Notes under the pieces: model-generated
Databases searched by the model: none
The model's input: the letters and a program-made list of their open reading frames with translations, nothing else
Told to the model about the DNA's origin: nothing
DNA from: Candidatus Woesebacteria bacterium RIFCSPLOWO2_01_FULL_39_23
GTDB lineage: Bacteria; Patescibacteriota; Microgenomatia; UBA8517
Length of the DNA: 58,744 nucleotides
NCBI GenBank assembly: GCA_001793095.1
Contig: MGHG01000011.1
Coordinates: 1 to 58,744, forward strand
Direction: 5' to 3'
Part shown: positions 1 to 58,744 of the stretch, piece after piece
Position numbering within the stretch: position 1 is the first letter of the stretch
Layout of the letters: every line of letters begins with the position of its first letter
Position numbers and translations under genes: made by a program

Positions 1-63
1 CCACACTTGGGAATAAACCTGAAAACACCATATGAAGTTATTGCAAATGTCCTGCTAGGTTAA
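1..63 (+). mobile_element. 3' end of an integrase-core (rve) transposase, IS481/IS3/IS30-like, truncated by the window edge
   Basis: Frame +1 reads PHLGINLKTPYEVIANVLLG*, matching the 'YN..RPH..L...TP.E' C-terminal motif of DDE IS transposases. Only 20 codons are visible. Confidence 0.5.
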
Positions 64-238
64 GACGTAAGTAGCCTCGTGGTAAATAGGAGATTAATTA
101 TTATCGGGTAAGATTAATATTCTGAGAAAGTACTTGAAAGCTTTCGTTTATAGCTGTAGGATGTAAAAAGTCTGCCCCATAGGAAATATATAAAGGCCTC
201 TACCCAGAAGGGTATCAGGCCAGAAGGAGGTGATTAAA

Positions 239-598
239 GTGAGTCTTCAGATTGTTAGTATTATAGGAAATGCTACAAAAGATGCCGAACTTAGAGTTTC
301 CAAAGACGGTGTGTCGTATTTGACCTTCAGAGTTGCGGTAAGCGGACAGGAGGGAACAGCAACATTTTACAACATACTCGTTTTCGGACACTACGGTGAA
401 GCGATAAAAGACCAAGTGACACGCGGTAGACAAATTTACGTCACCGGAAGGTTGCAGATTAGCGAGAAGGGTTATATTAGCGTAGTTGCTGACCACCTCG
501 AGCTATTAGCAAGACCAAAACAAAAGTTGGTAACCGAAACAGAAGTTGAAGTAGAGAAAAAACCGGAGGTAAAGGTAGAAAAGAAGAACGGGAAGTAA
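239..598 (+). CDS. ssb: Single-stranded DNA-binding (OB-fold) protein, short, without acidic tail
   Basis: Motifs IIGNATKDAELR, TFRVAV, FYNILVFG, RGRQIYVTGRL. SD AGGAGGTG at 225-232 favours GTG 239 over GTG 230. Confidence 0.8.
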   Translation: MSLQIVSIIGNATKDAELRVSKDGVSYLTFRVAVSGQEGTATFYNILVFGHYGEAIKDQVTRGRQIYVTGRLQISEKGYISVVADHLELLARPKQKLVTETEVEVEKKPEVKVEKKNGK

Positions 599-673
599 AT
601 TAGTATCTTCTTTTGTCTGAGGTCGGAGCGGTCTTACATACCCGGTCTTCTTTACTACACAGGTTAGTATTTG

Positions 674-744
674 AGACCCGTGAGGGAGTCGAACCCTCCT
701 AAATGGTTTTGCAGACCATCGCATAGCCTCTCTGCCAACGGGTC
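674..744 (-). tRNA. tRNA-Cys (GCA)
   Basis: GACCCGT/ACGGGTC acceptor stem, ATGGT-CTGCAAA-ACCAT anticodon arm, GAGGG-TTCGACT-CCCTC T arm, U discriminator. CCA not encoded. Confidence 0.93.
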
Positions 745-997
745 ATTTATCCATACTGTTTTTTAATCTTTTTAGAAGCTCGTTTCTTACTGCGTGCATT
801 TTGAGCTCTTTTTCTCTTTTCGTGGCATCCTTTTTACTTATATATGCCTCGTAATACAATAATTTCCATGGTGTGTATGGTTTTGTCGATTTTACTTTAC
901 CTATATTATGTAGCTTAAATCTTGCTTTAAGATTGCCACTATATCCAACATATATATCGCCATTTTTTACACTTCTTAGAACATATGCGTAAAACAT
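743..997 (-). CDS. Small GIY-YIG nuclease (UPF0213/YhbQ-like)
   Basis: YAYVL...IYVGYS..LKARF..HN.G...T....PWKL.YYE...A..RE..LK. Its TGA stop overlaps the first 2 nt of tRNA-Cys. Confidence 0.88.
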   Translation of the reverse strand: MFYAYVLRSVKNGDIYVGYSGNLKARFKLHNIGKVKSTKPYTPWKLLYYEAYISKKDATKREKELKMHAVRNELLKRLKNSMDK

Positions 998-1033
998 GTA
1001 ATTGACTTAAAGAGGGGTAATCTACGCATAAGT

Positions 1034-1103
1034 GTTTTGTCCTGCAGAGCAGGATCTCGCTCTGCGAGACAGACCGCCCGATAAACCTCTCTCGCACGTG
1101 GCC
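1034..1103 (-). pseudogene. 5' half of a second tRNA-Cys(GCA), interrupted in the anticodon and lacking its 3' half
   Basis: Removing 1040-1069 gives GGCCACG TG CGAG AGAGGTTTA TCG G GCGGT CTGCAAA AC. The D stem (CGA/TCG) and Cys anticodon loop are intact; the sequence diverges after AC. Confidence 0.7.
1040..1069. repeat. REP-like 30-bp double hairpin
   Basis: TCCTGC-AGA-GCAGGA immediately followed by TCTCGC-TCT-GCGAGA: two 6-bp stems with 3-nt loops. Confidence 0.75.
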
Positions 1104-1142
1104 GATGAATCCTATTTTACTCTACTCACCCTCAAAAACAAA

Positions 1143-1169
1143 ACCCCGCCAAGTTTAACTCAGCGGGGT
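1143..1169 (-). terminator. Intrinsic terminator downstream of hsp20
   Basis: Minus strand ACCCCGC...GCGGGGT followed by TTTGTTTTT. Confidence 0.6.
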
Positions 1170-1187
1170 AGAAAATTTTACCTGAAT

Positions 1188-1589
1188 TTACTTGCCTTTT
1201 GCCTTAACAGTAATTTTTCTAGGTCTCGCAGCTGCAGTTTTGGGAATTGTTATAGATACCACTCCGTCTTCAATTTCAGCATCCGCTTTATCCCACTGCC
1301 CTCCCGATAGTGCAGCTGTGTAATAATACTGATAAGAGGATGATTTATATTCTCCCTTAGACTTACTTTCTTCGGATTTTTCGGCCTTGATAGTCAATAC
1401 ACCATCTTCGATATGAATTTCGACATCCTTGGCTGGAACTCCTGCTACCACTGCTTCAGCAATAATGTTTTGCGGAGTTTCGTGTATTTTTAAGCCTCTT
1501 CGTCCGAGATTCATATCCTCAAACTCATCCAACCACCTCGGCCAAGTAAAAAGATTTCTGAAAGGATCACGCTTAACTAAATCTACCAT
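1188..1589 (-). CDS. Hsp20/alpha-crystallin small heat shock protein
   Basis: DPFRNLF N-terminus, GVPAKDVEIHIEDGVLTIKAE, A...DGVVSITIPK, RKITV. SD AGGAGGTG upstream of ATG 1589. Confidence 0.92.
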   Translation of the reverse strand: MVDLVKRDPFRNLFTWPRWLDEFEDMNLGRRGLKIHETPQNIIAEAVVAGVPAKDVEIHIEDGVLTIKAEKSEESKSKGEYKSSSYQYYYTAALSGGQWDKADAEIEDGVVSITIPKTAAARPRKITVKAKGK

Positions 1590-1662
1590 CAACTATTCAC
1601 CTCCTTCTACTCTAACTTTCTTTTGTAAAAGAAAGTTAGGCAAAGAAAAATCAATTATCACA

Positions 1663-1689
1663 TTGGCACTCTAACTCCTAGACTGCTAT
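1663..1689. promoter_or_regulatory. CIRCE (HrcA operator) upstream of hsp20
   Basis: TTGGCACTC-N9-GACTGCTAT versus consensus TTAGCACTC-N9-GAGTGCTAA. Confidence 0.75.
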
Positions 1690-1722
1690 TTATATTAATA
1701 AATGAATTATTACTTGTCAAGC

Positions 1723-1947
1723 CTATCGCTGAAATAACCTCTGCTGGTAGTACTTACTTTTGACTTTCTGAAGCGCCTTTTTTTCAATTTGGCGAATTCT
1801 ACCTTCGGTTACGCCATACTTTTTACCAATTTTCTCAAGAGTAATTCTTCGGAGTCTCTTAACTAACACTTTCTTTTCTTTAACACTAAGATGTGGAAGT
1901 TTCCGAATATGGGCAGAAAAAAAGCGAATTGTGCGATTTGCCCGCAT
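1723..1947 (-). CDS. Stand-alone sigma-70 region 4 (HTH) domain protein, 74 aa
   Basis: TLEKIGKKYGVTEGRIRQIEKKAL matches the sigma4.2 TLEEIG..FGVTRERIRQIE.KAL motif. No regions 1-3. Confidence 0.8.
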   Translation of the reverse strand: MRANRTIRFFSAHIRKLPHLSVKEKKVLVKRLRRITLEKIGKKYGVTEGRIRQIEKKALQKVKSKYYQQRLFQR

Positions 1948-1971
1948 ATTAGCCTAGTATACCTCTAGCCT

Positions 1972-2511
1972 TTAGGGAGTACAATTCGGCCAGATATATG
2001 CCTGATTTTTGGATAAAACATACGCTGCCGTTTGAACCGCTTCTTCGGCATCAAGGCGCAAGTCAGAGCTTTTATTCTCTCCAATTTCTTGACGGTATCT
2101 TTTCCAAGTTCCGGAAGAAAACTGAAAAAGTCCCGCATAAACTCCATTAACAGCTAATGGATTAAAGCCGGATTCACAGACTGCAATATGACGCAGGACG
2201 TTAATATCTACTCCATACTGACTAGTAAATCGCTCCATAAACGCTTGAATTTCCATACTAGAGTACTTTTTAACACTAGGCTTCACCGTTGGGGTAGGTT
2301 GCGGTGTTGGTGTATATGACGGTTCGGGAGTCGGAGTTAATGTGGGTATTAGCGTTGGGCTAGGAATTGGCATCGGATTAATATTTATTTCGCTATTCGT
2401 CTTGTCTGATAAAACGTCTCCTCGAATATGCTTATCATAATAAGACATACTTAAGTAACCTATTCCAACTCCTGCAATCAGAATAAAGAAAACCAGAAAA
2501 ATAAACTTCAT
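1972..2511 (-). CDS. Membrane-anchored lytic transglycosylase-like (SLT/Rpf-like) protein
   Basis: N-terminal TM helix, Pro/Thr linker, IAVCESGFNP (catalytic Glu), AGLFQF..GTW. Confidence 0.8.
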   Translation of the reverse strand: MKFIFLVFFILIAGVGIGYLSMSYYDKHIRGDVLSDKTNSEININPMPIPSPTLIPTLTPTPEPSYTPTPQPTPTVKPSVKKYSSMEIQAFMERFTSQYGVDINVLRHIAVCESGFNPLAVNGVYAGLFQFSSGTWKRYRQEIGENKSSDLRLDAEEAVQTAAYVLSKNQAYIWPNCTP

Positions 2512-2906
2512 GGTTTGCTGACTTTCTTATTGCTCTTTGCCGCATGTATTGCGCTATCATCCAATCCAAAGTGGTGGGCAATTTCGTGAATTACAGTATC
2601 TTTGACAATCCTATTTACATCCTCCGGGCTTCTTGAAATTGCCAAAATCGACCTCTTAAAAATAGATATTTTGTCAGGCAACGTCGGTCCTATCCCGTAT
2701 CTACCCCGTTTCGTCCGAGGTATACCCTGGTAGAGTCCGAGTAATAATCCAACGCGCCCTCCGCCTCTTTGCTGTAATTCTCTTATTTGGTGTGGGTTTG
2801 GCCAGTCCTCGATTACAATATCCACATTTTCCATTTTTTCTAAGAATTCTTTGGGTAACTCACTAATCGCTCGATTTATTAACTTTCTAAATTGCGAATC
2901 GTCCAT
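2508..2906 (-). CDS. Zincin-like metallopeptidase (DUF1025-type)
   Basis: LLGLYQGIP, PDKISIF, TVIHEIAHHFG (HExxH). ATG 2906 preferred over TTG 2924. Confidence 0.8.
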   Translation of the reverse strand: MDDSQFRKLINRAISELPKEFLEKMENVDIVIEDWPNPHQIRELQQRGGGRVGLLLGLYQGIPRTKRGRYGIGPTLPDKISIFKRSILAISRSPEDVNRIVKDTVIHEIAHHFGLDDSAIHAAKSNKKVSKP

Positions 2907-3005
2907 CAAAGGGATTGTATACAACTTTTCTTATAAAAGCCATTTTTCGTATAACTTTTCATTCAAAAATTTGCTTTTCCGGGTTTCATGAGCTAAAATA
3001 TCACG

Positions 3006-3028
3006 TCCCGATTAATTCGGGATTTTTT
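3006..3028 (+). terminator. Terminator-like hairpin
   Basis: TCCCGA-TTAAT-TCGGGA followed by TTTTTT. No obvious upstream plus-strand gene. Confidence 0.4.
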
Positions 3029-3116
3029 GTTGACACGGATTGAGCGAATACATTACTGATATCCGCGGATATCCTACCTCTGCCCGACGGTTGCCGTAGT
3101 CGTAAATTACGGCAAT

Positions 3117-3785
3117 ATGATACGACTATCTCTAAATCTGTCCCCACGTTACCGGCTCGACCTGTCTCTTATAAAAAGTCGGAAGAAACCTGACGTGGTT
3201 TCGATCGTCCCAAAGCCCGGTAAAATCTTCTCGATAAAAAAAGGAAGCAAAATCAGTAGAATCTTCAGGCACGTTTTTTCTCATAATAAGATCAATAAAT
3301 TTTTAGGTATAAACCTTGCCGCCTTGTTTCTATCTTCAGCCTTAACCCAAACACCCGTGAGCGTTCAAGGTAAAGAAAGCGATTCTCCTCTGACTGAAGT
3401 TCCTATTGTTCTCCAAACCAAGCATGGAGTTCAGTATCCGGTAAAACAAATCAAAATAACCCAAGGCTATAGACTTTTTCATCCTGGACTCGATTTAGAT
3501 GGTAAAACTGGGGATCCAATCTACCCGATTATGGCAGGACGAGTTGAAGCTATTGATAGATCTAAGTATGGTTATGGAAACGCAATAATACTAAATCACG
3601 GAAACGATATAACCTCTCTCTATGCTCATTTATCAAGAATCGAAGTGTCGGTTAATCAGGATGTAACAGTAGACACAGAAATTGGAAAAATGGGAGCAAC
3701 CGGGCGTGCTTCGGGTGATCATTTGCACTTGGAAATCCGCGATCACGGAAAAGCCATTAATCCTCTAACCATATTGTCCAGATAA
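3117..3785 (+). CDS. M23 family metallopeptidase
   Basis: FHPGLDL (HxxxD), YAHL, HLHLEIR. Hydrophobic segment N-terminal to the catalytic domain. Confidence 0.9.
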   Translation: MIRLSLNLSPRYRLDLSLIKSRKKPDVVSIVPKPGKIFSIKKGSKISRIFRHVFSHNKINKFLGINLAALFLSSALTQTPVSVQGKESDSPLTEVPIVLQTKHGVQYPVKQIKITQGYRLFHPGLDLDGKTGDPIYPIMAGRVEAIDRSKYGYGNAIILNHGNDITSLYAHLSRIEVSVNQDVTVDTEIGKMGATGRASGDHLHLEIRDHGKAINPLTILSR

Positions 3786-3809
3786 CTTTTTGGTATATAA
3801 TCCTCGTTA

Positions 3810-4532
3810 ATGTTGGAGAGAATATTTAACGCTCCTGAAGAACTAAAAGATTTGGCTTTTCAATCTCTTCTAGTACCGCGATATACACGCACCTATCATG
3901 AGGGAATCTTTCGAGATTCAACAGGCGGGCATACACTCCGGTGTATTGATAAAGCTGACACGCTTAATATAAAACAAGCAGATAAAGTAATTATTACAGA
4001 TAAACTCTGGTCGCATGACTTAGCTGAAGTAGTAACCTCTGATTTCTCGGCAATACATAAACAAAACGATCCAAAACTTAAAAGAATGTTATTCGAGAGA
4101 GAGCTGGAAGCCATCAGAACCTATATTCCTGAAAAATATAAGCCACACGTTTATGATTTCATAGAAGCGGAAAGATTCTGGGACGGTTCAATCTATTCCA
4201 AGTTACCTACGCCTCACGCGCTTGTGGCAAAAACTATTGATCATACTGATGGGAATGTTTTTTTTCACAAAGCACTTGCTTCTTGGGTTTCTTCAGATGA
4301 ATATAATCCTGATTATCTCCCAAGTAAAGATTCACTAAGATATACATTCGTCAACTATCATAAATACATGGAACGACTCAGCTCCCCCGTTAAACCATTC
4401 GGTCAGTTTTATGAAGTAATATTAAACTTATTAAACGATGAAATTGTTAAAATTGCTGGTTTCTGGTCTGGTGTTAAAGAACAAAAACAGCCTGAAATAA
4501 TAATCAAAGATCTCCGCACTATTATCAACTAG
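3810..4532 (+). CDS. HD-domain phosphohydrolase (5'-deoxynucleotidase YfbR-like)
   Basis: VPRY...GHT, WSHDLAEVVTSD, E...A, AKTIDHTD pattern. Confidence 0.65.
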   Translation: MLERIFNAPEELKDLAFQSLLVPRYTRTYHEGIFRDSTGGHTLRCIDKADTLNIKQADKVIITDKLWSHDLAEVVTSDFSAIHKQNDPKLKRMLFERELEAIRTYIPEKYKPHVYDFIEAERFWDGSIYSKLPTPHALVAKTIDHTDGNVFFHKALASWVSSDEYNPDYLPSKDSLRYTFVNYHKYMERLSSPVKPFGQFYEVILNLLNDEIVKIAGFWSGVKEQKQPEIIIKDLRTIIN

Positions 4533-4536
4533 TTTT

Positions 4537-5127
4537 TTAGTTTTCAAGACTTCTCCAAAGATACCACGATGCTATTGTTCTGTAGGGTTTCCAGCGCTTG
4601 GCGAATTTGACCATCCGTTCACTTGTAAGCTCTTTATTTAACAACTTCTTCATGCCCTTTTTTATCCCTAAATCATCATCGGGAAAAATATCAGCTCTTC
4701 CTAAACTAAACATAAGAAACATCTCCGCTGTCCATCGACCAATCCCTTTAACAGCAATCAGCTCTTGCATAACTTCGTCGTCGGGGAGATTGTTCAGTTT
4801 CCTTATATGTAGCTTCCTATCTCTCACTCTTTCTGCTAGATCTTTAATTGATCTTACCTTTGCCCAGGCCATTCCGCAGTCCCTCAGTGACTGATCACTT
4901 AGTGCCAATATCTTTCTGGGCGTTAGTCTTCCCCTCGCTTTACTCTTTAGTCTTTCAAAAATTACATCCGCTACTCTACCGGATAATTGCTGACCAATAA
5001 TCTCTCCTACTAATCCCTGAAAGTAATCAACGTGGACTCTTGGTTTTATTTTACAATGGCCGTACTTTTTAATTAAAGGAGCAATGTATTTATCTTTTAA
5101 GAGAAATTCTTCTGCATCTTTCCACAT
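4537..5127 (-). CDS. alkA: DNA-3-methyladenine glycosylase II (AlkA, HhH-GPD)
   Basis: IIGQQLS, VKGIGRWTAEMFLMF.LGR.DIFP.DDLG, WKPYRT.ASWYLW. Confidence 0.9.
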   Translation of the reverse strand: MWKDAEEFLLKDKYIAPLIKKYGHCKIKPRVHVDYFQGLVGEIIGQQLSGRVADVIFERLKSKARGRLTPRKILALSDQSLRDCGMAWAKVRSIKDLAERVRDRKLHIRKLNNLPDDEVMQELIAVKGIGRWTAEMFLMFSLGRADIFPDDDLGIKKGMKKLLNKELTSERMVKFAKRWKPYRTIASWYLWRSLEN

Positions 5128-5140
5128 GAGAAAATTATAT

Positions 5141-5210
5141 GGGAATTTAGAGGGGCTTATAGGATTTTAAAGGACTGTACTTTCTTCCTCTAAACTCCTC
5201 TAATTTCCTT
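5141..5210. repeat. Two oppositely oriented arrays of degenerate 10-nt tandem repeats
   Basis: gggaatttag aggggcttat aggattttaa agga (5141-5174) versus ttcctctaaa ctcctctaat ttccttt (5185-5211). Confidence 0.65.
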
Positions 5211-5941
5211 TATTCCAAATGCAGTTTACTTCGCATTCGGGCTTTTTCCACTTGATAATACTTTTGTTCCCTAGCAAGTTTTTCCTCAAGTGACTCCACC
5301 AATCTTCTTAAATGCCAGTCAGTCTTATTGATCAATTCAATGAAAATCTCGTAAGTCAAATCCTCGGCCTTCAAATTATCCACCGGCTTATAAAGGAATT
5401 GAAAGGAGTTTTTAGGAATTTGTCCTTGTGTTTTCTCTTTTCCTCTAGATTCCTCTATGTTCCTGTAAGTTCCTTTAATTACCACCGGTCTAGATATTAC
5501 TAACCGCTTAAGAGCTTCATGCCAGTCGGACAAATCAATTCCTAGGTTTTTAAGCGACGATCCTAGTATAGATCTTAAAAATCCATCTTGAAGCGATCTC
5601 TGAATATCACCCTTTCCTTCTATTAAACTTGCTTGTGCATAGCCTAAAAAAGTTAAATACTCAGACGTCGTCGGTCGTGCAAAACCTTCCTCAATATTGG
5701 CAACAACTGAGCGCGTATTATCGTCAAATTGTGCTTTTAATCTGTACTCAGATTTAGGCAATCCTGCAGTAAATTTTCTGGCAAATACCCGCAATAGACT
5801 TGCATTAGACCAAGCAACTAAGAAAATATAACCGTTTGGGGTATTTGAAACGCGAGACTTTTGGAGTGGTTTTTTCGGTTGGTTTAACTCTTGAAGAGTT
5901 TTATCTATAAGTTCCTGAACAACTGGGTTTATCTTTGACAT
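5210..5941 (-). CDS. Four helix bundle protein (TIGR02436 / 23S-IVP / bAvd-like) with C-terminal extension
   Basis: EYRLKAQFDDNTRSVVANIEEGFAR..SEYLTFLGYAQASLIE...DIQRSLQDGFL. Confidence 0.8.
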   Translation of the reverse strand: MSKINPVVQELIDKTLQELNQPKKPLQKSRVSNTPNGYIFLVAWSNASLLRVFARKFTAGLPKSEYRLKAQFDDNTRSVVANIEEGFARPTTSEYLTFLGYAQASLIEGKGDIQRSLQDGFLRSILGSSLKNLGIDLSDWHEALKRLVISRPVVIKGTYRNIEESRGKEKTQGQIPKNSFQFLYKPVDNLKAEDLTYEIFIELINKTDWHLRRLVESLEEKLAREQKYYQVEKARMRSKLHLE

Positions 5942-5943
5942 CT

Positions 5944-5975
5944 ATTAGGATTTTATAGGATATTAAAGGAATTTG
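5944..5975. repeat. 10-nt tandem repeat array upstream of the four-helix gene
   Basis: attaggattt tataggatat taaaggaatt tg. The same unit family occurs inside the gene at 5441-5480. Confidence 0.65.
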
Positions 5976-5984
5976 AAAATGATA

Positions 5985-6446
5985 TTATTCAATGGATGAA
6001 ATTATCCCTTTCCTCGACTTATTTTCTAACATCAGCTCAAATTCCTCACTGATTCTTTTTCCGATGATGGCTAATCCCAAGGGAGAACTGGATGAAACAA
6101 ACTTAAAACTGATAACTGAAGGTGATTCTTCAACATAAAAGAAACTGCTCGTTTCTCCGTCGTTAAATATTAGTTCCACATAACAAATCGGAGCAATACT
6201 TTCCGGTAAATCCCTTTCTAGGGACTGTTTTAGCATTTGTTGAAAATCTTGCATATTAATAAGACTACTTTTGGCCAAATCTGCCTGCGATTGCGAGTGA
6301 TACCTATCACCCGATTGCGAGGGGGAATTATATGAAGAACGTGCTATTTCATTCGCAGCTCCTACGACCTTTTCTGTCCTCACTTTAATTTCTTCCACCT
6401 CACGCTCGACTTTATTCAGCAACTCATTAAGTTTATTTCTTGTCAT
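5985..6446 (-). CDS. GreA/GreB-like elongation factor family protein
   Basis: N-terminal coiled coil with SQSGDRY; C-terminal VSSSSPLGLAIIGKRISEEF (Gre C-domain). ATG 6446 lies 6 nt after TATAAT. Confidence 0.7.
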   Translation of the reverse strand: MTRNKLNELLNKVEREVEEIKVRTEKVVGAANEIARSSYNSPSQSGDRYHSQSQADLAKSSLINMQDFQQMLKQSLERDLPESIAPICYVELIFNDGETSSFFYVEESPSVISFKFVSSSSPLGLAIIGKRISEEFELMLENKSRKGIISSIE

Positions 6447-6554
6447 GGGTAAATTATACAGAAAATGAAACAAATATTCGTAACCGAAGCATAAATTTAG
6501 AAATTAGTAATTAGAAATTAAACAACACTCTTTTACCTTCAATATCGAGCCATG

Positions 6555-7208
6555 TTATTTCCTATCAGCATCGAGTTTCACTGCAAGCATTCCTAGCGTT
6601 AGTCTAACAATTTCATCTACAGCCCACTGGTTCTGACTATATCTTAGGAGGGTTTTTTCCGAATTTAAGAATACTTCTAAAGGTTCCGTGATAAGGCGCT
6701 TAACTCTGCCTTCATCTGTACCCTTAGGTGGCGTCAAATATCCTCTTCCAAGTTCATCTCGATACTCTACTTTTGGTTCGGGGAAATCTGTGTAAAACTG
6801 GAGACCACCTCTTCCATCCTTGTGGCGTACCACAGATAATGGTTTCAAGTCTGGGAGAGTAATCATTCCACCAGTTTCTTCAATAAACTCTCTTTTTGCC
6901 GTATCAAATATCGTTTTATCTGTACCATACTTCATTTTTCCTGCAGGCAGTTCCACCCTCCTTCTACCTTTCTCAACTCCGAACTCAATCAGAAGTATGC
7001 TATTGCTATTTCTTGTCCGTGCGATTACGGCCGCTGAGGAAAGATCAACTTCCAAATACGGATCTGGGTCATCTAAAAACACATCAAGTTCGTTGTATGC
7101 CTTGAGATGAAAACCCTCTATTTCGTAAAATGCCTTAAGAAGAATTGTGTCTGTTACATCTCCCTCTGATACCAGAAACGGTCTTTTCCCTTCAAGAATC
7201 TCAACCAT
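6555..7208 (-). CDS. NUDIX hydrolase
   Basis: ELPAGK......TIFDTAKREFIEETGG, a Nudix box with a small insertion. Confidence 0.75.
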   Translation of the reverse strand: MVEILEGKRPFLVSEGDVTDTILLKAFYEIEGFHLKAYNELDVFLDDPDPYLEVDLSSAAVIARTRNSNSILLIEFGVEKGRRRVELPAGKMKYGTDKTIFDTAKREFIEETGGMITLPDLKPLSVVRHKDGRGGLQFYTDFPEPKVEYRDELGRGYLTPPKGTDEGRVKRLITEPLEVFLNSEKTLLRYSQNQWAVDEIVRLTLGMLAVKLDADRK

Positions 7209-7225
7209 GACGGAATTGTAGCACT

Positions 7226-7798
7226 TCAGTGATTAATACTGCCACGAGGTTTGAATAAACGCTGTAGCAAAGGTTTGAAAGGTTGAGAAATAAACTTCTT
7301 GTCTAACTTAAGGCTTTTCCGTATTAGATACTTCACCCAACCGGCAGCGTGCCAGAAAAAGTCCCATATACTCCACAAGCCGGAAAAATAGTCGGAAACA
7401 ACAAAATCAAGTTTTATGCTGCTTGGGAAAACATCATTGAAAATCATTCTAGCTCTACCCATATGATCAGCAGAAGTGACAATTAGCGCAGAGCTAAGGT
7501 TGTGTTTTCTCATTAAGGATAAGGAAAACTTTGCGTTTTCATATGTATTAACCGATCTGTTGTCCTCAACAGTTCTCCCCTTTTCAACCCCCATACTTAC
7601 TAAATACTCTTTAGTGAGTTTCCCGAGTGGTTTTGAAGTGGGGTTAAAAAGCCCGCCTACTCCGCCTGTCGTAATAATATACTTTATCTTTTTTTCTTTA
7701 TAAAGCTCAAGAACTTTATTCATTCTTTTCTTTTGGCGACTCGAAAAACCAAGAGGAAAATAAGAATGACCAAGGATTATCCCCGCATCGTAAATCAT
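7226..7798 (-). CDS. YdcF/DUF218 (SanA/ElyC-like) family protein
   Basis: DAGIILG, IITTGG, EDNRSVNTYENA, IVTSADHMGRA. Confidence 0.85.
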   Translation of the reverse strand: MIYDAGIILGHSYFPLGFSSRQKKRMNKVLELYKEKKIKYIITTGGVGGLFNPTSKPLGKLTKEYLVSMGVEKGRTVEDNRSVNTYENAKFSLSLMRKHNLSSALIVTSADHMGRARMIFNDVFPSSIKLDFVVSDYFSGLWSIWDFFWHAAGWVKYLIRKSLKLDKKFISQPFKPLLQRLFKPRGSINH

Positions 7799-7928
7799 AC
7801 CTCAATTATACCAAAACATAATTTCTACAATTCAGGGTTAGGATTGAGAGATTTAGTAGTCCATTCCGCCGCCGCTGCAATATTAAATTTGTTTGACAGC
7901 AACTCCACATTTCTGGAATACTTAAGTA

Positions 7929-9140
7929 GTGGAATACTATCTTGGAACTAACAACCCTCCCAAAGTTGTCCCGCAAACACCAAACGAGGTATTACAGGAA
8001 TCAAAATCTCCTTCTCTTGTAGGTCAAGAAACACCCACACCGGATGAGCCAAACACTCAAACCAAACCCAAACGAAACTTTCCACTTTATTTAAAAGTAT
8101 CTATTGTGTTAATGGTAGTTCTACTGATTATTTCGGGTGCGTATTTTATTACTATCAAAAGAAATAAACCAACAACCAACAATTCCAACGATACTACTAA
8201 TAAAAACCAGCCTACAACAACTCAAGCGTTTCAACTAAATATCGCTCATGACTATACTATTGAAGTAAAGCAAAACCCTGGTTGTAAAAGTAAAGACTCC
8301 TCTACTTTCTGTCTTGCTGACATTTTTCTTAAAGACGAAGAGGGAGGAAATAGCGAATTCTTCATGACCCTAGATAATGTCCAGAATGACACTAGAGAAC
8401 CTAAAGTTGTCAATGGCAAGCTATTTCTAATTAAAAGGATCGTTGACGAGTCATCTCTTAACCCAACCGGTTACTACTTGCAAAATGCTATTTGGACCGA
8501 CGAGGTGTGGGTGTACGATATGTACAGGACAGGCACGAAACTTTTTTCCGCTAAAGGAGCCACTTTTAGTGTCAGTCCCGATGGTTCACTGGTTGCAGTA
8601 GAACCATTAGGCATATTAGAAAACCCATATAAAATAAGAGTTATTACTGTTGATGACGGTCAGCAGTCTTCCGACTTTTCGATTAATTCTGAAACGTGTA
8701 TACCCAATCCAACTATTCGAAGAGACATCGGCTGGCTTAGACTTCTTAGATGGGATAAAGGTAGTAAGATCTTATGGGGAGACTTTGAGGGAGAATATGC
8801 GATCGTGGGTTGTTTCTGGAATGTAAACATTACAAATGGAGAAATATCTTACTACTCAGTTCCCGGAATTCTCGGTGCGATGGTCGCTTTAAACACTGCA
8901 AAAATGGTTGCAGTCTATGATGACTTTCCTCCGTTTGTTGATGAGGATTCTTATAATGAATGGGTTAAAATACACCCGACCTATTCACTTTATATTTATG
9001 ATATACAAACCACAAAAAGCACAAAAATCGACATCTTCCCTACATCGTATAAGGGGGCTCTTCTCGGTGCCAGATGGATCTCTGATAACACCTTGAATTA
9101 TTCCTCTCCGGAAGGTCCAAAAACATATACTATTCCTTAA
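7929..9140 (+). CDS. Membrane-anchored extracellular protein, probable beta-propeller
   Basis: Pro/Gln-rich cytoplasmic N-terminus, one TM helix, Asn/Thr linker, repeats such as SVSPDGSLVAV, WDKGSKILW, WISDNTL. Confidence 0.7.
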   Translation: MEYYLGTNNPPKVVPQTPNEVLQESKSPSLVGQETPTPDEPNTQTKPKRNFPLYLKVSIVLMVVLLIISGAYFITIKRNKPTTNNSNDTTNKNQPTTTQAFQLNIAHDYTIEVKQNPGCKSKDSSTFCLADIFLKDEEGGNSEFFMTLDNVQNDTREPKVVNGKLFLIKRIVDESSLNPTGYYLQNAIWTDEVWVYDMYRTGTKLFSAKGATFSVSPDGSLVAVEPLGILENPYKIRVITVDDGQQSSDFSINSETCIPNPTIRRDIGWLRLLRWDKGSKILWGDFEGEYAIVGCFWNVNITNGEISYYSVPGILGAMVALNTAKMVAVYDDFPPFVDEDSYNEWVKIHPTYSLYIYDIQTTKSTKIDIFPTSYKGALLGARWISDNTLNYSSPEGPKTYTIP

Positions 9141-9186
9141 ACTGGATCTTAGATAATGATGAGGGATTAGAAATTAAGAATTGAAG

Positions 9187-10824
9187 TTAGTAGTCCATTC
9201 CCCCACCCATACCACCGGGAGGCATGCCGCCCATAGGAGCCACTTTCTCTTCGGGCAGGTCTGTAATTAAGCCTTCAGTAGTTAAAACCATCATGGCAAC
9301 GGAGGCTGCATTTTGCAGTGCGCTGCGTGTTACTTTTAGGGGATCCAGTATTCCGAAATCAATCATTGAACCAAATTCGCCGGTCAATGCGTTATAACCA
9401 TAGTTATTGTCTTTCGAATCCTCAATCTTCCTTAGAACATAACCGTCATCTTCACCTGCGTTTTTAGCCAACCAGCGAAGGGGCGCTTCCAATGCATCAT
9501 TTACAATTTCAACTCCTACTTTCTCGTCATTACTATCGACCTTTAGAGAAGCCAGTGCTTTTCTTGCTTTGATCAATGCAATTCCGCCGCCGGGTAATAT
9601 TCCCTCTTCAATTGCCGCTTTTGTTGCCCCAACAGCATCTTTAACTCGTTCTTTTTTCTCATTTAGTTCAATCTCTGTTGCCGCTCCGACATTAATTTGT
9701 GCAACACCCCCCGCAAGTTTAGCCAGCCTCTCTTCTAATTTTTCTCTATCAAATTCCGAGTCGTTATCCACAATTTGTCTCTTCAGAAGAGCAATTCTTG
9801 CCTTAATTTTTGCAGCATCTCCTTTACCGCCAATTATTCTTGCATTATCTTTATCAGCCCAAACTTTATCAGCCCGCCCAAGATCCTCTATCTCAATATT
9901 TTCAAAAGTTTTTCCGGTATCTTCGCTAACGACCATACCACCAGTTAAAATTGAAATATCCTCAAGCATTTCTTTGCGCCTATCACCAAAGCCCGGAGCT
10001 TTTACAACTAAAATATTGAAAGTCCCTTTTAATTTATTTACAACCAAAGTAGCCAGCGCTTCACCTTCAACTTCATCGGCAATAATAACCAACGTCTTTG
10101 ATACTTTGACGAATTTTTCTAAAAATGGTAATAAGTCCTGAACCGAAGCTATTTTCTTATCCGTTAGAAGAATATAAGGATTTTCAATTTCAGCCTCCAT
10201 CTTTTCGGGGTTTGTTACAAAATATGCTGAAACATAACCTCTATCGAATTCCATGCCTTCTTTGTACTCAATGTCCATTGTCAATCCCTTACCCTCTTCT
10301 ACACTTACAACTCCATCACGCCCAACCTTATCGAGTGCTTCAGCAATCATACTGCCTATTTCGGCATCGCCCGCTGAAATGGTGGCAACTTGAGTTATTT
10401 CTTCTTTATTTTTAATCGGTTTAGCAATTTTCTTGAGTTCTGTTATTACCGACTCAACAGCTTTTTCGATTCCTCTTTTTATAATCATCGGATTAGCACC
10501 AGCCGTAACATTTTTCATACCTGTGGCAGTTATCATTTGAGCCAGAAGAGTTGCCGTTGTTGTCCCATCTCCCGCTACGTCATTAGTCTTACTCGCAGCC
10601 TCTTTTACGAGTTGCGCACCCATATTTTCAAACGGATCTTTAAGTTCAATCTCTTTGGCAACGGAAACGCCATCATGAACAATGTTTGGTGCACCCCATT
10701 TTTTATCCAGTGCGATATTTCTCCCTTTAGGGCCAAGTGTCGTCACAACAGCTTTTGCAACGATATCTATCCCCTTAAGAAGAGCGGCTCTAGCGTCATC
10801 TGCAAATTTTAATTGTTTTGCCAC
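9187..10824 (-). CDS. groL: Chaperonin GroEL
   Basis: [26 protein letters not shown] tail. Confidence 0.99.
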
Positions 10825-10921
10825 TTTATTAAAAAATAAATTTCAAAAATAAAAATGCTAAATTTAGCATTTAGCTTCTTAGCATTCAGCTATTTTGTTT
10901 CTATTACTGCGAGTATATCAA

Positions 10922-10951
10922 CATTCGGTAATTTTACAAGATTACCGAATG
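10922..10951. repeat. 11-bp perfect inverted repeat between groES and groL
   Basis: CATTCGGTAAT-N8-ATTACCGAATG. Confidence 0.65.
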
Positions 10952-10958
10952 CGTCATT

Positions 10959-11267
10959 TTAGCTAACTATAGCTAAAATGTCATCAAATTTTGCGAATAA
11001 ATATTCTGCTCCATCAATCTTGACTTCATTCCCGCCCCATTTTTTATAAATAACTATCTCCCCGACTTTAACAGAAGCTGCCTTTTTAGTACCGGAGTCT
11101 GTTATTTCAGGCTCGCCGATAGCTAATACTTTGCCTTTTTGCGGTTTTTCGGATGCGGATTCAGGCAAATATATACCCGAAGCTGTTTTCTCCTCTTTTT
11201 CAAGGGGTTCTATAAGAAGATATCCGGGAGCAGGTTTCAAATTCAAATTCGTCTTTTTTGTTTTCAT
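10959..11267 (-). CDS. groS: Co-chaperonin GroES
   Basis: LKP..GYLLIEP, TASGIYLP..A.EKPQ.G.V.A.G, VKVGEIV. Confidence 0.97.
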   Translation of the reverse strand: MKTKKTNLNLKPAPGYLLIEPLEKEEKTASGIYLPESASEKPQKGKVLAIGEPEITDSGTKKAASVKVGEIVIYKKWGGNEVKIDGAEYLFAKFDDILAIVS

Positions 11268-11280
11268 TTTCCTTAAATTG

Positions 11281-11335
11281 TTAGCGTTCGATCTTTGCGA
11301 GTGCTATTTTAATAAAGTCCCTTGTGGCTTGTCAA
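11281..11335 (-). promoter_or_regulatory. sigma70 promoter plus CIRCE upstream of groES
   Basis: Minus strand TTGACA (11335-11330)-N18-TAAAAT overlapping the CIRCE TTAGCGTTC-N9-GAGTGCTAT at 11281-11307. Confidence 0.8.
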
Positions 11336-11349
11336 GTAGGAAGTATCAT

Positions 11350-12906
11350 TCAGCGTGGACCTATGCCGAATTTTGCATAAACTTTCTCTGCCTCTGACGA
11401 AATTGTTTCGACAACATTTTTTGCAGCCTTTCTATTTTTAGTCGCCACGAGAGTATCTACGCCCTTTTTATACACCTCAGCCAAAAGACTATTTAGTCCG
11501 GTCGCGCCGTCATTTGTACCACCGGCCAAATACCAAGACTTGGCATTAGGAGCAAGCGCAACTATTGAGCCAAGAACGGCGTCATTTATCAATTTATCCC
11601 TCATATCAATCCTCGGATAGGGCTTTCCTATGACTCCCGCTTTTGCTGAGTTATTAAACATTTTTTCTAAAGACTCAGGTTGTGACAGAAATTTTAATAA
11701 ATCCCAAGCAAGTTCTTTATCCGCACTTTTATTCCAAACCCCCTCAACCCAATAAGATGCATAAGAAACATCCGGCTCGGTTGGGTCGTTTCTTCTTACC
11801 TGCGGAATCGGGATTGTTTTGAAGTTCAAATTCCTATTAAATTTATTGATGGTGTCTATTGCTCTCGCCGGGCCAAAATACATTGCGACCTTGCCCTCAG
11901 CAAACGCCTCCGTTGATCTTGGAAGTGTGGTATCCCAAACTTTATCAAAAGCAGAAAAATCTGAATAAAAAGATATTGCTTCCTCCGCCTGAGCAGCGTC
12001 GGTCCCGGCAGGTTTATATAAATTTGCTTTATTCTGGTACATCAGAAGGCCAACAATCTCCGGCCAATAGTCAACGTTCTGAGTAATGCCAACTGACGAA
12101 CCTGATTGAATTATTATTCCTTTGTCATTTCTAGTTGTTAACTCCCCTGCTAACTGCCTAAATTGATCCCAGGTTCTCGGTGGAATTTTACCTGCCGTCG
12201 AAAATATACTTTCGTTAATATAAAGAGTAAGTCCATCGTATTCCAAAGGAACTCCAACGATTCCCGAGCCGGTAGTAAGATCGCCGACAGCGACAGGATA
12301 ATAAGTCCTCGCAAAATCATCATAAGTCATAAACTCCCTAGGCATTATATCCAGCGCTTCTCTAAACATTGGCACCCACGAATTGTGAATAGTAAGAACG
12401 TCAGGGCCTTTGCCTTGAGATAGTGAATTGGCTAATCTCTCTCTGTAATCAGTCGGAGATTCTTCTATAAAGGTTATTTTCGAATTTGGATTTTCTTTCA
12501 CATATTCGTCAATCAGCGGTTGAACAACGTCTTTTGTGTATCCCAAACCCCACCAAACAATCTCGCCACTTACGCCAATATTTTTTCCATCCCCTGGTTT
12601 AAGTTTTGTCAGCAGATATATAAGAGGTACTAATATGGCAATAAAAGTAATTACCATTACTAAAACTCGTAAAAGTTTTTTAGATTGTGAACCCAGCTTC
12701 GGTGTATATACAAATTCTTCCTCTTCACTGTTCCCCGAGTAATCGTGGAACGGATAATTTTCATCACTAGGAGTATTATTCGTCCCGACCGGTGAATTCT
12801 CAACGTGTGATATTTCGGATTTGTTTTGGATAATATTCTCTTTACTGGCAGTCGGAATTTTACCTAATTTATCGTCTGGCCTGGGCTGATACTTTTCCTG
12901 AACCAT
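11350..12906 (-). CDS. Extracellular solute-binding protein (sugar ABC family 1), membrane-anchored
   Basis: TM helix then IVWWG, GKGPDV, GVPL..D.L.LYIN...F, PRTWDQF, F.EGK.AMYF. ATG 12906 preferred. Confidence 0.85.
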   Translation of the reverse strand: MVQEKYQPRPDDKLGKIPTASKENIIQNKSEISHVENSPVGTNNTPSDENYPFHDYSGNSEEEEFVYTPKLGSQSKKLLRVLVMVITFIAILVPLIYLLTKLKPGDGKNIGVSGEIVWWGLGYTKDVVQPLIDEYVKENPNSKITFIEESPTDYRERLANSLSQGKGPDVLTIHNSWVPMFREALDIMPREFMTYDDFARTYYPVAVGDLTTGSGIVGVPLEYDGLTLYINESIFSTAGKIPPRTWDQFRQLAGELTTRNDKGIIIQSGSSVGITQNVDYWPEIVGLLMYQNKANLYKPAGTDAAQAEEAISFYSDFSAFDKVWDTTLPRSTEAFAEGKVAMYFGPARAIDTINKFNRNLNFKTIPIPQVRRNDPTEPDVSYASYWVEGVWNKSADKELAWDLLKFLSQPESLEKMFNNSAKAGVIGKPYPRIDMRDKLINDAVLGSIVALAPNAKSWYLAGGTNDGATGLNSLLAEVYKKGVDTLVATKNRKAAKNVVETISSEAEKVYAKFGIGPR

Positions 12907-12968
12907 GTTATTACTGTAAAAAATTTGACTGAAACCGTCAAGATTAATGGTATCATACAAATTATATT

Positions 12969-14714
12969 ATGTTGAAGATTCAGGTTAACAAAATTCAAAA
13001 AATGGGAGGTGTAAGGATTTTTTCCGGTATCTTAATTTTAATTACGGTAACTGCGTATATTTCTTTTTTCCTGTTTTACAAAAATAAAATTATGCCCGGC
13101 GTTTACGTAGCAAGTTATTATGTCGGGGGATTAACTAAAAATGAAGCACAAGATCTATTAAATAATAATGTCTCGGTCCCGGAAAAAATAAAGGTTCTTA
13201 TAGCAGGTAATGAGTCAGAAATTTCACTCAGTAATCTTGAGTTTCGTTATAATTTTGAGCAATCCTTAAACAATGCCTTCGATATCCGCCGCGAAAAAGA
13301 TTTGAAATCACAAATTTCGGTGATTTTTCCTTACAGCAGAGTCTTTATTGCGCCATCGTACAGTCTTAATAAAGAAAAATTAAACCAGGAAATACTGCGT
13401 ATCGGAGATTTTCTCAGTCAAAAAGCGTCACTTCCATATCTATATATTAAAAATGGTGAGGTGATACTTGAAAACGGCAAGCCTGGTTATGAAGTTAATA
13501 TTGATGACTTAAATAAAAAACTCGATCAAAATCTGTCAACATTTAACTTTTCTCCGATTGAGATAACTACTACTAAAGTTGATCCAACTCTCGACGAAAA
13601 GGCAGCAAGTCGGTTTATCGAGAGAGGAAAAAAATTTTTAGGTAAAACACTAACCGTCGTGCAAGGCGATACTACAATCTCTTTTGATGATGAGAAAATT
13701 CTACCCCTTCTTGACTCCGTTAAAACATATAATCAAAAAGGTATTGAACAACTTACAACCGAAATAGCCTCACAAGTTGATAGGAATCCGCAAGACTCCG
13801 TTTTTATTTTTGATGAAAATAAAGTTAAAGAATTTAAACCCTCCAAAGAAGGTGTTGCTGTCAATAAAAATGAACTTACAAACAAAATAATTTCCTATCT
13901 TTCTGATTTTGAGGTGAACGGAGACGAATCCAATGTCGAAGTTCCGGTCGACACAACTCAGCCAAAAATCACTACAGACAGTATTAACAACCTTGGAATA
14001 AAAGAGCTTCTCGGCAGAGGTAGTTCAAAATTTACAGGATCAATCACGTCCAGGGTTCATAATATCGGCCTCTCATCTTCAAAATTCAACGGGATTCTCA
14101 TTCCCCCAGGAGAAGTTTTTTCTTTCAATAATACCCTCGGAGACGTATCTAAATACACAGGTTATAAACAAGCATATATCATCCAGAATGGTCAGACAAT
14201 CTTAGGTGATGGCGGGGGCGTTTGCCAAGTTTCGACAACATTTTTTAGGGCAGCTCTCGCCGCAGGACTTCCGATTACAGAAAGGAGAGCACATTCCTAC
14301 CGCGTATCTTACTATGAACAAGGCTCGCCTGTAGGCTTGGATGCCACCGTCTTTTCTCCAACTACTGACTTAAAAATTAAAAACGACACTCCCGGACATT
14401 TATTAATTCAAACTATATTTGATGCTAGCCAAAAAACATTGGTTTTTGAAATTTATGGGACTAGTGATGGCAGGGTAGCGACTATCGGAAAATCGGTTAT
14501 AACCAGTTCGACTCCCCCGCCCCCCGACCTTTATATTGACGATCCGACCCTTCCAACTGGCGCCGTAAAACAGATCGATTTTAAAGCCTGGGGAGCAAAG
14601 GTAAATTTCAGCTACAAAGTTGAAAGAAGCAGAGAGGTTTTAATTGATAAAGTCTTCTATTCCAACTATCAACCCTGGCAAGCTAAGTTCCTTAGAGGAA
14701 CGGGTAATATTTAA
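12969..14714 (+). CDS. VanW family protein with peptidoglycan-binding domain
   Basis: R.HNI, FSFN.TLG, GY..A.II, GGGVCQVSTT.FRAAL.AGLPI.ER.AHS..V.YY, G.DATV. Confidence 0.88.
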   Translation: MLKIQVNKIQKMGGVRIFSGILILITVTAYISFFLFYKNKIMPGVYVASYYVGGLTKNEAQDLLNNNVSVPEKIKVLIAGNESEISLSNLEFRYNFEQSLNNAFDIRREKDLKSQISVIFPYSRVFIAPSYSLNKEKLNQEILRIGDFLSQKASLPYLYIKNGEVILENGKPGYEVNIDDLNKKLDQNLSTFNFSPIEITTTKVDPTLDEKAASRFIERGKKFLGKTLTVVQGDTTISFDDEKILPLLDSVKTYNQKGIEQLTTEIASQVDRNPQDSVFIFDENKVKEFKPSKEGVAVNKNELTNKIISYLSDFEVNGDESNVEVPVDTTQPKITTDSINNLGIKELLGRGSSKFTGSITSRVHNIGLSSSKFNGILIPPGEVFSFNNTLGDVSKYTGYKQAYIIQNGQTILGDGGGVCQVSTTFFRAALAAGLPITERRAHSYRVSYYEQGSPVGLDATVFSPTTDLKIKNDTPGHLLIQTIFDASQKTLVFEIYGTSDGRVATIGKSVITSSTPPPPDLYIDDPTLPTGAVKQIDFKAWGAKVNFSYKVERSREVLIDKVFYSNYQPWQAKFLRGTGNI

Positions 14715-14764
14715 ATTATATGGGAAATTTCTAAATCTGCTCAGCTAAGCTTGGCTGCTAACTG

Positions 14765-15271
14765 CTATTTTTGTGACCGAGCAATTGTTTCAAGTAAAGA
14801 GTCTATTTGCTCCCATGAAATCTTCTCAACTACTGGCGATTTTCGCCAATCTTGTCGCTCCCTTTCCTCCAATACCAACTCCGGTTCCATTGTATCTTGA
14901 TTAATTCTGAACTTTGCTCTTCGATTGCCATATCCAATAGAAACGGATACATCTAATCCTTCGCGCGATCGTGCAGTAACTTCTAACTCTTGTGATTCAA
15001 AGTTATCCCCTTCCGCTAGAAAAAGGGGGACGGCAACAGGTAAGTCATTAATGCCAAAGCTTGATGCACTTAATGTCGTATAACTTTTAGCTCTATTGAA
15101 ATCATAGTCGGGGATAAAAAACACCAATTCATCGATCTTTTCCCATCTCTTCTTAGCTTCACCATGTTCGATGATAGGTAAAGCTTCCTCAGCATCACCA
15201 ATAATAACGCTGTCCACTCTGTAAATAGATTTTACTTGAACCGGCACGCCCATAAATATCTCTGTAGTCAT
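14765..15271 (-). CDS. Hypothetical protein
   Basis: 168-aa ORF filling the gap between vanW and dedA; no motif recognised. Confidence 0.55.
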   Translation of the reverse strand: MTTEIFMGVPVQVKSIYRVDSVIIGDAEEALPIIEHGEAKKRWEKIDELVFFIPDYDFNRAKSYTTLSASSFGINDLPVAVPLFLAEGDNFESQELEVTARSREGLDVSVSIGYGNRRAKFRINQDTMEPELVLEERERQDWRKSPVVEKISWEQIDSLLETIARSQK

Positions 15272-15383
15272 TAATTTATTATCCGGTTATCATCACCGTA
15301 AGTAAACTAGCATACTTAATAATTCTCCTCTTGTTCTAATACTCTCTCGCTCTTATGCTCATATAATTGTATAATTAGCCTCA

Positions 15384-15992
15384 ATGGAATTATCCCAATT
15401 AATCAATAAAATCGAACTAATTTATGGCTCTTGGGGGTACTTGCTAGTTTTTCTAAGCAGCTTTATCGAAACGACACCAATGGGCTGGGCAATACCGGGA
15501 GGTACAATAGTAGCTATTGGAGGGTTTTTTTCTTATGGAAATAACCCATCTTTTCTTGTCGGAACATTAATTTTCGGGGCGCTTGGAATGCTACTAACCT
15601 TCCTTCTTGCATACTACGCCGGATTAAAAACAGGTCTTTATTTTATAAAAAAATTCCACCAGGAAAAAAACGCAAAACGGGCGGAGCTTTTACTTAAGCA
15701 TCACGGCCCAACAATTCTTACTACTTCGCTCTTGGCAAATTTAACACGTTTTTGGGTTGCCTACTTGGCTGGTCACCACAGATATAATTTCTACAAATTT
15801 TTCTTATTCTCTACCATTGCGTCTTTTACTTGGAGCTCGCTACTTGTTTTTGTGGGCTATATTGCGGGAAGCGGCAGACATCAATTAGAAAGAGGTGTTG
15901 CCAATATCGGGATACTGACTTGGGGAATATTAATTTTAACTATTGGAATAATATACCGAAAGTTTAAAAAACTTGATGTTAATTATAAATAA
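15384..15992 (+). CDS. DedA family membrane protein
   Basis: FIET..MG..IPG, ..AYYAG, F.LFSTIASFTW....VFVGY. Confidence 0.88.
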   Translation: MELSQLINKIELIYGSWGYLLVFLSSFIETTPMGWAIPGGTIVAIGGFFSYGNNPSFLVGTLIFGALGMLLTFLLAYYAGLKTGLYFIKKFHQEKNAKRAELLLKHHGPTILTTSLLANLTRFWVAYLAGHHRYNFYKFFLFSTIASFTWSSLLVFVGYIAGSGRHQLERGVANIGILTWGILILTIGIIYRKFKKLDVNYK

Positions 15993-17022
15993 AAGAAATG
16001 CACTCGAGCACGCCGTCAAAGTTTTAAAACAAGGCGGTCTGGTAATCGCGCCTACCGAGACGCTATATGGGGCGCTGGTTGATGCAACAAATCCAATCGC
16101 TGTAAGAAAATTGACACGCTACAAGAATAGACCCCTTGGAAAACCTTATTCAATTGCGGTGACAAATCAAGACATGGCAAAAAAATACGTTAAGTCAAAC
16201 TCAACAGCTATAAGTCTATATAAAACTTTTCTCCCAGGACCGGTCACAATTATTTCACAAGGTAAACATAAAGTAGCTCCCGGAATCGAATCAGAAAACG
16301 GAACACTCGGAATAAGGATTCCCGACTATAAATTAATTATCGCTATTATAAATAAATTAGGTAAACCGGTTACTGCAACTTCAGCAAACGCAAGTTACCA
16401 GAAACGGCCTTATAAAATTTCAGACATTTTAGAAAATATATCCGAAAAACAAAAAGGGTTAATTGACCTAATTATCGACGTCGGAAAATTACCGAGAAGA
16501 GAACCCTCTACCGTTATTGACACGACGCTTGACGATCCGGTAATTCTGCGCCAAGGTGAAATTAAATTAAAAGATAAAAATGAAGTTGTATCCCGAAGCC
16601 CGGATGACACAAAAAACATTGCTAAAGAACTTTGGCAAAAATATGAAACTTTTTCCGGAAAACGCGCAATTATTTTTGCACTAGTGGGTGAAATGGGAAC
16701 TGGTAAAACCGTATTTACAAAAGGTCTGGCACGTGCAAGAGGAATAAAAGATAAAGTAATTTCTCCGACATATGACATAGAAGAAGAATACGATAACGGC
16801 TTACTTTTTCATATCGACGCGTGGCGATTTGAAAAATCATCCGAACTGAAATATTTTAACTTCGCTAAAAAAATTTCCGATAAATCTATCGTTGTCATAG
16901 AATGGGCCGACAGAGTGTCTGACGTAATTCAAAAATATAACGAGGAAGCAGTAATTATCTGGGTAAACATCTCCTACGGTAAAAATGAAACCGATCGGAT
17001 AATCAACTGGGGAGTTCTGTGA
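15976..17022 (+). CDS. Fused TsaC (Sua5/YrdC threonylcarbamoyl-AMP synthase) and TsaE (ADP-binding ATPase)
   Basis: N-half: PTETLYG, K.RP..KP, LPGPVT, GIRIP, TSAN, STV, LRQG. C-half: GEMGTGKT, SPTY, HIDAWR, IEWA. Single uninterrupted frame. Confidence 0.9.
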   Translation: MLIINKRNALEHAVKVLKQGGLVIAPTETLYGALVDATNPIAVRKLTRYKNRPLGKPYSIAVTNQDMAKKYVKSNSTAISLYKTFLPGPVTIISQGKHKVAPGIESENGTLGIRIPDYKLIIAIINKLGKPVTATSANASYQKRPYKISDILENISEKQKGLIDLIIDVGKLPRREPSTVIDTTLDDPVILRQGEIKLKDKNEVVSRSPDDTKNIAKELWQKYETFSGKRAIIFALVGEMGTGKTVFTKGLARARGIKDKVISPTYDIEEEYDNGLLFHIDAWRFEKSSELKYFNFAKKISDKSIVVIEWADRVSDVIQKYNEEAVIIWVNISYGKNETDRIINWGVL

Positions 17023-17050
17023 TAAGTCTTATTAGTCAAATTAGTCGTAT

Positions 17051-18166
17051 ATGAAAATACTCGCGATAGATACAAGTTGTGACGAAACTTCTGTCGCTGT
17101 CACCGGCGGACTAAATATCTTATCAAATGTTATTTGGTCTCAGGCCTCCCTGCATGCAAAATTCGGCGGAGTTTACCCCTCATTGGCAAAACGCGCCCAC
17201 GAAGAACGAATAGGCTGGGTGATTAATAAGGCAATGACTAATGCTAAATGTCAAATGAAAAATATCAACGCTATCGCTGTAACCATAGGACCAGGATTGG
17301 CAATCGCACTTGAGGTCGGCATCAAAAAAGCAAAAGAATTATCTGCTAAATACAATATACCCTTGATTACCGTTAATCACCTTGAAGGACATTTGTTGAG
17401 CCCGTTTGCTCAACCAAAAAACTCAAAAAAGCAAAACATCCAAAACTCTAAAAAAATTATAAACTCTACGTTATCAAAAGTAACTTTTCCATCATTTGGA
17501 TTGGTCGTATCGGGAGGAAACACGCAACTCATTCTTGTTAAAGAAATTGGAAAATATAAAATTCTTGCCGAGACGCAAGACGACGCATTAGGAGAAGCTT
17601 TGGATAAGGGAGCTAGAATGTTGGGTCTCGGCTATCCGGGCGGCGCAATACTTGAACACATGGCTGAAAAAGGAGGCGCGAAAGTTTATCAACTCCCCAT
17701 CCCCATGTCCGGCAAAGAGAAGGAGCACTATTTCAGCTACTCCGGTCTGAAAACTGCTATGTATCGTTTGATACAAGAACAAACGGCAAAGAACCCCATT
17801 AGAAAGCCGTCTGCTTCTAACGGGGCAGGCGAATTAACGAAGCAACAAATCTATGATCTCGCCGCATCTTATCAAAATGTTGCCTTCGAACACATTACAC
17901 GCGTTACGTCCTCTATAATCTCCCACTACCCATCTACTATCTCCTATCTGCTAGTGGGAGGTGGTGTTGCCGCAAACTCTGAACTTCGAAAACGTATCAG
18001 AAAAATGTGCAGAAAGTTTAATATTATTCCCCTATTCCCTTATTCAAAAAAACTCTGCACCGACAATGCAGCAATGATTGGTGTAGCTGCATATTTTAAA
18101 ACTCAGAGAAAAGAATTTAGTGAAGTTATAACAAAATTAGAACGCATACCGAGATACAAAATCTAA
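17051..18166 (+). CDS. tsaD: tRNA N6-adenosine threonylcarbamoyltransferase TsaD
   Basis: DTSCDETS, NHLEGH, VSGGNT, DDALGEALDK, FSYSGLKT, GGVAAN, TDNAAMI. Confidence 0.96.
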   Translation: MKILAIDTSCDETSVAVTGGLNILSNVIWSQASLHAKFGGVYPSLAKRAHEERIGWVINKAMTNAKCQMKNINAIAVTIGPGLAIALEVGIKKAKELSAKYNIPLITVNHLEGHLLSPFAQPKNSKKQNIQNSKKIINSTLSKVTFPSFGLVVSGGNTQLILVKEIGKYKILAETQDDALGEALDKGARMLGLGYPGGAILEHMAEKGGAKVYQLPIPMSGKEKEHYFSYSGLKTAMYRLIQEQTAKNPIRKPSASNGAGELTKQQIYDLAASYQNVAFEHITRVTSSIISHYPSTISYLLVGGGVAANSELRKRIRKMCRKFNIIPLFPYSKKLCTDNAAMIGVAAYFKTQRKEFSEVITKLERIPRYKI

Positions 18167-18381
18167 TACCCTTTACCAATTGCCCTCGATCTAGCCGCCC
18201 GGGACATCGATTCAAGAAGTTGTGTATTATTATGTGCAATTGCAGCATGTTTCCACAACTTATCCCTCAATTCTTCTGTAATTTCAGCCCCTCTCGCTAT
18301 TTGGGTATTAATTAAATTAATATACGTTTGCCCTGTAGGTGTAGGTTTTCCGCCACCCCTATTAGTACATCTTTCTATCAT
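18163..18381 (-). CDS. Small hypothetical protein
   Basis: 72-aa ORF convergent with tsaD; no motif. Confidence 0.4.
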   Translation of the reverse strand: MIERCTNRGGGKPTPTGQTYINLINTQIARGAEITEELRDKLWKHAAIAHNNTQLLESMSRAARSRAIGKGY

Positions 18382-18456
18382 ATTACGGATTTTCTACACT
18401 TGGCATCTGCAAAATTCAAGTTTGGGTGGTAAAATAGACATCAGTTAAAATATATT

Positions 18457-18675
18457 ATGGAACCGAAACCGGGAAGAACTCCAGAAGACGAGGCCTTGAA
18501 ACAACTCCAAAGAGATGAGATGCAATACAGCGTTGATAAACATCCCCATGTACCAAGGGGTCGTCATAACCACAGTCGTTATCATAAAAGAGGTAGGCAA
18601 GCAATTCTTTGGACAGACAAACCAGATATATACGGCGTACACAGAAGGGGCCCTTCATACGAAAAGTGGTATTAA
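18457..18675 (+). CDS. Small hypothetical protein
   Basis: 72-aa ATG ORF ending 5 nt before the likely valS start. Confidence 0.4.
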   Translation: MEPKPGRTPEDEALKQLQRDEMQYSVDKHPHVPRGRHNHSRYHKRGRQAILWTDKPDIYGVHRRGPSYEKWY

Positions 18676-18680
18676 TATAC

Positions 18681-20945
18681 ATGGACAAGATATATAACCA
18701 CAAACTTTACGAGGAAAAGATTTACGAGTTGTGGGAAAAATCCGGTGCCTTTATAGCAAAACGCGACCCCAAGAAAAAGCCCTACACAATTGTACTACCA
18801 CCGCCCAACGCCAGCGGGAGAATGCACACGGGCAATGTCTTAATGATTGCAATAGAAGACTTACTGATCCGTCGGAAAAGAATGCAGGGGTTTGAAACAT
18901 TGTGGATTCCCGGTACTGACCATGCTGGTTTTGAGACTCAAATAACCTACGAGCGAGAATTAAAGAAAGCTGGAAAGTCCCGTTTTGATTTCGACAGAAA
19001 TACATTATATAAAAATATTGAAAACTTCGTTTTTAAAAATAAGAATTTGATTGAAAAGCAAATCCGAAACATGGGTGCCAGTGTAGATTGGACTCGGTAT
19101 AAATTTACCTTGGATCCGGATGTTGTTAATACCGTAACAGCAACCTTTCAAAAACTTCACAAAGATAAACTCATATACCGTGATAATTATTTAGTAAATT
19201 TTTGTCCAATTTGTGGCACAACCTTTGCCGATCTGGAAGTTAAACACAAAACTCGCACCGACCCATTATATTACATCAAATATCCCTTAAAAGATTCTCA
19301 TGATTTTATTGTTGTTGCGACCGTTAGACCGGAAACTATGTTTGGCGATGTGGCGATTTCTGTAAACCCGAAAGATAAACGTTATAACAAGCTTATCGGA
19401 AAAACAGCACTACTCCCGTTAACGAAACGGGAAATTCCCATAATTGAAGATTTTATGGTTGATATAAATTTCGGAACCGGAGCGGTAAAGATAACTCCCG
19501 GTCACGATCCCAACGATTTTCAAGTTGCAAAACGCCACAACCTCACAACCATCTCAGTTATCGATATTAACGGTAAAATGACACTCCCCAGCGACGCGGA
19601 TTATAAAAATATTGATGGGTTAACTGTTAACAAGGCTAGAGAAAAAACGGTACAGGAATTAAAAGAAAAAAACTTGATTGAAAATATTGATAATACTTAC
19701 GAACACTCGGTTGCTGTGTGTTATAAGGGTGGCCATGACATAGAACCGACGATATTGCCCAACTGGTTTGTTAAAGTTAAAACCTTAAAAGAACCAGCCC
19801 ATGAGGTAGTCAAAAAGGGTGATGTGAAGATTTATCCGAAATGGCAAGAAAGTAAATATCATAGATGGATGGAAAGTATGCTTGATTGGCCAATTTCAAG
19901 ACAGGTTGTTTGGGGTATAAGAATTCCGGCATGGTATTCCGTTATCGAGAATGAAAATTTGTTTATTACATTTTTAAATAAAGGCAAAACAGAAGCGGGT
20001 GATGTAAAAAGTCTACTTAAAAAGTATGCGTTTAAAGAAATTGAAAAGGGACTACAAACCCTTATCGCGCCACAAACTGCAAAATATGTCATTTCTAACA
20101 ATAAACCCGGAGACGATTTCTTACAGGAAACTGATACATTTGACACATGGTTTTCGTCAGGTCAATGGCCGCTCGTTACGCTGGGATATCCTAACTCTGA
20201 TGATTTTAATTATTTCTACCCGACCGATGTATTAGAAACTGCTTGGGAAATACTTAGGTTGTGGGTCTCAAGGATGATCATGTTCGGTATTTACTTAACA
20301 GGTAAACCTCCCTTCAAAGATGTTTATCTGCATGGAATTGTACGTGCTCTTGATGGCAAGAAAATGAGCAAAAGTTTAGGAAATGTTATTAATCCGGAAG
20401 AATACCAAGATGAATTTGGTACTGACGCCTTAAGAATGGGGTTGATAAGCGGCACAGCCAACGGTAAAGATTTTAATTTTCCTCGAGATAAAGTTTTAGC
20501 ATACCGTAATTTCGCAAACAAAATCTGGAACATCGCAAGATTTATTCTCATGATGTTTGAAAGCAAAGAAATTGAAATCCCTTTTTTCTCGGAAGTGATG
20601 TTAGATAAAATCACAAATTCTGATAGGGACATACTTAGCAAAATGGAAAAAACTATAACGAACGTTGATCTATCGTTGAATAAATATAGATTCGCCGAAG
20701 CGGCTGACTTTATTTATCACTTTATTTGGGATGATTTAGCGTCAAATTTTCTTGAGACGTCTAAACAAAGGTCTGATAAAAATATTTCACTTAGCGTGTT
20801 AAGACACGTTTATCTTACTTCCCTTAAATTATTGCATCCGTTCATGCCGTTTATTACAGAGGCAATTTGGGGAGAATTAAAAGACTTAAGAAAATACCCA
20901 GACGAACTTCTTATTACGGCAAAATGGCCAAATAAAAGTAGCTAG
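18681..20945 (+). CDS. valS: Valine--tRNA ligase (short form, no C-terminal coiled coil)
   Basis: PPPN..G..H.G, PGTDHAG, DW.ISRQ..WG, DTFDTWFSS, KMSKS. ATG 18681 (MDKIYN) preferred. Confidence 0.97.
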   Translation: MDKIYNHKLYEEKIYELWEKSGAFIAKRDPKKKPYTIVLPPPNASGRMHTGNVLMIAIEDLLIRRKRMQGFETLWIPGTDHAGFETQITYERELKKAGKSRFDFDRNTLYKNIENFVFKNKNLIEKQIRNMGASVDWTRYKFTLDPDVVNTVTATFQKLHKDKLIYRDNYLVNFCPICGTTFADLEVKHKTRTDPLYYIKYPLKDSHDFIVVATVRPETMFGDVAISVNPKDKRYNKLIGKTALLPLTKREIPIIEDFMVDINFGTGAVKITPGHDPNDFQVAKRHNLTTISVIDINGKMTLPSDADYKNIDGLTVNKAREKTVQELKEKNLIENIDNTYEHSVAVCYKGGHDIEPTILPNWFVKVKTLKEPAHEVVKKGDVKIYPKWQESKYHRWMESMLDWPISRQVVWGIRIPAWYSVIENENLFITFLNKGKTEAGDVKSLLKKYAFKEIEKGLQTLIAPQTAKYVISNNKPGDDFLQETDTFDTWFSSGQWPLVTLGYPNSDDFNYFYPTDVLETAWEILRLWVSRMIMFGIYLTGKPPFKDVYLHGIVRALDGKKMSKSLGNVINPEEYQDEFGTDALRMGLISGTANGKDFNFPRDKVLAYRNFANKIWNIARFILMMFESKEIEIPFFSEVMLDKITNSDRDILSKMEKTITNVDLSLNKYRFAEAADFIYHFIWDDLASNFLETSKQRSDKNISLSVLRHVYLTSLKLLHPFMPFITEAIWGELKDLRKYPDELLITAKWPNKSS

Positions 20946-20973
20946 TAGTATGTAGATAGTAGATAGGGAAATA

Positions 20974-21663
20974 TTACTTGTCTTCTGTTTGAGGGGTGCC
21001 TTCTTTAGATTCTCCCTCGGCTGGGGTTTCGCTACCTTCGGTGGGAACTGCTTCGCCTTCAGTTGGAGTTTCGGGAACCTGAGCTACTTCAACCGGTTCT
21101 TCTTTTTGTACTTCTATTTTGGCAACTATTTCTTCGAGGTCAATTTTTACCTCTACTTTATCCTTATCGTATTTCAAGTCCTTTATCAAAATTGCATGGT
21201 CTACATCTACCAATGAGCTTGCGTCGACCTGAATATTCTCAGGAAGGTCTGTAGGCAATGCTTCTACTTCAACTTCATCGATATATTGAACAAGTGTTCC
21301 CAAGCCCTGTTTTTCTGCTGGTGACTCGCCGATAATTTCAAGCGGAACATCAGCGGTAACTTTTTTCTTAAGATCTATCTTTAGAAAATCAACATGGATA
21401 TGACTATCCTCTACCGGATCAACTTGGACGTTGTGAATTAATACGGGTATCGCGCTCTTTTCACTATCTAACTCCAAATCAACAACTCCCGTTGCACCTG
21501 CTTTTTCTAAAACACCTGAAAACGCTTTCCCATCAACGCTGACTGCTACAGATTTAAAACCAGTACCATATATATTTCCCGGAAGAACACCCGCTCTCCT
21601 CAGTTTCTTCACTTTCCTACCAAACTCACTTCTTTTATTTACTTTTAATGTTACTTTATCCAT
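20974..21663 (-). CDS. rplY: 50S ribosomal protein L25 / Ctc (long form)
   Basis: KKLRR.G.LPGNIYG, HNVQVDPV....HVDF, VPL...GE, LPENI.VD. Acidic tail. Confidence 0.93.
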   Translation of the reverse strand: MDKVTLKVNKRSEFGRKVKKLRRAGVLPGNIYGTGFKSVAVSVDGKAFSGVLEKAGATGVVDLELDSEKSAIPVLIHNVQVDPVEDSHIHVDFLKIDLKKKVTADVPLEIIGESPAEKQGLGTLVQYIDEVEVEALPTDLPENIQVDASSLVDVDHAILIKDLKYDKDKVEVKIDLEEIVAKIEVQKEEPVEVAQVPETPTEGEAVPTEGSETPAEGESKEGTPQTEDK

Positions 21664-21805
21664 ATTATTTTTTACTTAAACTTCAGGTTACTTTAACCGT
21701 GGTCCTCAAGACCTAGTTTTGTATTCTACAGTAAAAAGGAAAAATAGGGAAGTATATGAATTTTTAAAAACGAGTAAATTTTGTACTCTCTAGGACGTGA
21801 AACTT

Positions 21806-22228
21806 TTACCTGTTTTCATCCAACCTTATATTTACTTCACTGTCCGCAATTTTATTCATGGTTCTCGGGATATGTTTGTATTCGATATTTTTACCGATAG
21901 ACCTTTCAATACTTTTAATTTCTTCCGCAAGTTTTTTTAATTTAATATTTTTAATGCGAAAGTTTCCCCCCAACTGCTTAACCACCAACTCCGAGTCCAG
22001 GTTAAAAATTATCTTTTCGACGTCTTTGAATAAATTATTTTTATAAATATAATTTATTGCTAAAAGAACCGCATAGTATTCCGCTACGTTGTTGGTTGTT
22101 ACTCCAATAAATTTTGACCGACGCGACATTTCATTGCCATCCTTGAAAAGAATAAAAGCTGAAGCCGCTGGTCCGGGGTTGCCCCTAGCGCCACCGTCGC
22201 TATAAACGGTTATCTCACTTTTCATCAT
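21806..22228 (-). CDS. rnhA: Ribonuclease HI
   Basis: YSDGGARGNPGPAA, TNNVAEY, DSELVVKQ, HIPR..N..AD. Confidence 0.9.
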   Translation of the reverse strand: MMKSEITVYSDGGARGNPGPAASAFILFKDGNEMSRRSKFIGVTTNNVAEYYAVLLAINYIYKNNLFKDVEKIIFNLDSELVVKQLGGNFRIKNIKLKKLAEEIKSIERSIGKNIEYKHIPRTMNKIADSEVNIRLDENR

Positions 22229-22700
22229 TAGAAGTTATTACTAAATATCTTTCTTTCCCCTCCCCAACCGATTCGGTTTTAACACCCTCAACAGTACTTA
22301 AAAATAAATGTATCACTCGTCTTTGTGCGGGGGTCAGGTTATAAAGATTTTGTGGTTCTTTAGTCTCCTTAGCTCTTGTCGCAGCTAATGTTGCCAGTTC
22401 TTCCAGTCTAGCATTTTGTTTTTCCCGCCAATCAGCAACGTTAACCAATACTCTATGCCATTCCCCGCTCTCTTGTCTTAAGGCAAGCGATAAAAAAGTT
22501 TGCAACGCACCAACCGTTTCTCCGGCCTTCCCAATTAAAAGACCCGCTTCCTCCACTGCATTAATCTCAACGCTAAACGCGTCGTTTGCTTCATCAAAAG
22601 TAACCTCGGCTTTAGTCTTAATTCCAAGAAGCGTGAGTAATTTGCCGGCCAAGTCCTGACATTCTTTTTTTAAACTTTCCTCTGTTTTAGTTTTTATCAT
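22215..22700 (-). CDS. jag: Jag/KhpB RNA-binding protein (KH + R3H)
   Basis: LLIGK.GET..ALQ, RR.IH, ES.GEG..RY. Confidence 0.85.
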   Translation of the reverse strand: MIKTKTEESLKKECQDLAGKLLTLLGIKTKAEVTFDEANDAFSVEINAVEEAGLLIGKAGETVGALQTFLSLALRQESGEWHRVLVNVADWREKQNARLEELATLAATRAKETKEPQNLYNLTPAQRRVIHLFLSTVEGVKTESVGEGKERYLVITSNDEK

Positions 22701-22703
22701 TTT

Positions 22704-23522
22704 TTAACTTTCCGATTTTAACAGACCAACTCTTTTAATAAAAGGGGTTAATCCTCCCCAACCCTGGCTAGTATATTGTTGTTGGGCTTGGAGTAATGAA
22801 AATATTAACCAATATATTGCCAGTCCCGAGGGAAACCGCAAACCGATAAAAAGGGTCATTAAAGGGAACGTATAAACCATCGACTGCTGCATGGCCACTT
22901 GAAAATCGTCTGTGCTTTGTTTTGTTTTCATAGCAATCTTCTCCTCTTCCTTAATGAACGGCATCGAAATCTTGGCTGAAATAAATTGAACAACGGCTGC
23001 CAGAATCAAAATTGGTCCCGGTAAACTTAGCGGCGAAAAGGGTAATTTAAAAACATCCGGTTTTTTAATATCTAAATACAAAAATTTTGTATTGAGTGCT
23101 TGTCCTTCCTGAAATTGAAGTGGTTTATATAGAATTTTATTGAAGGCTTGAATCGAGTCTGTATTCGGATACAGAGTTCTGGAAAAAACATTAAAGAATG
23201 CTATTAATACAACAATCTGTAAAAGATAAGGGATGCAACCGGCTCCCGGATTTATTTTCTTTTGTTTGTAAAGCTCGGCCTGAGCTTGTGCCAATTTCAT
23301 TTTATCCCCTGCGTGGCGCTTTTTAAGTTTCTCGAGATGTGGCGCTACCTCTTTCATTCTTTTCATTGACTCCATATAAGGCTTCGTCAAAGGAGATAAA
23401 ATAAATCTCAAAAATACGCTAAAGCCAATTATGGCCAATCCCATGTTTTGGCCAAGTATTTTGTAGAATAAAATCAGGCCGTTAGCCAAAGGTTCTATCA
23501 GGAGCGTTGTAAAGGGATTCAT
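22704..23522 (-). CDS. yidC: Membrane protein insertase YidC
   Basis: GLAII...V..R, P.AGC.P.L.Q, P.GL.IYW. Confidence 0.92.
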   Translation of the reverse strand: MNPFTTLLIEPLANGLILFYKILGQNMGLAIIGFSVFLRFILSPLTKPYMESMKRMKEVAPHLEKLKKRHAGDKMKLAQAQAELYKQKKINPGAGCIPYLLQIVVLIAFFNVFSRTLYPNTDSIQAFNKILYKPLQFQEGQALNTKFLYLDIKKPDVFKLPFSPLSLPGPILILAAVVQFISAKISMPFIKEEEKIAMKTKQSTDDFQVAMQQSMVYTFPLMTLFIGLRFPSGLAIYWLIFSLLQAQQQYTSQGWGGLTPFIKRVGLLKSES

Positions 23523-23532
23523 AGTAAATAAA

Positions 23533-23763
23533 CTAAAGATTGGGTACCGGATCGAAATAAGAAGAATTATTATAAGAATGACATCTTAAAAAGCGTAAGA
23601 TGGCAAGTTTACCTCCGATCAAAATACCGTATCTCTCAACCGCCTCGGTGGCAAAAGAAGAACAACTGGGGTTAAATCGACACGCTGAACCGAAAAGTAC
23701 TCTCCCAATGGGAGAAAAAAACGTTTTATAGATTTTGAGTAACCAAATAATAATCTTGTTCAT
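23533..23763 (-). CDS. yidD: Membrane protein insertion efficiency factor YidD
   Basis: CRFNPSCS.FA.EA...YG...G, R.LRCH, DPVP. Confidence 0.92.
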   Translation of the reverse strand: MNKIIIWLLKIYKTFFSPIGRVLFGSACRFNPSCSSFATEAVERYGILIGGKLAILRFLRCHSYNNSSYFDPVPNL

Positions 23764-24113
23764 TTATTTTTTTTGTAGAAAACCGAATCTCTTATAAAGG
23801 CGTCCATTTCTCTCATAATGTTTTCTGCGGTTATGCGCTCCAACGTCGGTTTGGCGAGAAAAACAATGTCGTAGCCCCCCTGAATCCTGTTTAAATTATG
23901 TCTTAACGCATCTCTAAAGGCTCGCTTAATTCTGTTTCGCTGTGTAGATAATTTAGATATTTTATTAGATACTATCAGGCCAAATCTTGGATACCCGTCA
24001 TCTTCCCTTTTTAAAACTGATGCTCCAAAATTCTCGCTCTGGTAGAGTTTTCCTTCTTTCTTTACTCGGTCGTAGTCTTTTTGACCTTTAAAGCTATATA
24101 CATCGGCAATCAT
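23760..24113 (-). CDS. rnpA: Ribonuclease P protein component
   Basis: RFGLIVS.KI.K...RNRIKR (RNR motif), DIVF. Confidence 0.92.
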   Translation of the reverse strand: MIADVYSFKGQKDYDRVKKEGKLYQSENFGASVLKREDDGYPRFGLIVSNKISKLSTQRNRIKRAFRDALRHNLNRIQGGYDIVFLAKPTLERITAENIMREMDAFIRDSVFYKKNK

Positions 24114-24132
24114 ATCAAAACGGAAATAATGT

Positions 24133-24273
24133 TTACAATGAAATATTTTTTCGGCCTCGTTGTCTTCTTCTTTTCAGTACCAGTCTCCCTTTTGCAGTTT
24201 TCATTCTTCTTAAAAAACCGTGTCTTTTGATTCTTTTTATCTTACTTGGTTGATATGGTCTTTTGGTAGACAT
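24133..24273 (-). CDS. rpmH: 50S ribosomal protein L34 (46 aa, absent from the ORF track)
   Basis: [46 protein letters not shown]. Confidence 0.95.
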
Positions 24274-24352
24274 ACGAATGTAGTTTACATAAACCTCACT
24301 CAAAAAACAACACGCACCTTATGGCTTTCGGTCTTTTTAGGGGTTGACTAAT

Positions 24353-24361
24353 TGTGGATAA
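24353..24361 (-). promoter_or_regulatory. DnaA box upstream of dnaA
   Basis: TGTGGATAA, the reverse complement of TTATCCACA. Confidence 0.75.
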
Positions 24362-24379
24362 CTTTGTAAATAAATCGTA

Positions 24380-25744
24380 ATGGATATCGACACAAAAATG
24401 CTCTGGAATGAGATTTCCGAGTCCGTAAGGGTTTCGGTATCCTCAGCTATATTTTCGACTTGGTTTTCTCAAACCTATATATCTGAGCTTAAAAAAACAG
24501 GCAGCAGATATCTCGCTGAGATAGGTTGCTCTTCCTCATACGTCAAGTCTACCTTAGAGCTAAGATATTACGGACTCATACAAGACCTTCTCACAAAATC
24601 ATTAAATTATCCTTGTGATTTGTCGTTTGTCGTAAAACAAAAAATTCGGGAAAAGGAAGATGTGTCTATCATCGCGCCGCTTTTCCAGGAACATAAAGAC
24701 GATTCAGTTGTCGAAAATGCAATGGTCGGAGCAAAACTAAGGCTTAATTTTACTTTTAAGAACTTCGCCGTATCTTCTTCTAACCAAATGGCCTGGGCGG
24801 CGGCGGAAGCGGTATCTAAAACACCAGGGTCTGCTTATAATCCGCTCTTTATCTGGGGCGGGGTAGGGGTAGGCAAAACCCATCTGATGAGTGCGATCGG
24901 ACACACTGTTTTAGAAAAAAACGCCGATGTCAGTGTCTATTTTACAACAGGTGAGGGCTTTACAAACGACATCGTGGAAGGCATCAGAAATAAGACAACC
25001 CAACGCTTCAGAGACAAATATCGCAGACTACATCTTTTATTAATCGATGACATCCAATTCATTGCGGGTAAAGATGCGGTACAGGAAGAGTTTTTTCATA
25101 CTTTCAATGCCTTGGTTGCGACAGGGGGACAGGTCGTCTTAACGTCCGATCAACCCCCCTCGGAAATATCGAAACTTGAAGAGCGGTTACGAAGCAGGTT
25201 TGAGGCTGGGTTAATTGTTGATATTTCACCACCCGATTTTGAACTTCGGTGTGCAATTTTACAGATCAAAACCAAAGAACGGGGAATGGTCCTTGACGAA
25301 AACATCGTCCACCTTATTGCGGGCAATCTTGACACTCCTCGGAAAATCGAGGGTTTTATAGTTAAACTAATGTCTGAGATGAATATAAAAAAATCAGAAA
25401 TAACCGAGGATTTGATTGGGACACTTCTCGGAAAAGGGGAGGGTGACAACGGCCAAAAACTAAAAGCTACACCGAGTGAGGTTATTAATGCCGTTTCTAA
25501 ATATTACTCGCTAGGGAAACGATCACTCCTTGGTTCTTCTCGGGCTAGGCCGGTAGCACGACCACGTCAACTCCTAATGTACTTACTTCGAACGGTACTA
25601 TCTTTACCCCTTGAAGAGGTCGGAAGAGTTGTGGGAAATCGTGATCACACAACGGTTATGCATGCTGTGGAAAAGATTACCCAACTAGCCTCAAACAGTG
25701 TGCAAATCCGTGAGGATTTACGGGGGATAAAAAATCTTATTTGA
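24380..25744 (+). CDS. dnaA: Chromosomal replication initiator DnaA
   Basis: YNPLFIWGGVGVGKTHL, LLIDDIQF, RL.SRF, RDHTTVMHA. Confidence 0.98.
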   Translation: MDIDTKMLWNEISESVRVSVSSAIFSTWFSQTYISELKKTGSRYLAEIGCSSSYVKSTLELRYYGLIQDLLTKSLNYPCDLSFVVKQKIREKEDVSIIAPLFQEHKDDSVVENAMVGAKLRLNFTFKNFAVSSSNQMAWAAAEAVSKTPGSAYNPLFIWGGVGVGKTHLMSAIGHTVLEKNADVSVYFTTGEGFTNDIVEGIRNKTTQRFRDKYRRLHLLLIDDIQFIAGKDAVQEEFFHTFNALVATGGQVVLTSDQPPSEISKLEERLRSRFEAGLIVDISPPDFELRCAILQIKTKERGMVLDENIVHLIAGNLDTPRKIEGFIVKLMSEMNIKKSEITEDLIGTLLGKGEGDNGQKLKATPSEVINAVSKYYSLGKRSLLGSSRARPVARPRQLLMYLLRTVLSLPLEEVGRVVGNRDHTTVMHAVEKITQLASNSVQIREDLRGIKNLI

Positions 25745-25977
25745 GTATAACTATATTAATCCCTCCACTTATCCACCAAATACCAAGGTTTATCCACAAA
25801 TATATCCACAGTTCATCAAGCTCACTGTAAACATTACACTATGAAGCTACATACGCTGGGATATCCACTTATCAACACCGCCTACTACTAGTACTACTTA
25901 TTAATATAAGAACATACAAAGTCCTCCCAAAAAGAGGAAAATTGATAAATGAAAATATATTGAGTATACTCTGGTGA
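25745..25977. other. oriC region between dnaA and dnaN
   Basis: DnaA boxes TTATCCACC 25769, TTATCCACA 25790, ATATCCACA 25802, ATATCCACT 25861, TTATCAACA 25869, then a CTACTACTAGTACTAC trinucleotide run and an AT-rich tract. Confidence 0.85.
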
Positions 25978-27093
25978 ATGAAACTGAAGATACTTCAGGA
26001 AAACTTATCAGATGCTTTACACATTGCTTCCCGTTTTACAAGTAGTCGTGCACAGTTACCGGTATTAGGCAATATATTATTTCTTGCCAAAAATAATAAA
26101 CTAAGCATTTCAGCAACGAATTTGGAAATGTCGATATTGCTGAACTTAGGATCTCAAGTAGAAAAAGAGGGTGAAATTACAATTCCTGCCAGGACTATTA
26201 CTGATTTGGTAACAAACTTAACGCCCGGAACTCTCGTTTTAGAAGCCGAAAAAGAACAATTGTCAATTCTGGGGGAGGGAACTAAAGCAGTTCTTTCGGG
26301 CATGAACACCTCAGATTTCCCGTCGATTCCTCAGAATGTCGGCCGGGCTTTTGCAACTTTACCTAAATCTGATATTTTGGATGCTCTTTCAAAAGTGCTT
26401 TATGCAGTGTCTGTCGATGAAACAAGACCTGTTTTAACGGGTGTACTGATAATTTTCAGAAATAAAGAAATTATTTTCGTTTCAACTGATGGCTTTAGAC
26501 TATCTCAGAAAAGAGTAAAAGTTGAGGAGGCTTGGGGGAAAGAAGAAAAAGTAATTTTGCCTAAGAATGTATTAATTGAGCTGACCCGGCTTGTGAAGGA
26601 CGAAAAAATAAAACTAGAATTTAAAAAAGAAGACAAACAGGTTCTATTTGGGTTTGACAATCTCCTTCTAATGTCGAGGATTATAGACGGAGAGTTTCCT
26701 GATTTTGAGAGAATTATACCTAAAAGCTCAAGTTATAAAATAAATGTTGACCGGGATGATCTGTTAAGGGCAGTAAAATTGTCCTCAGTGTTTGCAAGGG
26801 ACGCCGGTAACGTTGTCAGACTAAAAGTGACGCAAGAAGGAATAGAACTAAACGCCGAAAGCCAGTTGGGGGGTAGCGGGGAAAATAAGATCGAGGCAAA
26901 AATTGAAGGAGAAGGTAAGAGCGAACACATGGTAATTGCTTTTAATTATCGCTTTTTGGAAGACTTTTTAAATTCACTTGATTCAGAGGATGTTTTAATA
27001 AGTTTGACCGATCCGAACTCACCTGGTGTATTTACTGATCCGAAAGATCCTAATTTTCTTCATCTCATCATGCCGGTAAGAATCCAGAGTTAA
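25978..27093 (+). CDS. dnaN: DNA polymerase III beta clamp
   Basis: LPVLGNI, ATNLEM, RPVLTGV, TDGFRL, G.FPDF.RIIP, IAFN..FL.D, IMPVR. Confidence 0.97.
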   Translation: MKLKILQENLSDALHIASRFTSSRAQLPVLGNILFLAKNNKLSISATNLEMSILLNLGSQVEKEGEITIPARTITDLVTNLTPGTLVLEAEKEQLSILGEGTKAVLSGMNTSDFPSIPQNVGRAFATLPKSDILDALSKVLYAVSVDETRPVLTGVLIIFRNKEIIFVSTDGFRLSQKRVKVEEAWGKEEKVILPKNVLIELTRLVKDEKIKLEFKKEDKQVLFGFDNLLLMSRIIDGEFPDFERIIPKSSSYKINVDRDDLLRAVKLSSVFARDAGNVVRLKVTQEGIELNAESQLGGSGENKIEAKIEGEGKSEHMVIAFNYRFLEDFLNSLDSEDVLISLTDPNSPGVFTDPKDPNFLHLIMPVRIQS

Positions 27094-28118
27094 GGGTTTT
27101 TAATAGCATTTGAGTATAACGTTGCTCGATATTCCTTATTATCAGCAGTGGTCAGTTTTCCTTCAAGGATAAAAACCGGATATAAATTTTCAATGCGCCC
27201 GGACTCTAGAAGATAGGCAATTTTTATTTTATTTATTATAATATTTTTTATTGACGATAAAGGTAGTTGTTCCAACGTATAAAATCCTTCGACGCTTACT
27301 AAGCTGATATCCTGCAGATTCTTTTCTATGTCATTAATTTCTTTTACTGGGTATTTTATAGATTGGTTATAATTTGAAAATTTATCGATATTCAAGGATC
27401 GGATGTCCCCATTTACAAGAAGCGTCACATTATATGGGGAAGTGCTTTGAAAGAAAGCAACAACTTCCAACTCTGCTATTGATGGAACGAAATTGACCTG
27501 GTAATAATCAGCGTCTTCTTTTGTAGTAGAAATTAATGCAGCCTCGTTAGTCTTTGTTTTTTTGAGAAATGTAATTGAAGATACCTTATATGCATCGTCA
27601 TTATAAAAAATAATATTATCCTTCATAAAACTCCTCGCCTTATTAATAATTACATCATCTTCTAGTTTTACTTTATTCACAAAGACTACATCAGGTCGTC
27701 CATAATTTACATTCCCAACCTTTAGGCTGATATATAAATAAACATCATCGCTTTTCCAGTAATATCTTTGACCATATATGGAACTATTAATATTTTTAGG
27801 TAGTTCTTTAAACCCTAAATTACTCGCAATTTTTACGGCCTCATCTGGTGAAATCTGAGATTTTGTTAGGGATATAATTGACGCCTCTTTTGGAAGACTA
27901 AGGTTTTTTTTGTCGATATCAAATTTTAACGGTAAAGCCATAGAATAATTCTGTGGTATTTTGGGTCCGGGTGCTTTCTTTTCTGTTGATATAGTTGGTT
28001 GATTAATAGGATTTTTCGCCGCAATTATTATTAATATAATAACTAATACCAGCAACAGAGGTAATAATATTTTAAGTTGTTTTTTTATTTTTTCGATTCT
28101 GTTTATTTTATTTACCAT
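27090..28118 (-). CDS. Membrane-anchored extracellular hypothetical protein (last gene of the T4SS-like cluster)
   Basis: N-terminal TM helix and Asn/Lys/Ile-rich ectodomain; no motif firmly recognised. Confidence 0.7.
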   Translation of the reverse strand: MVNKINRIEKIKKQLKILLPLLLVLVIILIIIAAKNPINQPTISTEKKAPGPKIPQNYSMALPLKFDIDKKNLSLPKEASIISLTKSQISPDEAVKIASNLGFKELPKNINSSIYGQRYYWKSDDVYLYISLKVGNVNYGRPDVVFVNKVKLEDDVIINKARSFMKDNIIFYNDDAYKVSSITFLKKTKTNEAALISTTKEDADYYQVNFVPSIAELEVVAFFQSTSPYNVTLLVNGDIRSLNIDKFSNYNQSIKYPVKEINDIEKNLQDISLVSVEGFYTLEQLPLSSIKNIIINKIKIAYLLESGRIENLYPVFILEGKLTTADNKEYRATLYSNAIKNP

Positions 28119-28123
28119 TTATA

Positions 28124-30097
28124 TTAAGGTATATAGGCACAATTATCATAGCAGTTTCTGGGTACTTGCTTAGGTATAAAATTATAAACAACCCCATCCC
28201 ATAAATAATTAAATACCATAAAAGGAGGGTCATCTGTCGGATATATTTTAGCACCACCCGGACCAGAAAAGTTTCTAAATTCGTAATGAAGGTGGGCTCC
28301 CGTTGTATAACCCGTACCACAAACAGGAGGAGGGTTAAGAGGATCACCCCCACTTAAACCAACTTGGTCTCCGGGAATTAGTGCCTCCCCTTCATTTACA
28401 AATATATCGTTAAGATGCGCATATCTGCTATAAAAAGTCTTCCCGTTGCAAGTTGATTCAATATCTACATGGCAACCATATACACTGCCTGCAGCAGTAA
28501 ATACATGCGCAATTCCAGCATGTCTAGCAGTTACTGTGTGACCAATTGAAGCGCCAATATCAATAGACTCGGATATATAAGCAGAGTGCAAGCCTGGCCC
28601 TTGGGTTATTTCTAACGAAACCTCTCCGTTTTCTGGTAAAACAGGCCAACCTTCGGGACAACTATCAGGTGGATTACCTATACGAATGCTAGCAGAAGCC
28701 CAGACGGTTTCAATCGTACCATTCACGGTGGCAGTAATTGAGAAATTATCGGTAATTCTAGAATCATTATAATTATTTGCAGAAACAGTCGTTTTATATG
28801 TGATAATATACGCGTAGTGTGCCGGAATTGGGGCGGCGGGCGGAGGCGGTGGCATGGTATTTCCTGGTATTGGTTCACCATTCATAACAATATCGTGCGG
28901 CAGGGGACAACTTTTCGGAGTAAATGAGATGACGCTACAATTATAACCGAAACTAACATTTGTTAAATCTTCTTGCAGTGGCGTAATTGCTATTGTGTAT
29001 GTAATGTCTTGGTCCTGGTTGTTCCAACTATTGTCTAAAGGGCCGGCAGGACTTGCTGTTTTTGAAAATTGTATAAATTGCGAAGTTCCGCCAGATTGTA
29101 TTGGCGGGCCAAAACCACCCGGAGGAACGAGGTATGCGCCGGAATTTATAATAAAAAGGATTATTACAACTACAAATGCAAAAATTGCTAAATAAACAAG
29201 TATTGAAATGAACCAGGCTATCAGCATTCCTATGAATGCACCAACTCCTGCAATAATTCCCCCTGCAATTAAAGCACCCTGGGCCAATGCTGGTGCGACA
29301 GAGCCTATAACACTCTGTGCTGCACGCGCACCGAACCTTTTTGCATTACTAGATAAGGCTTTTACTCCTTGTTGCAACATTTTTTGTCCAGTGTTGCCGA
29401 TAGACCTCATTCCACCCGTCAAACCTTCTCGAGGGACATAGGACTCTGGGCTAACTTCTTCTTCATCCGGCGGCGGTCTGTTTACTGTTCTACTTAGATT
29501 TGAGGCATATCTCACTGGAGTCTCATAAGTTGATGATTCTTCGGTTTCTTCGTGTGCTTCTAGGTATTTTTGTTCTGATTGTTCATACAAATCTTTTAGA
29601 TATTTTGCATATTCATTCTGCTCTTCTAGGCTAATGTTTGTTGCTTCGTATGTTTCAGGTGCGATTCTAAGATCGTTATCGTCTCCTCTTGTTAAGCTAA
29701 GATCTTTATCCGACCTAACTGGAGCTTTTCCTGCTTCTTCAATAACCAGTATTTCATTTGGATTTTGGTTTAGTCTCCTTAGGGCGTTGGTTAGCCTGGG
29801 GTTTGCTTCCTCAAAAGCACGCATAATTTCTCCGACCTTTAATAAACGTTCTTTATCTCTTTTGCTCAATAATCCGCTTGACTTTTCGACTGCATAAATC
29901 CAGTTTTCTCGTTTTATGCCATTTCTAATTAATCTATTTGCCATAGCCCACTCAGGATCAAGAGCTTGGGTGGCTGTATTTGAAGCCTCTACATACCTGC
30001 GCGTTTCTGTGTCCGGAATTATAGTAGGATCAACTCTTACTGCGGTTGAGGAACCCCTTACGATAAGGTCTTTAGATTCTTTTTTTGGGGTTGCCAT
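28124..30097 (-). CDS. M23 peptidase with long cytoplasmic N-terminus and TM segment (T4SS cluster hydrolase)
   Basis: Coiled-coil N-terminus, long hydrophobic stretch, beta-rich domain, then H...IDI, RYAHL, TGAHLHYEF. Confidence 0.85.
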   Translation of the reverse strand: MATPKKESKDLIVRGSSTAVRVDPTIIPDTETRRYVEASNTATQALDPEWAMANRLIRNGIKRENWIYAVEKSSGLLSKRDKERLLKVGEIMRAFEEANPRLTNALRRLNQNPNEILVIEEAGKAPVRSDKDLSLTRGDDNDLRIAPETYEATNISLEEQNEYAKYLKDLYEQSEQKYLEAHEETEESSTYETPVRYASNLSRTVNRPPPDEEEVSPESYVPREGLTGGMRSIGNTGQKMLQQGVKALSSNAKRFGARAAQSVIGSVAPALAQGALIAGGIIAGVGAFIGMLIAWFISILVYLAIFAFVVVIILFIINSGAYLVPPGGFGPPIQSGGTSQFIQFSKTASPAGPLDNSWNNQDQDITYTIAITPLQEDLTNVSFGYNCSVISFTPKSCPLPHDIVMNGEPIPGNTMPPPPPAAPIPAHYAYIITYKTTVSANNYNDSRITDNFSITATVNGTIETVWASASIRIGNPPDSCPEGWPVLPENGEVSLEITQGPGLHSAYISESIDIGASIGHTVTARHAGIAHVFTAAGSVYGCHVDIESTCNGKTFYSRYAHLNDIFVNEGEALIPGDQVGLSGGDPLNPPPVCGTGYTTGAHLHYEFRNFSGPGGAKIYPTDDPPFMVFNYLWDGVVYNFIPKQVPRNCYDNCAYIP

Positions 30098-30099
30098 AG

Positions 30100-33000
30100 T
30101 TATTTGTCGTCTTTCTTGAAAACGTCCACTTCAGGAGTTTTGTCCGTTTGCGGGCCTAAGACCGGTGGAGTATCGTCTTTAACACCCTCTTCCGCTGGGA
30201 TTTCGTTTTCTTGTGCGATCCTCCACGCTGGTATACTTTCTTTGCCGAGTGAGTCTTTCGACTTTGTTTCTTCAACCACGGTTTCTGCCGGCGGTATGTC
30301 TTTCTGTCTTGCCAAAAGTTCCTGGGGGCGCGTTGTTATAAGTTTATGTTCTTCAGGGGAGGCTACGATATAAATTGGTACATGGTGATTGCCGGCGAAA
30401 AATATACCCTCTCCGATGTTTGCCCCGAGAAGCAATTGTTTTTCTCCTTGTGATAGATAAAAGACGTCTCCAACCTTGTCGATTGCGGCGGGGGATTGTT
30501 TTAAAAGTACTCTTAATGCGGAGTTTGTAACGATAGCTTTACCGATATCTATTGACAGGAAGTCTTCAACGTCCTGGGTTATCGTAGTGAGTCCTAGATA
30601 GTACTTTCGGGCGCGTTTGACAATAGACCACATAAACTGAGCCGAATCAGCATACCGCATCATATGCCACGCCTCATCCACCACCAAAAGCCTGCGTTTT
30701 AAATCCCTTTTTACCTTTGTCCAGATAAAGTCAAGGATAATAAACATGGCAATGGGCCGGAGAGCGTCCTGGACCTCTTTAACGGAGAAAACAGTGAAGG
30801 GATTATTAATCTCGACATTTGTTTGCTGGTCAAATATGCCGACGAATGAACCTTTGACGAACTTTTCAATTCTGGCTGCTAAATCCATTGCTTCATCTGT
30901 TTCCATGCCCACCAAAGTTTTATAGAGGTCTTCCATTAGGGGTGGTTCTTTTGTTTGGCTGGCAGAGTCTTGGGTAATGCCTTTTCCACGATAAGTCTCA
31001 ATCAAAGCGTGGTCCAATAAGGCTTCTTGGGTTGCCGAAAGCGTTCCCATAATAACTTTAAAAAGCGAATGCAGGGAAAGGATTTTTAATCCGAGCTGAT
31101 TTTCTCCTTCCTCATATACTTGCGACAGGTCAAAGGGGTTAATTTTTGAAGGTGAGCTGTACGCGAAAGTAATGTATTGACCGCCGACGGCTTCGCTTAG
31201 GTCTTTGTATTCTGCCTCCGGGTCAATAATTATGATTTCGGTACCCAGCATCAAAGAACGTAAAGATTCGAGCTTGACGAAGTAAGAGTTGTGAACGAAT
31301 AGTCCTCCGTGACCGGCAAGAAAGACCTCGTTTTCAACCTGGAGATCATAAACGTATTTGTCTTTTGATTCAAACTTTTTTATTTTGACTACCGGATCCC
31401 AGAATAAATCAGATGTTGCAAGGGTTTTAAGAAAATTTATTTTTTCTTTAATTCTTTGCAACCCCGCCTTTTTCTCTTGGTACTTTTGGCTGATATAATC
31501 TCTTGCGTTTATGACGCTTTCGTAAAGCGGATTTTGATTGGCATTAATTAACGCGGTCCAGAGCGAATAGTTAAAGCAGGAAAGAGACTCTCCTGTTTTT
31601 TGAAATGTTCTATGGATTGCTCCAGTAACATCAGAGGCGGAATAATCATAACCGTGGGTAACAGCCGCCGCTCTCAGCGCGGTGTTAAGTTTTGGAGGAC
31701 AACCGTTTTTAATGGTCCACCAGGATTTACCTAAATTTTTCCACAGGAGAGTATTTAGGGTTTTATCCTCTCCCTCCTTGAGTATTTCTTGAACTGGTGG
31801 TAGGTTGCGCAGGGTGAGTAAACCATCCCTTTCTAAATCCTCGATTTCTTTAATTCTCTCTTCAACATGTTCAATTATGCTTAGTAGATTTTTAGATGAG
31901 GGCTTGAATATTCCCAGTTTTATTTCAGAGAATTTCTTGGGCGCCGGAATCTCGCTACTGGAGTAAAGAACGTCATATATTTCTTTAAAAATCGGCTGTA
32001 GCTCTGGTATAACATCAACGTTTGTGTTGCCTTTTTTAAGTAGTCTTTTAGTTTTTAGGTTTTTCTCTTTTGAAATAAAGCTTATGTTGTTAATGAATTC
32101 CCTGATGTTATCTTGACCTGAAATTCTAAGTCTATAGTATGTATGTTTTGTTTTATTTTTAGTGTTGGTGGCTGCTTTTTTGGCTGTTCTAGTTCGTGTA
32201 ATTATCCCAAACCTTAAAAGCAAATAAGAGAGGTCAGAGGCCAATCCTTTGGATTTTGTCGTCGCAGAAATCTCGTGTTTTTCAACTCCACCGTCTCCCT
32301 CAAAATATGCCTTAAGAAACTCTGCAGCATGTTTCTTAGACGCTGAAAACACTATTTCCGGAATTCTTTTTTCGTTGGCCTTTCCTGACGCTCCGATTAC
32401 TTTGAGGAACTTGGAAAATAAGTGGTTGCTTGTATAAATTCCTATCAATTTTCCACTCTTTTTAACCAATGAATAATTAATTTTCATTGTACTGTAAAAT
32501 TCATGCGCATCTTCCAAAACCTCGTGCGTACAGGAACTAATAAGAGCTCTCTTGGGGATTACCATTCCTTCGGATGCAAAGTAACCGAGCAGCCTGAAAA
32601 ATCCAGAGTTAAGATTTATCTTCCTTGGAATACTTTTAGTAGTTCCATGGTGTGGGTGTTTGATCCTATTATTACTTACATATAGAAAGTCGGCGCCTAC
32701 TTTTTGTAGCGTGTCTTCAACACTAATATATTTTTGCGATCTGGAATCATATAACACACGCTTGGCCAGTGGCAGGTAAGACCCGGTTTTAATAGCATCT
32801 CCTCTGACTACTTTAATTAATCCTCTCTCTAAAGCTACAAAATTGTGATCTTTTGTTGTCGTGATTGCTCTCCCGCTTTTGGTTGTAATTTTGTACAAAG
32901 TTTTTGGTGATTTTTTTCTGGCTGCGACGGTAACCACTGACCATTTTGCTTTGAGAGAATCGTTAAAGCTAAGTACTTTTATGTTTGGCTTAACTACTCC

Positions 33001-34149
33001 TTCAGATTCTTCATCAAATTTAATTACCTCTTTCTCTTTAAATACGTTTTCGACAATATTACCAATCGAATCCAGCTTAGTTTCCCCCAAGGAATTTTGA
33101 TATAAAACAGGCTCGTTCTTTTCGACCGTCTTACCGGCGCCAGAGGTCGCAAAAATCGCCATGTTACTGTTTTCCATTGAGTAGCGGTCAAAGATGATGA
33201 ACGAGTCGTTTAAGGGATTAATCCCGTATAAAACCCCCGAGTCTGAGGAAAGCTCCGCCGAAGTTAATGGAAACGTAGTTGAAAGAGACGTCGTATCCAT
33301 GTTTCTTGTAATATTTAATCTGTCGGTTGCAAATGGCAGGGTTGAGGAAAAGCCGTTTTCCATGTCGAGCACTGCGGTTTGTGCTGCCACGAGAACCGAC
33401 CCTAAAGTTGACTGTACTTGCTTTGTAACATCATTAAGATCATCCAGTGATCTCGCCGGAATGGTTATATAAAAAGCAAATTCATAAAAATGCTCGGCAC
33501 CCTTTACGAGCTCTTCCTGTAGAATTCTTGCATCGTCTAGTTTTGCCTGTGTTGAAGCATTAACAATTCTTCCGCGTTCCAGGTCGGTAGCAATTTCCGC
33601 TTCCATCTCCGCGATCTTATGTCTTAGGTCTTCGAGTACGCCTTTCGCCTCAATAGGATAAACATAGAAGGAAATATCAAGGGAGCTGTCAAAGTTAATG
33701 ATTTGTTCCAACCATCCCGGCGAAACAAATCTGGGGTAACCGGAAATAAACAGCGTTCTGAAAAAGATGTCGTTTATTTTTATAAAATCAAAATCGATCT
33801 CAATTGTTCTCGGAGCAAGCACATCCAGTAAAGTCATGCCCTGCTCGGCGATTGCTTTATTGGGGTCCATTATTTCCGGCTTAGTTTCGTTGGCAATCTC
33901 GGGAGAAATGGGAACGTCCGGTTTTACTGGTAATGGTTGGCTCTGATCCTTTTTACTGAGGCTGAACTTTGAAAATATACCGCTCTTTTTTTCAGTTATT
34001 GTTGTGGGATCCACGAAGTTGGGTATTGGAGGGACGGCCGTTTGTTGAATTTTGGCTTCCGTCTCCACGGGTTCAGTGTTGTCGAGCACTTCTTTCTGCG
34101 CTTTATCGACGCTTCCCTTTTTCTTTTTTAGAAAATCTAAAACTGCCAT
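30100..34149 (-). CDS. VirB4/TraE-like T4SS ATPase containing an intein
   Basis: Exteins join to give Walker A ATSGAGK|SYFVK; IIDPE.EY; Walker B LLVVDEAW; RKY...L..ITQ; GEG. Predicted spliced product about 735 aa. Confidence 0.92.
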   Translation of the reverse strand: MAVLDFLKKKKGSVDKAQKEVLDNTEPVETEAKIQQTAVPPIPNFVDPTTITEKKSGIFSKFSLSKKDQSQPLPVKPDVPISPEIANETKPEIMDPNKAIAEQGMTLLDVLAPRTIEIDFDFIKINDIFFRTLFISGYPRFVSPGWLEQIINFDSSLDISFYVYPIEAKGVLEDLRHKIAEMEAEIATDLERGRIVNASTQAKLDDARILQEELVKGAEHFYEFAFYITIPARSLDDLNDVTKQVQSTLGSVLVAAQTAVLDMENGFSSTLPFATDRLNITRNMDTTSLSTTFPLTSAELSSDSGVLYGINPLNDSFIIFDRYSMENSNMAIFATSGAGKTVEKNEPVLYQNSLGETKLDSIGNIVENVFKEKEVIKFDEESEGVVKPNIKVLSFNDSLKAKWSVVTVAARKKSPKTLYKITTKSGRAITTTKDHNFVALERGLIKVVRGDAIKTGSYLPLAKRVLYDSRSQKYISVEDTLQKVGADFLYVSNNRIKHPHHGTTKSIPRKINLNSGFFRLLGYFASEGMVIPKRALISSCTHEVLEDAHEFYSTMKINYSLVKKSGKLIGIYTSNHLFSKFLKVIGASGKANEKRIPEIVFSASKKHAAEFLKAYFEGDGGVEKHEISATTKSKGLASDLSYLLLRFGIITRTRTAKKAATNTKNKTKHTYYRLRISGQDNIREFINNISFISKEKNLKTKRLLKKGNTNVDVIPELQPIFKEIYDVLYSSSEIPAPKKFSEIKLGIFKPSSKNLLSIIEHVEERIKEIEDLERDGLLTLRNLPPVQEILKEGEDKTLNTLLWKNLGKSWWTIKNGCPPKLNTALRAAAVTHGYDYSASDVTGAIHRTFQKTGESLSCFNYSLWTALINANQNPLYESVINARDYISQKYQEKKAGLQRIKEKINFLKTLATSDLFWDPVVKIKKFESKDKYVYDLQVENEVFLAGHGGLFVHNSYFVKLESLRSLMLGTEIIIIDPEAEYKDLSEAVGGQYITFAYSSPSKINPFDLSQVYEEGENQLGLKILSLHSLFKVIMGTLSATQEALLDHALIETYRGKGITQDSASQTKEPPLMEDLYKTLVGMETDEAMDLAARIEKFVKGSFVGIFDQQTNVEINNPFTVFSVKEVQDALRPIAMFIILDFIWTKVKRDLKRRLLVVDEAWHMMRYADSAQFMWSIVKRARKYYLGLTTITQDVEDFLSIDIGKAIVTNSALRVLLKQSPAAIDKVGDVFYLSQGEKQLLLGANIGEGIFFAGNHHVPIYIVASPEEHKLITTRPQELLARQKDIPPAETVVEETKSKDSLGKESIPAWRIAQENEIPAEEGVKDDTPPVLGPQTDKTPEVDVFKKDDK
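31288..33129 (-). mobile_element. 614-aa intein with LAGLIDADG (DOD) homing endonuclease
   Basis: Starts TVEKNEPV after Walker A Lys. Block B TTKDHNF; endonuclease motifs LLGYFASEG, FLKAYFEGDG, LLLRFGI; blocks F/G VYDLQV...LFVHN; +1 residue Ser. Confidence 0.9.
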
Positions 34150-34151
34150 AT

Positions 34152-34811
34152 TTAAAACCTCGTCTCTCGCTTTCTGCCGGGTACTTGCGGATTATATATA
34201 TGATAAAAAAGCTCGATTAGTTCTGGGGTGGTTAATTGCCGGAGGTCAACTCCCAACCTTCTTGCCTGCCGTATTAAATGGTCACGCTTGGGGTATAGCG
34301 CAACCCGGGCTTTTTTCAAAACATAACTTTTTGGGAAAGGTATAAAACTTGCTTTTTTAGAAAAAGATATGGCGCTTTTCGCGATCCCGAGTTCGTACTT
34401 TGAAAAAGGGACAACAAGATAGAAATTTTTCGACAGGACGTTTTTCTTTTTAACTGACTCGGTAATAAATTTTTGATAATCATTTAAAAGTACCATGAGC
34501 TTGGGGTTCTTTATTTTCTTCTTCGCCTCTTCCAGGAATCTTAAATAATTAGTGATGTCTTTTCTTTGTGACCTGACAACGATTTGGACGGGAAAATTGA
34601 AGGAATTTAAAAGTCCTGCGTAGGAAGCAATGACAGCGTCCTGTTCCAGCTCATTTAGGAGTCCGAAATTAAGAGACGTTGATTCGATGATCAATGCCGC
34701 ACCGCCGTCCTTGAAAAGAACAATATCGTGAATAATTTCGGCAATAGGTATCTTGTCTTGAGTGCTTGAGTAAAGCGGTTTGTCTGGTGTTGATAAAAAT
34801 GGTATTTTCAT
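34152..34811 (-). CDS. T4SS-associated protein resembling the VirB4/TraE N-terminal region
   Basis: DKIPIAEI..DIVLF.DG, NFGLL...EQDAVI..YA.LLNS..FP.QI..RS. Lies between prgI and virB4. Confidence 0.7.
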   Translation of the reverse strand: MKIPFLSTPDKPLYSSTQDKIPIAEIIHDIVLFKDGGAALIIESTSLNFGLLNELEQDAVIASYAGLLNSFNFPVQIVVRSQRKDITNYLRFLEEAKKKIKNPKLMVLLNDYQKFITESVKKKNVLSKNFYLVVPFSKYELGIAKSAISFSKKASFIPFPKSYVLKKARVALYPKRDHLIRQARRLGVDLRQLTTPELIELFYHIYNPQVPGRKRETRF

Positions 34812-34852
34812 GAATTTAACTTAGAACTAATAACTAATGACTAATGACAAAC

Positions 34853-35899
34853 TTATGTTTTGAATTGGTTAATTTCTGTACTTCCTGATTTTGCCCATAT
34901 CGCAACGGGAGGAATTATTTTGTCTTGTGCATCAAAATAAACCTGGTCAAATTCAAAACCGTCCTTTTCGGTAATTATTTCATACCGACCATCGAGAAGG
35001 GGTGTGGCAATCGAAAAATGACCCAACCTGTTTGTTTTAAGAGCCCTGACAGGCCTGCCTTCTGAATCTCTTATTTCCAGGATTGCACCCTCTATTATTT
35101 TCCCGTCAGGTGCTAAAACTTGGCCGACGATAATATTGGCGCGGGTTGGCGGGATGGGAGGCATTTCGTCTTGCGAGAACTGAGCCATTTTGGTTGCAGT
35201 AAAAGAAGTTGTCGCCATCGGCGTAAAGGAGGGGGGCGTTGTTTCCATCTTTGGCTCTTCCTGTGTTTTTTGCCACCGGCTCTGGAGAGCCTCAGGCTCG
35301 GAGAGCCCTTTGTGTATCACTGTGGTTGATTTTGTTTGTGGTACGTTAATTGCAGCTCCACCCCGTACCGGCTGGCCGGGTCGATATGTATGCAGTGGTG
35401 TTGCTGTTATGACGACAGTTGTTCCCGGGGCAATAAAATTCTGCGTCATTTTTGACAAAAAGCTTTTTTCTTTTTCTTCGAGTTTCTCGACGCTTGGCGT
35501 TGTCTTAATGACAGGCTCTAGTAGTTCGGCTCTTTCTTCCTTTTTTTCAGCTATGACAACCGCCGGCGCTCCTGCAGCCCCTTCTTCCAGAGCAAAAAAA
35601 TCTTTGATTCCGCCCTTTCTCCAAACAAAGTACGTAGGCGAGTAGATGGACCGGAAAAATATAACAATCCAGGTTGAAAGCGCCCTGTCCTCGATCGGCA
35701 GAAATGCGAGCGCAACACCGAACATAAAAGAAAGAATTATTAATGGCCATTTAATTAAAGAGTGCAAGGGTGACGCATAAAAAAGAAGTGAAATTAGAGC
35801 TCCGCCGGCAAGTTGCGAGAACTGCTTAAGAGTCATATCTCCCACCAGCTTAAAGCTGTATGAACTTATTTGCTGCGGAATTGGGTGTTGTTCAGGCAT
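34853..35899 (-). CDS. PrgI family protein with long linker and C-terminal carboxypeptidase-regulatory-like beta domain
   Basis: HPIPQQI..Y.FKLVG.MTLKQF, two TM helices, PIEDR.L..W; C-terminal G.V...G.....A...I.D..G......TN..G.F. ATG 35899 preferred. Confidence 0.82.
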   Translation of the reverse strand: MPEQHPIPQQISSYSFKLVGDMTLKQFSQLAGGALISLLFYASPLHSLIKWPLIILSFMFGVALAFLPIEDRALSTWIVIFFRSIYSPTYFVWRKGGIKDFFALEEGAAGAPAVVIAEKKEERAELLEPVIKTTPSVEKLEEKEKSFLSKMTQNFIAPGTTVVITATPLHTYRPGQPVRGGAAINVPQTKSTTVIHKGLSEPEALQSRWQKTQEEPKMETTPPSFTPMATTSFTATKMAQFSQDEMPPIPPTRANIIVGQVLAPDGKIIEGAILEIRDSEGRPVRALKTNRLGHFSIATPLLDGRYEIITEKDGFEFDQVYFDAQDKIIPPVAIWAKSGSTEINQFKT

Positions 35900-35907
35900 T
35901 GTATTTA

Positions 35908-35941
35908 GAGCATAAGAGTAAAAGAGTGGAAAAGTATAAGG
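35908..35941. repeat. 8-nt tandem repeat array at the 3' flank of the four-helix gene
   Basis: gcataaga gtaaaaga gtggaaaa gtataagg; inverted relative to 36345-36382. Confidence 0.6.
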
Positions 35942-35967
35942 AAATCCACTCCTACACAAATTACCTT

Positions 35968-36342
35968 TTACTTTTTATTCCTTAAACTTTTTTGGTAACT
36001 GAAAAGTAATTTTCTTACTTCTATCAAGAGGTTTGAAATTTCATTATAGTCGCCATTCTCCAGATATTTAAGATCGAACGCAATGTCTATTTGAACAGTT
36101 AATTCCAAGGCTGAGGCGATGCTTATATTAATGAACCGGACAAATTCTTTACGAGTCCGAAAATAACCTTCAACAATATTTGAGACAATTGAAATTGCGG
36201 CTCGGCGAGATTGTGGAATTAATACGAACTTTTCCTCAATTGGAAATAGCTTCGTTAGTTTATATGTTAATAAAACCAAATCTTTGGATTTTTGATAAAC
36301 ATATAATTTTTTATAAGATTGAATGTTGATTTTTTGCTCCAT
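35968..36342 (-). CDS. Four helix bundle protein (TIGR02436 / 23S-IVP / bAvd-like)
   Basis: SYKKL.VYQKS..L....YKLT..FP.EE.F.L..Q.RRAAISI.SNI.EG, F..FINISIASA.EL..Q..IA.DL.YL. Confidence 0.9.
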   Translation of the reverse strand: MEQKINIQSYKKLYVYQKSKDLVLLTYKLTKLFPIEEKFVLIPQSRRAAISIVSNIVEGYFRTRKEFVRFINISIASALELTVQIDIAFDLKYLENGDYNEISNLLIEVRKLLFSYQKSLRNKK

Positions 36343-36344
36343 AA

Positions 36345-36382
36345 TCTTATACTCTTACGCACTTAGGCTCTTACACTCTAAG
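36345..36382. repeat. 8-nt tandem repeat array at the 5' flank of the four-helix gene
   Basis: tcttatac tcttacgc acttaggc tcttacac tctaag. Confidence 0.65.
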
Positions 36383-36461
36383 TCTACCGTATGAAGCTTG
36401 AGATTCAACCCCTAGCCTTTTTCACAGGTCGGTTTAATGGTATAATTGCACTACAATTACC

Positions 36462-39335
36462 ATGCCCGATGGAAGCGACAGTCCGGAGAAAGGAATAAAT
36501 ATGACACCAGAACTACCAGAACGTGCTAGTGGGGGAGAAACTACTCCTCCTGGTCCTAAAAAACTTGAAACCTCGGCCGAAAAAGCACTAAGGCGTGGGG
36601 AGCCTGTTTCAAAAAGATCCAATACAACAACAAATGCTGCAGAAGAAGCCCACGAACGCTTGAGAGAGCTCCGCGAGGAGACTGAAAGAGAGAAGGCTGG
36701 GGTACAAGCGGCAAGAAAACGCAAAAGAGGTCCTGCAGAAGAAGCTAAGAATGCTCGAGATGGCGAAAAAGGAGGTCGTTTCGGTGAGGAACGACAGAGA
36801 ACAGAAAGAAGAGGAATTTGGGGACGAGCAGAAGACTTAATTACTCGAGCTGGGAGATGGGCAGAAACACACGGAAAAGAGCTTATAATTGGATTTCAAC
36901 TTGTGGATGAAGTATTGGAAAACTTTAGGGAATTTAGAAATGGAGTTAGAGAAAGGATGGATAGAGGAAGGGCAGAAAGGGAAGCGCGTAGGGATAGAAG
37001 AGAGAGGGAAGGCTTGCCTCCAGATCGGCAACCATCGCCCCCTTCTCACCCTTACGTTGAACCGGAGCCAGAAAGACCTGCGCCTGTCCAACCCCCTCCT
37101 CCATCACCAGAACCAAAACCCGCAGAGCCTGTTCGACCTTCCGAAGCTGAAATCTGGAGCGAACGGGCTAAAAGTATGAAGGTTGAAGAATTACAGAGGT
37201 CGATAATGCGAGCAGAATTGGGCTCTGAAAAGCTAAACGCTTTAAGGGCTGAAAAGGAAAGGCGACTGGATGAATTATCCGAAGAGCACCAAGCACGTAT
37301 TGGGGAGACGCTTGAAGCTAGAACCAGAGATGAATTGATACAAATCCTAAATGTCTCATTCCCCACAAATTTTAGAGCTCCCTTGGAAGAATATCGTAGA
37401 TTTCCGGTGGAAGAATTATTGGACGATGATAGACACAGAGGATTGAGAAAAATAATGAGAGAAGATGAAGTTAGAAACGTTTTATTAGGAATTTACAAAA
37501 ACGTCAAAGACCCGGTTATAAGGGAAACACACGTCCCTCAAGAAGATACTTTGAAACAGATGGAGGAGAATGATAAAAAAAGCAGAATTAATATGGGTGC
37601 TTCAATTAATAATCCTGTAGGAATTCTTAACAGAATACCCGCAACGCTCGACGAGTGGAACGAACAAGCGGCGGCATGGCCATTTTCGCCTGAAGTCAGA
37701 CAGTCGATGGTAGCTTATTATAGCGAAAAAGAGGATAGTGAAAGACGAGCCAGAGAGGAAGCTGAGAGAGCAGTGGAATTGGCTTCAAGACGCAGAACGG
37801 AAGGTGTACAAAAAGTAGAAATTCAGGTGTCTGAGGAAGATGCAAGAAAGGCACAAGAAGATTTTATTGCCCTCGAAAGGTGGTCTGACACAACTAAGTT
37901 TGAGAGCATAGAAAAAGACGATTATTATAGAAGTTTGGATTCGGACGATGAGAGAACAAGATACAGAAGAAGACTAATGCTTCACCACGCCGTCTTTTAT
38001 AAAAAAAGGAATGCGTGGACATTTGAAGCAATGGCTAAGAATGCTGAAATGCAGGAGCTGGCGATAGAAGACATACAGGCGCTTTATGAAACCCCCGGCG
38101 TTAGCAAGGTTTTACAAGAATATGTAAGATTAATGGATACCAACGAAAGGATTGGAATGGGGTATACAGATCCCATTACAAGAACAGAGGACGAACGGGC
38201 ATTGAGGGAGTGTACTACGAGGGATATGATAGATGTTTTTAGAAAAAGAGTTCAAAACAAAATTGAGGAAGAGATGTATCGAACTCTACCTACTGAAAAC
38301 GAAAGCGAAGCGGATTATAGAAAAAGAGTGCAAGAAACGGCAAGAACTGCCGAGCAAATCGGCTTTAATTTGGCGGTGACAACAAATCTTTTTGAGTCTT
38401 TAGACGCACAATGGGAAGGGATAAACAAAAAAACAGGCAGATTAGAACCAATCACCGGTGACTATAGACGGGTAAACTACAGCGACTTAAGAAGAGTTAG
38501 GGGTTTTAAAATTTTCCAGGGTGCGACGGATATTTTAAACAAACCTATACGTACTGCCTTTAATCCCATAGATGCGCTTATAGAAATGGCCACCAAAGAG
38601 GAAAGGAAAGAGACAGAAACTGGAGTTTTTACCAGCTGGGCGTCAAATCAAATTAGAAATTCCTTAAGGGGTGCGGGGTTTAGCGGTGACTTCAAAGATT
38701 TCGAAGGATTTGAAGAAGTTGAGTTAATCGACGATGAAGACAGTAATAATTATTGGAAGGTCGAAAATGACGAAGGTCATTATAAACTGTTTATACCGGA
38801 GCTTTATCCATTAAGGCAAATAGGTTCTTATTGGGAAGATGCAAAAGCATATGATTTGTCGGATATGGACAGAATTAGCGGACAGCCAAGAGAGAAATCT
38901 TTTCTTGAATTTATGAGGGAGGGTAAAGAAATACCTTTTGATATGGCTTACAGAGCCCCTGGTTTTTCAGGTTATCTAGTTGACGCTAATTACTGGGTGG
39001 GTGTGTGGAATTTATTTGATAACGAAGTGGCTAAAAAGGGTGGAGTAGATGAAGAAGTAATGCTAAAAGCACTTGGTAATGTTGGAGAAAGGGATAATGA
39101 AGGTATGATACGATGGCTAGGTTATGCTTATAGAGGGATTGATGAGAATAAGAGACTTCCTACAATGCAAGTTACAATTGGAGACAGGGAAACTTACGAA
39201 ATAATATCACGTGAGGCGGAGAGGGTGGGTGAAGTTGATAATCTATATAATAAAGAAAACATGTTTTTTGGATGGGATAGAGAACCGACAGCTAAAGATA
39301 GATTTAAAAGATGGTGGAGAAGAATTTTTTGGTAA
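36462..39335 (+). CDS. Large Arg/Glu-rich hypothetical protein on the strand opposite the T4SS cluster
   Basis: 957-aa ORF with coiled-coil and Pro-rich segments, no TM helix. TGGTATAAT promoter-like motif upstream. Confidence 0.8.
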   Translation: MPDGSDSPEKGINMTPELPERASGGETTPPGPKKLETSAEKALRRGEPVSKRSNTTTNAAEEAHERLRELREETEREKAGVQAARKRKRGPAEEAKNARDGEKGGRFGEERQRTERRGIWGRAEDLITRAGRWAETHGKELIIGFQLVDEVLENFREFRNGVRERMDRGRAEREARRDRREREGLPPDRQPSPPSHPYVEPEPERPAPVQPPPPSPEPKPAEPVRPSEAEIWSERAKSMKVEELQRSIMRAELGSEKLNALRAEKERRLDELSEEHQARIGETLEARTRDELIQILNVSFPTNFRAPLEEYRRFPVEELLDDDRHRGLRKIMREDEVRNVLLGIYKNVKDPVIRETHVPQEDTLKQMEENDKKSRINMGASINNPVGILNRIPATLDEWNEQAAAWPFSPEVRQSMVAYYSEKEDSERRAREEAERAVELASRRRTEGVQKVEIQVSEEDARKAQEDFIALERWSDTTKFESIEKDDYYRSLDSDDERTRYRRRLMLHHAVFYKKRNAWTFEAMAKNAEMQELAIEDIQALYETPGVSKVLQEYVRLMDTNERIGMGYTDPITRTEDERALRECTTRDMIDVFRKRVQNKIEEEMYRTLPTENESEADYRKRVQETARTAEQIGFNLAVTTNLFESLDAQWEGINKKTGRLEPITGDYRRVNYSDLRRVRGFKIFQGATDILNKPIRTAFNPIDALIEMATKEERKETETGVFTSWASNQIRNSLRGAGFSGDFKDFEGFEEVELIDDEDSNNYWKVENDEGHYKLFIPELYPLRQIGSYWEDAKAYDLSDMDRISGQPREKSFLEFMREGKEIPFDMAYRAPGFSGYLVDANYWVGVWNLFDNEVAKKGGVDEEVMLKALGNVGERDNEGMIRWLGYAYRGIDENKRLPTMQVTIGDRETYEIISREAERVGEVDNLYNKENMFFGWDREPTAKDRFKRWWRRIFW

Positions 39336-39348
39336 AATTTAGATGGAA

Positions 39349-41040
39349 TTATTTGCCACCTAACTTTCTCTTCCACCTTTGGAGTCCATATAAGCGTTCT
39401 TCTCTTTCTTCTTGTAATCTACCTAGCATACGATAGTGGGTAGGTGTAATACCAGGAGTTTTCGACATTCTCTCGAGTCTTGTGAGTTGTTCTTGTGTTG
39501 CTCTTTCTCTTCCACCAAAATAAGCCCCAACACCCTTACCATATGCATATTTACCAGTCCCCAGAGCATACCCCAATCCGCCCGCAAACATAGCATTAAC
39601 ATCTTTACCTAAATCTCCCGCGCCTTCAACTCCTTTACCGCTCATAAGCGATTTAACTAAATCTCCCGCTTTGGGTATCATAGCAAAAATTCCGATGGCA
39701 GCAAAGGTCCAAAGTATGGGAAGCGGATCCCAATTTCTGTCTGCTGCCTGCGTCCCGAATGTAATGGGCGGGTACCAGAAATATTGAGTTGTTTCGAAGG
39801 GTGAGCTTACGCTTATAGTTGAAGTTCCTCCTGCTGAAATCATGGTGGACAGCGAGTCTCTTACTCCGGTATATGTCGCAGCTAAAAAGAAAATAGAAAG
39901 TATAAATAGTATTCCGACAACGGGGTAGACCAATAGGTTGGCAATGATACCTCTCAACCACGGCCAGAAACCCCCACCCGGAGTTAGCGCACCGAACCCG
40001 ATAATTAGCGGGGCAAAAGTGACGGAAATAAGTATACTTAGATAAGTTCTGATTAACATGATAAAAATTCTAAAGCAGGCTAAGAAAAGCCAAACTAAAA
40101 TACCTGCAACAATAAACCAGCCCAATATCCAGGCAATTGTTCCTCCCACCCAATTTAGACTCCAGATGCTTCCTGCAGCATTCATGATTGCGTAGTAGAC
40201 AGGGCCGATAAATCCCCAGAACCATCCGAGTAAGCCTATTGGTACATCACCCGGCCCAGTAGTCATTAACCTGAAAACATCCGCCCACTGGGCACCTCCA
40301 AGGAAACCAAACTGCAGAATAATAAAAGAAAATATCCCTATAACGACATAAATTAGGTCTACCATAAATCCCGCAATAGCATAAGAGAAAGTTATTAGTA
40401 TAAGGGTAATTAATATCCTAGGCAGAGCTGACTGAACCGTGACGACTACTTGGGGGGAAATCTTCATTCTAAACATAATCATAAACGCAAACGCTATTAT
40501 GACGACTATAAAGAGACCATACATAACATCTCTGCTACCCTTCCAAACTTTTTGTACCGGAGACAGGGCGCCAAAACCGAAACCTTGAGCCCGAGCTTCG
40601 GGTACGGGTAAAAGTTTTAAGTCAGTTATTTTACCTCGGACATAGGATACTCCCGAGAAGCCCCGTTCGGGATTAAAGATTGTTGCAAATACTCCGCGAT
40701 TTTCTTGTTGTCTAGCCGCACTTGCGGTAAAGAGAGGATTCTCGTTTAAGCAGGTTGTAACATCGCTTCGCATGGAACAAATAATACCGTTTGTATAATC
40801 GTTAGAGGTCAGAAGAAAGGATATTAAACCGAAGATGACCCATTGAACCTGGGCCGCTGTATAACGTTCGCCGAAAATTTCTTCAGGTGGGGATGCGTTA
40901 GTATCGTAAACTTTAGTCACCCATTGCCTGTATGTTTGTATATACCATGGGTTAGTGTCTTGGGCATAAACATAAGACGACCCGATAGACGAGAAAAGAA
41001 ATATTACTAAGGAGGCGGTTGCAATTAATTTTTTAATCAT
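39349..41040 (-). CDS. TrbL/VirB6-like polytopic membrane protein
   Basis: Signal peptide (VYA|QD), W...RD..Y.LF....IAF..MIM, ALPR..I..ILI.FSYAIAGF.VD, several TM helices. ATG 41040 preferred. Confidence 0.75.
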   Translation of the reverse strand: MIKKLIATASLVIFLFSSIGSSYVYAQDTNPWYIQTYRQWVTKVYDTNASPPEEIFGERYTAAQVQWVIFGLISFLLTSNDYTNGIICSMRSDVTTCLNENPLFTASAARQQENRGVFATIFNPERGFSGVSYVRGKITDLKLLPVPEARAQGFGFGALSPVQKVWKGSRDVMYGLFIVVIIAFAFMIMFRMKISPQVVVTVQSALPRILITLILITFSYAIAGFMVDLIYVVIGIFSFIILQFGFLGGAQWADVFRLMTTGPGDVPIGLLGWFWGFIGPVYYAIMNAAGSIWSLNWVGGTIAWILGWFIVAGILVWLFLACFRIFIMLIRTYLSILISVTFAPLIIGFGALTPGGGFWPWLRGIIANLLVYPVVGILFILSIFFLAATYTGVRDSLSTMISAGGTSTISVSSPFETTQYFWYPPITFGTQAADRNWDPLPILWTFAAIGIFAMIPKAGDLVKSLMSGKGVEGAGDLGKDVNAMFAGGLGYALGTGKYAYGKGVGAYFGGRERATQEQLTRLERMSKTPGITPTHYRMLGRLQEEREERLYGLQRWKRKLGGK

Positions 41041-41096
41041 AAATTGACTTATTTTTAATTCTACCACACTACATTATTAGATACGCAAGGATGTAT

Positions 41097-44000
41097 TTAT
41101 AGACATCTAGCTAAGTCGCGTACGCTTGTTTCATAGCATGCATATTGATTCGCCTCGCACCACGGCGTTGCGCCAAACCTGGGATCCTGTTCGCACACTT
41201 GTTGGCTATCGCAATAGCCTAAATATTGCCTAGCGGCTGTAATAATATCGGAGTCCGACCAACTACAACCTGAACCAGTTCTAGTTCCGGTATTTAAACG
41301 TACCCCCTCGCACGTTGGATAACCTGGTGGATTGCAGATTGCAGTATAACCGTCCCAGCCGGGACTTCCGTTAAGTAACTTTCTGGCTGCCGCAAACGTT
41401 GAATCGAGTAAGTTGCACCTATCCGGAATTCTGCCGTCGTTTATGCCTGTTCCGCCATTGTCGAAAACTGCAGCATCCGGTCCCGTTTTCCAACCGGTGG
41501 GTAAAAACTGCCATGGCCCAGCAGCGCCTGACTGGCTTACATTATAAGAATAACAATTGGGAACTTGGCAGTTTGGCCCGCTGGACTCTAAAACCAATTG
41601 GTCAGTCCAATCGAATCTGTCAAACCCGCCTTCGTTATAGAATACTCCCACTAGCAGATTTGCGGGTACATCGTAATATGATGCAGCTGATTCAAATATT
41701 TGCTTCATGAGCGGCGGCATCCAGGAGTCGTATTTTGAGCACATTTGGCAGTCTTGGACGGGAGGTAAATTAGGTAATACAGCAGTGCATGTACCCACAC
41801 CTGCCGATGATGTATCGGATAATATTTGATAACCATAACCCTTTGGCCGTAATATGCCCTGAATTCCAGTTAAGAAATATTCTTTTATGCCGCCAATATG
41901 CGGGAAGTACAGTTGCGCGCCGGATCCCGACCTTAGGTTTCCGGGGTTACCTGCATAAACAGTTCCGTCACTACTTGTGTAGTTAACGCTTGTAGAACCA
42001 GGTATATCCCAAATTTCTGAAACTGCACTTCCGGATGCGACCTTGGGAAAAATTCTTCTGAACACGCTCGAAGAGCCCGCCACAAGCCTTGACCAGATAT
42101 TGTCTGCAAGGGGCGTTTGGGTTTCAAGACCCATGTTAATATAGGAAAAAGTAGAGCACGACTGTGTTGAGGGGGAGGCTTCAACTGGCCTTTGACAAGA
42201 AGTTGAATTTACACACTTAAAATAAGCACTAGGATTACAACTTGTATTTGGAATTGGAGTACAATCTGGCGCCGAGTTAAAATTGGTTGGAACACATATT
42301 CCATATCCATCGCATCTGGCATGACTAATAAGTGTAACTTGTTCTCCGGCTACACATATATAACCCAAATCGCAATCATACCTGCCGTAATTTACTTCTG
42401 TGTAGAGATCAGGAAACGGATCTGGTATACAAGTTCCTCCTGCCAACTTCTGACATAAGTTGCCATAGGGAGCAGGGTTAGGCTGTTGATCCCCGTTTCC
42501 CCACACATAAAAATTACACGCCACCTGAGCCGTGTAACTTACACTTCCCGACAGACCTCCTGCGAAAATATCGTCACCTGGATTGGTTCTTGCTTGAACA
42601 ATATCGCAGTAGGGAGACTCAGGTATAAAGGTTGCGTCAGTCATGTTGTCTTTATCGGCTCCTTCCGGAATATAGGTATTTTGCAGTGCGTCAGCCAAAT
42701 CTCTTCCTTCTTCCATATGGGGGATAAACATATCTGCCGGTGGCACATTGCTTACGTCTACGCTAATCAGGCGAAATTCGGGGGAAGCAAAAGAATAGGA
42801 AGAACTTTTAACATTTATTTCTCCAAGTCGGTCTTCGGTTGAAGAAAAGAGAACATTGGAGAAAAAATTAGACCAAAAATTAGGATTAAGAGGATCATCA
42901 AAGCACCAAAATACTGTACGGTTGCCAAAGATTGCGAACGGTATTGTAAGCTTAAAACAGAAAAGTCCCCGCCAAGCGTAATAATCCGATAGGAAGTTAG
43001 AGTAGTCTTGGCCGATATAGTCTTCTTCCAGGGGTGGCTTATGATCGTTCCAGCCAGAAAGTCGAAGTTGCCTTTCGCCAATTTCAACCGGGCCAATAAA
43101 GGGGAGGTTGATAGTGAAGAGGGGGGTTCTACCGACAATTTCATCATGTCTTTCTTCGGAATTTTGGGTTCTCGACCTATTTGCGCTGTCGACTTCTCGA
43201 ATCCTTTCGCCTGATTGTATTGTAAAAGGCAGTAATTTTCTTATCGGGCCGGAGTAGTTAATAACTTTGTCTCTATCAAGAATATCAACAGGGTCTCCTG
43301 ATACGCAGCATGCAGCAGGCGTCAAACACATGGGACTTTGATCAACAGTAAGATCGTCGTTGGGGTGTGTGGGGGGAATGAAAAAAGGATTTCTTTCCAT
43401 ACAAACTCCATTCTCATTGAGCTCAAGGCATTTACCGGCCGACCCTGTATTTTGACCAATACAGTCGTTATCTGCGTCCATTGGGGGATATTCGGCCTTG
43501 TTAATTACACCATTTAAATACCAGCTTACATATTCGTTAATCTTGTCATTGTCGGTTAAGGTTTCATCACCGTTGTACTGGTTGATTACACTAGGATTAC
43601 CTGAACCAGTATTTCCGATTGAGGGTTCTGTATAACCCATGACGGGGAATTTTGCTCCAGAAATATCTATAGAGAAACTTTTATCACCACTTATAGTAAA
43701 TGAACAACTTTCTATACCCTCACCAATATTTAAGCAACCTCCGCACTCTGCATTTGTAGCGCATTGGTCAGCATCTGGTATACATGGTTCTGTATTTGTG
43801 ACACATTGGCCGCTTGTGTCGCAGTAGTGACAAGCGTTTGAAATGGGATCGAATGGTGGGTTGGGTTCTATATCAGACCCTCCAAAAGTATAAGAAGGTG
43901 TGGGGTTCGGGGCTACTCCGAAATTTTTGACAATCGAAACACTATCGCTTAAAACCAAATCATTTCCACAAAATAGCGCTAAATCTTCTTTGTTTGGATT

Positions 44001-44990
44001 ACACGGACTGGCTTGGTATGGCCGAAGAGAGTGAAATTCTTCATCTGTAAAAGAAGAATCTTCGGGAGCAACTGCGTTACAGGGAAAGGGATATTCTGCA
44101 GATCCGGTTCGGAATCTAGGTCTGGCTTCTCCCGATACCTGTGCGGGAGTGGGTTGGGGAGGTTGAATGCCTGCGCCAACACAATCACCCGCACACACCC
44201 CTAAATGATTGGCGACTTTCCGTTCTGCTCCATCCGAGGGATTATTTTTTATGGTATGTCCATTCTCAGAAGTAACCAAAGTGCTGGAGCCGCCTCCGTC
44301 CATATTGATTGCAGACTCCGCTTGGCAATTTAGCATCATATCAGCCAATTCCTTGAGAGTCACTCCCGGACTATCAACGACCATCAATAAAAGAGTATTA
44401 TTAGAAGCTTTTGCTATCGCGGTTCTGGGATGCAGGTTTGTGCAATAGACTAATGGGTCTTCGCAGTTATTTATTTTTGCGCTCATCACTCCGTCTTTTA
44501 CGAGCGTGTGTCCTCCCGATATGGCGCTCCATTGATTGCCGGGGTTAGTAAAACCTACCGGTTCGTTAAAAAAAGTAACGCCGTTATCTTGCGAGATATA
44601 AATTGAGGGCTCTCCTGATGCATCCGAATAGACATCTCCGTTATAAGTAGCTAGGCCAAGTGGGTCATATATTCCCGGAATAGAGTAATCGCCATTAACG
44701 GCTACACTAGCTCCGTTGTCTAATAAAAAGGTACTTGTATATACTCCAAGACCATCTCTCGGAGTTACGGTTAAATCAATATTCGGGTCATTAAGATCAG
44801 CTTTTACTATAAACCACTTTAGTGTTCTGGGAGAGATTGTGGATTCTTCTTTGTAAGTGATACCAGGGAAAAGTTGACTGAAACCATTAAAGCAGTTAAA
44901 AGTAGGTCCTTGGGCAAAGATAACGTTTATCGAAGCTAAAAATAGCAGTACGAAGATAATTAAACTGGAAAATAACCGCATCTTGGGCAT
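41097..44990 (-). CDS. Secreted multidomain protein: phosphodiester glycosidase (NAGPA/DUF2233-like) + Cys-rich regions + C-terminal lytic transglycosylase-like domain
   Basis: Signal peptide (IFA|QG); AVNGDY, HPRTAI, L.ELA..M, AINMDGGGSS; C-terminal VPANLLVGVFYNEGG and SQSGAAGPWQF. Confidence 0.8.
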   Translation of the reverse strand: MPKMRLFSSLIIFVLLFLASINVIFAQGPTFNCFNGFSQLFPGITYKEESTISPRTLKWFIVKADLNDPNIDLTVTPRDGLGVYTSTFLLDNGASVAVNGDYSIPGIYDPLGLATYNGDVYSDASGEPSIYISQDNGVTFFNEPVGFTNPGNQWSAISGGHTLVKDGVMSAKINNCEDPLVYCTNLHPRTAIAKASNNTLLLMVVDSPGVTLKELADMMLNCQAESAINMDGGGSSTLVTSENGHTIKNNPSDGAERKVANHLGVCAGDCVGAGIQPPQPTPAQVSGEARPRFRTGSAEYPFPCNAVAPEDSSFTDEEFHSLRPYQASPCNPNKEDLALFCGNDLVLSDSVSIVKNFGVAPNPTPSYTFGGSDIEPNPPFDPISNACHYCDTSGQCVTNTEPCIPDADQCATNAECGGCLNIGEGIESCSFTISGDKSFSIDISGAKFPVMGYTEPSIGNTGSGNPSVINQYNGDETLTDNDKINEYVSWYLNGVINKAEYPPMDADNDCIGQNTGSAGKCLELNENGVCMERNPFFIPPTHPNDDLTVDQSPMCLTPAACCVSGDPVDILDRDKVINYSGPIRKLLPFTIQSGERIREVDSANRSRTQNSEERHDEIVGRTPLFTINLPFIGPVEIGERQLRLSGWNDHKPPLEEDYIGQDYSNFLSDYYAWRGLFCFKLTIPFAIFGNRTVFWCFDDPLNPNFWSNFFSNVLFSSTEDRLGEINVKSSSYSFASPEFRLISVDVSNVPPADMFIPHMEEGRDLADALQNTYIPEGADKDNMTDATFIPESPYCDIVQARTNPGDDIFAGGLSGSVSYTAQVACNFYVWGNGDQQPNPAPYGNLCQKLAGGTCIPDPFPDLYTEVNYGRYDCDLGYICVAGEQVTLISHARCDGYGICVPTNFNSAPDCTPIPNTSCNPSAYFKCVNSTSCQRPVEASPSTQSCSTFSYINMGLETQTPLADNIWSRLVAGSSSVFRRIFPKVASGSAVSEIWDIPGSTSVNYTSSDGTVYAGNPGNLRSGSGAQLYFPHIGGIKEYFLTGIQGILRPKGYGYQILSDTSSAGVGTCTAVLPNLPPVQDCQMCSKYDSWMPPLMKQIFESAASYYDVPANLLVGVFYNEGGFDRFDWTDQLVLESSGPNCQVPNCYSYNVSQSGAAGPWQFLPTGWKTGPDAAVFDNGGTGINDGRIPDRCNLLDSTFAAARKLLNGSPGWDGYTAICNPPGYPTCEGVRLNTGTRTGSGCSWSDSDIITAARQYLGYCDSQQVCEQDPRFGATPWCEANQYACYETSVRDLARCL

Positions 44991-45047
44991 CCTGCATAGT
45001 ATAACATGTGCCAGACACACCTTGAATTTATTTGTATAAAGAAGTCA

Positions 45048-45368
45048 TTACTGGTTTACTGTGAAGGTTGTTACGTTGGCGCCCGTGAATGTTTGAATTA
45101 GAACTAGTATTAGGAAGGCTAGAGCTATTACTAATAATCCACCTACTGCGTAGGTAACTATCTTTCTTGCTGCTTGAGCTGCCTCTGGATTGCCTCCAGA
45201 TGTCATTAACTTAAATCCTCCAACAATAAGCATTGCAAAAAGGGCAATTCCGGCAAAACCCAGAATTGTGGTAACAATGTTATTAAATATCCACTCAAAA
45301 CCCTTAATGGTGGCTACACCGTTAATTACTTCAGAGCCTTCTATCGGATCTCTTTGTGCAAGATACAT
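45048..45368 (-). CDS. VirB2/TrbC-like pilin 1
   Basis: Two TM helices around GGFKLMTSGGNPEA...ARK..TYAVGG. Confidence 0.82.
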   Translation of the reverse strand: MYLAQRDPIEGSEVINGVATIKGFEWIFNNIVTTILGFAGIALFAMLIVGGFKLMTSGGNPEAAQAARKIVTYAVGGLLVIALAFLILVLIQTFTGANVTTFTVNQ

Positions 45369-45395
45369 ATCTATAGTTTAGTATATCTGCTAAAC

Positions 45396-45426
45396 AAAAA
45401 AAAGCGGCTCGGAAGAGCCGCTTTTT
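45396..45426 (-). terminator. Bidirectional intrinsic terminator after pilin 2
   Basis: AAAAAAAAGCGGCTC-GGAA-GAGCCGCTTTTT. Confidence 0.8.
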
Positions 45427-45446
45427 CCTTAAAAGGACAGATCCCC

Positions 45447-45764
45447 TTATGATCCAGGAATATTAAATCCTCTTAAGTTGACTCCAAAGAAGCTCTCGAT
45501 GAGAGTTAGTATTGCCCAAGCGGCAAATACTATCACGAGACCTACCAAACCGGCTGTAATTTGATTTCTTGCAGCTTCTGTTTTCCCTTTATCCCCACCC
45601 GAGGTGATCCATTTGATACCTCCCAAGACGAGTATAAAGAAGAAGGCGATTGCCGCGACGATTAAAACAAATGAAATTGCCAATGTAACCAAATCGCCAA
45701 AGTTAATATTCGTTAAATTTGTAAACTCGGCTGGTGGTTGTAGGTTAATATTTTGTGCCAGCAT
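45447..45764 (-). CDS. VirB2/TrbC-like pilin 2
   Basis: GGIKWITSGGDKGKTE.AR.QITAGL.GL.IVFAAWAI. SD-like GGGGGTG places the start at ATG 45764 (MLAQ). Confidence 0.85.
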   Translation of the reverse strand: MLAQNINLQPPAEFTNLTNINFGDLVTLAISFVLIVAAIAFFFILVLGGIKWITSGGDKGKTEAARNQITAGLVGLVIVFAAWAILTLIESFFGVNLRGFNIPGS

Positions 45765-45828
45765 CTTTTTTTCCACCCCCTTCCGTCTAATATAAATAAA
45801 TATATTATCCGTTTTTCAATAAAATAAT

Positions 45829-46185
45829 TTATAGTGCAGGACCAGGGCCTCCACCCCCGGGTAATCCAACGTTAAAGCTTCTAAGATTTACACCGAAGAA
45901 GTTTTCGAGTATGGATATGATCGCCCAAGCGGCAAAAACGATGACCAAACCGATTAGACCGGCTGTAATCTGGCTTCTTGCAGACTCCGTTTTCCCTTTA
46001 TCCCCACCCGAGGTGATCCATTTGATACCTCCCAAGACGAGCATGAAAAAGAATGCAATCGCTGCAATAATGAGAACAAAGTTTATCGCAAGGGTAACAA
46101 GAGTAGTAAAATCTATATTCGCAAGGTTGCCAAATTCGTCCGGAGGAATTAAATTAATTTGATTTTGTGCTAAAAGTTGATTCAT
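45829..46185 (-). CDS. VirB2/TrbC-like pilin 3 (close paralog of pilin 2)
   Basis: Same motif as pilin 2; GAGGTG SD upstream. Confidence 0.85.
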   Translation of the reverse strand: MNQLLAQNQINLIPPDEFGNLANIDFTTLVTLAINFVLIIAAIAFFFMLVLGGIKWITSGGDKGKTESARSQITAGLIGLVIVFAAWAIISILENFFGVNLRSFNVGLPGGGGPGPAL

Positions 46186-46270
46186 GTTTATTAAATATTC
46201 ACCTCACTTACATCGTATTATTCTACAAAATCTGCTTTTATGTCAAGTGGCTTGGTTTTTTACAAGTCAC

Positions 46271-46651
46271 CTAAGGCGGCGGGGCAATTGTATTTATATA
46301 GTTAGATGGATTTAGAATGTCTTCAAATCCGACCAGTATGCCGAGTATCTCGGCGAGGAAAAGGGCTGCGACAACTATCGTAAGTCCGACAACTCCGGAG
46401 ACCATTCTCGATCTTGCTTCGGCGAGTTTGCCTTTATCTCCACCCGAACCCATCCAGGCAATACCTCCGGAAATCAGTAAGAACATAAACCAGATGCCGG
46501 CGACTAATGTCAGAATACCTACAATTGCAGTAAGAATAGAGCTAAAAAGTGCGGGTGAGTTACTTGAGGCTTGTCCCTCTAGCCCATACGTGCCAACTCC
46601 ATTTAACCGCGGACCAATAGTTACTTGTACTTGTGCGATTATTTTTTCCAT
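46271..46651 (-). CDS. VirB2/TrbC-like pilin 4
   Basis: GGIAWMGSGGDKGKL.EAR.RM..GVVGL.IV. Confidence 0.82.
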   Translation of the reverse strand: MEKIIAQVQVTIGPRLNGVGTYGLEGQASSNSPALFSSILTAIVGILTLVAGIWFMFLLISGGIAWMGSGGDKGKLAEARSRMVSGVVGLTIVVAALFLAEILGILVGFEDILNPSNYINTIAPPP

Positions 46652-46652
46652 A

Positions 46653-46997
46653 TTAAGGACCGAAAACCTTTAATTGTAGGAGAGCATTGAAATCATTGAA
46701 AAGAAGTTTACCGAATATTCCGGCTAGGACGAAAGAGCCGACAGCAACAAGAAGTCCGATCATAGTCTGCCAGATTTTTGCCCAAGCAGCGGCTATTTTT
46801 TCCGGATTGCCGCCGGCAGACATGAAAGCGTAACCTGCGAAAATAATATTAAAAAGAGCATAAACACCGGCAATCACAATAATTGTTTTTATAATATTGC
46901 TCATAAAATTTGACAGGGCACTTACGTCTCCCCCATAAGTTGAAACTCCCGGTGGAGGATTGACATTACCGAATACTTGCGCTATATAATTTTGCAT
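46653..46997 (-). CDS. VirB2/TrbC-like pilin 5
   Basis: AGYAFMSAGGNPEKI..AW.KI...MIGL. Confidence 0.82.
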   Translation of the reverse strand: MQNYIAQVFGNVNPPPGVSTYGGDVSALSNFMSNIIKTIIVIAGVYALFNIIFAGYAFMSAGGNPEKIAAAWAKIWQTMIGLLVAVGSFVLAGIFGKLLFNDFNALLQLKVFGP

Positions 46998-47003
46998 ATT
47001 AAG

Positions 47004-47324
47004 TTAAAAACCCGGATTTATTATATTAGTATAACCCGTAATTAATCCTACTATTTTTATCAGCCAATAGGAAGTGAAGATTATAAAAAAACCCAATATG
47101 GCTGCAGTTGCAGCTTTTCTACCCTTGGCAATGTCGTCTTTGTTGCCGCTCCCGGCGCCTACCATCATTGATATGCCCCCGAAGATAAGAAGAATTAGAA
47201 GCATCACACCCGCAATGGCCACTGCGTTTGATAGGATTACCGATACAAGATCTGCAAAGCCTTTGCCTTGTCCCCAGACAGAATTAAAAGTTGGTCCTAT
47301 ATCTACTTGTGCAATTATTTTCAT
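47004..47324 (-). CDS. VirB2/TrbC-like pilin 6
   Basis: GGISMM.GAGSGN......GRK..T.AILGF.IIF.SYW. Confidence 0.82.
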   Translation of the reverse strand: MKIIAQVDIGPTFNSVWGQGKGFADLVSVILSNAVAIAGVMLLILLIFGGISMMVGAGSGNKDDIAKGRKAATAAILGFFIIFTSYWLIKIVGLITGYTNIINPGF

Positions 47325-47330
47325 ATTTAG

Positions 47331-47906
47331 TTAAAAAATTGAACTTATCTGTCCGATTCCTAAAATAATTGCAGCTATTTTAACCACCCAGTATGATACA
47401 AATATTATAATAAATCCTACTAAAGCCATGGTAATTACCTGTTGTGCGCTTTTGGCGTTGTCTGGGTTGCCGGCTGATAATAAAAATTTAAATCCTCCGT
47501 AAATTAAGTAAACAAGAAGGACTAAACCAATTATAGGGAAAATGTATGTTAAAAGGAGACTAATGATATCACCAATTGTTGTTGATTGGGTGAAGAATAA
47601 TTGTCTTGGTTGAGGAATGGGTTGGATTATGCGATATAAACTACTCCAGTTAATGCCGCTACAAACGCAGGGTATGTTTTGATTTTCAGGAGCTGTACAA
47701 GCTGTAGGATTATTATCAAACATATCACAGCTTCCAACTTCACAAGGATCTACACAGTTGCCCGTAGCAATACAGTCTTCATCACCCGCAAGAAGGCATC
47801 TATAGTATCCTTCGGCTTGGGCTAGGGTGGGCTTTGAAGAAGATAAGAATAATGCTAATAAAAGTAGTCCCAGAAGCATAACCTTTATTTTAACAAGTTT
47901 AAGCAT
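47331..47906 (-). CDS. Pilin-domain protein 7 with signal peptide and 8-Cys N-terminal module
   Basis: PTLA|QA; 8 Cys; C-terminal GGFKFLLSAGNPD.AK.A...IT.A.VGF. Confidence 0.82.
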   Translation of the reverse strand: MLKLVKIKVMLLGLLLLALFLSSSKPTLAQAEGYYRCLLAGDEDCIATGNCVDPCEVGSCDMFDNNPTACTAPENQNIPCVCSGINWSSLYRIIQPIPQPRQLFFTQSTTIGDIISLLLTYIFPIIGLVLLVYLIYGGFKFLLSAGNPDNAKSAQQVITMALVGFIIIFVSYWVVKIAAIILGIGQISSIF

Positions 47907-47933
47907 AGATATAATTAATATTAATGATTCTTA

Positions 47934-49094
47934 TTATAAACCTGGAATCCTTAAAATTCTTATTCCAAATAAATCTAAAATAAATACTGAAAAAATAATC
48001 AGTAAAAGTCCGGAAACGGCAGCCGTTAACAGTTCTTTACCGGCCTGAAGTTTTTGTTTATCTCCTCCGGACGTCATAATCAGAAAACCGGCAAAGATTA
48101 TTAATATCATGGCAATACCACCACCAATCCCCAGAGCCCACTTCAGGACGAATGCAAGGAAATCGTTCTGGCTGCTTACGGGAATGCATCCTATTGCTGT
48201 ATATATTCTTCCCAGCTGTCCTGGGGCAGGAGTAGCTGTAGTGGGGTTACCATATGAATCACAATAATAAGCAAGCATGGGTCGGGGAGTAATTGGTAAT
48301 GTTGGGGTGGTAGCGCTACAATCACAATCATATGTTCCGATTATGCAAGTAGGTTCTCCTATACCGCCAGAGCAATTAATTGGATTGCAACCCGGCACAC
48401 AATTATTATCGCTTACATAACAACTACTCCCGCCGCCAATTGAGCAGGTAAATGTGTTTGAAGGCATGGGGGTGGGGGTGACACAATAACCTCGTGGATT
48501 AAAAGCATCGGCGTCACAAACTAAACCAGCAGTACAGTTAAGCGGTGCGTCTGCCCTACTCGGGGGACAAGTGTCTGGTGGAATACCGTGTTGTATACAC
48601 GAATTACTAACATCACAATAAATGTAATTGTTATTACAACAATAAAAGGGTGTCGGTGTAGGTATGGGTGGAATTGGTGTAAGGGTTGGTGTTATTAATG
48701 CGGTTTGGGTCAAACAACAGGGAGTTGCTTCATCGAACGTGTTTCTACATCCCGCATCGGGTGCCCCTTCGTAGCTATAGGGAGGTATAGGACACGCTCG
48801 AGTATTCAAGGGGTCGTCATGATTGTAGTATATACAATAGCCGCTTTCATTTACTGTACCTTCGTAGCAAAGTTCGCTATTGGGATCAAAAGTGCCAGAG
48901 GGTACACAGCAGTATTGTAATGGACATTCTGTGTCTGGGTCGTTTATGTCCTCGTAGCAGTTACTTGCACAATATCCCGGCCGACCGTCTACGTCGTAGG
49001 AACATGCATTTTGAGCTTTAGCGTACTTTGAAGTCATAAGTGTTAGGAATACAGCTAGAGGTAATATAATTAGATAAAACTTTTTCAACATCAA
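47934..49094 (-). CDS. Pilin-domain protein 8 with large Cys-rich passenger
   Basis: AKA|QN; 30 Cys by hand count in modules separated by Pro/Thr linkers; C-terminal TAIGCIP...GF.IMTSGGD...GKELLTAA. Confidence 0.82.
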   Translation of the reverse strand: MMLKKFYLIILPLAVFLTLMTSKYAKAQNACSYDVDGRPGYCASNCYEDINDPDTECPLQYCCVPSGTFDPNSELCYEGTVNESGYCIYYNHDDPLNTRACPIPPYSYEGAPDAGCRNTFDEATPCCLTQTALITPTLTPIPPIPTPTPFYCCNNNYIYCDVSNSCIQHGIPPDTCPPSRADAPLNCTAGLVCDADAFNPRGYCVTPTPMPSNTFTCSIGGGSSCYVSDNNCVPGCNPINCSGGIGEPTCIIGTYDCDCSATTPTLPITPRPMLAYYCDSYGNPTTATPAPGQLGRIYTAIGCIPVSSQNDFLAFVLKWALGIGGGIAMILIIFAGFLIMTSGGDKQKLQAGKELLTAAVSGLLLIIFSVFILDLFGIRILRIPGL

Positions 49095-49130
49095 CTTGAG
49101 TTTAGCACCGTTATATTGTGTGTTACAAGC

Positions 49131-50273
49131 TCAAAGGCCCGGAATTCTTAAGATTCTCAGGCCTATCACATCGAGAAGGTATACTGAAAATATAATCATC
49201 AAAAGTCCCATGATCGCTGCAGTTAATAATTCTTTCCCAGTTTTTGCTCTTGCAGGGTTCCCGGCCGATGTCATTATCATGAACCCCGAGAGAATTATTA
49301 CAATAAATGCGATTCCCCCACCCAATCCTATTGCCCAAGGAAGAATGAAAGAAAGAAACTCTGTTTGATTTGCAACAGGTATACATCCTACCGCTGTGTA
49401 TATTCCTTCCTGGCCATATCTGGTACAGTTAACACTTAACATTGGTCTGGGTGTTAATGGAAATGCTTGTCGGTCTATACAACAAGACATACCCAATGGA
49501 CAGCCGATTGTGTCATGGGGGGGATTTATACCATCCCAATCTCTGTCTGGAGGACAATTGAGGTAATAGCAATTCCCAGGTAAGTCCGTAAAATAACCAA
49601 TACAATTATTGGACGGTTGACATGTCCATACGGTACTATCAAAACAACCTCCACCTCCCGGTCCGCCGAAACCACTGCAGCTATCGGCGCATAAGGGAGA
49701 AAGCTTATCAACTGCCGTGCATTTTTTTTGAGCTAAAGCCGAGCAATAATTACCGGATGGGGATGGATCAGGGTCGACGTAGCAACAGGATGGTGCAACC
49801 GGAGGAATATTAAGGTCGATAACAAATTGGCTATAGCCATATAAAGTCTGTTCGTCATGAGATCTAAGCTCTATTGTGTAAAAACCTGCACCAGGAAACC
49901 AGGGGGTATCTGCAGTCCATCCATTATCAATATAGTTTGGAGGAACTATAACTTGAAGGTTATTAACGGGTATATCGACTGTTTCCGGCCAAAGAGTAAT
50001 ATATTTATGTATTATATAGGGTGTACCACTCGGATTGTATGTAATTTTCAGGATTGGGTCTGGAGGACAGCTCTGATTTGTACAAAGTAAGCTATCGTCG
50101 CAATTTTCGATATATATTGTACGCGCTTCGGATAAATTAGCAGTACTCGGTGAGGTTGTAAGAACACAGGCAAACTGAGCATAAATACTTGAAGGAAAGA
50201 GTGTTTTTATTATTATTAAACTAAAGGTGAAGGTAAAAAATGTGCAGAATATATTTCTAAGTAAGCTCTTCAT
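49131..50273 (-). CDS. Pilin-domain protein 9 with beta-rich and Cys-rich passenger
   Basis: IYA|QF; 20 Cys in the mature part by hand count; C-terminal pilin domain paralogous to pilin 8 (both end RILRIPGL). Confidence 0.82.
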   Translation of the reverse strand: MKSLLRNIFCTFFTFTFSLIIIKTLFPSSIYAQFACVLTTSPSTANLSEARTIYIENCDDSLLCTNQSCPPDPILKITYNPSGTPYIIHKYITLWPETVDIPVNNLQVIVPPNYIDNGWTADTPWFPGAGFYTIELRSHDEQTLYGYSQFVIDLNIPPVAPSCCYVDPDPSPSGNYCSALAQKKCTAVDKLSPLCADSCSGFGGPGGGGCFDSTVWTCQPSNNCIGYFTDLPGNCYYLNCPPDRDWDGINPPHDTIGCPLGMSCCIDRQAFPLTPRPMLSVNCTRYGQEGIYTAVGCIPVANQTEFLSFILPWAIGLGGGIAFIVIILSGFMIMTSAGNPARAKTGKELLTAAIMGLLMIIFSVYLLDVIGLRILRIPGL

Positions 50274-50324
50274 TATTTTAAGTTTATCACGATGCGGATG
50301 TTTTCTGCTGGTATAATGGTTAAA

Positions 50325-50471
50325 TAACTCATAACTTAAATGTCAAAACTTATAACTACAGAGGGCAAAGAACAAAGAGCAAAGAACAGAGGGAAATCAG
50401 TATTATTCTATATTGTATGTTGTATGTTCTTTGTCCTAACTTCAACTCTTCTACTCTTCCACTCTTTCACT
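50325..50471. repeat. Concatenated 7-nt and 8-nt micro-repeat arrays running across the start codon of the SpoIID-like gene
   Basis: taactca taactta aatgtca aaactta taactac / aaagaac aaagagc aaagaac / tatattg tatgttg tatgttc / actcttct actcttcc actctttc. Confidence 0.7.
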
Positions 50472-52106
50472 CTGGTTTCCTCCGAACCTAACTGTGACTC
50501 TCCGGCAATTGGTGATATTGATTATTGTCTTGAGAAGATTCAAAGAGAAATAGACGCCCTAAAACCGGCACACGAATACAATAAAAAAGAACTTTCGGAC
50601 TTGGAGGCGCAAATTGCCTCTCTCACAAAAAGAATTAATGCCCTCTCCGCCCAACTTAAGGAAACAGAGAAAAATTTAACACAAAGAGAGGAGGATCTGG
50701 CTTATGCAAAGAGGATTTTTGAGGAAAAGACTAAAAACCATTATAAATTCATAAGGTTTTATGATGCTTTCTCTGCTTTTATTGCGTCTTCCGATGCCTC
50801 CGAAGCGTTCAGGGAAATAAATTTCAGGCAAAAAGCAGCCGATGAGGACAGAAAGACGATGGGAAAATATGCAACGGATATTGACAAGCTCGAAGCCGAT
50901 AAAGCAAGTCTTGAAAAAAATCAAAAGAGTTTAACCTCCGTTAAAGCGGGTGTTGCAAAAAGGGCAGACTTCCTGGAAGGCGAAGTCGCAAAAACTGAGA
51001 CTTACTTAACAACCCTCTCGTCAAAACAACAAGCACTTATTGCTCAAAAAGAGGCAGGTTTCCAAACATCAGTTGGCGAGACGCCTCCGACTCTCGAGCC
51101 CTGCTCGGGACCTCCCGGGTCGTCAAATTTTTGTGATCCGGGTTTCAGGCCGGCATACGCTGCTTTTTCTTTCGGAGCCCCACACAGAACGGGTTTAAGC
51201 CAGTACGGGGCTTACGGCCGAGCTAAGCTCGGTCAAAATGCAGAAACAATTCTTGCTGATTATTTTCAGGGGTCGTCCTTAAATAAAGGTTATTCCGTAC
51301 CCGCGACAATAGGGGTGAGTGGATATGGAAGATTGGCATTTGAGGATAATTACCTACTGGGTATTTATGAAGTGCCGGAATCCTGGGGAGATAATGGCGG
51401 CTTTGAAGCCCTAAAAGCCCAAGCAGTCGCTGCGCGCTCCTATGCCTTAGCAGTCACAAACGGAGGGTCGGGGACGATTTGTACGACCGAGGCTTGCCAG
51501 GTTTATAAGCCCCAACTAAAATCCGGCAAATGGGCACAGGCTGTTCGGGATACAAGGGGTTGGGTTTTGATAAAAGACGGAGCACCGGCAAAAGCTTACT
51601 ATGCCTCGACGTCGGGTGGATTTACGATATCTCAATGGGGCTGGACGGGCATAAAAGACGCAAAGGGGGGAGATTGGCCAAATCAAGCGTATGAAAAAAT
51701 TTCTGCATCACCCTGGTTTTACAAAGGTTGGTACAAAAGCCGGGGTGGTGCGACTTGCGGGAAAAGCAATCCTTGGCTAACCGGTCAGCAAACGGCGGAT
51801 ATCATTAATGCCTGGCAAGTCTTATATAAAGGCGGAGGAGATACGGGGAGAATATCTCCCGTCGACACAGCCTGCTGGGGAGGGAATCCTTATTCAATAT
51901 CTGAACTTGCCGGGATAGGGGGATATACTTCGGTCGACAGCGTATCTGTAGTTTATGCTAATTCGGGTTCGACTCAGACAATACTACTTGGGACCAATAA
52001 AGGAAGTATAAATATTTCTGGAGATGAGTTTAAGAAAGCTTTTAATCTTCGTGCACCGGGATACATTGGCCTCAAGAGTTCGCTCTTCAATATAGAGAAA
52101 CTATAA
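50340..52106 (+). CDS. SpoIID/LytB-domain protein with N-terminal TM and coiled coil
   Basis: PcsB-like coiled coil; G.PH..GLSQYGA..RA; YL.GI.EVP.SW, EALKAQAVAARSYA, T..CQVY, YY.STSGG, LRAPG..GLKS..F.I. Confidence 0.88.
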   Translation: MSKLITTEGKEQRAKNRGKSVLFYIVCCMFFVLTSTLLLFHSFTLVSSEPNCDSPAIGDIDYCLEKIQREIDALKPAHEYNKKELSDLEAQIASLTKRINALSAQLKETEKNLTQREEDLAYAKRIFEEKTKNHYKFIRFYDAFSAFIASSDASEAFREINFRQKAADEDRKTMGKYATDIDKLEADKASLEKNQKSLTSVKAGVAKRADFLEGEVAKTETYLTTLSSKQQALIAQKEAGFQTSVGETPPTLEPCSGPPGSSNFCDPGFRPAYAAFSFGAPHRTGLSQYGAYGRAKLGQNAETILADYFQGSSLNKGYSVPATIGVSGYGRLAFEDNYLLGIYEVPESWGDNGGFEALKAQAVAARSYALAVTNGGSGTICTTEACQVYKPQLKSGKWAQAVRDTRGWVLIKDGAPAKAYYASTSGGFTISQWGWTGIKDAKGGDWPNQAYEKISASPWFYKGWYKSRGGATCGKSNPWLTGQQTADIINAWQVLYKGGGDTGRISPVDTACWGGNPYSISELAGIGGYTSVDSVSVVYANSGSTQTILLGTNKGSINISGDEFKKAFNLRAPGYIGLKSSLFNIEKL

Positions 52107-52108
52107 TT

Positions 52109-52250
52109 TAACTCGATACTCATAACTCATAACTTATTACTCATTACAAATAATTGGTGCGTAGGGGTAAATCAGTCTCAAATGGTGATATAATGCAATT
52201 AACCTAAAGATTTAAGTTAATAAGTTTTTAGTTATAAGTTATTAGTTATT
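52109..52250. repeat. Oppositely oriented heptamer arrays bracketing a TATAAT promoter-like site
   Basis: taactcg atactca taactca taactta ttactca (52109-52150) versus taagtt/tagtt units (52212-52250). Confidence 0.6.
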
Positions 52251-52253
52251 ACA

Positions 52254-53006
52254 ATGCCTGATCTTTTTGTTTCTGGAGAAAAGAACGTTAATGCTCAAGT
52301 TATTGATGAGCAAATTAAACCGGAAGTGAGCGTTCATCCTCCGGTAAAGCATCCACATGTAAAGTTAGGTAATAGGCCTTCGAGTCTGAAAGAGGTTGAA
52401 ACCATGAAGAGTATTGATCATCAGGTCAAAATTCCTGAAGAATCCCAAGGTGGTCCGATTTCTGCTTTTAATTATTATCCGAAAAATGTCAATTTCATTA
52501 ATAAAGATCCCGAAGAAAAAGTTATTCTTTTTTTGAGAAGGCATCCTGTGACAAATCTTTCTTGGGTAGTATTAACTTTTGTTTTAATAATTGCGCCGTC
52601 TTTTTTGACAGTCATGCCTTTTTTTGACGCTCTTCCGCTGAAAGCGGGTACTTTACTGATACTGATCTGGTATCTTATGACCCTGACTTATGCCTTCCAA
52701 AAGTTTTTAGACTGGTTTTTTTCTGTAAATATAGTAACTGATGAACGTATTTTTGACGTTGATTTTTATAATCTGGTATATAGAAAAATGACAGATGCCA
52801 ATATTGACCAGATTCAAGACGTTACAGTTCAAATAGGTGGAGGAATTAGAACAATATTCAATTACGGTGATGTATTGATACAAACTGCCGCCGAGATACC
52901 GGAAATCGAATTTGAATCTGTTCCACAGCCAGACAAGGTTTCAAAAATATTAAGAGAGTTGCGAGTACAAGAAGAACAGGAAAAGCTAGAAGGAAGAGTG
53001 AGATGA
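52254..53006 (+). CDS. Bacterial PH-domain membrane protein (bPH_2-like)
   Basis: EEKV.LFLRRH, two TM helices, W......VTDERI.D, .IQDV......R..FNYG.V.IQTA. Confidence 0.82.
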   Translation: MPDLFVSGEKNVNAQVIDEQIKPEVSVHPPVKHPHVKLGNRPSSLKEVETMKSIDHQVKIPEESQGGPISAFNYYPKNVNFINKDPEEKVILFLRRHPVTNLSWVVLTFVLIIAPSFLTVMPFFDALPLKAGTLLILIWYLMTLTYAFQKFLDWFFSVNIVTDERIFDVDFYNLVYRKMTDANIDQIQDVTVQIGGGIRTIFNYGDVLIQTAAEIPEIEFESVPQPDKVSKILRELRVQEEQEKLEGRVR

Positions 53007-53032
53007 TAACTAATAACTAATAATATAATGCC

Positions 53033-53254
53033 ATGAACTTATTAGCTGATTTTAATTTTTCAGTTTGGTTAGTAATAAAAATTGCCGTTATTTTCGGACT
53101 TATTATTTATAATATTTTTGCCTTCATAGTCATGAAACAGGTCAATCTTATGACTGAAACTTTGGAATTGGATTTTGAAGGACCTATAAAATTTGTTGCA
53201 GTTTTTCATTTTATCTTTGCACTTTTTGTACTGGGTTACAGTTTTTTAATGTGA
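53033..53254 (+). CDS. Small two-TM membrane protein (possibly DUF5657-like)
   Basis: Y..FA....KQV.LM..T pattern between two hydrophobic helices. Confidence 0.65.
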   Translation: MNLLADFNFSVWLVIKIAVIFGLIIYNIFAFIVMKQVNLMTETLELDFEGPIKFVAVFHFIFALFVLGYSFLM

Positions 53255-53281
53255 TCAAGACACCTGCTTTGACTAAATTAG

Positions 53282-58744: not shown

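What the first reader, a model, noticed from the sequence alone, without database searches (positions are those of the whole stretch)
674..1103. Broken tRNA-Cys + anticodon-inserted double hairpin + GIY-YIG nuclease + replacement tRNA-Cys
Seen (minus strand, in order): a promoter-like TAAAAT; a tRNA-Cys 5' half (GGCCACG... acceptor) with a 30-bp double hairpin inserted exactly between G34 and C35; loss of its 3' half; an 84-aa GIY-YIG gene; and, overlapping that gene's stop codon, an intact tRNA-Cys with different acceptor, D and anticodon stems. Known: free-standing GIY-YIG endonucleases such as phage T4 SegB home into tRNA gene regions. Inferred: a chromosomal nuclease + resistant-tRNA cassette that cuts the resident tRNA gene at the anticodon and replaces its function while borrowing its promoter. 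This is a candidate minimal selfish element and the best candidate for an undescribed system here.
Basis: partly seen in the sequence, partly recalled or inferred. Interest (0 to 1): 0.82.

Follow-up and report, generated by a model that had tools for sequence, protein, structure and literature searches.

The report
Nuclease cassette that replaces tRNA-Cys gene
A tiny nuclease gene carrying its own spare tRNA-Cys gene has split and replaced the resident tRNA-Cys gene of this ultra-small (CPR) bacterium, and the same apparently undescribed selfish cassette, always marked by a 30-base double hairpin, recurs across this bacterial group.

Summary
On the minus strand lie a TAAAAT box, a tRNA-Cys 5' part (1103-1070), a 30-nt double hairpin ("dh") exactly between G34 and C35, an 84-aa GIY-YIG gene, and an intact, different tRNA-Cys overlapping its stop codon. 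The old gene's 3' half is not simply lost. Positions 35 to about 50 follow the hairpin, and a decayed hairpin plus a 13-nt tRNA 3' end lie downstream of the new tRNA.

Relatives settle the history. Ten of 12 syntenic Woesebacteria-like loci carry a plain tRNA-Cys (some GGCCACG-type) at the same place behind HSP20, with no nuclease and no hairpin. The composite recurs in about 50 metagenome loci. A DNA-only search for the hairpin found 42 CPR species genomes, 38 with the nuclease beside it. In some syntenic pairs the nuclease gene is 99% identical while flanks are 77%, so the cassette moves horizontally.

Best reading: a free-standing homing-type nuclease that brings a replacement copy of its essential target and runs off the resident promoter. 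Not shown: cleavage at the anticodon, and resistance of the new tRNA. The hairpin is a mobile-looking element in its own right. I found no description of this. Rating: new variant of a known kind.

The parts
1143..1169 (-). Intrinsic terminator of the upstream HSP20 gene (1188-1592). It marks the start of the tRNA-Cys transcription unit.
   Evidence: Terminator scan. HSP20 by Pfam. Relatives show the same HSP20, terminator, TAAAAT, tRNA-Cys order.
1114..1119 (-). -10-like box TAAAAT of the resident tRNA-Cys gene. It is inferred to drive the whole composite (fragment, nuclease, new tRNA).
   Evidence: Sequence. TAWAAT lies 9-14 nt before the old 5' fragment in 35 of 43 related loci and before the plain tRNA-Cys in syntenic loci. 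The generic promoter scan did not call it because the -35 is weak.
1070..1103 (-). Resident ('old') tRNA-Cys, positions 1-34: GGCCACGTGCGAGAGAGGTTTATCGGGCGGTCTG.
   Evidence: nhmmer against the tRNA-Cys HMM after hairpin removal, E = 2.6e-8. GGCCACG-type intact genes sit at the syntenic site in L239 and L241.
1040..1069 (.). Double hairpin (dh): TCTCGC-AGA-GCGAGA TCCTGC-TCT-GCAGGA. It is inserted with no target duplication between G34 and C35. It has dyad pseudo-symmetry with a central GATC.
   Evidence: Unique in the window. The same site is occupied in 29 related fragments. Stems covary: 253 of 264 cells are Watson-Crick paired, and stem position 4 shows 4 pair types, in inserts chosen by their flanks only.
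1021..1039 (-). Continuation of the old tRNA-Cys (positions 35 to about 51): CAAAACACTTATGCGTAG. It decays after about position 49.
   Evidence: HMM alignment to model position 51. The first 15 nt are identical to L237's tRNA-Cys.
998..1020 (-). Leader of the nuclease gene (ATTACCCCTCTTTAAGTCAATTAC). This is the left end of the inserted cassette. A CCCCTC motif recurs in the leaders of Val/Ala-type relatives.
743..997 (-). 84-aa stand-alone GIY-YIG nuclease of the UPF0213 / SLX1-like type. It is a catalytic domain only.
   Evidence: Pfam PF01541, E = 2.7e-14. PDB sequence search: 1zg2 at 2.7e-10, then SLX1. AF2 model pLDDT 83; Foldseek finds UPF0213, SLX1 (TM 0.64) and I-TevI. Y3, Y5, Y16, G18, R26, H30 and E62 are conserved in at least 90% of 44 family ORFs. 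pN is about 0.04-0.2 against pS about 0.2-0.8.
673..744 (-). Intact replacement ('new') tRNA-Cys(GCA), GACCC type. Its first base is the G of the nuclease stop codon TGA.
   Evidence: ARAGORN. Rfam 56.4 bits. The same tRNA type travels with the related ORF in L035, which has a different old gene.
632..659 (-). Decayed double hairpin (TGTAGTAAAGAAGACCGGGTATGTAAGA).
   Evidence: Aligns to the intact dh at the same junction in L031. This is a by-eye reading of a decayed element and is the least certain part.
619..631 (-). Remnant of the 3' end of an earlier tRNA-Cys (T-stem 3' strand, acceptor 3' strand, U73): CCGCTCCGACCTC.
   Evidence: Only match in the window at up to 2 mismatches. Twenty-two of 47 related loci have a 3' fragment in this place.

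Best explanation
This is a selfish, homing-type gene cassette that has invaded the single resident tRNA-Cys gene.

What the cassette is. It consists of a minimal 84-aa GIY-YIG nuclease gene (UPF0213/SLX1-like) followed directly by a complete tRNA-Cys gene of a different sequence type. It sits inside the old gene. The old gene's promoter and its positions 1 to about 50 remain upstream. Scraps of an old 3' end remain downstream.

How it is expressed (inferred). The composite is transcribed from the old promoter as one precursor: dead leader, nuclease mRNA, then tRNA. RNase P releases the new tRNA at the stop codon. The host therefore cannot silence or lose the unit without losing its tRNA-Cys.

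How it spreads (inferred). The nuclease breaks cassette-free tRNA-Cys genes. Repair copies the cassette, using the tRNA-derived flanks as homology.

The hairpin. The 30-nt double hairpin belongs to a family of dyad-symmetric palindromic insertions. They sit precisely, with no target duplication, in the D, anticodon and T loops of the displaced tRNA pieces and never in the working copy. I regard it as a mobile or convertible companion element. It is most likely the DNA structure that this SLX1-like nuclease acts on.

Shown: the anatomy, the empty alleles, recurrence of the composite, horizontal movement, and the tight linkage of hairpin, nuclease and tRNA. Inferred: nuclease activity and its target, co-transcription, and the role of the hairpin.
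For: 1. Empty alleles. Ten of 12 syntenic Woesebacteria-like loci have HSP20, a terminator, TAAAAT and then a plain tRNA-Cys, with no GIY-YIG and no hairpin in 74 kb. L239 and L241 are GGCCACG-type. L237 shares CAAAACACTTATGCG with the window fragment.
2. The same composite is present in relatives with 61-71% identical nucleases (L028, L030, L031). Fifty of 80 metagenome loci have tRNA-Cys 3-58 nt after the ORF. Of 47 unique loci, 22 have a 5' fragment upstream and 22 have a 3' fragment downstream of the working tRNA. In L035 the two pieces (GGCCGGA... and ...TCCGGCC) fit together as one old gene split by the cassette.
3. Horizontal movement. L077 against L079: flanks 77%, ORF 98.8%, tRNA 100%. 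L037 against L038: 71-74% against 89%. L040 against L043: 90.5% against 100%. L056 against L093: flanks 80% but the ORFs cannot be aligned.
4. A DNA-only census for TCTG+dh+CAAAAC finds 42 species-level genomes, all of CPR-type lineages. Thirty-eight have the ORF on the same strand within 700 nt, and 8 have a hairpin on both sides about 400 nt apart. All 55 strict hairpins in 288 kb of ORF-bearing loci lie within 313 nt upstream to 432 nt downstream of the ORF start.
5. The nuclease fold and the catalytic Y, Y, R, H, E residues are kept and are under purifying selection.
6. The design is general. Twelve of 21 relatives in other lineages abut a tRNA gene on the same strand. Eight of these 12 have a significant partial copy of that tRNA on the far side of the ORF, including in Ignavibacteria, Bacteroidales, Chthoniobacterales and Bacteroidetes.
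7. There is a published precedent for the principle in mitochondria (PMC3630166).
Against: - No cleavage data exist. An 84-aa catalytic domain has no DNA-binding domain, so long-site specificity of the kind seen in classical homing endonucleases is doubtful.
- The working tRNA carries the same loop sequences as the displaced pieces, and in L047, L049 and L085 it is identical to them. How it escapes cutting is unexplained.
- In L077 against L079 the highly similar tract runs from the promoter to the outer 3' end of the old gene. That fits replacement of one composite by another. It does not by itself show invasion of an empty gene.
- The loci are metagenome assemblies in which the hairpin and tRNA are shared repeats (word depth 234 against about 15). 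Some mosaicism could therefore be an assembly error.
- Hairpins also occur with no ORF nearby, so their dependence on this nuclease is unproven.
- The window copy itself looks old: its closest ORF is 71% identical and its 3' remnants are decayed.
Confidence: 0.7

Rival explanations
1. The system is centred on the hairpin. The 30-nt double hairpin is the primary mobile element, and the small GIY-YIG protein is its nuclease, acting in cis or in trans on hairpin or cruciform DNA, much as RAYT serves REP elements. On this view the partial tRNA duplications and the ORF-tRNA unit are repair products, or the autonomous form, of this element rather than a classical homing cassette.
For: - The hairpin has dyad symmetry and compensating stem changes even between 96%-identical loci (L077 against L079).
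- Insertion is precise, with no target duplication, at four fixed tRNA sites.
- There are nested and tandemly amplified hairpins (L038, L050).
- ORF-less '5' fragment + hairpin + intact tRNA' units exist for Trp, Gly and Cys.
- Codon-aligned 10-residue inserts occur in protein genes.
- The protein's closest characterised relatives are SLX1 structure-specific nucleases.
- Relatives in other phyla carry other TC...GA hairpins at the same kind of site.
Against: - GIY-YIG enzymes are hydrolytic nucleases with no known strand-transfer activity.
- There is only one hairpin in the 58.7-kb window.
- Six of about 10 perfect hairpins from an unbiased scan have no GIY-YIG within about 4-8 kb.
- No intermediate or excision product was seen.
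Confidence: 0.25
2. The gene is domesticated. On this view the GIY-YIG protein has a cellular role, such as repair or nucleic-acid processing, and is simply co-transcribed with tRNA-Cys. The upstream tRNA-like piece is a structured leader left by an old tandem duplication.
For: - The ORF-tRNA-Cys pair is widespread in CPR.
- The ORF is intact and under purifying selection.
- The window copy is old and identical across many samples.
- UPF0213 proteins are common stand-alone bacterial proteins of unknown role.
Against: - The ORF is absent from 10 of 12 syntenic relatives.
- ORF and flank identities disagree in both directions.
- Relatives sit in many different tRNA genes, in 16S rRNA, in RNase P RNA and in front of pilin genes.
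- ORF-less footprints exist.
- The leader folds no better than shuffled sequence (z = -0.81).
Confidence: 0.1
3. It works at the RNA level. On this view the hairpin or the ORF is an intron (group I or archaeal-type), or the 5' piece is half of a split tRNA joined to a distant 3' half.
For: - The anticodon loop is the classical site of bacterial tRNA group I introns.
- The hairpins sit in the loops of the cloverleaf.
Against: - No intron or ribozyme family matches in 400-1400, even at E up to 10.
- The downstream tRNA is complete on its own.
- The old 5' acceptor strand GGCCACG pairs with neither the new 3' strand nor the 3' remnant TCCGACC.
- Every locus has a hairpin-free working tRNA. No locus has a hairpin-bearing gene as its only copy.
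Confidence: 0.03

Closest known systems
Mitochondrial mobile ORFs (mORFs) that create gene hybrids: Allomyces macrogynus atp6, and Glomus atp6, atp9, cox2 and nad3 (PMC3630166, read; the original 1994 Allomyces report is cited from that paper)
   Same: A free-standing endonuclease ORF (LAGLIDADG, or GIY-YIG in atp9) lies inside a conserved gene. It brings a foreign copy of the part of the gene it displaces. The native part is left beside it as an unused remnant. The insert is expressed from the host gene's promoter.
   Different: Here the setting is a bacterial (CPR) chromosome and the target is a tRNA gene. The whole gene is supplied, not just a terminus. The native piece next to the promoter is the 5' part. 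The nuclease is an 84-aa catalytic domain only. The displaced pieces carry double hairpins.
Free-standing GIY-YIG homing endonucleases of T-even phages, for example SegB in the T4 tRNA gene cluster (PMC2330249, title and abstract seen)
   Same: A GIY-YIG nuclease gene lies among tRNA genes. It is inherited preferentially, together with flanking DNA, by break repair.
   Different: Seg proteins, like I-TevI, have a C-terminal DNA-binding region (from my own knowledge). SegB does not split a tRNA gene or carry a replacement. It is phage-borne. By sequence and fold the window protein is nearer to UPF0213 and SLX1 than to I-TevI.
GIY-YIG proteins in non-intron insertion sequences of CPR rRNA genes (PMC11270868, read)
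   Same: The same bacterial group and the same protein superfamily, with insertion at stem-loops of structural RNA genes. My loci L006, L109 and L111 are of this kind.
   Different: [quoted passage not shown] In tRNA genes the insert cannot be tolerated in the RNA, so a spare gene copy comes with it.
Double-hairpin elements of mitochondrial DNA, Rickettsia palindromic elements, and REP/RAYT (the first appears only as a term in papers listed; the rest is from my own knowledge)
   Same: These are short palindromic elements that form two hairpins, spread within genomes, and can sit in RNA genes or in frame in protein genes.
   Different: No sequence relationship was tested or is claimed. The hairpin here is 30 nt, dyad-symmetric around GATC, is inserted with no duplication at fixed tRNA loop positions, and is tightly linked to a GIY-YIG gene.
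Integrase-borne islands and prophages that integrate into tRNA genes and restore them (from my own knowledge)
   Same: A mobile element sits in a tRNA gene, keeps a working copy and leaves a partial duplicate.
   Different: There is no recombinase in the unit. The displaced piece at the promoter side is the 5' part. A complete new gene is supplied, rather than a 3' end fused at a crossover.

Membership tests
GIY-YIG nuclease superfamily | GIY-YIG catalytic domain with the conserved Tyr, Tyr, Arg, His and Glu residues | tested here: met
   Pfam PF01541, E = 2.7e-14. The AF2 model has the beta-beta-alpha-beta-alpha core. Y3/Y5, Y16, G18, R26, H30 and E62 are conserved in at least 90% of 44 ORFs.
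UPF0213 / YhbQ-like stand-alone GIY-YIG proteins (SLX1-like nuclease domain) | Single-domain protein of about 80-110 aa with closest similarity to BH0048, EF2693 and the SLX1 nuclease domain | tested here: met
   hmmsearch against PDB: 1zg2 at 2.7e-10, 1ywl at 1.2e-7, SLX1 7wme at 1.3e-3, I-TevI at 0.1. Foldseek gives the same order.
Classical free-standing homing endonuclease (Seg / I-TevI type) | A separate DNA-binding domain that gives recognition of a long target site | tested here: not met
   The protein is 84 aa and Pfam finds only the catalytic domain, at residues 1-67. The model shows no further domain.
Classical free-standing homing endonuclease (Seg / I-TevI type) | Cleaves the cassette-free allele of its own insertion site | not testable with these tools
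   This needs a cleavage assay on plain tRNA-Cys genes such as those of L239 or L241.
Classical free-standing homing endonuclease (Seg / I-TevI type) | Patchy presence at one homologous site, with a history that differs from that of the flanks | tested here: met
   Empty alleles in 10 of 12 syntenic relatives. ORF 98.8% against flanks 77%, and the converse case.
Endonuclease ORF with replacement copy of its target gene (mitochondrial mORF gene hybrids) | The ORF lies inside the target gene, with a second, functional copy of the displaced gene part next to it | tested here: met
   Old tRNA-Cys 1 to about 50, then the ORF, then a complete tRNA-Cys.
Endonuclease ORF with replacement copy of its target gene (mitochondrial mORF gene hybrids) | The replacement copy is foreign to the locus | tested here: inconclusive
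   The new tRNA is GACCC-type. Nine of 10 syntenic relatives have GG(C/T)C-type genes, and the same GACCC type accompanies the related ORF in L035. However, the closest relative, L234, has a GACCC-type gene at the site with no ORF.
Endonuclease ORF with replacement copy of its target gene (mitochondrial mORF gene hybrids) | The native part is retained as an unused remnant | tested here: met
   A 5' part with a hairpin lies upstream, and a decayed 3' end lies at 631-619. Non-use is inferred from the disruption, not measured.
Group I intron in a tRNA anticodon loop | Ribozyme core between two exons that together make one tRNA | tested here: not met
   No Rfam intron match at E up to 10. The downstream tRNA is complete and the acceptor strands do not match.
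Integrase-mediated island in a tRNA gene | A recombinase gene, and an att duplication of the tRNA 3' part | tested here: not met
   The only ORF with a family match between the fragment and the remnant is the GIY-YIG gene. The promoter-side duplicate is the 5' part.

The most novel reading that the evidence does not exclude
The double hairpin and the SLX1-like mini-nuclease together form a new kind of bacterial mobile system. In it the nuclease recognises a DNA shape (hairpin or cruciform) rather than a long sequence. On this reading the 30-nt dyad-symmetric hairpin is the minimal mobile unit. It is inserted with no target duplication at ^(C/G/A)A(A/G)-like sites in tRNA loops, and in frame (10 codons, SxxAGSxxAG) in protein genes. 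The ORF plus spare-tRNA cassette is its autonomous form. By breaking an essential single-copy tRNA gene while supplying a replacement, that cassette would behave as a natural 'cleave and rescue' drive.
Probability: 0.25. Interest if true: 0.9.

Novelty: new variant of a known kind. Interest (0 to 1): 0.78.

Why it matters
- It gives a concrete role to one branch of a very large family of small stand-alone GIY-YIG proteins of unknown function. The family has 5,656 clusters at 50% identity with E up to 0.001.
- It shows how a selfish nuclease gene can live inside an essential, single-copy tRNA gene: it brings a spare and takes over the promoter, so the host cannot shed it cheaply.
- It extends to bacterial chromosomes, and to RNA genes, a trick known so far from fungal mitochondrial protein genes.
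- It is a trap for annotation. tRNA fragments and 30-nt inserts in CPR genes are easily read as errors. The hairpin and tRNA repeats also break assemblies.
- The hairpin is a compact, precisely inserted element with a testable partner enzyme of only 84 residues. That makes the question 'what does a bare GIY-YIG domain recognise?' directly approachable in vitro.

Tried and rejected
- Intron or ribozyme. The Rfam scan of 400-1400 at E up to 10 gave only the intact tRNA and terminator-like noise.
- Structured RNA leader. The fold of 998-1110 is no more stable than shuffled sequence (z = -0.81).
- Split or permuted tRNA. The acceptor strands do not pair.
- Integrase att site. There is no recombinase in the unit. 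An rve_3 transposase lies beyond the window start in the longer contig L001 but is outside the composite.
- NCBIfam and PHROGs gave no useful name for the protein.
- Reads. Only DNA runs stored as short assembled contigs were available. They show presence and repeat-induced breaks, but no excision or empty form, and there were no RNA data.
- A claim I withdrew. I first read L040, L041 and L043 as one cassette in three contexts. They in fact share the left flank, and L041 merely has a roughly 100-nt replacement inside the old fragment. Only their right flanks differ, exactly at the end of the old 3' piece.
- A circular test I did not use. Alignment A3 was built from hairpins chosen for being palindromic. 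The unbiased test is.
- An idea I could not support: that the hairpins poison recombinants that would delete the cassette. Crossovers 5' of the hairpin would still give a clean tRNA.
- Literature. Ten searches found no paper on GIY-YIG cassettes in bacterial tRNA genes or on these hairpins. The library does not hold most subscription journals.
Full report
**What is at the locus.** All of the following is read on the minus strand.
- The HSP20 gene (1592-1188) ends in a strong terminator (1169-1143).
- TAAAAT lies at 1119-1114.
- Ten bases later comes GGCCACGTGCGAGAGAGGTTTATCGGGCGGTCTG (1103-1070).
- Then comes TCTCGCAGAGCGAGA TCCTGCTCTGCAGGA (1069-1040).
- Then CAAAACACTTATGCGTAG... (from 1039).
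- A short leader follows, then an 84-codon ORF (997-743).
- An intact tRNA-Cys(GCA) lies at 744-673 (ARAGORN; Rfam 56.4 bits). Its first base is the G of the ORF's TGA.
- The ORF is a GIY-YIG domain (Pfam E = 2.7e-14).
- The source is a CPR metagenome-assembled genome, GCA_001792375.1. The same 600 nt are identical in five independent assemblies and are present in about 20 sequencing runs.

**Is the upstream piece a tRNA?** The standard detectors miss it.
- I built an HMM from 47 intact tRNA-Cys genes of related loci and removed hairpins of the form TC....GA from the flanks. The window's upstream piece then matches model positions 1-51 at E = 2.6e-8.
- Its D stem differs from the intact copy by paired changes. 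The hairpin sits exactly between G34 and C35.
Fifteen bases after the hairpin are identical to positions 35-49 of a relative's tRNA-Cys (L237).
- Sixty bases beyond the new tRNA lies CCGCTCCGACCTC (631-619). This is the only match in the window to the tRNA-Cys 3' end at up to 2 mismatches. It is preceded by what aligns as a decayed hairpin.
- That 3' end would not pair with GGCCACG, so the locus holds traces of more than one event.

**Empty alleles.** I searched species-representative genomes with the HSP20 protein. This gave 12 Woesebacteria-like loci at 61-76% identity.
- Ten have a plain tRNA-Cys on the same strand 65-760 nt after HSP20, and in nine of them a TAAAAT box lies shortly before it.
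- None has a GIY-YIG gene or a hairpin.
- L239 and L241 are GGCCACG-type and L237 is GGTCACG-type.
The upstream piece is the resident gene of this site, still behind its own promoter box.
- L233 and L237 also show decayed 3'-end scraps after their intact tRNA. These look like footprints of past invasions.
- L234, the closest relative, has a GACCC-type gene like the window's new one. Whether that type is foreign to the locus therefore stays open.

**The composite recurs.**
- Relatives whose nucleases are 61-69% identical have the same layout (L028, L030, L031).
- A metagenome search with the protein family returned 80 loci. In 50 of them a tRNA-Cys follows the ORF by 3-58 nt. In others the following gene is tRNA-Ile, Val, Ala, Arg or Leu.
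- Of 47 unique Cys loci, 22 have a detectable 5' fragment before the ORF and 22 have a 3' fragment after the working tRNA. Short 10-17-nt fragments, seen by eye, are not counted.
- In L035 the 5' piece (GGCCGGA...) and the 3' piece (...TCCGGCC) belong to one old gene, split by the ORF plus a new GACCC-type tRNA.
- Beyond this clade, 12 of 21 relatives in other lineages abut a tRNA gene on the same strand. Eight of those 12 have a significant partial copy of that tRNA on the other side of the ORF, often with a hairpin in or replacing a loop. These include Ignavibacteria, Bacteroidales, Chthoniobacterales and Bacteroidetes.

**The double hairpin.** Its form is TCNNGC-NNN-GCNNGA twice, around a central GATC. 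It matches the same pattern on both strands.
- To avoid circularity I chose inserts by their flanks only (TYTG, 30 nt, CAAAAC). Twenty-one of 22 distinct inserts are such hairpins. Of 264 stem cells, 253 are Watson-Crick pairs, and the fourth stem position shows all four pair types in each hairpin.
- In tRNA-Cys fragments it sits at fixed places: the D loop (GAAGTG^GAAAC, 6 fragments), the anticodon loop (GTCTG^CAAAAC, 29), the T loop (GGGTT^CGATTC, 8), and, by eye, 10/11. It is always two hairpins with no duplication of the target.
- It never occurs in the working tRNA.
- All 55 strict copies in 288 kb of ORF-bearing loci lie within 313 nt upstream to 432 nt downstream of the ORF start. None occurs in 74 kb of empty syntenic loci.
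- A complete scan of 185,579 species genomes for TCTG+hairpin+CAAAAC found 42 genomes, all of CPR-type lineages. Thirty-eight have the GIY-YIG ORF on the same strand within 700 nt, and eight have a hairpin on both sides of ORF+tRNA.
- The hairpin is not confined to this setting. A truncated scan for the bare pattern gave about ten perfect copies, nearly all in CPR. These include ORF-less '5' fragment + hairpin + intact tRNA' units for Trp, Gly and Cys. They also include codon-aligned 10-residue inserts (SxxAGSxxAG) inside protein genes.
- The hairpin therefore behaves as an element in its own right. It cannot be read simply as the scar of a cut at the anticodon.

**Movement.** For syntenic pairs I compared flanking DNA, ORF and tRNA.

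| Pair | Flanks | ORF | tRNA |
|---|---|---|---|
| L077 vs L079 | 77% | 98.8% | 100% |
| L037 vs L038 | 71-74% | 89% | 98.6% |
| L040 vs L043 | 90.5% | 100% | 100% |
| L062 vs L066 | 82% | 93% | 80% |
| L056 vs L093 | 80% | cannot be aligned | 91% |

- In L077 against L079 the similar tract runs from the promoter to the outer end of the old 3' piece.
- Such disagreement in both directions means that the cassette is exchanged among homologous tRNA-Cys loci.
- One caveat applies. These are metagenome contigs, and the hairpin and tRNA are shared repeats (depth 234 against about 15). Some mosaics could therefore be assembly errors.
- I withdrew an earlier reading of L040, L041 and L043 as three separate contexts.

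**The protein.**
- By sequence it is closest to UPF0213 proteins (1zg2 at 2.7e-10), then to SLX1, then to I-TevI.
- A confident model (pLDDT 83) gives the same order by fold.
- The catalytic Tyr, Tyr, Arg, His and Glu residues are conserved, and the ORFs evolve under purifying selection.
- It is a catalytic domain only. This argues against long-site recognition of the I-TevI kind and for recognition of DNA structure, as in SLX1. That last point is an inference.
- The family is large: 5,656 clusters at 50% identity.

**Mechanism I commit to, at confidence 0.7.** This is a homing-type selfish cassette, a nuclease gene plus a spare copy of its essential target, sitting in the resident tRNA-Cys gene and using that gene's promoter.
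- The composite is transcribed as one precursor.
- RNase P would cut between T745 and G744, which would leave the nuclease mRNA without its stop codon.
- Spread is by break repair, with the tRNA-derived flanks serving as homology.
- The hairpin is a companion palindromic element and probably the nuclease's substrate.
- Shown: the anatomy, the empty alleles, the recurrence, the linkage and the horizontal exchange.
- Inferred: nuclease activity, its target, co-transcription, and the role of the hairpin.
- Unexplained: how the working tRNA escapes cutting. In L047, L049 and L085 it is identical to the displaced pieces.

**Comparison with known systems.**
- The principle of an endonuclease ORF that brings a replacement for the gene part it displaces is documented for fungal mitochondrial genes (PMC3630166).
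- GIY-YIG genes in CPR rRNA insertions are known, but that paper does not mention tRNA (PMC11270868).
- T4 SegB lies among tRNA genes but does not split or replace one (PMC2330249).
- I found nothing on this tRNA cassette or on the hairpin in ten searches.
- I therefore rate it a new variant of a known kind, with a companion element that may prove more novel than the cassette itself.

Noticed in passing
window 56592-56828 (-), next to the tmRNA gene at 56971-57364 (-): A second small GIY-YIG gene (78 aa, 38% identical to the first) lies 143 nt downstream of the tmRNA gene on the same strand. Long hairpins and a TAAAAT box lie between them. I saw no double hairpin and no obvious tmRNA duplicate.
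   Followed up: partly
window 743-745: The tRNA starts at the G of the nuclease's TGA stop codon. RNase P processing would therefore remove the stop codon from the nuclease mRNA and make it a non-stop message, a possible tmRNA substrate. In 43 related loci the gap is 3-99 nt instead.
   Followed up: no
L114:1085, L116:1205, L122:160, L178:5743, L223:2739: The same 30-nt double hairpin occurs inside long open reading frames of other CPR genomes. It is codon-aligned in all five cases and adds ten residues of the form SxxAGSxxAG. Hosts include MetK-like and ornithine-carbamoyltransferase-like proteins. No GIY-YIG gene lies nearby.
   Followed up: partly
L183:3990-4070, L184:1730-1835, L207:3811-3900: ORF-less units exist: a 12-17-nt 5' fragment of tRNA-Trp, tRNA-Gly or tRNA-Cys, a double hairpin, 5-8 more tRNA bases and a 30-45-nt spacer, followed by the intact tRNA. 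They are either degenerated cassettes or hairpin-linked duplications made without an ORF.
   Followed up: partly
L006, L109/L111, L083; L007-L009, L014, L017, L073, L084, L087, L089, L091, L092, L094: Relatives of the nuclease sit in other targets. Some are inside 16S rRNA genes, flanked by inverted repeats. One is in what reads as an RNase P RNA gene. Many lie just before type IV pilin-like genes, flanked by an inverted copy of the pilin leader coding sequence.
   Followed up: no
L233:3572-3660 and L237:3543-3640: Two 'empty' syntenic loci carry decayed copies of the tRNA-Cys 3' end 60-80 nt after the intact gene. This fits cycles of cassette gain and loss.
   Followed up: no
L050 (upstream of ORF), L038 (upstream of ORF), L018:2222-2330: In L050 one hairpin plus CAAAACAAG is repeated three times in tandem. 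In L038 hairpins are nested inside a hairpin. In L018 a second GIY-YIG copy follows in tandem after a tRNA-Pro 3' fragment.
   Followed up: no
window 1029-1075 in runs X16 and X18: Word depth at the hairpin is 234 against about 15 for the flanks, and the short assembled contigs break there and at the tRNA. Many community members therefore share these sequences, which is a risk for chimeric assemblies.
   Followed up: partly
L001:3935-4828 (beyond the window's start): An rve_3 (IS3-like) transposase gene lies between SSB and the PEGA/UbiA genes. In relatives L028 and L030 the cassette abuts PEGA/UbiA directly and in the other orientation, so the neighbourhood has been rearranged.
   Followed up: no

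What the first reader, a model, noticed from the sequence alone, without database searches (positions are those of the whole stretch)
5141..5975. Four-helix-bundle gene bracketed and penetrated by its own 10-nt repeat family
Seen: 10-nt-period AGGA/TCCT units upstream (5944-5975), inside the CDS in frame (tcctctagat tcctctatgt tcctgtaagt tcctttaatt, 5441-5480, encoding KGTYRNIEESRG) and downstream in both orientations (5141-5174, 5185-5211). Known: the family shares its fold with the DGR accessory protein bAvd and 23S intervening-sequence proteins; its function is unknown. Inferred: the inverted repeat arrays act like ends of a transposase-free mobile unit, or are binding/synthesis substrates of the protein.
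Basis: partly seen in the sequence, partly recalled or inferred. Interest (0 to 1): 0.62.

Follow-up and report, generated by a model that had tools for sequence, protein, structure and literature searches.

The report
Four-helix gene with cognate 10-base repeats
In ultra-small groundwater bacteria, a gene of the long-unexplained "rRNA intervening-sequence protein" family carries the same 10-base repeat on its promoter, inside its own coding sequence and right after its stop codon. Gene and repeat change together between lineages, which suggests the repeat is what this protein acts on.

Summary
Five arrays of a 10-nt unit (AGGAATTTAG / CTAAATTCCT) lie in 835 bases around a 243-aa PF05635 gene (5210-5941, minus strand). 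At up to 1 mismatch the three-unit pattern occurs nowhere else in the 1.13-Mb genome.

The layout is conserved in about 26 of 35 homologous loci across Microgenomatia. In gene sense there are three purine-array/pyrimidine-array pairs:
- on a leaderless promoter;
- in frame in the disordered helix 3-4 linker, with strong synonymous-codon constraint;
- from the stop codon to the next gene's promoter.

Arrays are 56 times denser at the gene than in its flanks. Divergent subfamilies keep the architecture but use a different unit (TACGGGA, TAAGGGT) in all arrays of the locus. For TACGGGA, the same unit is also found in dispersed arrays of those genomes.

My best reading (about 0.4) is that the arrays are the protein's own binding sites, mainly DNA-level and autoregulatory. 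The "mobile-unit ends" reading is not supported: the gene is syntenic in close relatives, solo arrays exist, and I found no empty site. Rivals remain: IVS-like RNA stems, a selfish REP-like repeat, or generic promoter modules. This is a new variant of the array-bracketed four-helix-bundle cassettes.

The parts
5210..5941 (-). Long-type four-helix-bundle gene, 243 aa. Predicted layout: extra N-terminal helix, helices 1-3 of the bundle, helix 137-149, a disordered loop at about 155-179, then a long helix 4 (197-241).
   Evidence: ORF. PF05635 match on aa 41-125 and TIGR02436. AlphaFold2 model, mean pLDDT 79.5, with residues 155-179 below 50. Foldseek: 2GSC, 36% identity over 84 residues, rmsd 1.5. 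More than 500 homologues of 222-298 aa.
5946..5975 (-). Upstream array, three units, TCCT-type in gene sense. It overlaps the core promoter.
   Evidence: TRF 5946-5974, period 10. Exact pattern match at 5948-5970.
5950..5979 (-). Predicted sigma-70-type promoter of the 4HB gene: -35 TTCAAA/TTTTCA (5979-5972), -10 TAAAAT (5955-5950). The ATG lies 8 nt downstream and there is no Shine-Dalgarno motif, so the mRNA is probably leaderless or nearly so.
   Evidence: Promoter scan. A TAnnnT hexamer ends 5-8 nt before the start codon in 20 of 28 homologous loci, against 24.5% of all ORFs in this genome.
5440..5483 (-). Internal array, four units, AGGA-type in gene sense. Read in frame it gives KGTYRNIEESRG.
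   Evidence: TRF 5440-5478. Pattern matches at 5441-5483. Synonymous-codon constraint across homologues: Arg = AGG in 14/15 array codons against 73/421 elsewhere.
5385..5422 (-). Internal array, TCCT-type in gene sense. Read in frame it gives QIPKNSFQFLYKP.
   Evidence: the repeat finder D2/D3 and I3, 72% complementary, 29 nt between arms. The hairpin 5380-5485 folds at -21 kcal/mol (sense) and -24.7 kcal/mol (antisense).
5185..5213 (-). Downstream array, AGGA-type in gene sense. It starts at the stop codon: the TAA at 5210-5212 is part of the first TAAAGGA unit.
   Evidence: TRF 5185-5209. Exact pattern match at 5186-5208. The same stop-codon/array junction is seen in L014, L015, L018, L025 and L044.
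5141..5174 (-). Downstream array, TCCT-type in gene sense. It forms the 3' arm of a strong hairpin with 5185-5213.
   Evidence: I2, 79% complementary. Fold of 5135-5216: -23.8 kcal/mol (sense) and -27.3 kcal/mol (antisense), z about -4 on both strands.
5125..5139 (-). TATAAT (5139-5134), 6 nt, then the ATG (5127) of the next gene, an HhH-GPD glycosylase. This is a probable leaderless promoter abutting the downstream array.
   Evidence: Read from the sequence. The same TCCTCTATAAT-N6-ATG arrangement occurs in L014 and L015.

Best explanation
The 10-nt arrays are the cognate nucleic-acid sites of the long four-helix-bundle protein encoded between and around them.

In solved structures, relatives of this protein are ring-shaped pentamers. 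I propose that it binds runs of 3-5 phased units (A-G-G-A-N-W-T-T-A-R), about one unit per subunit or per DNA turn.

At its own locus the sites would work as follows:
- They lie on and just upstream of a leaderless promoter, so binding would give negative feedback.
- A second pair sits about 470 bp downstream inside the ORF. The protein tolerates this because the stretch encodes a disordered loop between helices 3 and 4.
- A third pair runs from the stop codon to the promoter of the next gene. This would allow bridging or looping between sites and control of the neighbour.
- Solo arrays next to other genes in some genomes would be further targets or dispersed copies.

What is shown: the anatomy, its conservation, nucleotide-level constraint, gene-array co-occurrence and concerted change of the unit. 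What is inferred: binding, DNA rather than RNA as the ligand, and repression.
For: - Uniqueness: the arrays occur only at this locus in the genome.
- Conservation: the same three-site layout recurs in 26 of 35 homologous loci, down to about 44% protein identity.
- Density: 2.36 arrays per kb within the gene +/-160 nt, against 0.042 per kb in the outer flanks, a 56-fold difference.
- Negative control: there are no arrays in about 128 kb around HhH-GPD genes of 29 relatives, none with a long-4HB gene at the HhH-GPD locus.
- Co-occurrence in an even sample of 401 genomes of the class: the gene is in 18 and the arrays in 21, with an overlap of 10. An eleventh genome has the gene cut off by a contig end. 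Fisher p = 5e-10 to 2e-11.
- Arrays away from the gene locus are also enriched in gene-bearing genomes: 6/18 against 10/382, p = 2e-5.
- Maintenance: at least 9 gene-bearing genomes have arrays only at the gene locus, so the arrays persist there without a dispersed population.
- Nucleotide-level constraint inside the ORF. Array codons against the rest of the CDS: Arg AGG 14/15 vs 73/421, Leu TTA 13/16 vs 144/603, Gly GGA 17/20 vs 104/250.
- Concerted change of the unit. In the G161/G181 lineage the unit is TACGGGA(A/G)AA in the linker; in G161 it is also upstream and directly after the stop, and its complement TCCCGTA lies in the N-terminal CDS in both. Those genomes' dispersed arrays carry the same unit, and genomes with the canonical unit have none of it. 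A third subfamily uses TAAGGGT/ACCCTTA.
- Promoter overlap: the last TCCT unit supplies the -35 (TTTACx-N17-TAGACT-N6-ATG) or the -10 (TAAACT-N6-ATG).
- No evidence for a sense-strand RNA structure: the sense strand folds better in 13 hairpins and the antisense strand in 23. The upstream arrays lie outside the gene's own leaderless transcript.
- The array-encoded residues 155-179 are predicted to be disordered.
- A solved relative of the family (Xanthomonas campestris S23p, PDB 2GSC) is a toroidal homopentamer (PMC4990558, read; PDB 2GSC).
Against:
- Arrays also exist in genomes with no detectable gene: G293 (7 matches), G166 (4 matches), and G052 and G139 even at E <= 1e-5.
- Genes next to solo arrays look functionally unrelated, judged from the N-terminal sequences only: aminoacyl-tRNA synthetases, a NUDIX hydrolase, methionine aminopeptidase, an HU-like protein. 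There is no coherent regulon.
- Only three unit types were seen, each confined to one clade, so protein-unit co-variation is confounded by phylogeny.
- S23p/Avd proteins have no recognised sequence-specific DNA-binding motif.
- A three-unit TCCT array by itself resembles a promoter (TTTAAA-N16-TAAATT), so the arrays could work without the protein.
Confidence: 0.4

Rival explanations
1. IVS-like RNA cassette. The arrays act in RNA: complementary arrays pair into long stems that RNase III cuts, as in 23S rRNA intervening sequences that carry an S23p ORF. This would release or destroy the 4HB message and punctuate operon transcripts.
For: - The gene family is the IVS protein family.
- The Coxiella IVS has a 28-bp terminal stem cut by RNase III, and tandem heptamers (GACAGAT, copy number variable) just upstream of the S23p start (PMC4990558).
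- The 3' hairpin is very stable, z about -4.
- Most 4HB genes of this genome are bracketed by inverted short-period arrays.
- Solo arrays are oriented with respect to transcription: 20 TCC-sense against 6, p = 0.009.
Against: - Hairpins show no sense-strand G-U bias: sense folds better in 13 and antisense in 23.
- The predicted promoter makes the mRNA leaderless, so the upstream pair is not in the gene's own transcript.
- A stem alone does not explain the strict 10-nt periodicity or the conserved GGA..TTA core.
- An RNase III site in the middle of the ORF would cut the message.
- There is no Rfam match.
Confidence: 0.15
2. Selfish dispersed repeat (REP- or MITE-like) with no functional tie to the protein. 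The 10-nt array element spreads through intergenic DNA and tolerant coding loops, and this gene and its flanks are simply an old, tolerated landing place.
For: - Solo arrays lie in many intergenic spacers, with no 4HB gene within 1.5 kb.
- Arrays are inserted in frame in other proteins and give the same peptide there: KGVYRILEEFKG in L097 and KGIYRILKELKG in L099.
- G181 has 19 dispersed matches, partly inside larger conserved modules, and many arrays sit at contig ends.
- Some gene-less genomes carry arrays.
Against: - The arrays sit at the same three positions in nearly all family members, including lineages whose unit has changed.
- They are kept at the locus in genomes that have no other copy, including this one.
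- The in-ORF copy tracks the lineage-specific unit, which needs either coupling or repeated re-insertion at one spot.
Confidence: 0.2
3. Generic promoter/terminator punctuation. The arrays are phased A-tract, promoter-like DNA (curved UP-element plus -35/-10 look-alikes), and paired arrays act as terminators. The host polymerase uses them without any dedicated protein.
For: - The TCCT arms abut or supply the -35/-10 of leaderless promoters at both the 4HB gene and the next gene.
- Three units spell TTTAAA-N16-TAAATT, as read from the unit logo.
- Solo arrays lie a few nt after stop codons and 4-100 nt before starts, mostly TCC-sense.
- AATTT tracts recur every 10 bp. Established knowledge of phased A-tracts predicts DNA curvature.
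Against: - It does not explain why arrays are conserved inside this ORF under codon constraint.
- It does not explain why arrays are absent from 380 of 401 genomes of the class while tracking this gene.
- It does not explain the invariant GGA core.
Confidence: 0.15
4. Ends of a mobile, transposase-free gene cassette. The inverted arrays are the termini by which the gene is moved.
For: - The gene is patchy: 18 of 401 genomes of the class, spread over many families.
- Its genomic context differs between more distant homologues.
- The flanking arrays are inverted relative to each other.
- Earlier scan notes propose mobility for heptamer-armed 4HB cassettes.
Against: - The gene is syntenic, and as diverged as its neighbour, in the closest relatives.
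- No empty site was found.
- There is no reverse-transcriptase gene in the genome.
- The arrays come as complete pairs on each side plus one inside the ORF, not as one arm per end.
Confidence: 0.07

Closest known systems
ORF-bearing intervening sequences (IVS) of 23S rRNA (Coxiella burnetii, Leptospira; S23p ORF), PMC4990558
   Same: Same protein family (PF05635/TIGR02436; fold match to the Xanthomonas S23p pentamer 2GSC). The ORF is flanked by inverted repeats that can form a long stem. Short tandem direct repeats lie immediately upstream of the start codon (heptamers in Coxiella, with variable copy number).
   Different: This gene is not in rRNA; it lies between protein-coding genes. The unit is 10 nt, not 7. 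The arrays form three complete inverted pairs, one of them translated inside the ORF. The upstream pair overlaps a promoter and is probably not transcribed with the gene. The protein is twice as long, at 243 aa. The unit is conserved across a whole class, and dispersed solo arrays exist.
REP/REPIN sequences and their RAYT genes (PMC3116915, PMC3337134)
   Same: A single-copy, vertically inherited gene is flanked by inverted copies of its own cognate short repeat. The same repeat is dispersed in intergenic DNA of the same genome. Repeat family and gene co-vary between lineages.
   Different: The protein here is a four-helix bundle with no HUH/Y1 catalytic domain. The repeats are tandem 10-nt arrays, not single palindromes. 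Copy numbers are low, 0-19 outside the locus. The repeat is also inside the gene's ORF. This genome does carry two separate RAYT-like genes with their own hairpins.
Accessory variability determinant (Avd) of diversity-generating retroelements
   Same: Same fold superfamily. From my own knowledge, Avd is a pentameric, positively charged nucleic-acid-binding barrel that works on a specific RNA/DNA partner.
   Different: There is no reverse transcriptase anywhere in the genome. I did not look for a template/variable repeat pair. The repeats are short periodic arrays.
Heptamer-array-bracketed four-helix-bundle cassettes noted earlier in this scan (e1-2474491, e1-366445, e1-940277; AI notes, not in print)
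   Same: A PF05635 gene sits between inverted arrays of a short tandem unit. Other 4HB genes of this very genome follow that pattern with 7-9-nt units.
   Different: The period is 10. The protein is a long subfamily with the array built into the reading frame. One unit is shared by hundreds of homologues, whereas the earlier notes found that arms are not shared between copies. The arrays overlap promoters, and solo arrays occur elsewhere.
Oligomeric proteins that read phased short repeats: iteron or centromere arrays such as ParR-parC, and the TRAP ring on spaced GAG/UAG triplets (analogy from my own knowledge)
   Same: Three to nine tandem short units at a fixed spacing close to one DNA turn, with sites on the regulator's own promoter.
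   Different: There is no homology, and binding here is hypothetical.

Membership tests
PF05635 / TIGR02436 four-helix-bundle (23S rRNA IVS protein, S23p) family | Profile match above the curated cut-off | tested here: met
   PF05635 43.2 bits (cut-off 33.8); TIGR02436 36.6 bits (cut-off 24)
PF05635 / TIGR02436 four-helix-bundle (23S rRNA IVS protein, S23p) family | Four-helix-bundle fold like the solved members | tested here: met
   AlphaFold2 model, pLDDT 79.5. Foldseek top matches are 2GSC (probability 1.00, rmsd 1.5 over 84 residues, 36% identity) and 2RLD.
PF05635 / TIGR02436 four-helix-bundle (23S rRNA IVS protein, S23p) family | Compact protein of about 110-125 aa with four contiguous helices | tested here: not met
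   The protein is 243 aa. The profile covers only helices 1-3 (aa 41-125). Helix 4 (197-241) is separated by about 75 residues, including the array-encoded disordered loop.
23S rRNA intervening sequence (IVS) | Inserted in helix 25 or 45 of the 23S rRNA gene | tested here: not met
   The flanking genes are protein-coding (GreA-like, HhH-GPD). There is no rRNA match in 4400-6600.
23S rRNA intervening sequence (IVS) | Terminal inverted repeats that enclose the ORF in a long stem | tested here: inconclusive
   Complementarity of the upstream and downstream 80 nt ranks 34th of 1119 ORFs. However, each flank holds its own complete hairpin, and the upstream arm overlaps the promoter.
23S rRNA intervening sequence (IVS) | Excision by RNase III | not testable with these tools
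DGR accessory protein (Avd) | Encoded beside a reverse transcriptase and a template/variable repeat pair | tested here: not met
   No PF00078 match in the whole genome.
REP/RAYT (REPIN) system | Single-copy gene flanked by inverted copies of a repeat that is also dispersed in the genome | tested here: inconclusive
   The flanking part is met. Dispersed copies exist in some gene-bearing genomes (G073/G111, G077, G181) but none in this genome.
REP/RAYT (REPIN) system | The gene encodes an HUH/Y1 tyrosine transposase | tested here: not met
   Only PF05635 is found, and the fold is a helical bundle.
Transposon / MITE | Terminal inverted repeats with target-site duplication, and filled versus empty sites | tested here: inconclusive
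   No empty site was found. The gene-less relative G022 is rearranged at the locus. Syntenic relatives all carry the gene. Target-site duplication was not searched for specifically.
Array-bracketed 4HB cassette (class defined only in earlier notes of this scan) | PF05635 gene between inverted arrays of a short tandem unit | tested here: met
   Six of nine called 4HB genes of this genome rank in the top 45 of 1119 ORFs for flank complementarity.

The most novel reading that the evidence does not exclude
Long PF05635 proteins are ring-shaped readers of phased 10-nt repeats whose specificity co-evolves with the unit: TAGAGGA, TACGGGA or TAAGGGT in different lineages. Together with their arrays they would form a small, self-contained protein-repeat system. 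It would sit on leaderless promoters, write its own site into its own reading frame and seed copies elsewhere in the genome. This would give the first concrete biochemical function for the S23p / rRNA-IVS protein superfamily, and would explain why its genes everywhere travel with inverted short-repeat arrays.
Probability: 0.25. Interest if true: 0.85.

Novelty: new variant of a known kind. Interest (0 to 1): 0.66.

Why it matters
The S23p / 23S-IVS protein family (PF05635, TIGR02436) is large, and its solved structures are about 20 years old (2GSC, released 2006). Yet it has no known function outside DGR Avd.

This subfamily supplies an unusually sharp, testable hypothesis: a defined 10-nt ligand, present at three fixed places in the protein's own gene. 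Natural specificity variants (TACGGGA, TAAGGGT) allow swap experiments.

It is also a clear case of a non-coding repeat held inside an ORF by selection on the nucleotides rather than on the amino acids. The conserved peptide KGxYRNLEESKG is a by-product of that selection.

Finally, it links repeat arrays to leaderless promoters in candidate-phyla-radiation bacteria, where gene regulation is almost unknown.

Tried and rejected
- RNA-structure test. I folded 36 array hairpins on both strands to look for a sense-strand G-U excess. There was none: sense was better in 13 and antisense in 23.
- Rfam search of 4400-6600. The only hit was a spurious sub-threshold mir-335 match.
- DGR reading. There is no reverse transcriptase in the genome.
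- Empty-site search. HhH-GPD orthologues were found in 33 of 61 genomes searched (the window's own genome and 60 relatives). The closest gene-less one (G022, 79% identity) has a different upstream neighbourhood (hydrolase, GroEL), so there is no clean filled/empty comparison. None of the 29 relatives' loci holds an array.
- Regulon idea. Genes downstream of solo arrays look functionally unrelated, judged by eye from their N-termini only.
- Secondary arrays as markers of further 4HB genes. No long or short 4HB gene lies within 1.5 kb of 38 secondary sites. The one exception is a truncated gene at a contig end in G140.
- An internal TCCT arm as an in-frame leaderless start for a helix-4 peptide. 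This is possible here (TATAAG..GTG) but is not conserved in homologues.
- The second long paralogue, C7:45077-45586. Its internal AGGA run and upstream TCC run are only loosely array-like, so I do not use it as evidence.
Full report
**What is there**

The minus-strand ORF 5210..5941 encodes a 243-aa protein. It lies between a GreA-like gene (5985-6473, minus) and an HhH-GPD glycosylase gene (4537-5127, minus). It matches PF05635 (23S_rRNA_IVP; aa 41-125 only) and TIGR02436.

Around and inside it lie five arrays of a 10-nt unit. On the + strand they are:
- AGGA-type at 5141-5174
- TCCT-type at 5185-5213
- AGGA-type at 5385-5422
- TCCT-type at 5440-5483
- AGGA-type at 5946-5975

In gene sense the order is:
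- TCCT array, then ATG
- N-terminal part of the protein
- AGGA array, loop, TCCT array
- helix 4
- a stop codon fused to an AGGA array, loop, TCCT array
- the next gene

**Is it chance?**

No. A three-unit pattern (GGANNTTANNGGANNTTANNGGA, up to 1 mismatch) gives 6 matches in the window, against 0.01 expected from shuffles. In the whole 1.13-Mb genome, all 6 matches at that stringency are at this locus. Of five strict (AGGA N6)x3 arrays genome-wide, four are here.

**The protein**

More than 500 homologues of 222-298 aa exist, all from Patescibacteria where a source is named. In an alignment of 25 (A1), helices 1-3 and the C-terminal helix (FIELINKTDWHLR...) are highly conserved. Between them lies a linker of very variable length. 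It contains the motifs KGxYRNLEESKG and PLNSFKFLY.

Those two motifs are simply the AGGA and TCCT arrays read in frame. The AlphaFold2 model (mean pLDDT 79.5) shows the following:
- an extra N-terminal helix
- helices 37-59, 63-87 and 92-119
- a short helix at 137-149
- a disordered stretch at 155-179, which is exactly the array-encoded part
- a long helix at 197-241

Foldseek's best PDB matches are the S23p-family structures 2GSC (36% identity over 84 residues, rmsd 1.5) and 2RLD. According to PMC4990558, 2GSC is a toroidal homopentamer.

**Conservation of the layout**

I fetched 37 loci from reference genomes: Woese-, Gottesman-, Roizman-, Davies-, Levy- and Shapirobacteria, plus a few Parcubacteria.

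- 26 of 35 analysable loci have at least one strict array at the gene.
- 22 have the internal AGGA array at aa about 143-172.
- 14 have a TCCT array within 80 nt of the start.
- Array density is 2.36 per kb within the gene +/-160 nt and 0.042 per kb in the remaining flanks, a 56-fold difference.
- The unit logo from 507 units is A(.84) G G A [A/G/T] [T/A] T(.73) T(.88) A(.87) [A/G].
- Arrays have 3 units (86 arrays), 4 (49), 5 (6), 7 (2) or 9 (1).

**Selection acts on the nucleotides**

Within the array-encoded peptide of 17 homologues, codon choice is strongly skewed compared with the rest of the same genes:

| Residue and codon | In the array | Rest of CDS | p |
|---|---|---|---|
| Arg AGG | 14/15 | 73/421 | 8e-10 |
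| Leu TTA | 13/16 | 144/603 | 3e-6 |
| Gly GGA | 17/20 | 104/250 | 2e-4 |

Flanking units end in TTAG or TTAA. At the one phase where this would put a stop codon in frame, the coding copies use TTAC or TTAT instead, which encodes Tyr. So both the array and the open frame are being kept.

**Promoter context**

In 20 of 28 loci a TAnnnT hexamer ends 5-8 nt before the start codon, usually exactly 6 nt. It is often TAGACT or TAAACT. Only 2 of the 28 have a Shine-Dalgarno motif.

The genome-wide background is 24.5% for the hexamer and 10.5% for Shine-Dalgarno-like motifs (binomial p = 2e-7). This points to a leaderless mRNA.

The last unit of the upstream TCCT array supplies one of two promoter elements:
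- the -35, as TTTAC(T/A)-N17-TAGACT-N6-ATG in L018, L024, L025, L027 and L031; or
- the -10, as TCCTCTAAACT-N6-GTG in L023 and L029.

In the window, the scan finds -35 TTCAAA/TTTTCA and -10 TAAAAT (5955-5950), 8 nt before the ATG.

The downstream pair starts at the stop codon, as TAA-AGGA. It ends at TATAAT-N6-ATG of the HhH-GPD gene, here and in L014 and L015.

The upstream arrays therefore lie on or just upstream of the core promoter, and probably outside the gene's own transcript.

**RNA or DNA?**

The 3' hairpin (5135-5216) is very stable on both strands: -23.8 and -27.3 kcal/mol, z about -4 on each. The internal one is weaker.

Across 36 hairpins from all loci, the sense strand folds better in 13 and the antisense strand in 23. 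There is therefore no G-U signature of a sense-strand RNA structure. Rfam has nothing here.

Solo arrays elsewhere are, however, oriented with respect to flanking co-directional genes: 20 TCC-sense against 6 (p = 0.009). That fits either a promoter-directional DNA role or an RNA role.

**Link between gene and arrays across genomes**

- Among the 60 nearest relatives, only 4 have the gene and only 3 have any strict array.
- Among 26 genomes chosen because they carry the gene, 20 have arrays, mostly at the gene locus.
- In an even sample of 401 genomes of the class, the gene (E <= 1e-20) is in 18 and arrays are in 21, with 10 in common. An eleventh (G140) has the gene cut by a contig end beside its array.
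- For that sample, Fisher p = 5e-10 to 2e-11.
- Arrays away from the gene locus are also enriched in gene-bearing genomes: 6/18 against 10/382 (p = 2e-5).
- The link is not absolute. G293, G166, G235 and G450 carry arrays without a detectable gene.
- None of the 29 relatives' HhH-GPD loci (about 128 kb with six extended regions) holds an array, so the arrays belong with the 4HB gene and not with its neighbour.

**Concerted change of the unit**

Divergent subfamilies keep the architecture but use another unit.

In G161 and G181 (family f5):
- The linker is encoded by TACGGGA(A/G)AA units, giving the peptide PGKYGSLREKLREYTGK.
- In G161 the same unit stands upstream of the gene and directly after the stop codon.
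- The complement, TCCCGTA, is written into the N-terminal part of the ORF in both.

Genome-wide, ACGGGA-N4-ACGGGA occurs as follows:
- 5 times in G161, 4 of them at the locus
- 22 times in G181, 3 at the locus and 19 dispersed
- in two congeners of G181
- not at all in genomes that use the canonical unit (G000, G111)

A third subfamily (G038, G240, G031) has TAAGGGT x2-3 followed by ACCCTTA x3-4 in the linker, with a period of about 12.

So the peptide is free to change. What is conserved is a purine-rich array facing its complement, with one unit per lineage shared by all sites. Two congeners of G181 (G052, G139) have the derived arrays but no gene, even at E <= 1e-5.

**Mobility**

The three closest homologues (L014-L016) are syntenic with the window. 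The 4HB protein has diverged as much as its neighbour: 78/77/69% against 80/76/66%. More distant homologues sit in other contexts.

The closest gene-less relative (G022, HhH-GPD 79% identical) has a rearranged neighbourhood, so no clean empty site exists. The genome has no reverse transcriptase. I therefore do not support "ends of a mobile unit" for this gene.

**Wider pattern**

The genome has 13 PF05635 matches. Almost every one is bracketed by short-period tandem arrays in inverted orientation, each gene with its own unit of 7-10 nt.

In a test over 1119 ORFs (80 nt upstream against the reverse complement of 80 nt downstream), 4HB genes score higher than other genes (Mann-Whitney p = 3.7e-5; 6 of 9 in the top 45). 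High scorers also include two RAYT-like genes, a GxxExxY gene and ordinary genes in repeat-rich spacers.

Earlier notes of this scan describe such heptamer-armed 4HB cassettes in many phyla. One unfollowed note (e1-826472) describes the same three-cluster TTAGAGGA layout in another genome.

In print, the nearest case is the Coxiella IVS. It has an S23p ORF, a 28-bp terminal stem cut by RNase III, and tandem heptamers of variable number before the start codon (PMC4990558).

**Interpretation**

The most economical reading is a cognate protein-repeat pair: an oligomeric four-helix-bundle protein that binds 3-5 phased units. Its sites would lie on its own leaderless promoter (feedback), inside its ORF and at its 3' end (bridging, plus control of the next promoter).

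I put this at about 0.4 because binding is entirely inferred. The rivals are:
- an RNase III/IVS-like RNA role (0.15)
- a selfish REP-like repeat that merely colonised the gene (0.2)
- protein-independent promoter/terminator modules (0.15)
- cassette termini (0.07)

Transcript ends and population variants, which would separate these readings, could not be examined.

Noticed in passing
window 35908-36382 (G000:C11); also G000 C5:17920-18288, C5:5049-5423, C12:63501-63860, C16:15475-15690, C8:13489-13920: Nearly every short PF05635 gene in this genome is bracketed by inverted tandem arrays with its own unit. Examples: 9-nt GGTAGAACA/TTGTTCTAC, 8-nt GTAAGAGT/CTCTTAC, ACTCCAAA/TTTGGAGT. One such gene sits between what look like dnaK and dnaJ. 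Flank complementarity ranks 2nd, 10th and 14th of 1119 ORFs for three of them.
   Followed up: partly
G000 C4:6387-6779 (-): A GxxExxY protein gene (TIGR04256, 68.9 bits) is also flanked by inverted short-period arrays (ATAxxAATA / TATTAGTAT types).
   Followed up: partly
G000 C8:7164-7853 (+) and C16:9661-10338 (-): Two RAYT-like genes (best NCBIfam hit REP_Tyr_transpos, below the cut-off). Each is flanked by its own GC-rich hairpins: TTGACAGGGTCTGACCCTGTCA and CACCTTAGAGGTG types.
   Followed up: partly
whole genome G000: Only 10.5% of 1121 called ORFs have a Shine-Dalgarno-like motif at -18..-4. In contrast, 24.5% have a TAnnnT hexamer ending 5-8 nt before the start codon. This suggests that leaderless mRNAs are common in this organism.
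   Followed up: partly
L097:1500-1532 and L099:305-337 (genomes G077): The 10-nt array is inserted in frame in unrelated proteins and gives the same peptide there as in the 4HB linker: KGVYRILEEFKG in a 788-aa ORF, and KGIYRILKELKG.
   Followed up: no
L024 CDS, aa about 176-195: An in-frame duplication within the TCCT array (PIKSFKFLYPSFKFLYPPVD). This is array-unit copy-number change inside the ORF.
   Followed up: no
L152:1490-1560, L152:4084-4150, L153:3680-3750, L154:1547-1620 (G052, G139): In the TACGGGA lineage, the arrays are part of a longer dispersed intergenic module. After the array comes a conserved tail, TATGGTGTTTGTCTTTTTCAGCGCGCAATAAATTGCGCTAC, which contains a small GC hairpin.
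   Followed up: no
several loci, e.g. G140:C37:9720-9752 of 9764; G078:C2:181128 of 181223; G181:C21:9966-10011 of 10081: Arrays often lie at the very ends of contigs, and many homologues of the gene sit on contigs of about 1 kb. The arrays seem to break assemblies, so copy numbers are probably underestimates.
   Followed up: no
window 5935-5964 (+): A strong promoter-like site on the opposite strand (TTGACA-N18-GATATT, 10 of 12). Its -35 is formed by the first codons of the 4HB gene and its -10 lies in the upstream array. It would fire antisense into the GreA-like gene.
   Followed up: no
window 3810-4532 (+): A 240-aa gene (no family search run) lies between the M23 peptidase gene and the HhH-GPD gene. 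In the six relatives examined (L086-L091) those two genes lie much closer together (about 30-520 bp apart), with no room for this gene.
   Followed up: no

What the first reader, a model, noticed from the sequence alone, without database searches (positions are those of the whole stretch)
17232..17952. Essential tsaD tolerates four in-frame insertions of intergenic-type repeats
Seen: caatgac taatgct aaatgtc aaatgaa (17232-17259, MTNAKCQM); aaaactc/caaaac units (about 17417-17456, KNSKKQNIQNSKK); a palindromic GCCGTCTGCTTCTAACGGGGCAGGC (17806-17830, KPSASNGAG); and ctctata atctccc actaccc atctact atctcct atctgct (17911-17952, SIISHYPSTISYL). ATCTACTATCT is shared with the intergenic array at 20941-20968 (reverse strand). 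Inferred: repeats are entering a housekeeping gene at surface loops and creating new peptide sequence, similar in effect to Rickettsia palindromic elements.
Basis: partly seen in the sequence, partly recalled or inferred. Interest (0 to 1): 0.66.

Follow-up and report, generated by a model that had tools for sequence, protein, structure and literature searches.

The report
Seven-base repeats written into tsaD
An essential tRNA-modification gene of a groundwater candidate-phyla-radiation (CPR) bacterium has three stretches encoded by short 7-base tandem repeats, plus one tiny hairpin element inserted in frame. Related bacteria carry such repeats at the same three places but with different repeat units, so DNA repeat dynamics, rather than amino-acid selection, writes these parts of a conserved enzyme.

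Summary
The gene at 17051-18166 is an intact tsaD.

**Segments 1, 2 and 4: short tandem-repeat tracts**
- They have units of 7 bases; in segment 2 the units have decayed to 8-9 bases.
- In 13 of 20 CPR orthologs, significant period-7 tracts fall at one or more of the same three positions, with lineage-specific, sometimes perfect, units such as (CAATGCT)4 and (AAATGGA)4.
- Units within a gene resemble each other more than they resemble the same-index units in orthologs (p<1/5000).
- In orthologs the periodicity exceeds what the peptide alone explains.
- Segments 1 and 4 have the same length in orthologs and solved TsaD structures. They are rewritten, not inserted. Segment 2 adds about 15-20 residues to a disordered loop.

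**Segment 3: a 32-nt hairpin**
- The hairpin is CCCCATTAGAAAGC-loop-GCTTCTAACGGGG.
- It is single-copy in this genome and adds about 12 residues.
- It belongs to a family with the same arms in at least 120 loci across many phyla, often read in frame.

**Genome-wide**
- ORFs of this genome hold 39 strong heptamer and 18 octamer tracts, against 0-2 after codon shuffling. Hosts include gatB, rho and leuS.
- gatB orthologs behave like tsaD.

Slippage or out-of-register repair is inferred, not shown. I rate this a new variant of known heptanucleotide simple-sequence repeats.

The parts
17051..18166 (+). tsaD (tRNA N6-adenosine threonylcarbamoyltransferase), 371 aa, intact
   Evidence: It matches Pfam PF00814 at E 3e-77. 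Full-length matches to solved TsaD structures: 8iey at 2.7e-59, plus 6nak and 3zet. H110, H114 and D338 are invariant in alignment A1. The AF2 model has mean pLDDT 89.3.
17233..17267 (+). Segment 1: heptamer tract AATGACT AATGCTA AATGTCA AATGAAA AATATCA, encoding residues about 62-72 (MTNAKCQMKNI). It has the same length as in orthologs.
   Evidence: Period-7 score is 18/28, P=0.018. Orthologs carry (AAT-NNNN)5 in the same register with lineage-specific units, for example L004 (AATGCTC)x4 and L006 (AATGGAA)x4. There is no gap against 8iey. It forms the C-terminal end of helix 43-64 plus the loop to strand 74-79.
17414..17473 (+). Segment 2: a degenerate A-rich tract with units of 8-9 nt of the AAAACTC type, encoding PKNSKKQNIQNSKKIINSTLSK. 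It is a real insertion in a hypervariable loop.
   Evidence: There is a 20-residue gap in solved TsaD structures. The loop is 39 aa, against a usual 24 in close relatives. Period 8 scores 20/28, P=0.001. Relatives encode this loop as (AAAT-NNN)5 ending AAATTCCC. Residues 126-138 have pLDDT below 50.
17792..17830 (+). Segment 3: in-frame hairpin element. Stem CCCCATTAGAAAGC (17794-17807), loop CGTCT, stem GCTTCTAACGGGG (17813-17825), tail CAGGC. It encodes NPIRKPSASNGAG.
   Evidence: It is absent from all 37 aligned relatives and from 19 orthologous loci. Contig depth spikes to 422 against 15, limited to 17793-17839, with unrelated flanks. At least 120 loci in many phyla carry the same arms. 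Patescibacteria copies share the GCAGGC tail. It is single-copy in this genome.
17913..17954 (+). Segment 4: heptamer tract CTATAAT CTCCCAC TACCCAT CTACTAT CTCCTAT CTGCTAG, encoding residues about 288-301 (SIISHYPSTISYLL). It has the same length as in orthologs.
   Evidence: Period-7 score is 19/28, P=0.0045. The score exceeds synonymous recodings of its own peptide (P<0.0005). Orthologs carry other heptamers at the same place: L084 (TAACCAT), L082 (TGTAAAT), L083 (ATGCCAT). It forms the C-terminal end of helix 264-292 plus the loop to strand 299-303.
20937..20966 (.). Intergenic heptamer array (AGTAGAT)4.3 in the spacer between two convergent genes
   Evidence: TRF score 37. It shares the 11-mer ATCTACTATCT with segment 4 on the opposite strand.
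10862..10895 (.). Intergenic array of the AAATGCT unit family, the same family as segment 1
   Evidence: TRF period 7, 4.6 copies, score 36. It is one of five AAATGCT arrays in the genome.
15973..17022 (+). Upstream partner gene: a Sua5/TsaC-TsaE fusion
   Evidence: It matches Pfam PF01300 at 1.8e-44 (residues 16-195) and PF02367 at 2e-26 (residues 208-325).

Best explanation
**What is there (shown).** tsaD of this Woesebacteria-type CPR bacterium is a working-looking gene. About a tenth of its length is encoded by DNA whose pattern is set at the nucleotide level.

(i) Three tracts are short tandem repeats with a 7-base unit.
- Tracts of this kind sit at the same three positions of tsaD in related genera.
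- Each lies just before a beta-strand, at a helix end or in a loop.
- Each lineage has its own unit, and in some lineages the copies are perfect.
- In this genome two tracts (segments 1 and 4) occupy the normal length. The third (segment 2) has grown by about 15-20 codons and decayed to 8-9-base A-rich units.

(ii) A 32-nt hairpin with short flanks (36-39 nt in all) is inserted in frame in a variable loop. It belongs to a hairpin family spread over many phyla.

**How it most likely works (inferred).**
- These genomes are prone to gaining and losing 7-base units by replication slippage or out-of-register repair. They lack MutS and MutL.
- Between genes such tracts are free to vary. Inside genes only tracts that keep the frame and sit where the fold tolerates any sequence survive.
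- Once a tract exists, misaligned copying between neighbouring units keeps homogenising it, either without changing length or through changes of 3 units (21 nt). The unit therefore drifts as a block (concerted evolution) and the encoded peptide changes much faster than the rest of the enzyme.
- The hairpin arrived by a separate, unknown insertion process of the REP/RPE kind. It is tolerated because 36 nt keeps the frame and the loop is disordered.
For: **Identity and integrity of the gene:**

**Tracts at orthologous sites**
- In 13 of 20 CPR orthologs, the period-7 peaks above the 95% threshold for the gene-wide maximum fall at reference residues about 66, 125-141 and 293.
- In 69 other TsaD genes only 4 exceed the threshold, as expected by chance, and 2 of those 4 are CPR genes.
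- Examples are listed.

**Concerted evolution**
- Identity between units within a gene is 0.68, against 0.60 for same-index units between orthologs, in segment 1. In segment 4 the figures are 0.51 and 0.40. Both permutation tests give p<1/5000.

**DNA-level, not peptide-level**
- 17 of 19 arrays score above synonymous recodings of their own peptide (P<=0.03). Window segment 4 gives P<0.0005.

**Fast turnover**
- Amino-acid identity is 0.26, 0.11 and 0.18 in segments 1, 2 and 4, against 0.64 in the rest of the protein.

**Genome-wide**
- TRF finds 141 period-7 arrays, against 31-39 in Markov simulations.
- 33% of these arrays lie in the 12% of the genome called non-coding.
- In ORFs, 39 heptamer and 18 octamer windows score >=20/28, against 0-2 after codon shuffling. 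Other periods sit at the null level.
- Host genes include gatB, rho, mltG and a glycosyltransferase.

**Second gene and relatives**
- gatB orthologs carry arrays at about residues 108, 204 and 293 with different units in different genera.
- In relatives' loci, period 7 accounts for 61 of 163 arrays, against 17 of 208 in loci from other phyla.

**Mismatch repair**
- MutS and MutL are absent from this genome and from 23 of its 25 relatives.

**Hairpin:**

**Published background**
- Heptanucleotide repeats are the commonest long simple-sequence repeats in many prokaryotes, and polymerase slippage has been proposed as the cause (Mrazek 2007, as summarised in PMC4679880 and PMC4692102).
Against: - No slippage event was observed. 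Contigs from 17 or more public runs carry an identical gene, and only assembled contigs, not reads, were available.
- A single-unit slip in tsaD is a frameshift. How tracts homogenise without passing through dead intermediates is therefore unexplained. Length-neutral misaligned conversion is an assumption.
- Loss of MutS/MutL is not sufficient. G008 and G010 lack both genes yet have about 1 heptamer window per 100 kb, against 5-7 in G000, G026 and G033.
- The window's own segment 1 is no more periodic than its peptide dictates (P=0.26). In this genome that tract may be a fossil.
- Why 7 bases is unknown.
- The hairpin has no second copy in this genome. No transposase recurs near 120 copies elsewhere. 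Its means of insertion is open.
Confidence: 0.6

Rival explanations
1. Repeated invasion. Ready-made heptamer arrays, the same kind that lie between genes, are inserted into genes again and again by a copy-and-paste or recombination process. Each lineage's tract would then be an independent arrival.
For: - In gatB, arrays at about residue 204 appear as 6-7 extra residues in scattered genera of three families, while most orthologs have a short loop there.
- The same units occur between genes and inside genes of this genome: AAATGCT, AAAACTC and AAAAGTC.
- One genome uses (AATCTCA)4 at two gatB sites.
Against: - Segments 1 and 4 have the same length in all orthologs. The segment 1 register (AAT-NNNN, five units, ending at the conserved N-[LI]-D) is shared across genera, which fits descent from one old tract.
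- Units within a genome are not more alike than units between genomes (permutation p=0.28).
- The unit-sharing probability is 0.011, against 0.010 in simulations.
Confidence: 0.2
2. Functional nucleic-acid sites. The heptamer tracts would be arrays of binding sites for a DNA- or RNA-binding factor, as proposed for TAACTGA repeats upstream of start codons in Beggiatoaceae. Alternatively they would act on translation just before the beta-strands. Either way they would be kept at these positions by selection on the nucleic acid.
For: - Tracts persist at the same three sites over family-level divergence.
- The periodicity extends to synonymous positions.
- The commonest unit family in this genome, AACT[ACT]AT (18 arrays), is one base from TAACTGA (PMC4679880).
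- Many arrays sit at gene boundaries.
Against: - Unit sequences differ freely between lineages at the same site, and between sites in one genome. A sequence-specific binder would not tolerate this.
- Many orthologs lack a tract at one or more sites.
- Heptamer density varies 6-fold among related genomes.
Confidence: 0.12
3. Protein-level selection plus AT-rich codon bias. Flexible K/N/S/Q-rich surface segments would be selected, and the nucleotide periodicity would be a by-product.
For: - The window's segment 1 is explained by its peptide (P=0.26).
- The genome is 38.5% GC.
- Segment 2 is lysine/asparagine-rich low complexity.
Against: - 17 of 19 ortholog arrays, and window segment 4, exceed synonymous recodings.
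- Perfect (CAATGCT)4 and (AAATGGA)4 encode unrelated peptides at the same site.
- Codon-shuffled ORFs give 0-2 heptamer windows, against 39 observed.
- Periods 6, 9 and 12 show no excess.
Confidence: 0.05
4. Chance. The four patterns would be what a reader finds in any 58-kb AT-rich window.
For: TRF scores in the window's tsaD are at the minimum (30). About 34 such period-7 rows are expected per genome under a Markov model. The shared 11-mer was picked after the fact.
Against: - The gene-wide P values are 0.001-0.018.
- The same three sites light up in independent orthologs and not in controls.
- The hairpin arms recur in at least 120 loci.
Confidence: 0.03

Closest known systems
Heptanucleotide long simple-sequence repeats of prokaryotes (Mrazek et al. 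2007, as summarised in PMC4679880 and PMC4692102), including the cyanobacterial STRR heptamers (Calothrix, Nostoc)
   Same: Both are tandem direct repeats with a 7-nt unit. Both are far more frequent than other unit lengths, are enriched between genes, have units that differ between lineages, and have slippage as the proposed cause.
   Different: - The published cases are described as mainly intergenic. Non-triplet units are reported as the ones avoided in coding sequence.
- Here dozens lie in frame inside housekeeping genes (tsaD, gatB, rho, leuS).
- They sit at the same positions in orthologs of different genera and evolve in concert.
- The host is a CPR bacterium. I found no paper describing this.
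TAACTGA direct repeats of marine Beggiatoaceae, some Cyanobacteria and Bacteroidetes (MacGregor 2015, PMC4679880)
   Same: The commonest unit family in this genome, AACT[ACT]AT, is a rotation of TAACTNA. The arrays have 2-8 copies near gene ends. Reverse-orientation copies are occasionally translated (LSVISYQ-type peptides).
   Different: - In that work, in-ORF copies lie at protein termini or in hypothetical proteins.
- One specific heptamer dominates there. Here there are many units, and they lie in the interior of essential enzymes.
- The tracts in tsaD itself are not of the TAACTNA type.
Rickettsia palindromic elements (RPE)
   Same: Segment 3 is a hairpin-forming repeat inserted in frame into a conserved gene. 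It adds residues to a loop and leaves the gene intact.
   Different: - RPEs are about 100-150 bp, multi-copy within a genome and confined to Rickettsia (from my own knowledge).
- This element is 32-39 nt and single-copy in this genome.
- Its arms recur across many phyla.
REP/REPIN elements mobilised by RAYT transposases
   Same: Both are short imperfect palindromes (20-40 nt) with a conserved stem base and a variable tip. Both are dispersed in many copies in some genomes.
   Different: - No RAYT-like or any other recurrent gene lies within 2.5 kb of 120 copies.
- 37% of copies lie inside long open frames.
- There is one copy only in this genome.
Contingency loci (phase-variable simple-sequence repeats in Haemophilus, Neisseria)
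   Same: Both are non-triplet tandem repeats inside coding sequence, where a one-unit slip shifts the frame.
   Different: - Contingency tracts are long, perfect and polymorphic, and sit in surface or restriction genes.
- These tracts have 4-6 imperfect units in an essential housekeeping gene.
- No variant was seen in contigs of 17 or more runs.

Membership tests
TsaD/Kae1/Qri7 (PF00814) | The Pfam domain is matched over its curated cut-off, with a full-length match to solved TsaD structures | tested here: met
   PF00814 scores 260 bits against a cut-off of 24.8. The best match to solved TsaD structures is 8iey at 2.7e-59, covering residues 1-352.
TsaD/Kae1/Qri7 (PF00814) | The metal-binding H-x-x-x-H pair and the C-terminal aspartate are conserved | tested here: met
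   H110, H114 and D338 are invariant in 38 sequences. Their role as metal ligands is from my own knowledge of TsaD structures.
TsaD/Kae1/Qri7 (PF00814) | Bacterial partners TsaC, TsaE and TsaB are present | tested here: inconclusive
   A TsaC(Sua5)-TsaE fusion lies directly upstream. TsaB was not searched for.
Heptanucleotide simple-sequence repeats (LSSR/STRR type) | Tandem direct repeats with a 7-nt unit, in excess over expectation | tested here: met
   There are 141 period-7 arrays against 31-39 simulated. In ORFs there are 39 against 0-2. The tsaD tracts give P 0.0045-0.018, and segment 2 has period 8-9.
Heptanucleotide simple-sequence repeats (LSSR/STRR type) | Enrichment in non-coding DNA | tested here: met
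   46 of 141 arrays lie in the 12.4% of the genome outside my crude ORF calls.
Heptanucleotide simple-sequence repeats (LSSR/STRR type) | Copy-number variation between strains (slippage in action) | not testable with these tools
   Only Logan contigs were served, and the gene is identical in 17 or more runs. No same-genus genome is held.
Rickettsia palindromic elements | A hairpin-forming repeat inserted in frame in a conserved ORF | tested here: met
   Segment 3 is 36 nt, adds 12 codons and is absent from relatives. 46 of 123 family copies lie inside frames of at least 150 aa.
Rickettsia palindromic elements | Multi-copy family within the host genome, about 100-150 bp, Rickettsia lineage | tested here: not met
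   There is one copy in this genome even when 2 mismatches per arm are allowed. The element is 32-39 nt long and the host is a CPR bacterium.
REP/REPIN-RAYT | Short palindromic repeat with conserved stem and variable tip | tested here: met
   The arms CCCATTAGAA/TTCTAACGGG are fixed. Loops are 6-16 nt and are often themselves self-complementary.
REP/REPIN-RAYT | Association with a RAYT (Y1 transposase) gene | tested here: inconclusive
   No recurrent transposase-like ORF lies within 2.5 kb of 120 copies. Whole genomes of the hosts were not searched.
Phase-variable contingency locus | A long perfect tract with on/off length polymorphism in a dispensable, usually surface, gene | tested here: not met
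   The tracts are imperfect with 4-6 units. The gene is a core t6A enzyme. No length variant appears in contigs.

The most novel reading that the evidence does not exclude
The heptamer tracts would not be passive slippage debris. They would be the footprint of a dedicated, still unknown DNA-level process in some CPR lineages: a templated or protein-guided writer, or a conversion mechanism with a 7-base step. This process would keep rewriting defined, structurally tolerant segments of essential genes. It would act as a built-in generator of new peptide sequence, and would explain why heptamer-rich and heptamer-poor genomes coexist within one family regardless of MutS/MutL status.
Probability: 0.12. 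Interest if true: 0.88.

Novelty: new variant of a known kind. Interest (0 to 1): 0.64.

Why it matters
Tandem repeats whose unit is not a multiple of three are expected to be purged from essential coding sequence, because every one-unit slip is a frameshift. Here they persist at fixed positions of universally conserved enzymes across genera, and the unit changes as a block.

- **Protein evolution.** This gives a concrete case in which nucleotide-level repeat dynamics, not amino-acid selection, determines the sequence of parts of a folded, essential protein.
- **CPR biology.** It offers a simple source for some of the lineage-specific insertions and hypervariable segments that are typical of CPR proteins.
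- **Practical use.** Such tracts should be masked in marker-gene alignments and trees of CPR bacteria. They may also serve as fine-scale strain markers.
- **A testable question.** What sets the 7-base step? Heptamer-rich and heptamer-poor genomes within one family can now be compared to find out.

Tried and rejected
1. **Genome-specific favourite unit.** Striking cases suggested this: the same unit at two gatB sites in L246, and the same unit in segments 1 and 2 of L001 and L082. It was rejected statistically. Within-genome unit distance is 2.64 against 2.77 between genomes (permutation p=0.28). The unit-sharing probability is 0.011 against 0.010 in simulations.
2. **Mismatch-repair loss as the cause.** MutS and MutL are missing from G000 and 23 of its 25 relatives. 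However, G008 and G010 also lack them and are heptamer-poor. The two MutS/L-positive genomes show no heptamer excess. The result is consistent with the idea but not discriminating.
3. **The ATCTACT link between segment 4 and the intergenic array at 20937-20966.** It is real as an 11-mer, but only 3 arrays of that unit exist genome-wide. It is not a family.
4. **Segment 3 as a dispersed repeat of this genome.** blastn-short, a degenerate pattern and a fuzzy search with 2 mismatches per arm found no second copy.
5. **Segment 3 as a known RNA.** Rfam gave no match at E<=1.
6. **A transposase next to the hairpins.** All-against-all clustering of 1256 ORFs around 120 copies gave no recurrent mobile-element gene.
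7. **Slippage variants in public runs.** Only contigs were available. There was no difference inside the tracts.
8. **Single-linkage clustering of heptamer units.** It collapsed into one A/T-rich cluster and was uninformative.
9. **The primary paper of Mrazek 2007.** It could not be fetched under the id I remembered. It is cited only through two papers that summarise it.
Full report
**The gene.** The ORF at 17051-18166 (+) encodes a 371-aa TsaD.
- It matches Pfam PF00814 at E 3e-77.
- It aligns end to end with solved bacterial TsaD structures: 8iey at 2.7e-59, plus 6nak and 3zet.
- H110, H114 and D338 are invariant in an alignment with 37 relatives.
- The gene directly upstream is a Sua5/TsaC-TsaE fusion.
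- Names given by sources to the closest homologues (Microgenomates, Woesebacteria) and earlier notes of this scan place the organism in the Woesebacteria-type CPR.
- The assembly is 1.13 Mb, 38.5% GC and 99.45% complete.
- No same-genus genome is held. The closest ortholog is 67% identical.

**Are the four segments insertions?**
- Against 8iey, segment 1 (MTNAKCQM) and segment 4 (SIISHYPSTISYL) align without gaps or nearly so.
- Segment 2 faces a 20-residue gap and segment 3 a 15-residue gap.
- Among 37 relatives, segments 1 and 4 have the same length as nearly everywhere else.
- Segment 2 lies in a loop whose length ranges from 0 to about 50 extra residues.
- Segment 3 has about 12 residues that no relative has.
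- In an AlphaFold2 model (mean pLDDT 89.3), segment 2 (126-138, pLDDT<50) and segment 3 (block 251-260, pLDDT 53) are disordered loops.
- Segments 1 and 4 are the C-terminal ends of helices 43-64 and 264-292, plus the loops into strands 74-79 and 299-303.
- So two segments are insertions and two are not.

**Is the periodicity real?** I scored self-match at a given period over 28 positions and compared the gene-wide maximum with codon shuffles.
- In the window's tsaD, segment 4 reaches 19/28 at period 7 (P=0.0045).
- Segment 1 reaches 18/28 at period 7 (P=0.018).
- Segment 2 reaches 20/28 at period 8 (P=0.001) and 18/28 at period 9.
- These values alone would be modest. The decisive evidence came from orthologous DNA.

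**Orthologs.** I fetched tsaD loci from family relatives.
- At the position of segment 1 they carry five units in one register, AAT-NNNN, with lineage-specific fillings. Examples are L004 AATGCTC x4 (perfect), L006 AATGGAA x4 (perfect), L001 AATTAAC-type, L085 AATTAAA-type and the window AATGNNN.
- At segment 2 they carry (AAAT-NNN)5 ending AAATTCCC, with a period-7 self-match up to 0.83. One lineage has (CCATTAG)3 instead.
- At segment 4 they carry TAACCAT, TGTAAAT, ATGCCAT or TGAAAAT units.
- In 13 of 20 CPR orthologs, the peaks above the 95% threshold for the gene-wide maximum fall at one or more of the same three places.
- In 69 TsaD genes taken as controls, only 4 exceed the threshold, and 2 of those 4 are CPR genes.

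**Concerted evolution.**
- Units within a gene are more alike than same-index units of different genes: 0.68 against 0.60 in segment 1 and 0.51 against 0.40 in segment 4. No permutation out of 5000 reached the observed value.
- In 17 of 19 arrays the periodicity exceeds what synonymous recodings of the same peptide give (P<=0.03). This includes window segment 4 (P<0.0005). Window segment 1 does not exceed it (P=0.26), so that tract may be decaying.
- The three segments have amino-acid identities of 0.26, 0.11 and 0.18 among orthologs, against 0.64 for the rest of the protein.

**Genome-wide.**
- TRF finds 141 period-7 arrays, against 31-39 in order-3 Markov simulations.
- A third of them lie in the 12% of the genome outside my crude ORF calls.
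- Inside ORFs, 39 heptamer and 18 octamer windows reach 20/28, against 0-2 and 0-1 after codon shuffling. Periods 4-6 and 9-12 are at the null level.
- Hosts include gatB, rho, mltG/yceG, a GT1 glycosyltransferase and a FemAB-type protein (Pfam). By inspection of the translations they also include leuS, a P-type ATPase and a UvrD-like helicase.
- Segment 1's unit family, AAATGCT, forms four intergenic arrays (one at window 10862-10895) and the NAKCQILNAKC tract of mltG.
- Segment 2's unit, AAAACTC, forms tracts in copA, rho and the helicase.
- gatB orthologs repeat the tsaD picture. They carry arrays at about residues 108, 204 and 293 in different genera with different, often perfect, units: (TCAATGG)4, (AATCTCA)4, (AAGTTCA)4 and (CAAATTA)4.
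- In 213 kb of relatives' loci, period 7 accounts for 61 of 163 arrays. In 245 kb from other phyla it accounts for 17 of 208.

**Mechanism.**
- The published proposal for the general excess of heptanucleotide repeats in prokaryotes is polymerase slippage (Mrazek 2007, as summarised in PMC4679880 and PMC4692102).
- MutS and MutL are absent here and in 23 of 25 relatives, which fits that proposal.
- However, heptamer density is patchy. It is 5-7 per 100 kb in G000, G026 and G033, about 1 in G008 and G010 (also without MutS/L), and shows no excess in the two MutS/L-positive genomes. Repair loss is therefore at most permissive.
- I could not observe slippage. Public runs were available only as contigs, and the gene is identical in them.
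- A favoured unit per genome is not supported.
- Length-neutral misaligned conversion, or changes of three units, is my inference for how tracts homogenise in an essential gene.

**The hairpin (segment 3).**
- Laying contigs on the gene showed a depth spike (422 against 15) confined to 17793-17839. Many contigs matched only there, with unrelated flanks and with indels in 17807-17813.
About a dozen would be expected for uniform composition by my own estimate.
- The stem base is fixed. The tip varies in length and is often self-complementary. Outer flanks extend the palindrome.
- Patescibacteria copies share the tail GCAGGC with the window's copy.
- 46 of 123 copies lie inside open frames of at least 150 aa, mostly read as P-[IV]-R...S-N-G. 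One Saccharibacteria copy gives the same PIRKPSASNGAG peptide.
- This genome has no second copy. Rfam has no match. No transposase recurs nearby.
- The window's copy alone folds only modestly better than shuffles (z=-1.94).
- Earlier notes of this scan describe similar roughly 36-nt hairpins in other CPR genomes. I did not show that they are the same family.

**Literature and verdict.**
- Searches for heptanucleotide repeats together with CPR, Patescibacteria or Microgenomates found nothing on this behaviour.
- The closest descriptions are intergenic heptamer repeats, and occasional translated copies at protein termini or in hypothetical proteins (PMC4679880).
- What is really there is a family-wide, DNA-driven rewriting of three tolerant segments of tsaD, plus one cross-phylum hairpin insertion.

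Noticed in passing
window 15973-17022: The gene upstream of tsaD is a single ORF that fuses Sua5/TsaC (PF01300) with TsaE (PF02367). Three of the t6A functions are therefore encoded by two adjacent genes.
   Followed up: no
window 52109-52144 and 52213-52249: Two heptamer arrays, (TAACTCA)5 and (TAAGTTA)5, lie in the 148-bp spacer between two genes. They are roughly reverse complements of each other, so the spacer could form a long imperfect hairpin made of repeat units.
   Followed up: no
genome contig C8:58397-58450 and other sites (C3:14163, C5:8382, C18:13995, window 34817-34845, 53006-53023): The commonest heptamer family of the genome is AACT[ACT]AT (TAACTNA), with 18 arrays that are almost all intergenic. 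It is one base from the TAACTGA repeats described in Beggiatoaceae, Cyanobacteria and Bacteroidetes. Some arrays contain TAACTGA units themselves (PMC4679880).
   Followed up: partly
loci L116, L145, L160, L195 (Planctomycetota): In planctomycete copies the hairpin sits directly before the GFTLIE prepilin-type N-terminal motif of DUF1559-like proteins (…SNGAGFTLIE). The outer arm GTTTACCCC reads G-F-T-P, resembling that motif.
   Followed up: no
relatives G000-G034: MutS (PF00488) and MutL (PF01119) are absent from 24 of 26 genomes of this family and order, including three single-contig genomes. They are present together in only two (G005, G015).
   Followed up: partly
genome contig C12:34998-39203: The UvrD/PcrA-like helicase ORF that carries the NSKLKTQNSKL heptamer tract is 1401 aa long. 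By eye its translation seems to contain an intein-like insert, ending …VVHN followed by S. Not tested.
   Followed up: no
window 17356-17393: There is a period-10 self-match peak (18/28, P=0.0115) inside tsaD at residues about 102-114, the conserved PLITVNHLEGH region. It is unexplained and may be chance.
   Followed up: no
The genome search: Within the same GTDB family, tsaD orthologs fall into two identity classes relative to the window (53-67% and about 39-46%). This suggests either a deep split or a replacement of tsaD in part of the family.
   Followed up: no

What the first reader, a model, noticed from the sequence alone, without database searches (positions are those of the whole stretch)
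27090..50273. 23-kb T4SS-like envelope cluster abutting oriC, without a relaxase, coupling protein or integrase
Seen: co-oriented genes for nine pilin-domain proteins, a wall-degrading fusion, VirB6-like, PrgI, a VirB4 N-like protein, VirB4, an M23 peptidase and an anchored ectoprotein, ending convergently on dnaN. No VirD4, relaxase, integrase or VirB7/9/10 is recognisable in the window. Known: Patescibacteria carry a conserved T4SS-like locus thought to act in host interaction. Inferred: a domesticated, non-conjugative host-attachment or secretion machine whose origin-proximal position gives high dosage.
Basis: partly seen in the sequence, partly recalled or inferred. Interest (0 to 1): 0.62.

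Follow-up and report, generated by a model that had tools for sequence, protein, structure and literature searches.

The report
Woesebacterial chromosomal type IV secretion locus
This is the conserved, chromosomal, non-mobile type IV secretion and pilus locus that ultra-small Patescibacteria (here a Woesebacterium) keep next to their replication origin; the kind, its missing relaxase and its origin position were published in 2025, and the one new item is a hypervariable opposite-strand gene that always sits inside the locus.

Summary
Window 27090-50273 carries nine PF18895 pilin-domain genes, a NAGPA-domain Cys-rich exoprotein, a polytopic VirB6-like protein, a PrgI-like protein, a TrsD-like protein, VirB4, an M23 peptidase and a membrane-anchored protein. 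It ends convergently on dnaN, about 1.2 kb from a DnaA-box cluster.

Corrections: a 957-aa gene on the opposite strand and a four-helix gene lie inside the cluster. VirB4 is split by a 614-aa LAGLIDADG intein. A well-conserved VirD4-like coupling protein exists elsewhere in the genome (contig C5).

The ICE rival is refuted:
- None of five relaxase families is found genome-wide.
- There is no integrase, tRNA or att-like repeat at the locus.
- VirB4 is present in 39 of 41 relatives at 58-77% identity, against 36-56% for DnaN.
- It lies 2-7.5 kb from dnaN in 35 of 36 relatives that have both on one contig, and gene order is kept across the class.

All of this, including the dosage idea, was published in 2025 (PMC12102498). 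The dosage claim remains untested, and the cluster is transcribed head-on to replication.

New here: every relative has a 440-1076-aa cytoplasmic protein in the same opposite-strand slot, hypervariable in sequence. This genome's version folds confidently and has no structural match in the PDB.

The parts
24380..25744 (+). dnaA (context marker of the origin)
   Evidence: 454-aa ORF; 39-68% identical hits in relatives next to dnaN
25769..25877 (.). Candidate oriC: cluster of four DnaA boxes (at most 1 mismatch) in the dnaA-dnaN spacer
   Evidence: boxes at 25769, 25790, 25802, 25869; sequence; cumulative GC-skew minimum at about 24-26 kb
25978..27093 (+). dnaN, convergent on the last cluster gene with a 4-nt overlap
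27090..28118 (-). 342-aa protein with one N-terminal membrane anchor; family unknown. A VirB8/TcpC-like role is only a guess from size and topology.
   Evidence: one TM at residues 15-33; no Pfam, NCBIfam, PHROG or PDB match; weak orthologues in 3 of 10 relatives and a 331-aa positional counterpart (24% identical) in L106
28124..30097 (-). 657-aa membrane protein with a C-terminal M23 peptidase domain (wall endopeptidase)
   Evidence: PF01551, 42.6 bits; TM-like segments at residues 264-282 (marginal) and 299-317; variable length in relatives
30100..34149 (-). VirB4 ATPase, 1349 aa; 735 aa once the intein is removed
   Evidence: P-loop_TraG 92.6 bits; orthologues at 58-77% identity in 39 of 41 relatives
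31288..33129 (-). 614-aa LAGLIDADG intein inserted between the Walker A Lys and Ser of VirB4 (GAGK|T...HN|S)
   Evidence: Intein_splicing 70.5 bits and LAGLIDADG_3 71.2 bits; boundaries; intein-free relatives read FATSGAGKSYFVKLES, identical to the predicted spliced product; the VirB4 match is also split at this position (with a 2.4-2.7-kb gap) in G003, G004, G019 and G039, consistent with an insert there
34152..34811 (-). TrsD-like protein (resembles the VirB4 N-terminal domain), 219 aa
   Evidence: NF041427 TrsD E 2.2e-6; NF045975 VirB4_plasma residues 103-233 E 2e-7; 49-65% identical in all 10 relatives
34853..35959 (-). PrgI (VirB3-like) membrane protein fused to a CarboxypepD_reg beta-sandwich domain, 368 aa
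   Evidence: 19 of 19 orthologues match PF12666; 18 of 19 match PF13620
35968..36342 (-). 23S_rRNA_IVP four-helix-bundle gene; an occasional passenger, not a conserved member of the locus
   Evidence: PF05635, 105 bits; found at this place only in G018 and G165 among the relatives examined; further copies on C5
36462..39335 (+). 'Slot' protein of 957 aa on the opposite strand: no TM helix or signal peptide, a charged low-complexity N-terminal half and a conserved 500-aa C-terminal domain of unknown fold
   Evidence: no Pfam, NCBIfam or PHROG match; 70 representative clusters in the family; AF2 pLDDT 89.5, pTM 0.85; no PDB fold match; positional counterparts in 27 of 27 relatives; family members in 7 further genomes all sit in the same slot
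39349..41067 (-). VirB6-like polytopic membrane protein (563-572 aa)
   Evidence: signal peptide plus about 6-7 TM helices; more than 1248 homologues, all unnamed, no Pfam match; AF2 pLDDT 75.9; top three Foldseek PDB hits are TrwI/VirB6 of R388, prob 0.91-0.96, TMt 0.40-0.47, E 0.18-0.28
41097..45020 (-). 1307-aa secreted Cys-rich protein (54 Cys) with an N-terminal NAGPA phosphodiester-glycosidase domain
   Evidence: PF09992, 113 bits; signal-like TM at 16-34 and 54 Cys; C-terminal SLT domain not confirmed
45048..47324 (-). Six small VirB2-like pilin genes (106-126 aa)
   Evidence: PF18895; two-TM hairpin; 24-44% pairwise identity except pilins 7 and 8 at 81%
47331..50273 (-). Three larger proteins (191, 386 and 380 aa) with a signal peptide, Cys-rich ectodomains and a C-terminal pilin domain
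   Evidence: PF18895 at the C-terminus; 8, 30 and 21 Cys
50340..52106 (+). Divergently transcribed SpoIID-domain coiled-coil protein, a conserved neighbour of the pilin end of the locus
   Evidence: PF08486, 51.7 bits; syntenic in 8 of 10 relatives

Best explanation
This is the core chromosomal type IV secretion and pilus machine of a Candidatus Woesebacteria (Microgenomatia, Patescibacteria) genome. It is the monoderm-type, relaxase-less T4SS that is conserved across the phylum and essential for epibiotic growth in the one genetically tractable member.

Proposed working; the steps below are inferred from homology, not shown here:
- VirB4 becomes active only after its intein splices out. Together with the TrsD-like protein and the PrgI/VirB3-like anchor it forms the cytoplasmic-membrane energy centre.
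- The VirB6-like polytopic protein forms the membrane channel.
- The NAGPA-domain exoprotein and the M23 peptidase open the cell wall, either its own or the host's.
- The nine divergent VirB2-like pilins, three of them carrying Cys-rich ectodomains, are extracted from the membrane to build a surface filament or adhesive stalk that contacts the host bacterium.
- A VirD4-like coupling ATPase encoded tens of kilobases away may feed substrates to the channel.

The locus is inherited vertically, not transferred, and has kept its place beside dnaN at the origin.
For: - Domain assignments.
- Lineage: record titles of the closest loci name Ca. Woesebacteria/Microgenomates.
- Conservation: VirB4 is found in 39 of 41 relatives spanning family, order and class at 58-77% identity, while DnaN in the same genomes is only 36-56% identical.
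- Position: virB4 lies 2-7.5 kb from dnaN in 35 of the 36 relatives that have both on one contig, and convergent with it in 34.
- Gene order: dnaA-dnaN-(variable)-VirB4-TrsD-PrgI-slot-VirB6-NAGPA-pilins-SpoIID is kept in 9 of 10 relatives examined in full, and in 7 more distant class members.
- Co-divergence: VirB4 identity correlates with DnaN identity (Spearman 0.77, p 6e-7).
- No relaxase of PF03432, PF02486, PF01076, PF03389 or PF08751 anywhere in a 99.45%-complete genome.
- No integrase on this contig, no tRNA near the cluster (nearest features are at the window ends) and no flanking direct repeats.
- A T4CP is present in trans and conserved.
- Published context: PMC12102498, PMC10633639 and PMC12857230 describe the same system, its essentiality in Southlakia epibionticum, the pilin arrays and the dnaA/dnaN proximity.
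Against: - No function has been measured in any Woesebacterium. Essentiality and the host-interaction role are extrapolated from a Saccharibacterium whose locus differs: its large proteins are on the same strand and its pilins are divergent.
- The VirB6 assignment rests on topology, position and a top-ranked but statistically weak fold match (E 0.18-0.28).
- No VirB8-like component was identified.
- The SLT (VirB1-like) domain was not confirmed.
- MOBC, MOBM, MOBH and MOBB relaxase profiles (CONJscan/MOBscan) could not be run, and the conserved T4CP keeps DNA transfer possible.
- The intein starts with Thr, which is unusual, so splicing competence is assumed rather than shown.
Confidence: 0.85

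Rival explanations
1. It is an ordinary integrative conjugative element (ICE), or a decaying remnant of one, that happens to have landed next to the origin.
For: VirB4, TrsD, PrgI and a T4CP are the hallmark genes of monoderm conjugation. GC content in the cluster is slightly higher (0.40-0.44) than in most of its flanks (0.355-0.40), although the divergent SpoIID gene just beyond the pilin end is also 0.436.
Against: - No relaxase in five families anywhere in the genome.
- No integrase on the contig, no tRNA target and no att-like repeats.
- The locus is present in 39 of 41 relatives at the same chromosomal position and in the same gene order across the class.
- VirB4 is more conserved than DnaN and co-diverges with it.
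Confidence: 0.03
2. It is a working DNA-transfer or DNA-uptake machine (chromosomal conjugation, or a ComB- or Ced-like importer). It would use the trans-encoded T4CP and an unrecognised DNA-processing protein, possibly the opposite-strand slot protein.
For: - The T4CP orthologue is as conserved as VirB4 (61-78% identity, 39 of 41 relatives), and T4CPs are normally tied to substrate recruitment.
- The authors of PMC12102498 leave open 'very different relaxases'.
- The slot protein is cytoplasmic and of unknown fold.
- Patescibacteria cannot make nucleotides and must import them (stated in PMC10633639).
Against: - The residues conserved in the slot family include no histidines, so an HUH-type relaxase is unlikely.
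- In Southlakia the T4CP homologue is not essential while the T4SS is, and loss of competence (comEC) does not affect viability (PMC12102498; PMC12857230).
- No oriT-like element was sought or found here.
Confidence: 0.1
3. It is purely an adhesion or pilus organelle: the T4SS core only assembles the pilin filament and secretes nothing.
For: - Nine pilin genes make up about a quarter of the locus, three with Cys-rich ectodomains suited to binding.
- No recognised effector gene is present.
- The T4CP is unlinked to the locus.
Against: - Patescibacteria already have type IV pili for adhesion (PMC12857230).
- A conserved T4CP and a locus-embedded hypervariable cytoplasmic protein are better explained if something is translocated.
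Confidence: 0.2

Closest known systems
Patescibacteria-clade T4SS as described by Quinonero-Coronel et al. 2025 (PMC12102498), Microgenomatia arrangement
   Same: - VirB4 with TrsD and PrgI next to it.
- A VirB2-like pilin array; the paper reports arrays of 2-11 genes, frequent in Microgenomatia.
[quoted passage not shown]
- No outer-membrane core: VirB10 was sought and not found; VirB7 and VirB9 were not searched.
- dnaA/dnaN and rnpA/rpmH nearby.
- The dosage hypothesis.
   Different: - The paper found VirB6 homologues scarce and PrgI mostly unlinked to virB4 in Microgenomatia. Here a VirB6-like protein (by fold and topology) and a PrgI-like protein sit in the locus in every relative examined.
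- The paper does not mention the VirB4 intein ('intein' occurs 0 times).
- The sections of the paper I read do not mention the opposite-strand slot gene or the head-on orientation.
T4SS locus SEML1_0006-0019 of Southlakia epibionticum ML1 (Wang et al. 2023, PMC10633639)
   Same: - Origin-proximal (low locus-tag numbers).
- VirB4, a TrsD-like 0009 and PrgI 0010 in the same order.
- Large VirB6-like membrane proteins and an array of PF18895 pilins.
- No relaxase recognised.
- Wall hydrolases next to virB4.
   Different: - In Southlakia the large proteins between PrgI and the pilins lie on the same strand as virB4, and the pilins are divergent.
- An NTF2-like (VirB8-like) protein is present there; none is recognised here.
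- Essentiality was measured there and not here.
Monoderm conjugative T4SS of class MPF_FATA (pGO1 Trs, pCF10 Prg/Pcf, pIP501 Tra)
   Same: VirB4, TrsD, PrgI/VirB3-like, a VirB6-like channel, cell-wall hydrolases and a VirD4-type T4CP. VirB10 was sought and not found; VirB7 and VirB9 were not searched.
   Different: - Those systems lie on plasmids or ICEs with a relaxase and oriT, lack VirB2 pilins and use surface adhesins.
- This one is chromosomal and fixed in position, has nine pilins and no relaxase, and its T4CP is unlinked.
Tandem VirB2 paralogue arrays of Bartonella and Anaplasma virulence T4SSs
   Same: Several divergent pilin paralogues in tandem within an effector-type, non-conjugative T4SS.
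   Different: Those are diderm MPF_T systems of intracellular pathogens of animals. Here the system is monoderm-type, the host is presumably another prokaryote, and three pilins carry large Cys-rich ectodomains.

Membership tests
Patescibacteria-clade T4SS (PMC12102498) | VirB4 ATPase present and conserved within the lineage | tested here: met
   P-loop_TraG 92.6 bits; 39 of 41 relatives at 58-77% identity. Placement inside the published 'Patescibacteria clade' of the VirB4 tree was not computed.
Patescibacteria-clade T4SS (PMC12102498) | TrsD-like and PrgI/VirB3-like genes next to virB4 | tested here: met
   NF041427 E 2.2e-6; PF12666 matched in 19 of 19 orthologues; adjacency in all relatives
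Patescibacteria-clade T4SS (PMC12102498) | Array of VirB2-like (PF18895) pilins near virB4 | tested here: met
   nine ORFs
Patescibacteria-clade T4SS (PMC12102498) | No relaxase; T4CP, if present, encoded away from virB4 | tested here: met
   five MOB Pfam families absent genome-wide; T4CP on another contig. MOBC, MOBM, MOBH and MOBB were not tested.
Patescibacteria-clade T4SS (PMC12102498) | Chromosomal position near dnaA/dnaN (Microgenomatia, Paceibacteria) | tested here: met
Integrative conjugative element | Relaxase and oriT | tested here: not met
   no hit for PF03432, PF02486, PF01076, PF03389 or PF08751; oriT was not searched
Integrative conjugative element | Integrase or recombinase at one end, with att direct repeats, often at a tRNA | tested here: not met
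   the PF00589 hits are on C9, C15 and C5 only; no tRNA near the cluster (the nearest are at 673-744 and 56971-57364); no bracketing repeats. Serine recombinases and DDE transposases were not searched.
Integrative conjugative element | Patchy distribution and variable insertion site among close relatives | tested here: not met
   39 of 41 relatives carry it at the same site next to dnaN
VirB6/TrbL (PF04610) | Sequence match to the family profile | tested here: not met
   no Pfam hit in 42 family members and no PDB sequence hit
VirB6/TrbL (PF04610) | Polytopic helical fold like TrwI/VirB6 | tested here: inconclusive
   the top three of 350,542 PDB chains are TrwI/VirB6 (prob 0.91-0.96, TMt 0.40-0.47), but E is 0.18-0.28 and model pLDDT is 75.9
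VirD4-type coupling protein (the C5 gene) | TrwB_AAD_bind, T4SS-DNA_transf and TraG-D_C domains above curated cut-offs, with an N-terminal membrane anchor | tested here: met
   41.8, 31.3 and 26.8 bits against cut-offs of 20.5, 20.1 and 22; hydrophobic N-terminus visible
Class 1 intein with LAGLIDADG homing endonuclease | Splicing blocks plus an endonuclease domain, a C-terminal HN followed by Ser/Thr/Cys, and precise interruption of a conserved host motif | tested here: met
   PF14890 70.5 bits and PF14528 71.2 bits; HN|S junction and exact restoration of GAGKSYFVKLES. The first residue is Thr rather than Cys or Ser, which is atypical; splicing was not tested.
VirB1-type lytic transglycosylase (SLT) | SLT domain in the wall-degrading fusion protein | tested here: not met
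   no Pfam SLT hit at E <= 1 in the C-terminal 297 aa and no PDB sequence hit. Only NAGPA is confirmed.

The most novel reading that the evidence does not exclude
The opposite-strand 'slot' gene (36462-39335 here) may encode the translocated substrate or host-specificity factor of the Microgenomatia T4SS.

What is shown:
- It is always present between the PrgI-like and VirB6-like genes.
- It has no TM helix in this genome's protein and no hydrophobic leader in the N-termini listed for its counterparts, so it is presumably cytoplasmic.
- Its sequence is hypervariable and partly discordant with phylogeny.
- Its C-terminal domain has a confident predicted fold with no PDB relative.

Proposal: it is an effector or adaptor that diversifies with the bacterial host and is recruited by the trans-encoded T4CP. 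If so, it would be the first candidate cargo for a Patescibacterial T4SS.
Probability: 0.2. Interest if true: 0.75.

Novelty: new member of a known kind. Interest (0 to 1): 0.35.

Why it matters
The T4SS is one of the few machines shown to be essential for the epibiotic life of Patescibacteria, yet what it moves is unknown. This locus adds nothing categorically new about the machine itself, because the kind, the missing relaxase and the origin position are published. It does give three things:
- A clean, quantified case that the system is a vertically inherited core trait in Woesebacteria, more conserved than DnaN.
- Evidence that a coupling protein co-evolves with it in trans.
- A concrete candidate, the hypervariable slot protein, for the missing cargo or specificity factor. 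This can be tested by structure, interaction and localisation experiments.

Tried and rejected
- hhalign of TrsD-like orthologues against the VirB4 N-domain gave only E 0.14. The TrsD link rests instead on the NCBIfam hits.
- Linking all slot proteins into one family failed. BLAST, jackhmmer and hhalign join only 8 of 28 (G000, G009, G015, G017, G018, G040, G034, G028). The rest stay in small unlinked groups. A word-index search with the G010 slot protein found only itself.
- A positively charged C-terminal tail, as in VirB/D4 substrates, gave a weak result. The mean net charge of the last 20 residues is +1.8 in slot proteins against +0.64 (sd 2.3) in the genome background, but the wider family shows no excess. 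I do not count this as evidence.
- No PDB sequence or fold match for the slot domain.
- The idea that the 342-aa anchored protein is VirB8/TcpC-like found no support in Pfam or a PDB profile search.
- The SLT domain in the NAGPA protein was not confirmed.
- PHROGs found nothing for the unknown proteins.
- The ICE reading was rejected on synteny, conservation and the missing mobility genes.


Full report
**1. What is there**

ORF listing and profile searches give the following layout.

| Coordinates | Strand | Product |
|---|---|---|
| 24380-25744 | + | dnaA |
| 25978-27093 | + | dnaN |
| 49131-50273 to 45048-45368 | - | nine PF18895 pilin-domain genes |
| 41097-45020 | - | 1307-aa secreted protein, 54 Cys, NAGPA domain (113 bits) |
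| 39349-41067 | - | 572-aa polytopic membrane protein |
| 36462-39335 | + | 957-aa protein with no family match |
| 35968-36342 | - | 124-aa 23S_rRNA_IVP four-helix protein |
| 34853-35959 | - | PrgI-like protein fused to a CarboxypepD_reg domain |
| 34152-34811 | - | 219-aa TrsD-like protein |
| 30100-34149 | - | VirB4 |
| 28124-30097 | - | membrane protein with an M23 peptidase domain |
| 27090-28118 | - | 342-aa protein with one membrane anchor |

- The last cluster gene overlaps the end of dnaN by four bases.
- All nine pilins have the two-helix hairpin of VirB2.
- Their cores are 24-44% identical to one another. The exceptions are pilins 1 and 2 (65%) and pilins 7 and 8 (81%, a recent duplication also seen as a 287-nt direct repeat).
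- The minus-strand genes form two tightly packed blocks separated by the + strand gene.

**2. Checks on the weaker assignments**

- The 219-aa protein matches NCBIfam TrsD (E 2.2e-6) and the N-terminal regions of two VirB4 models.
- PrgI is marginal in this protein alone, but 19 of 19 orthologues match PF12666.
- The 572-aa protein belongs to a family of more than 1248 unnamed proteins with no Pfam match.
  - Its AlphaFold model has pLDDT 75.9.
  - Its three best PDB matches are the TrwI/VirB6 chains of the R388 T4SS: probability 0.91-0.96, TM 0.40-0.47 on the target, but E only 0.18-0.28.
  - With its topology and fixed position, 'VirB6-like' is reasonable, but membership is not proven.
- An SLT domain in the NAGPA protein was not confirmed.
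- The 342-aa anchored protein has no recognisable relative.

**3. VirB4 intein**

- VirB4 is interrupted by a 614-aa LAGLIDADG intein (31288-33129) between the Walker A Lys and Ser.
- Intein-free relatives read FATSGAGKSYFVKLES, exactly the predicted spliced product.
- In four other genera (G003, G004, G019, G039) the VirB4 match is split at the same query position (338-347) by a 2.4-2.7-kb gap; most relatives are contiguous there. I did not scan those four inserts for intein domains.
- The intein starts with Thr, which is unusual.

**4. Origin**

- Four DnaA boxes with at most one mismatch lie within 110 bp of the dnaA-dnaN spacer, and a perfect box lies upstream of dnaA.
- The cumulative GC skew reaches its minimum at 24-26 kb.
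- The cluster therefore starts about 1.2 kb from the probable oriC.
- It lies on the minus strand to the right of the origin, so it is transcribed towards the origin, head-on to the replication fork.

**5. Mobility genes**

- The genome (1.126 Mb, 18 contigs, 99.45% complete) has no match to Relaxase, Rep_trans, Mob_Pre, MobA_MobL or TrwC, and none to VirB10/TrbI.
- Tyrosine recombinases occur on C9, C15 and C5 only.
- There is no tRNA near the cluster (the only tRNA and the tmRNA lie at the window ends) and no bracketing direct repeats.
- The genome does encode a VirD4-type coupling protein, contrary to what the title of the finding suggests.
  - It is C5:18337-20658, 773 aa, with TrwB_AAD_bind, T4SS-DNA_transf and TraG-D_C all above their curated cut-offs.
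  - Its orthologue is found in 39 of 41 relatives at 61-78% identity.
  - It lies 55-115 kb from virB4 in the long-contig genomes I compared (G005, G008, G010, G017, G018, G023, G026, G033).
  - Most relatives also have a second paralogue (34-37% identical) that this genome lacks.

**6. Relatives**

- The spliced VirB4 finds orthologues in 39 of 41 relatives from 37 genera (family, order and class) at 58-77% identity. DnaN in the same genomes is 36-56% identical.
- virB4 lies 2-7.5 kb from dnaN in 35 of the 36 relatives that carry both on one contig, and the two genes converge in 34. Exceptions: G035 (17 kb away, same strand) and G040 (7.2 kb, same strand); in G024 the two genes are on different contigs.
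- tblastn of every window protein on 40-kb regions of ten relatives shows the same order from dnaA through the pilins to the SpoIID gene in nine of them. Seven more distant class members show it too.
- VirB4 identity correlates with DnaN identity (Spearman 0.77, p 6e-7) and with T4CP identity (0.70).
- Record titles of the closest loci name Candidatus Woesebacteria/Microgenomates.
- This is the reverse of the patchy pattern that would mark an ICE.

**7. What is already known**

Quinonero-Coronel et al. 2025 (PMC12102498) describe exactly this system across Patescibacteria:
- a VirB4 clade derived from MPF_FATA;
- TrsD, PrgI and VirB6;
- VirB2 arrays of 2-11 genes, especially in Microgenomatia;
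- T4CPs far from virB4, and almost no relaxases;
- proximity to dnaA/dnaN with the gene-dosage suggestion.

Wang et al. 2023 (PMC10633639) showed by Tn-seq that the Southlakia locus is essential for epibiotic growth. A 2025 review repeats this (PMC12857230). The dosage part remains an untested idea, and the head-on orientation is a point against a simple high-expression argument.

**8. What seems new: the slot gene**

- In all 27 relatives where the PrgI-to-VirB6 interval lies on one contig, a 440-1076-aa ORF sits on the opposite strand, abutting the 3' end of the VirB6-like gene.
- The window's version (957 aa) has no transmembrane helix and no signal peptide. It has a charged low-complexity N-terminal half and a conserved C-terminal domain.
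- That domain defines a family of about 70 representative clusters.
- It folds with high confidence (pLDDT 89.5, pTM 0.85) and has no structural neighbour in the PDB (best E 1.2, TM at most 0.13).
- A profile of the family found members in only 8 of 151 class genomes, including this one. All seven others lie in the same slot.
- The best hit (E 1e-122) is in another family of the class, whereas several same-family genomes have unrelated-looking proteins in the slot.
- Only 8 of 28 slot proteins can be linked by sequence.
- So the position is fixed while the sequence is hypervariable, and possibly exchanged.
- I read this as a T4SS-associated factor under diversifying pressure, a candidate cargo or specificity determinant, but with low confidence. 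A test for positively charged C-terminal tails was weak.

**9. Verdict**

- The ICE rival is refuted.
- The locus is a new member of a known kind.
- The slot gene and, to a lesser degree, the VirB4 intein are the items worth following.

Noticed in passing
window 36462-39335 (+); counterparts in L006, L008, L011, L013, L015, L016, L018, L020, L025, L107-L133: A large cytoplasmic protein is always encoded on the opposite strand between the PrgI-like and VirB6-like genes. It is hypervariable in sequence. This genome's version has a confident AF2 fold with no PDB match, and its family distribution is discordant with phylogeny.
   Followed up: yes
window 31288-33129 (-): A 614-aa LAGLIDADG intein splits the VirB4 Walker A motif (GAGK|T...HN|S). 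It starts with Thr. The VirB4 match is split at the same position by a 2.4-2.7-kb gap in four other genera (G003, G004, G019, G039), consistent with an insert there, and is contiguous in most relatives.
   Followed up: partly
genome contig C5:18337-20658 (-), locus L005:6338-8659: A VirD4-like coupling protein is encoded away from the T4SS locus, beside a 23S_rRNA_IVP four-helix gene and about 1.4 kb from a tyrosine recombinase (Phage_integrase plus SAM-like N-terminal domains). It is conserved at 61-78% identity in 39 of 41 relatives. Most relatives have a second paralogue (34-37%) that this genome lacks.
   Followed up: partly
window 27090-50273 relative to oriC at about 25.8 kb: The whole minus-strand cluster is transcribed towards the origin, head-on to replication. 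This orientation (convergent on dnaN) is kept in 34 of the 36 relatives with both genes on one contig.
   Followed up: partly
window 35968-36342 (-); C5:17920-18288 and C5:5049-5423: 23S_rRNA_IVP four-helix-bundle genes are scattered in the genome. One sits inside the T4SS locus and one sits next to the T4CP gene. At the T4SS site it is present only in some relatives (G018, G165).
   Followed up: no
window 45447-45776 and 45829-46185 (-): Pilins 7 and 8 are 81% identical in their cores (287-nt direct repeat at 72% nt identity). This recent duplication exceeds the 54% maximum reported for published arrays.
   Followed up: no
L008 (G008:C1:847872-849642): In one complete relative genome VirB4 is split into two ORFs, an N-terminal one of about 394-418 aa and a C-terminal one of 231 aa, that overlap by about 10 nt. 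This could be a frameshift, a pseudogene or a sequencing error.
   Followed up: no
window 28124-30097 (-): The M23 protein has a charged N-terminal part of about 260 aa (presumed cytoplasmic) ahead of its TM-like segments (264-282 marginal, 299-317), and a weak DotA/TraY hit (E 0.0055) over residues 153-317. Its orthologues range from 453 to 2012 aa.
   Followed up: no
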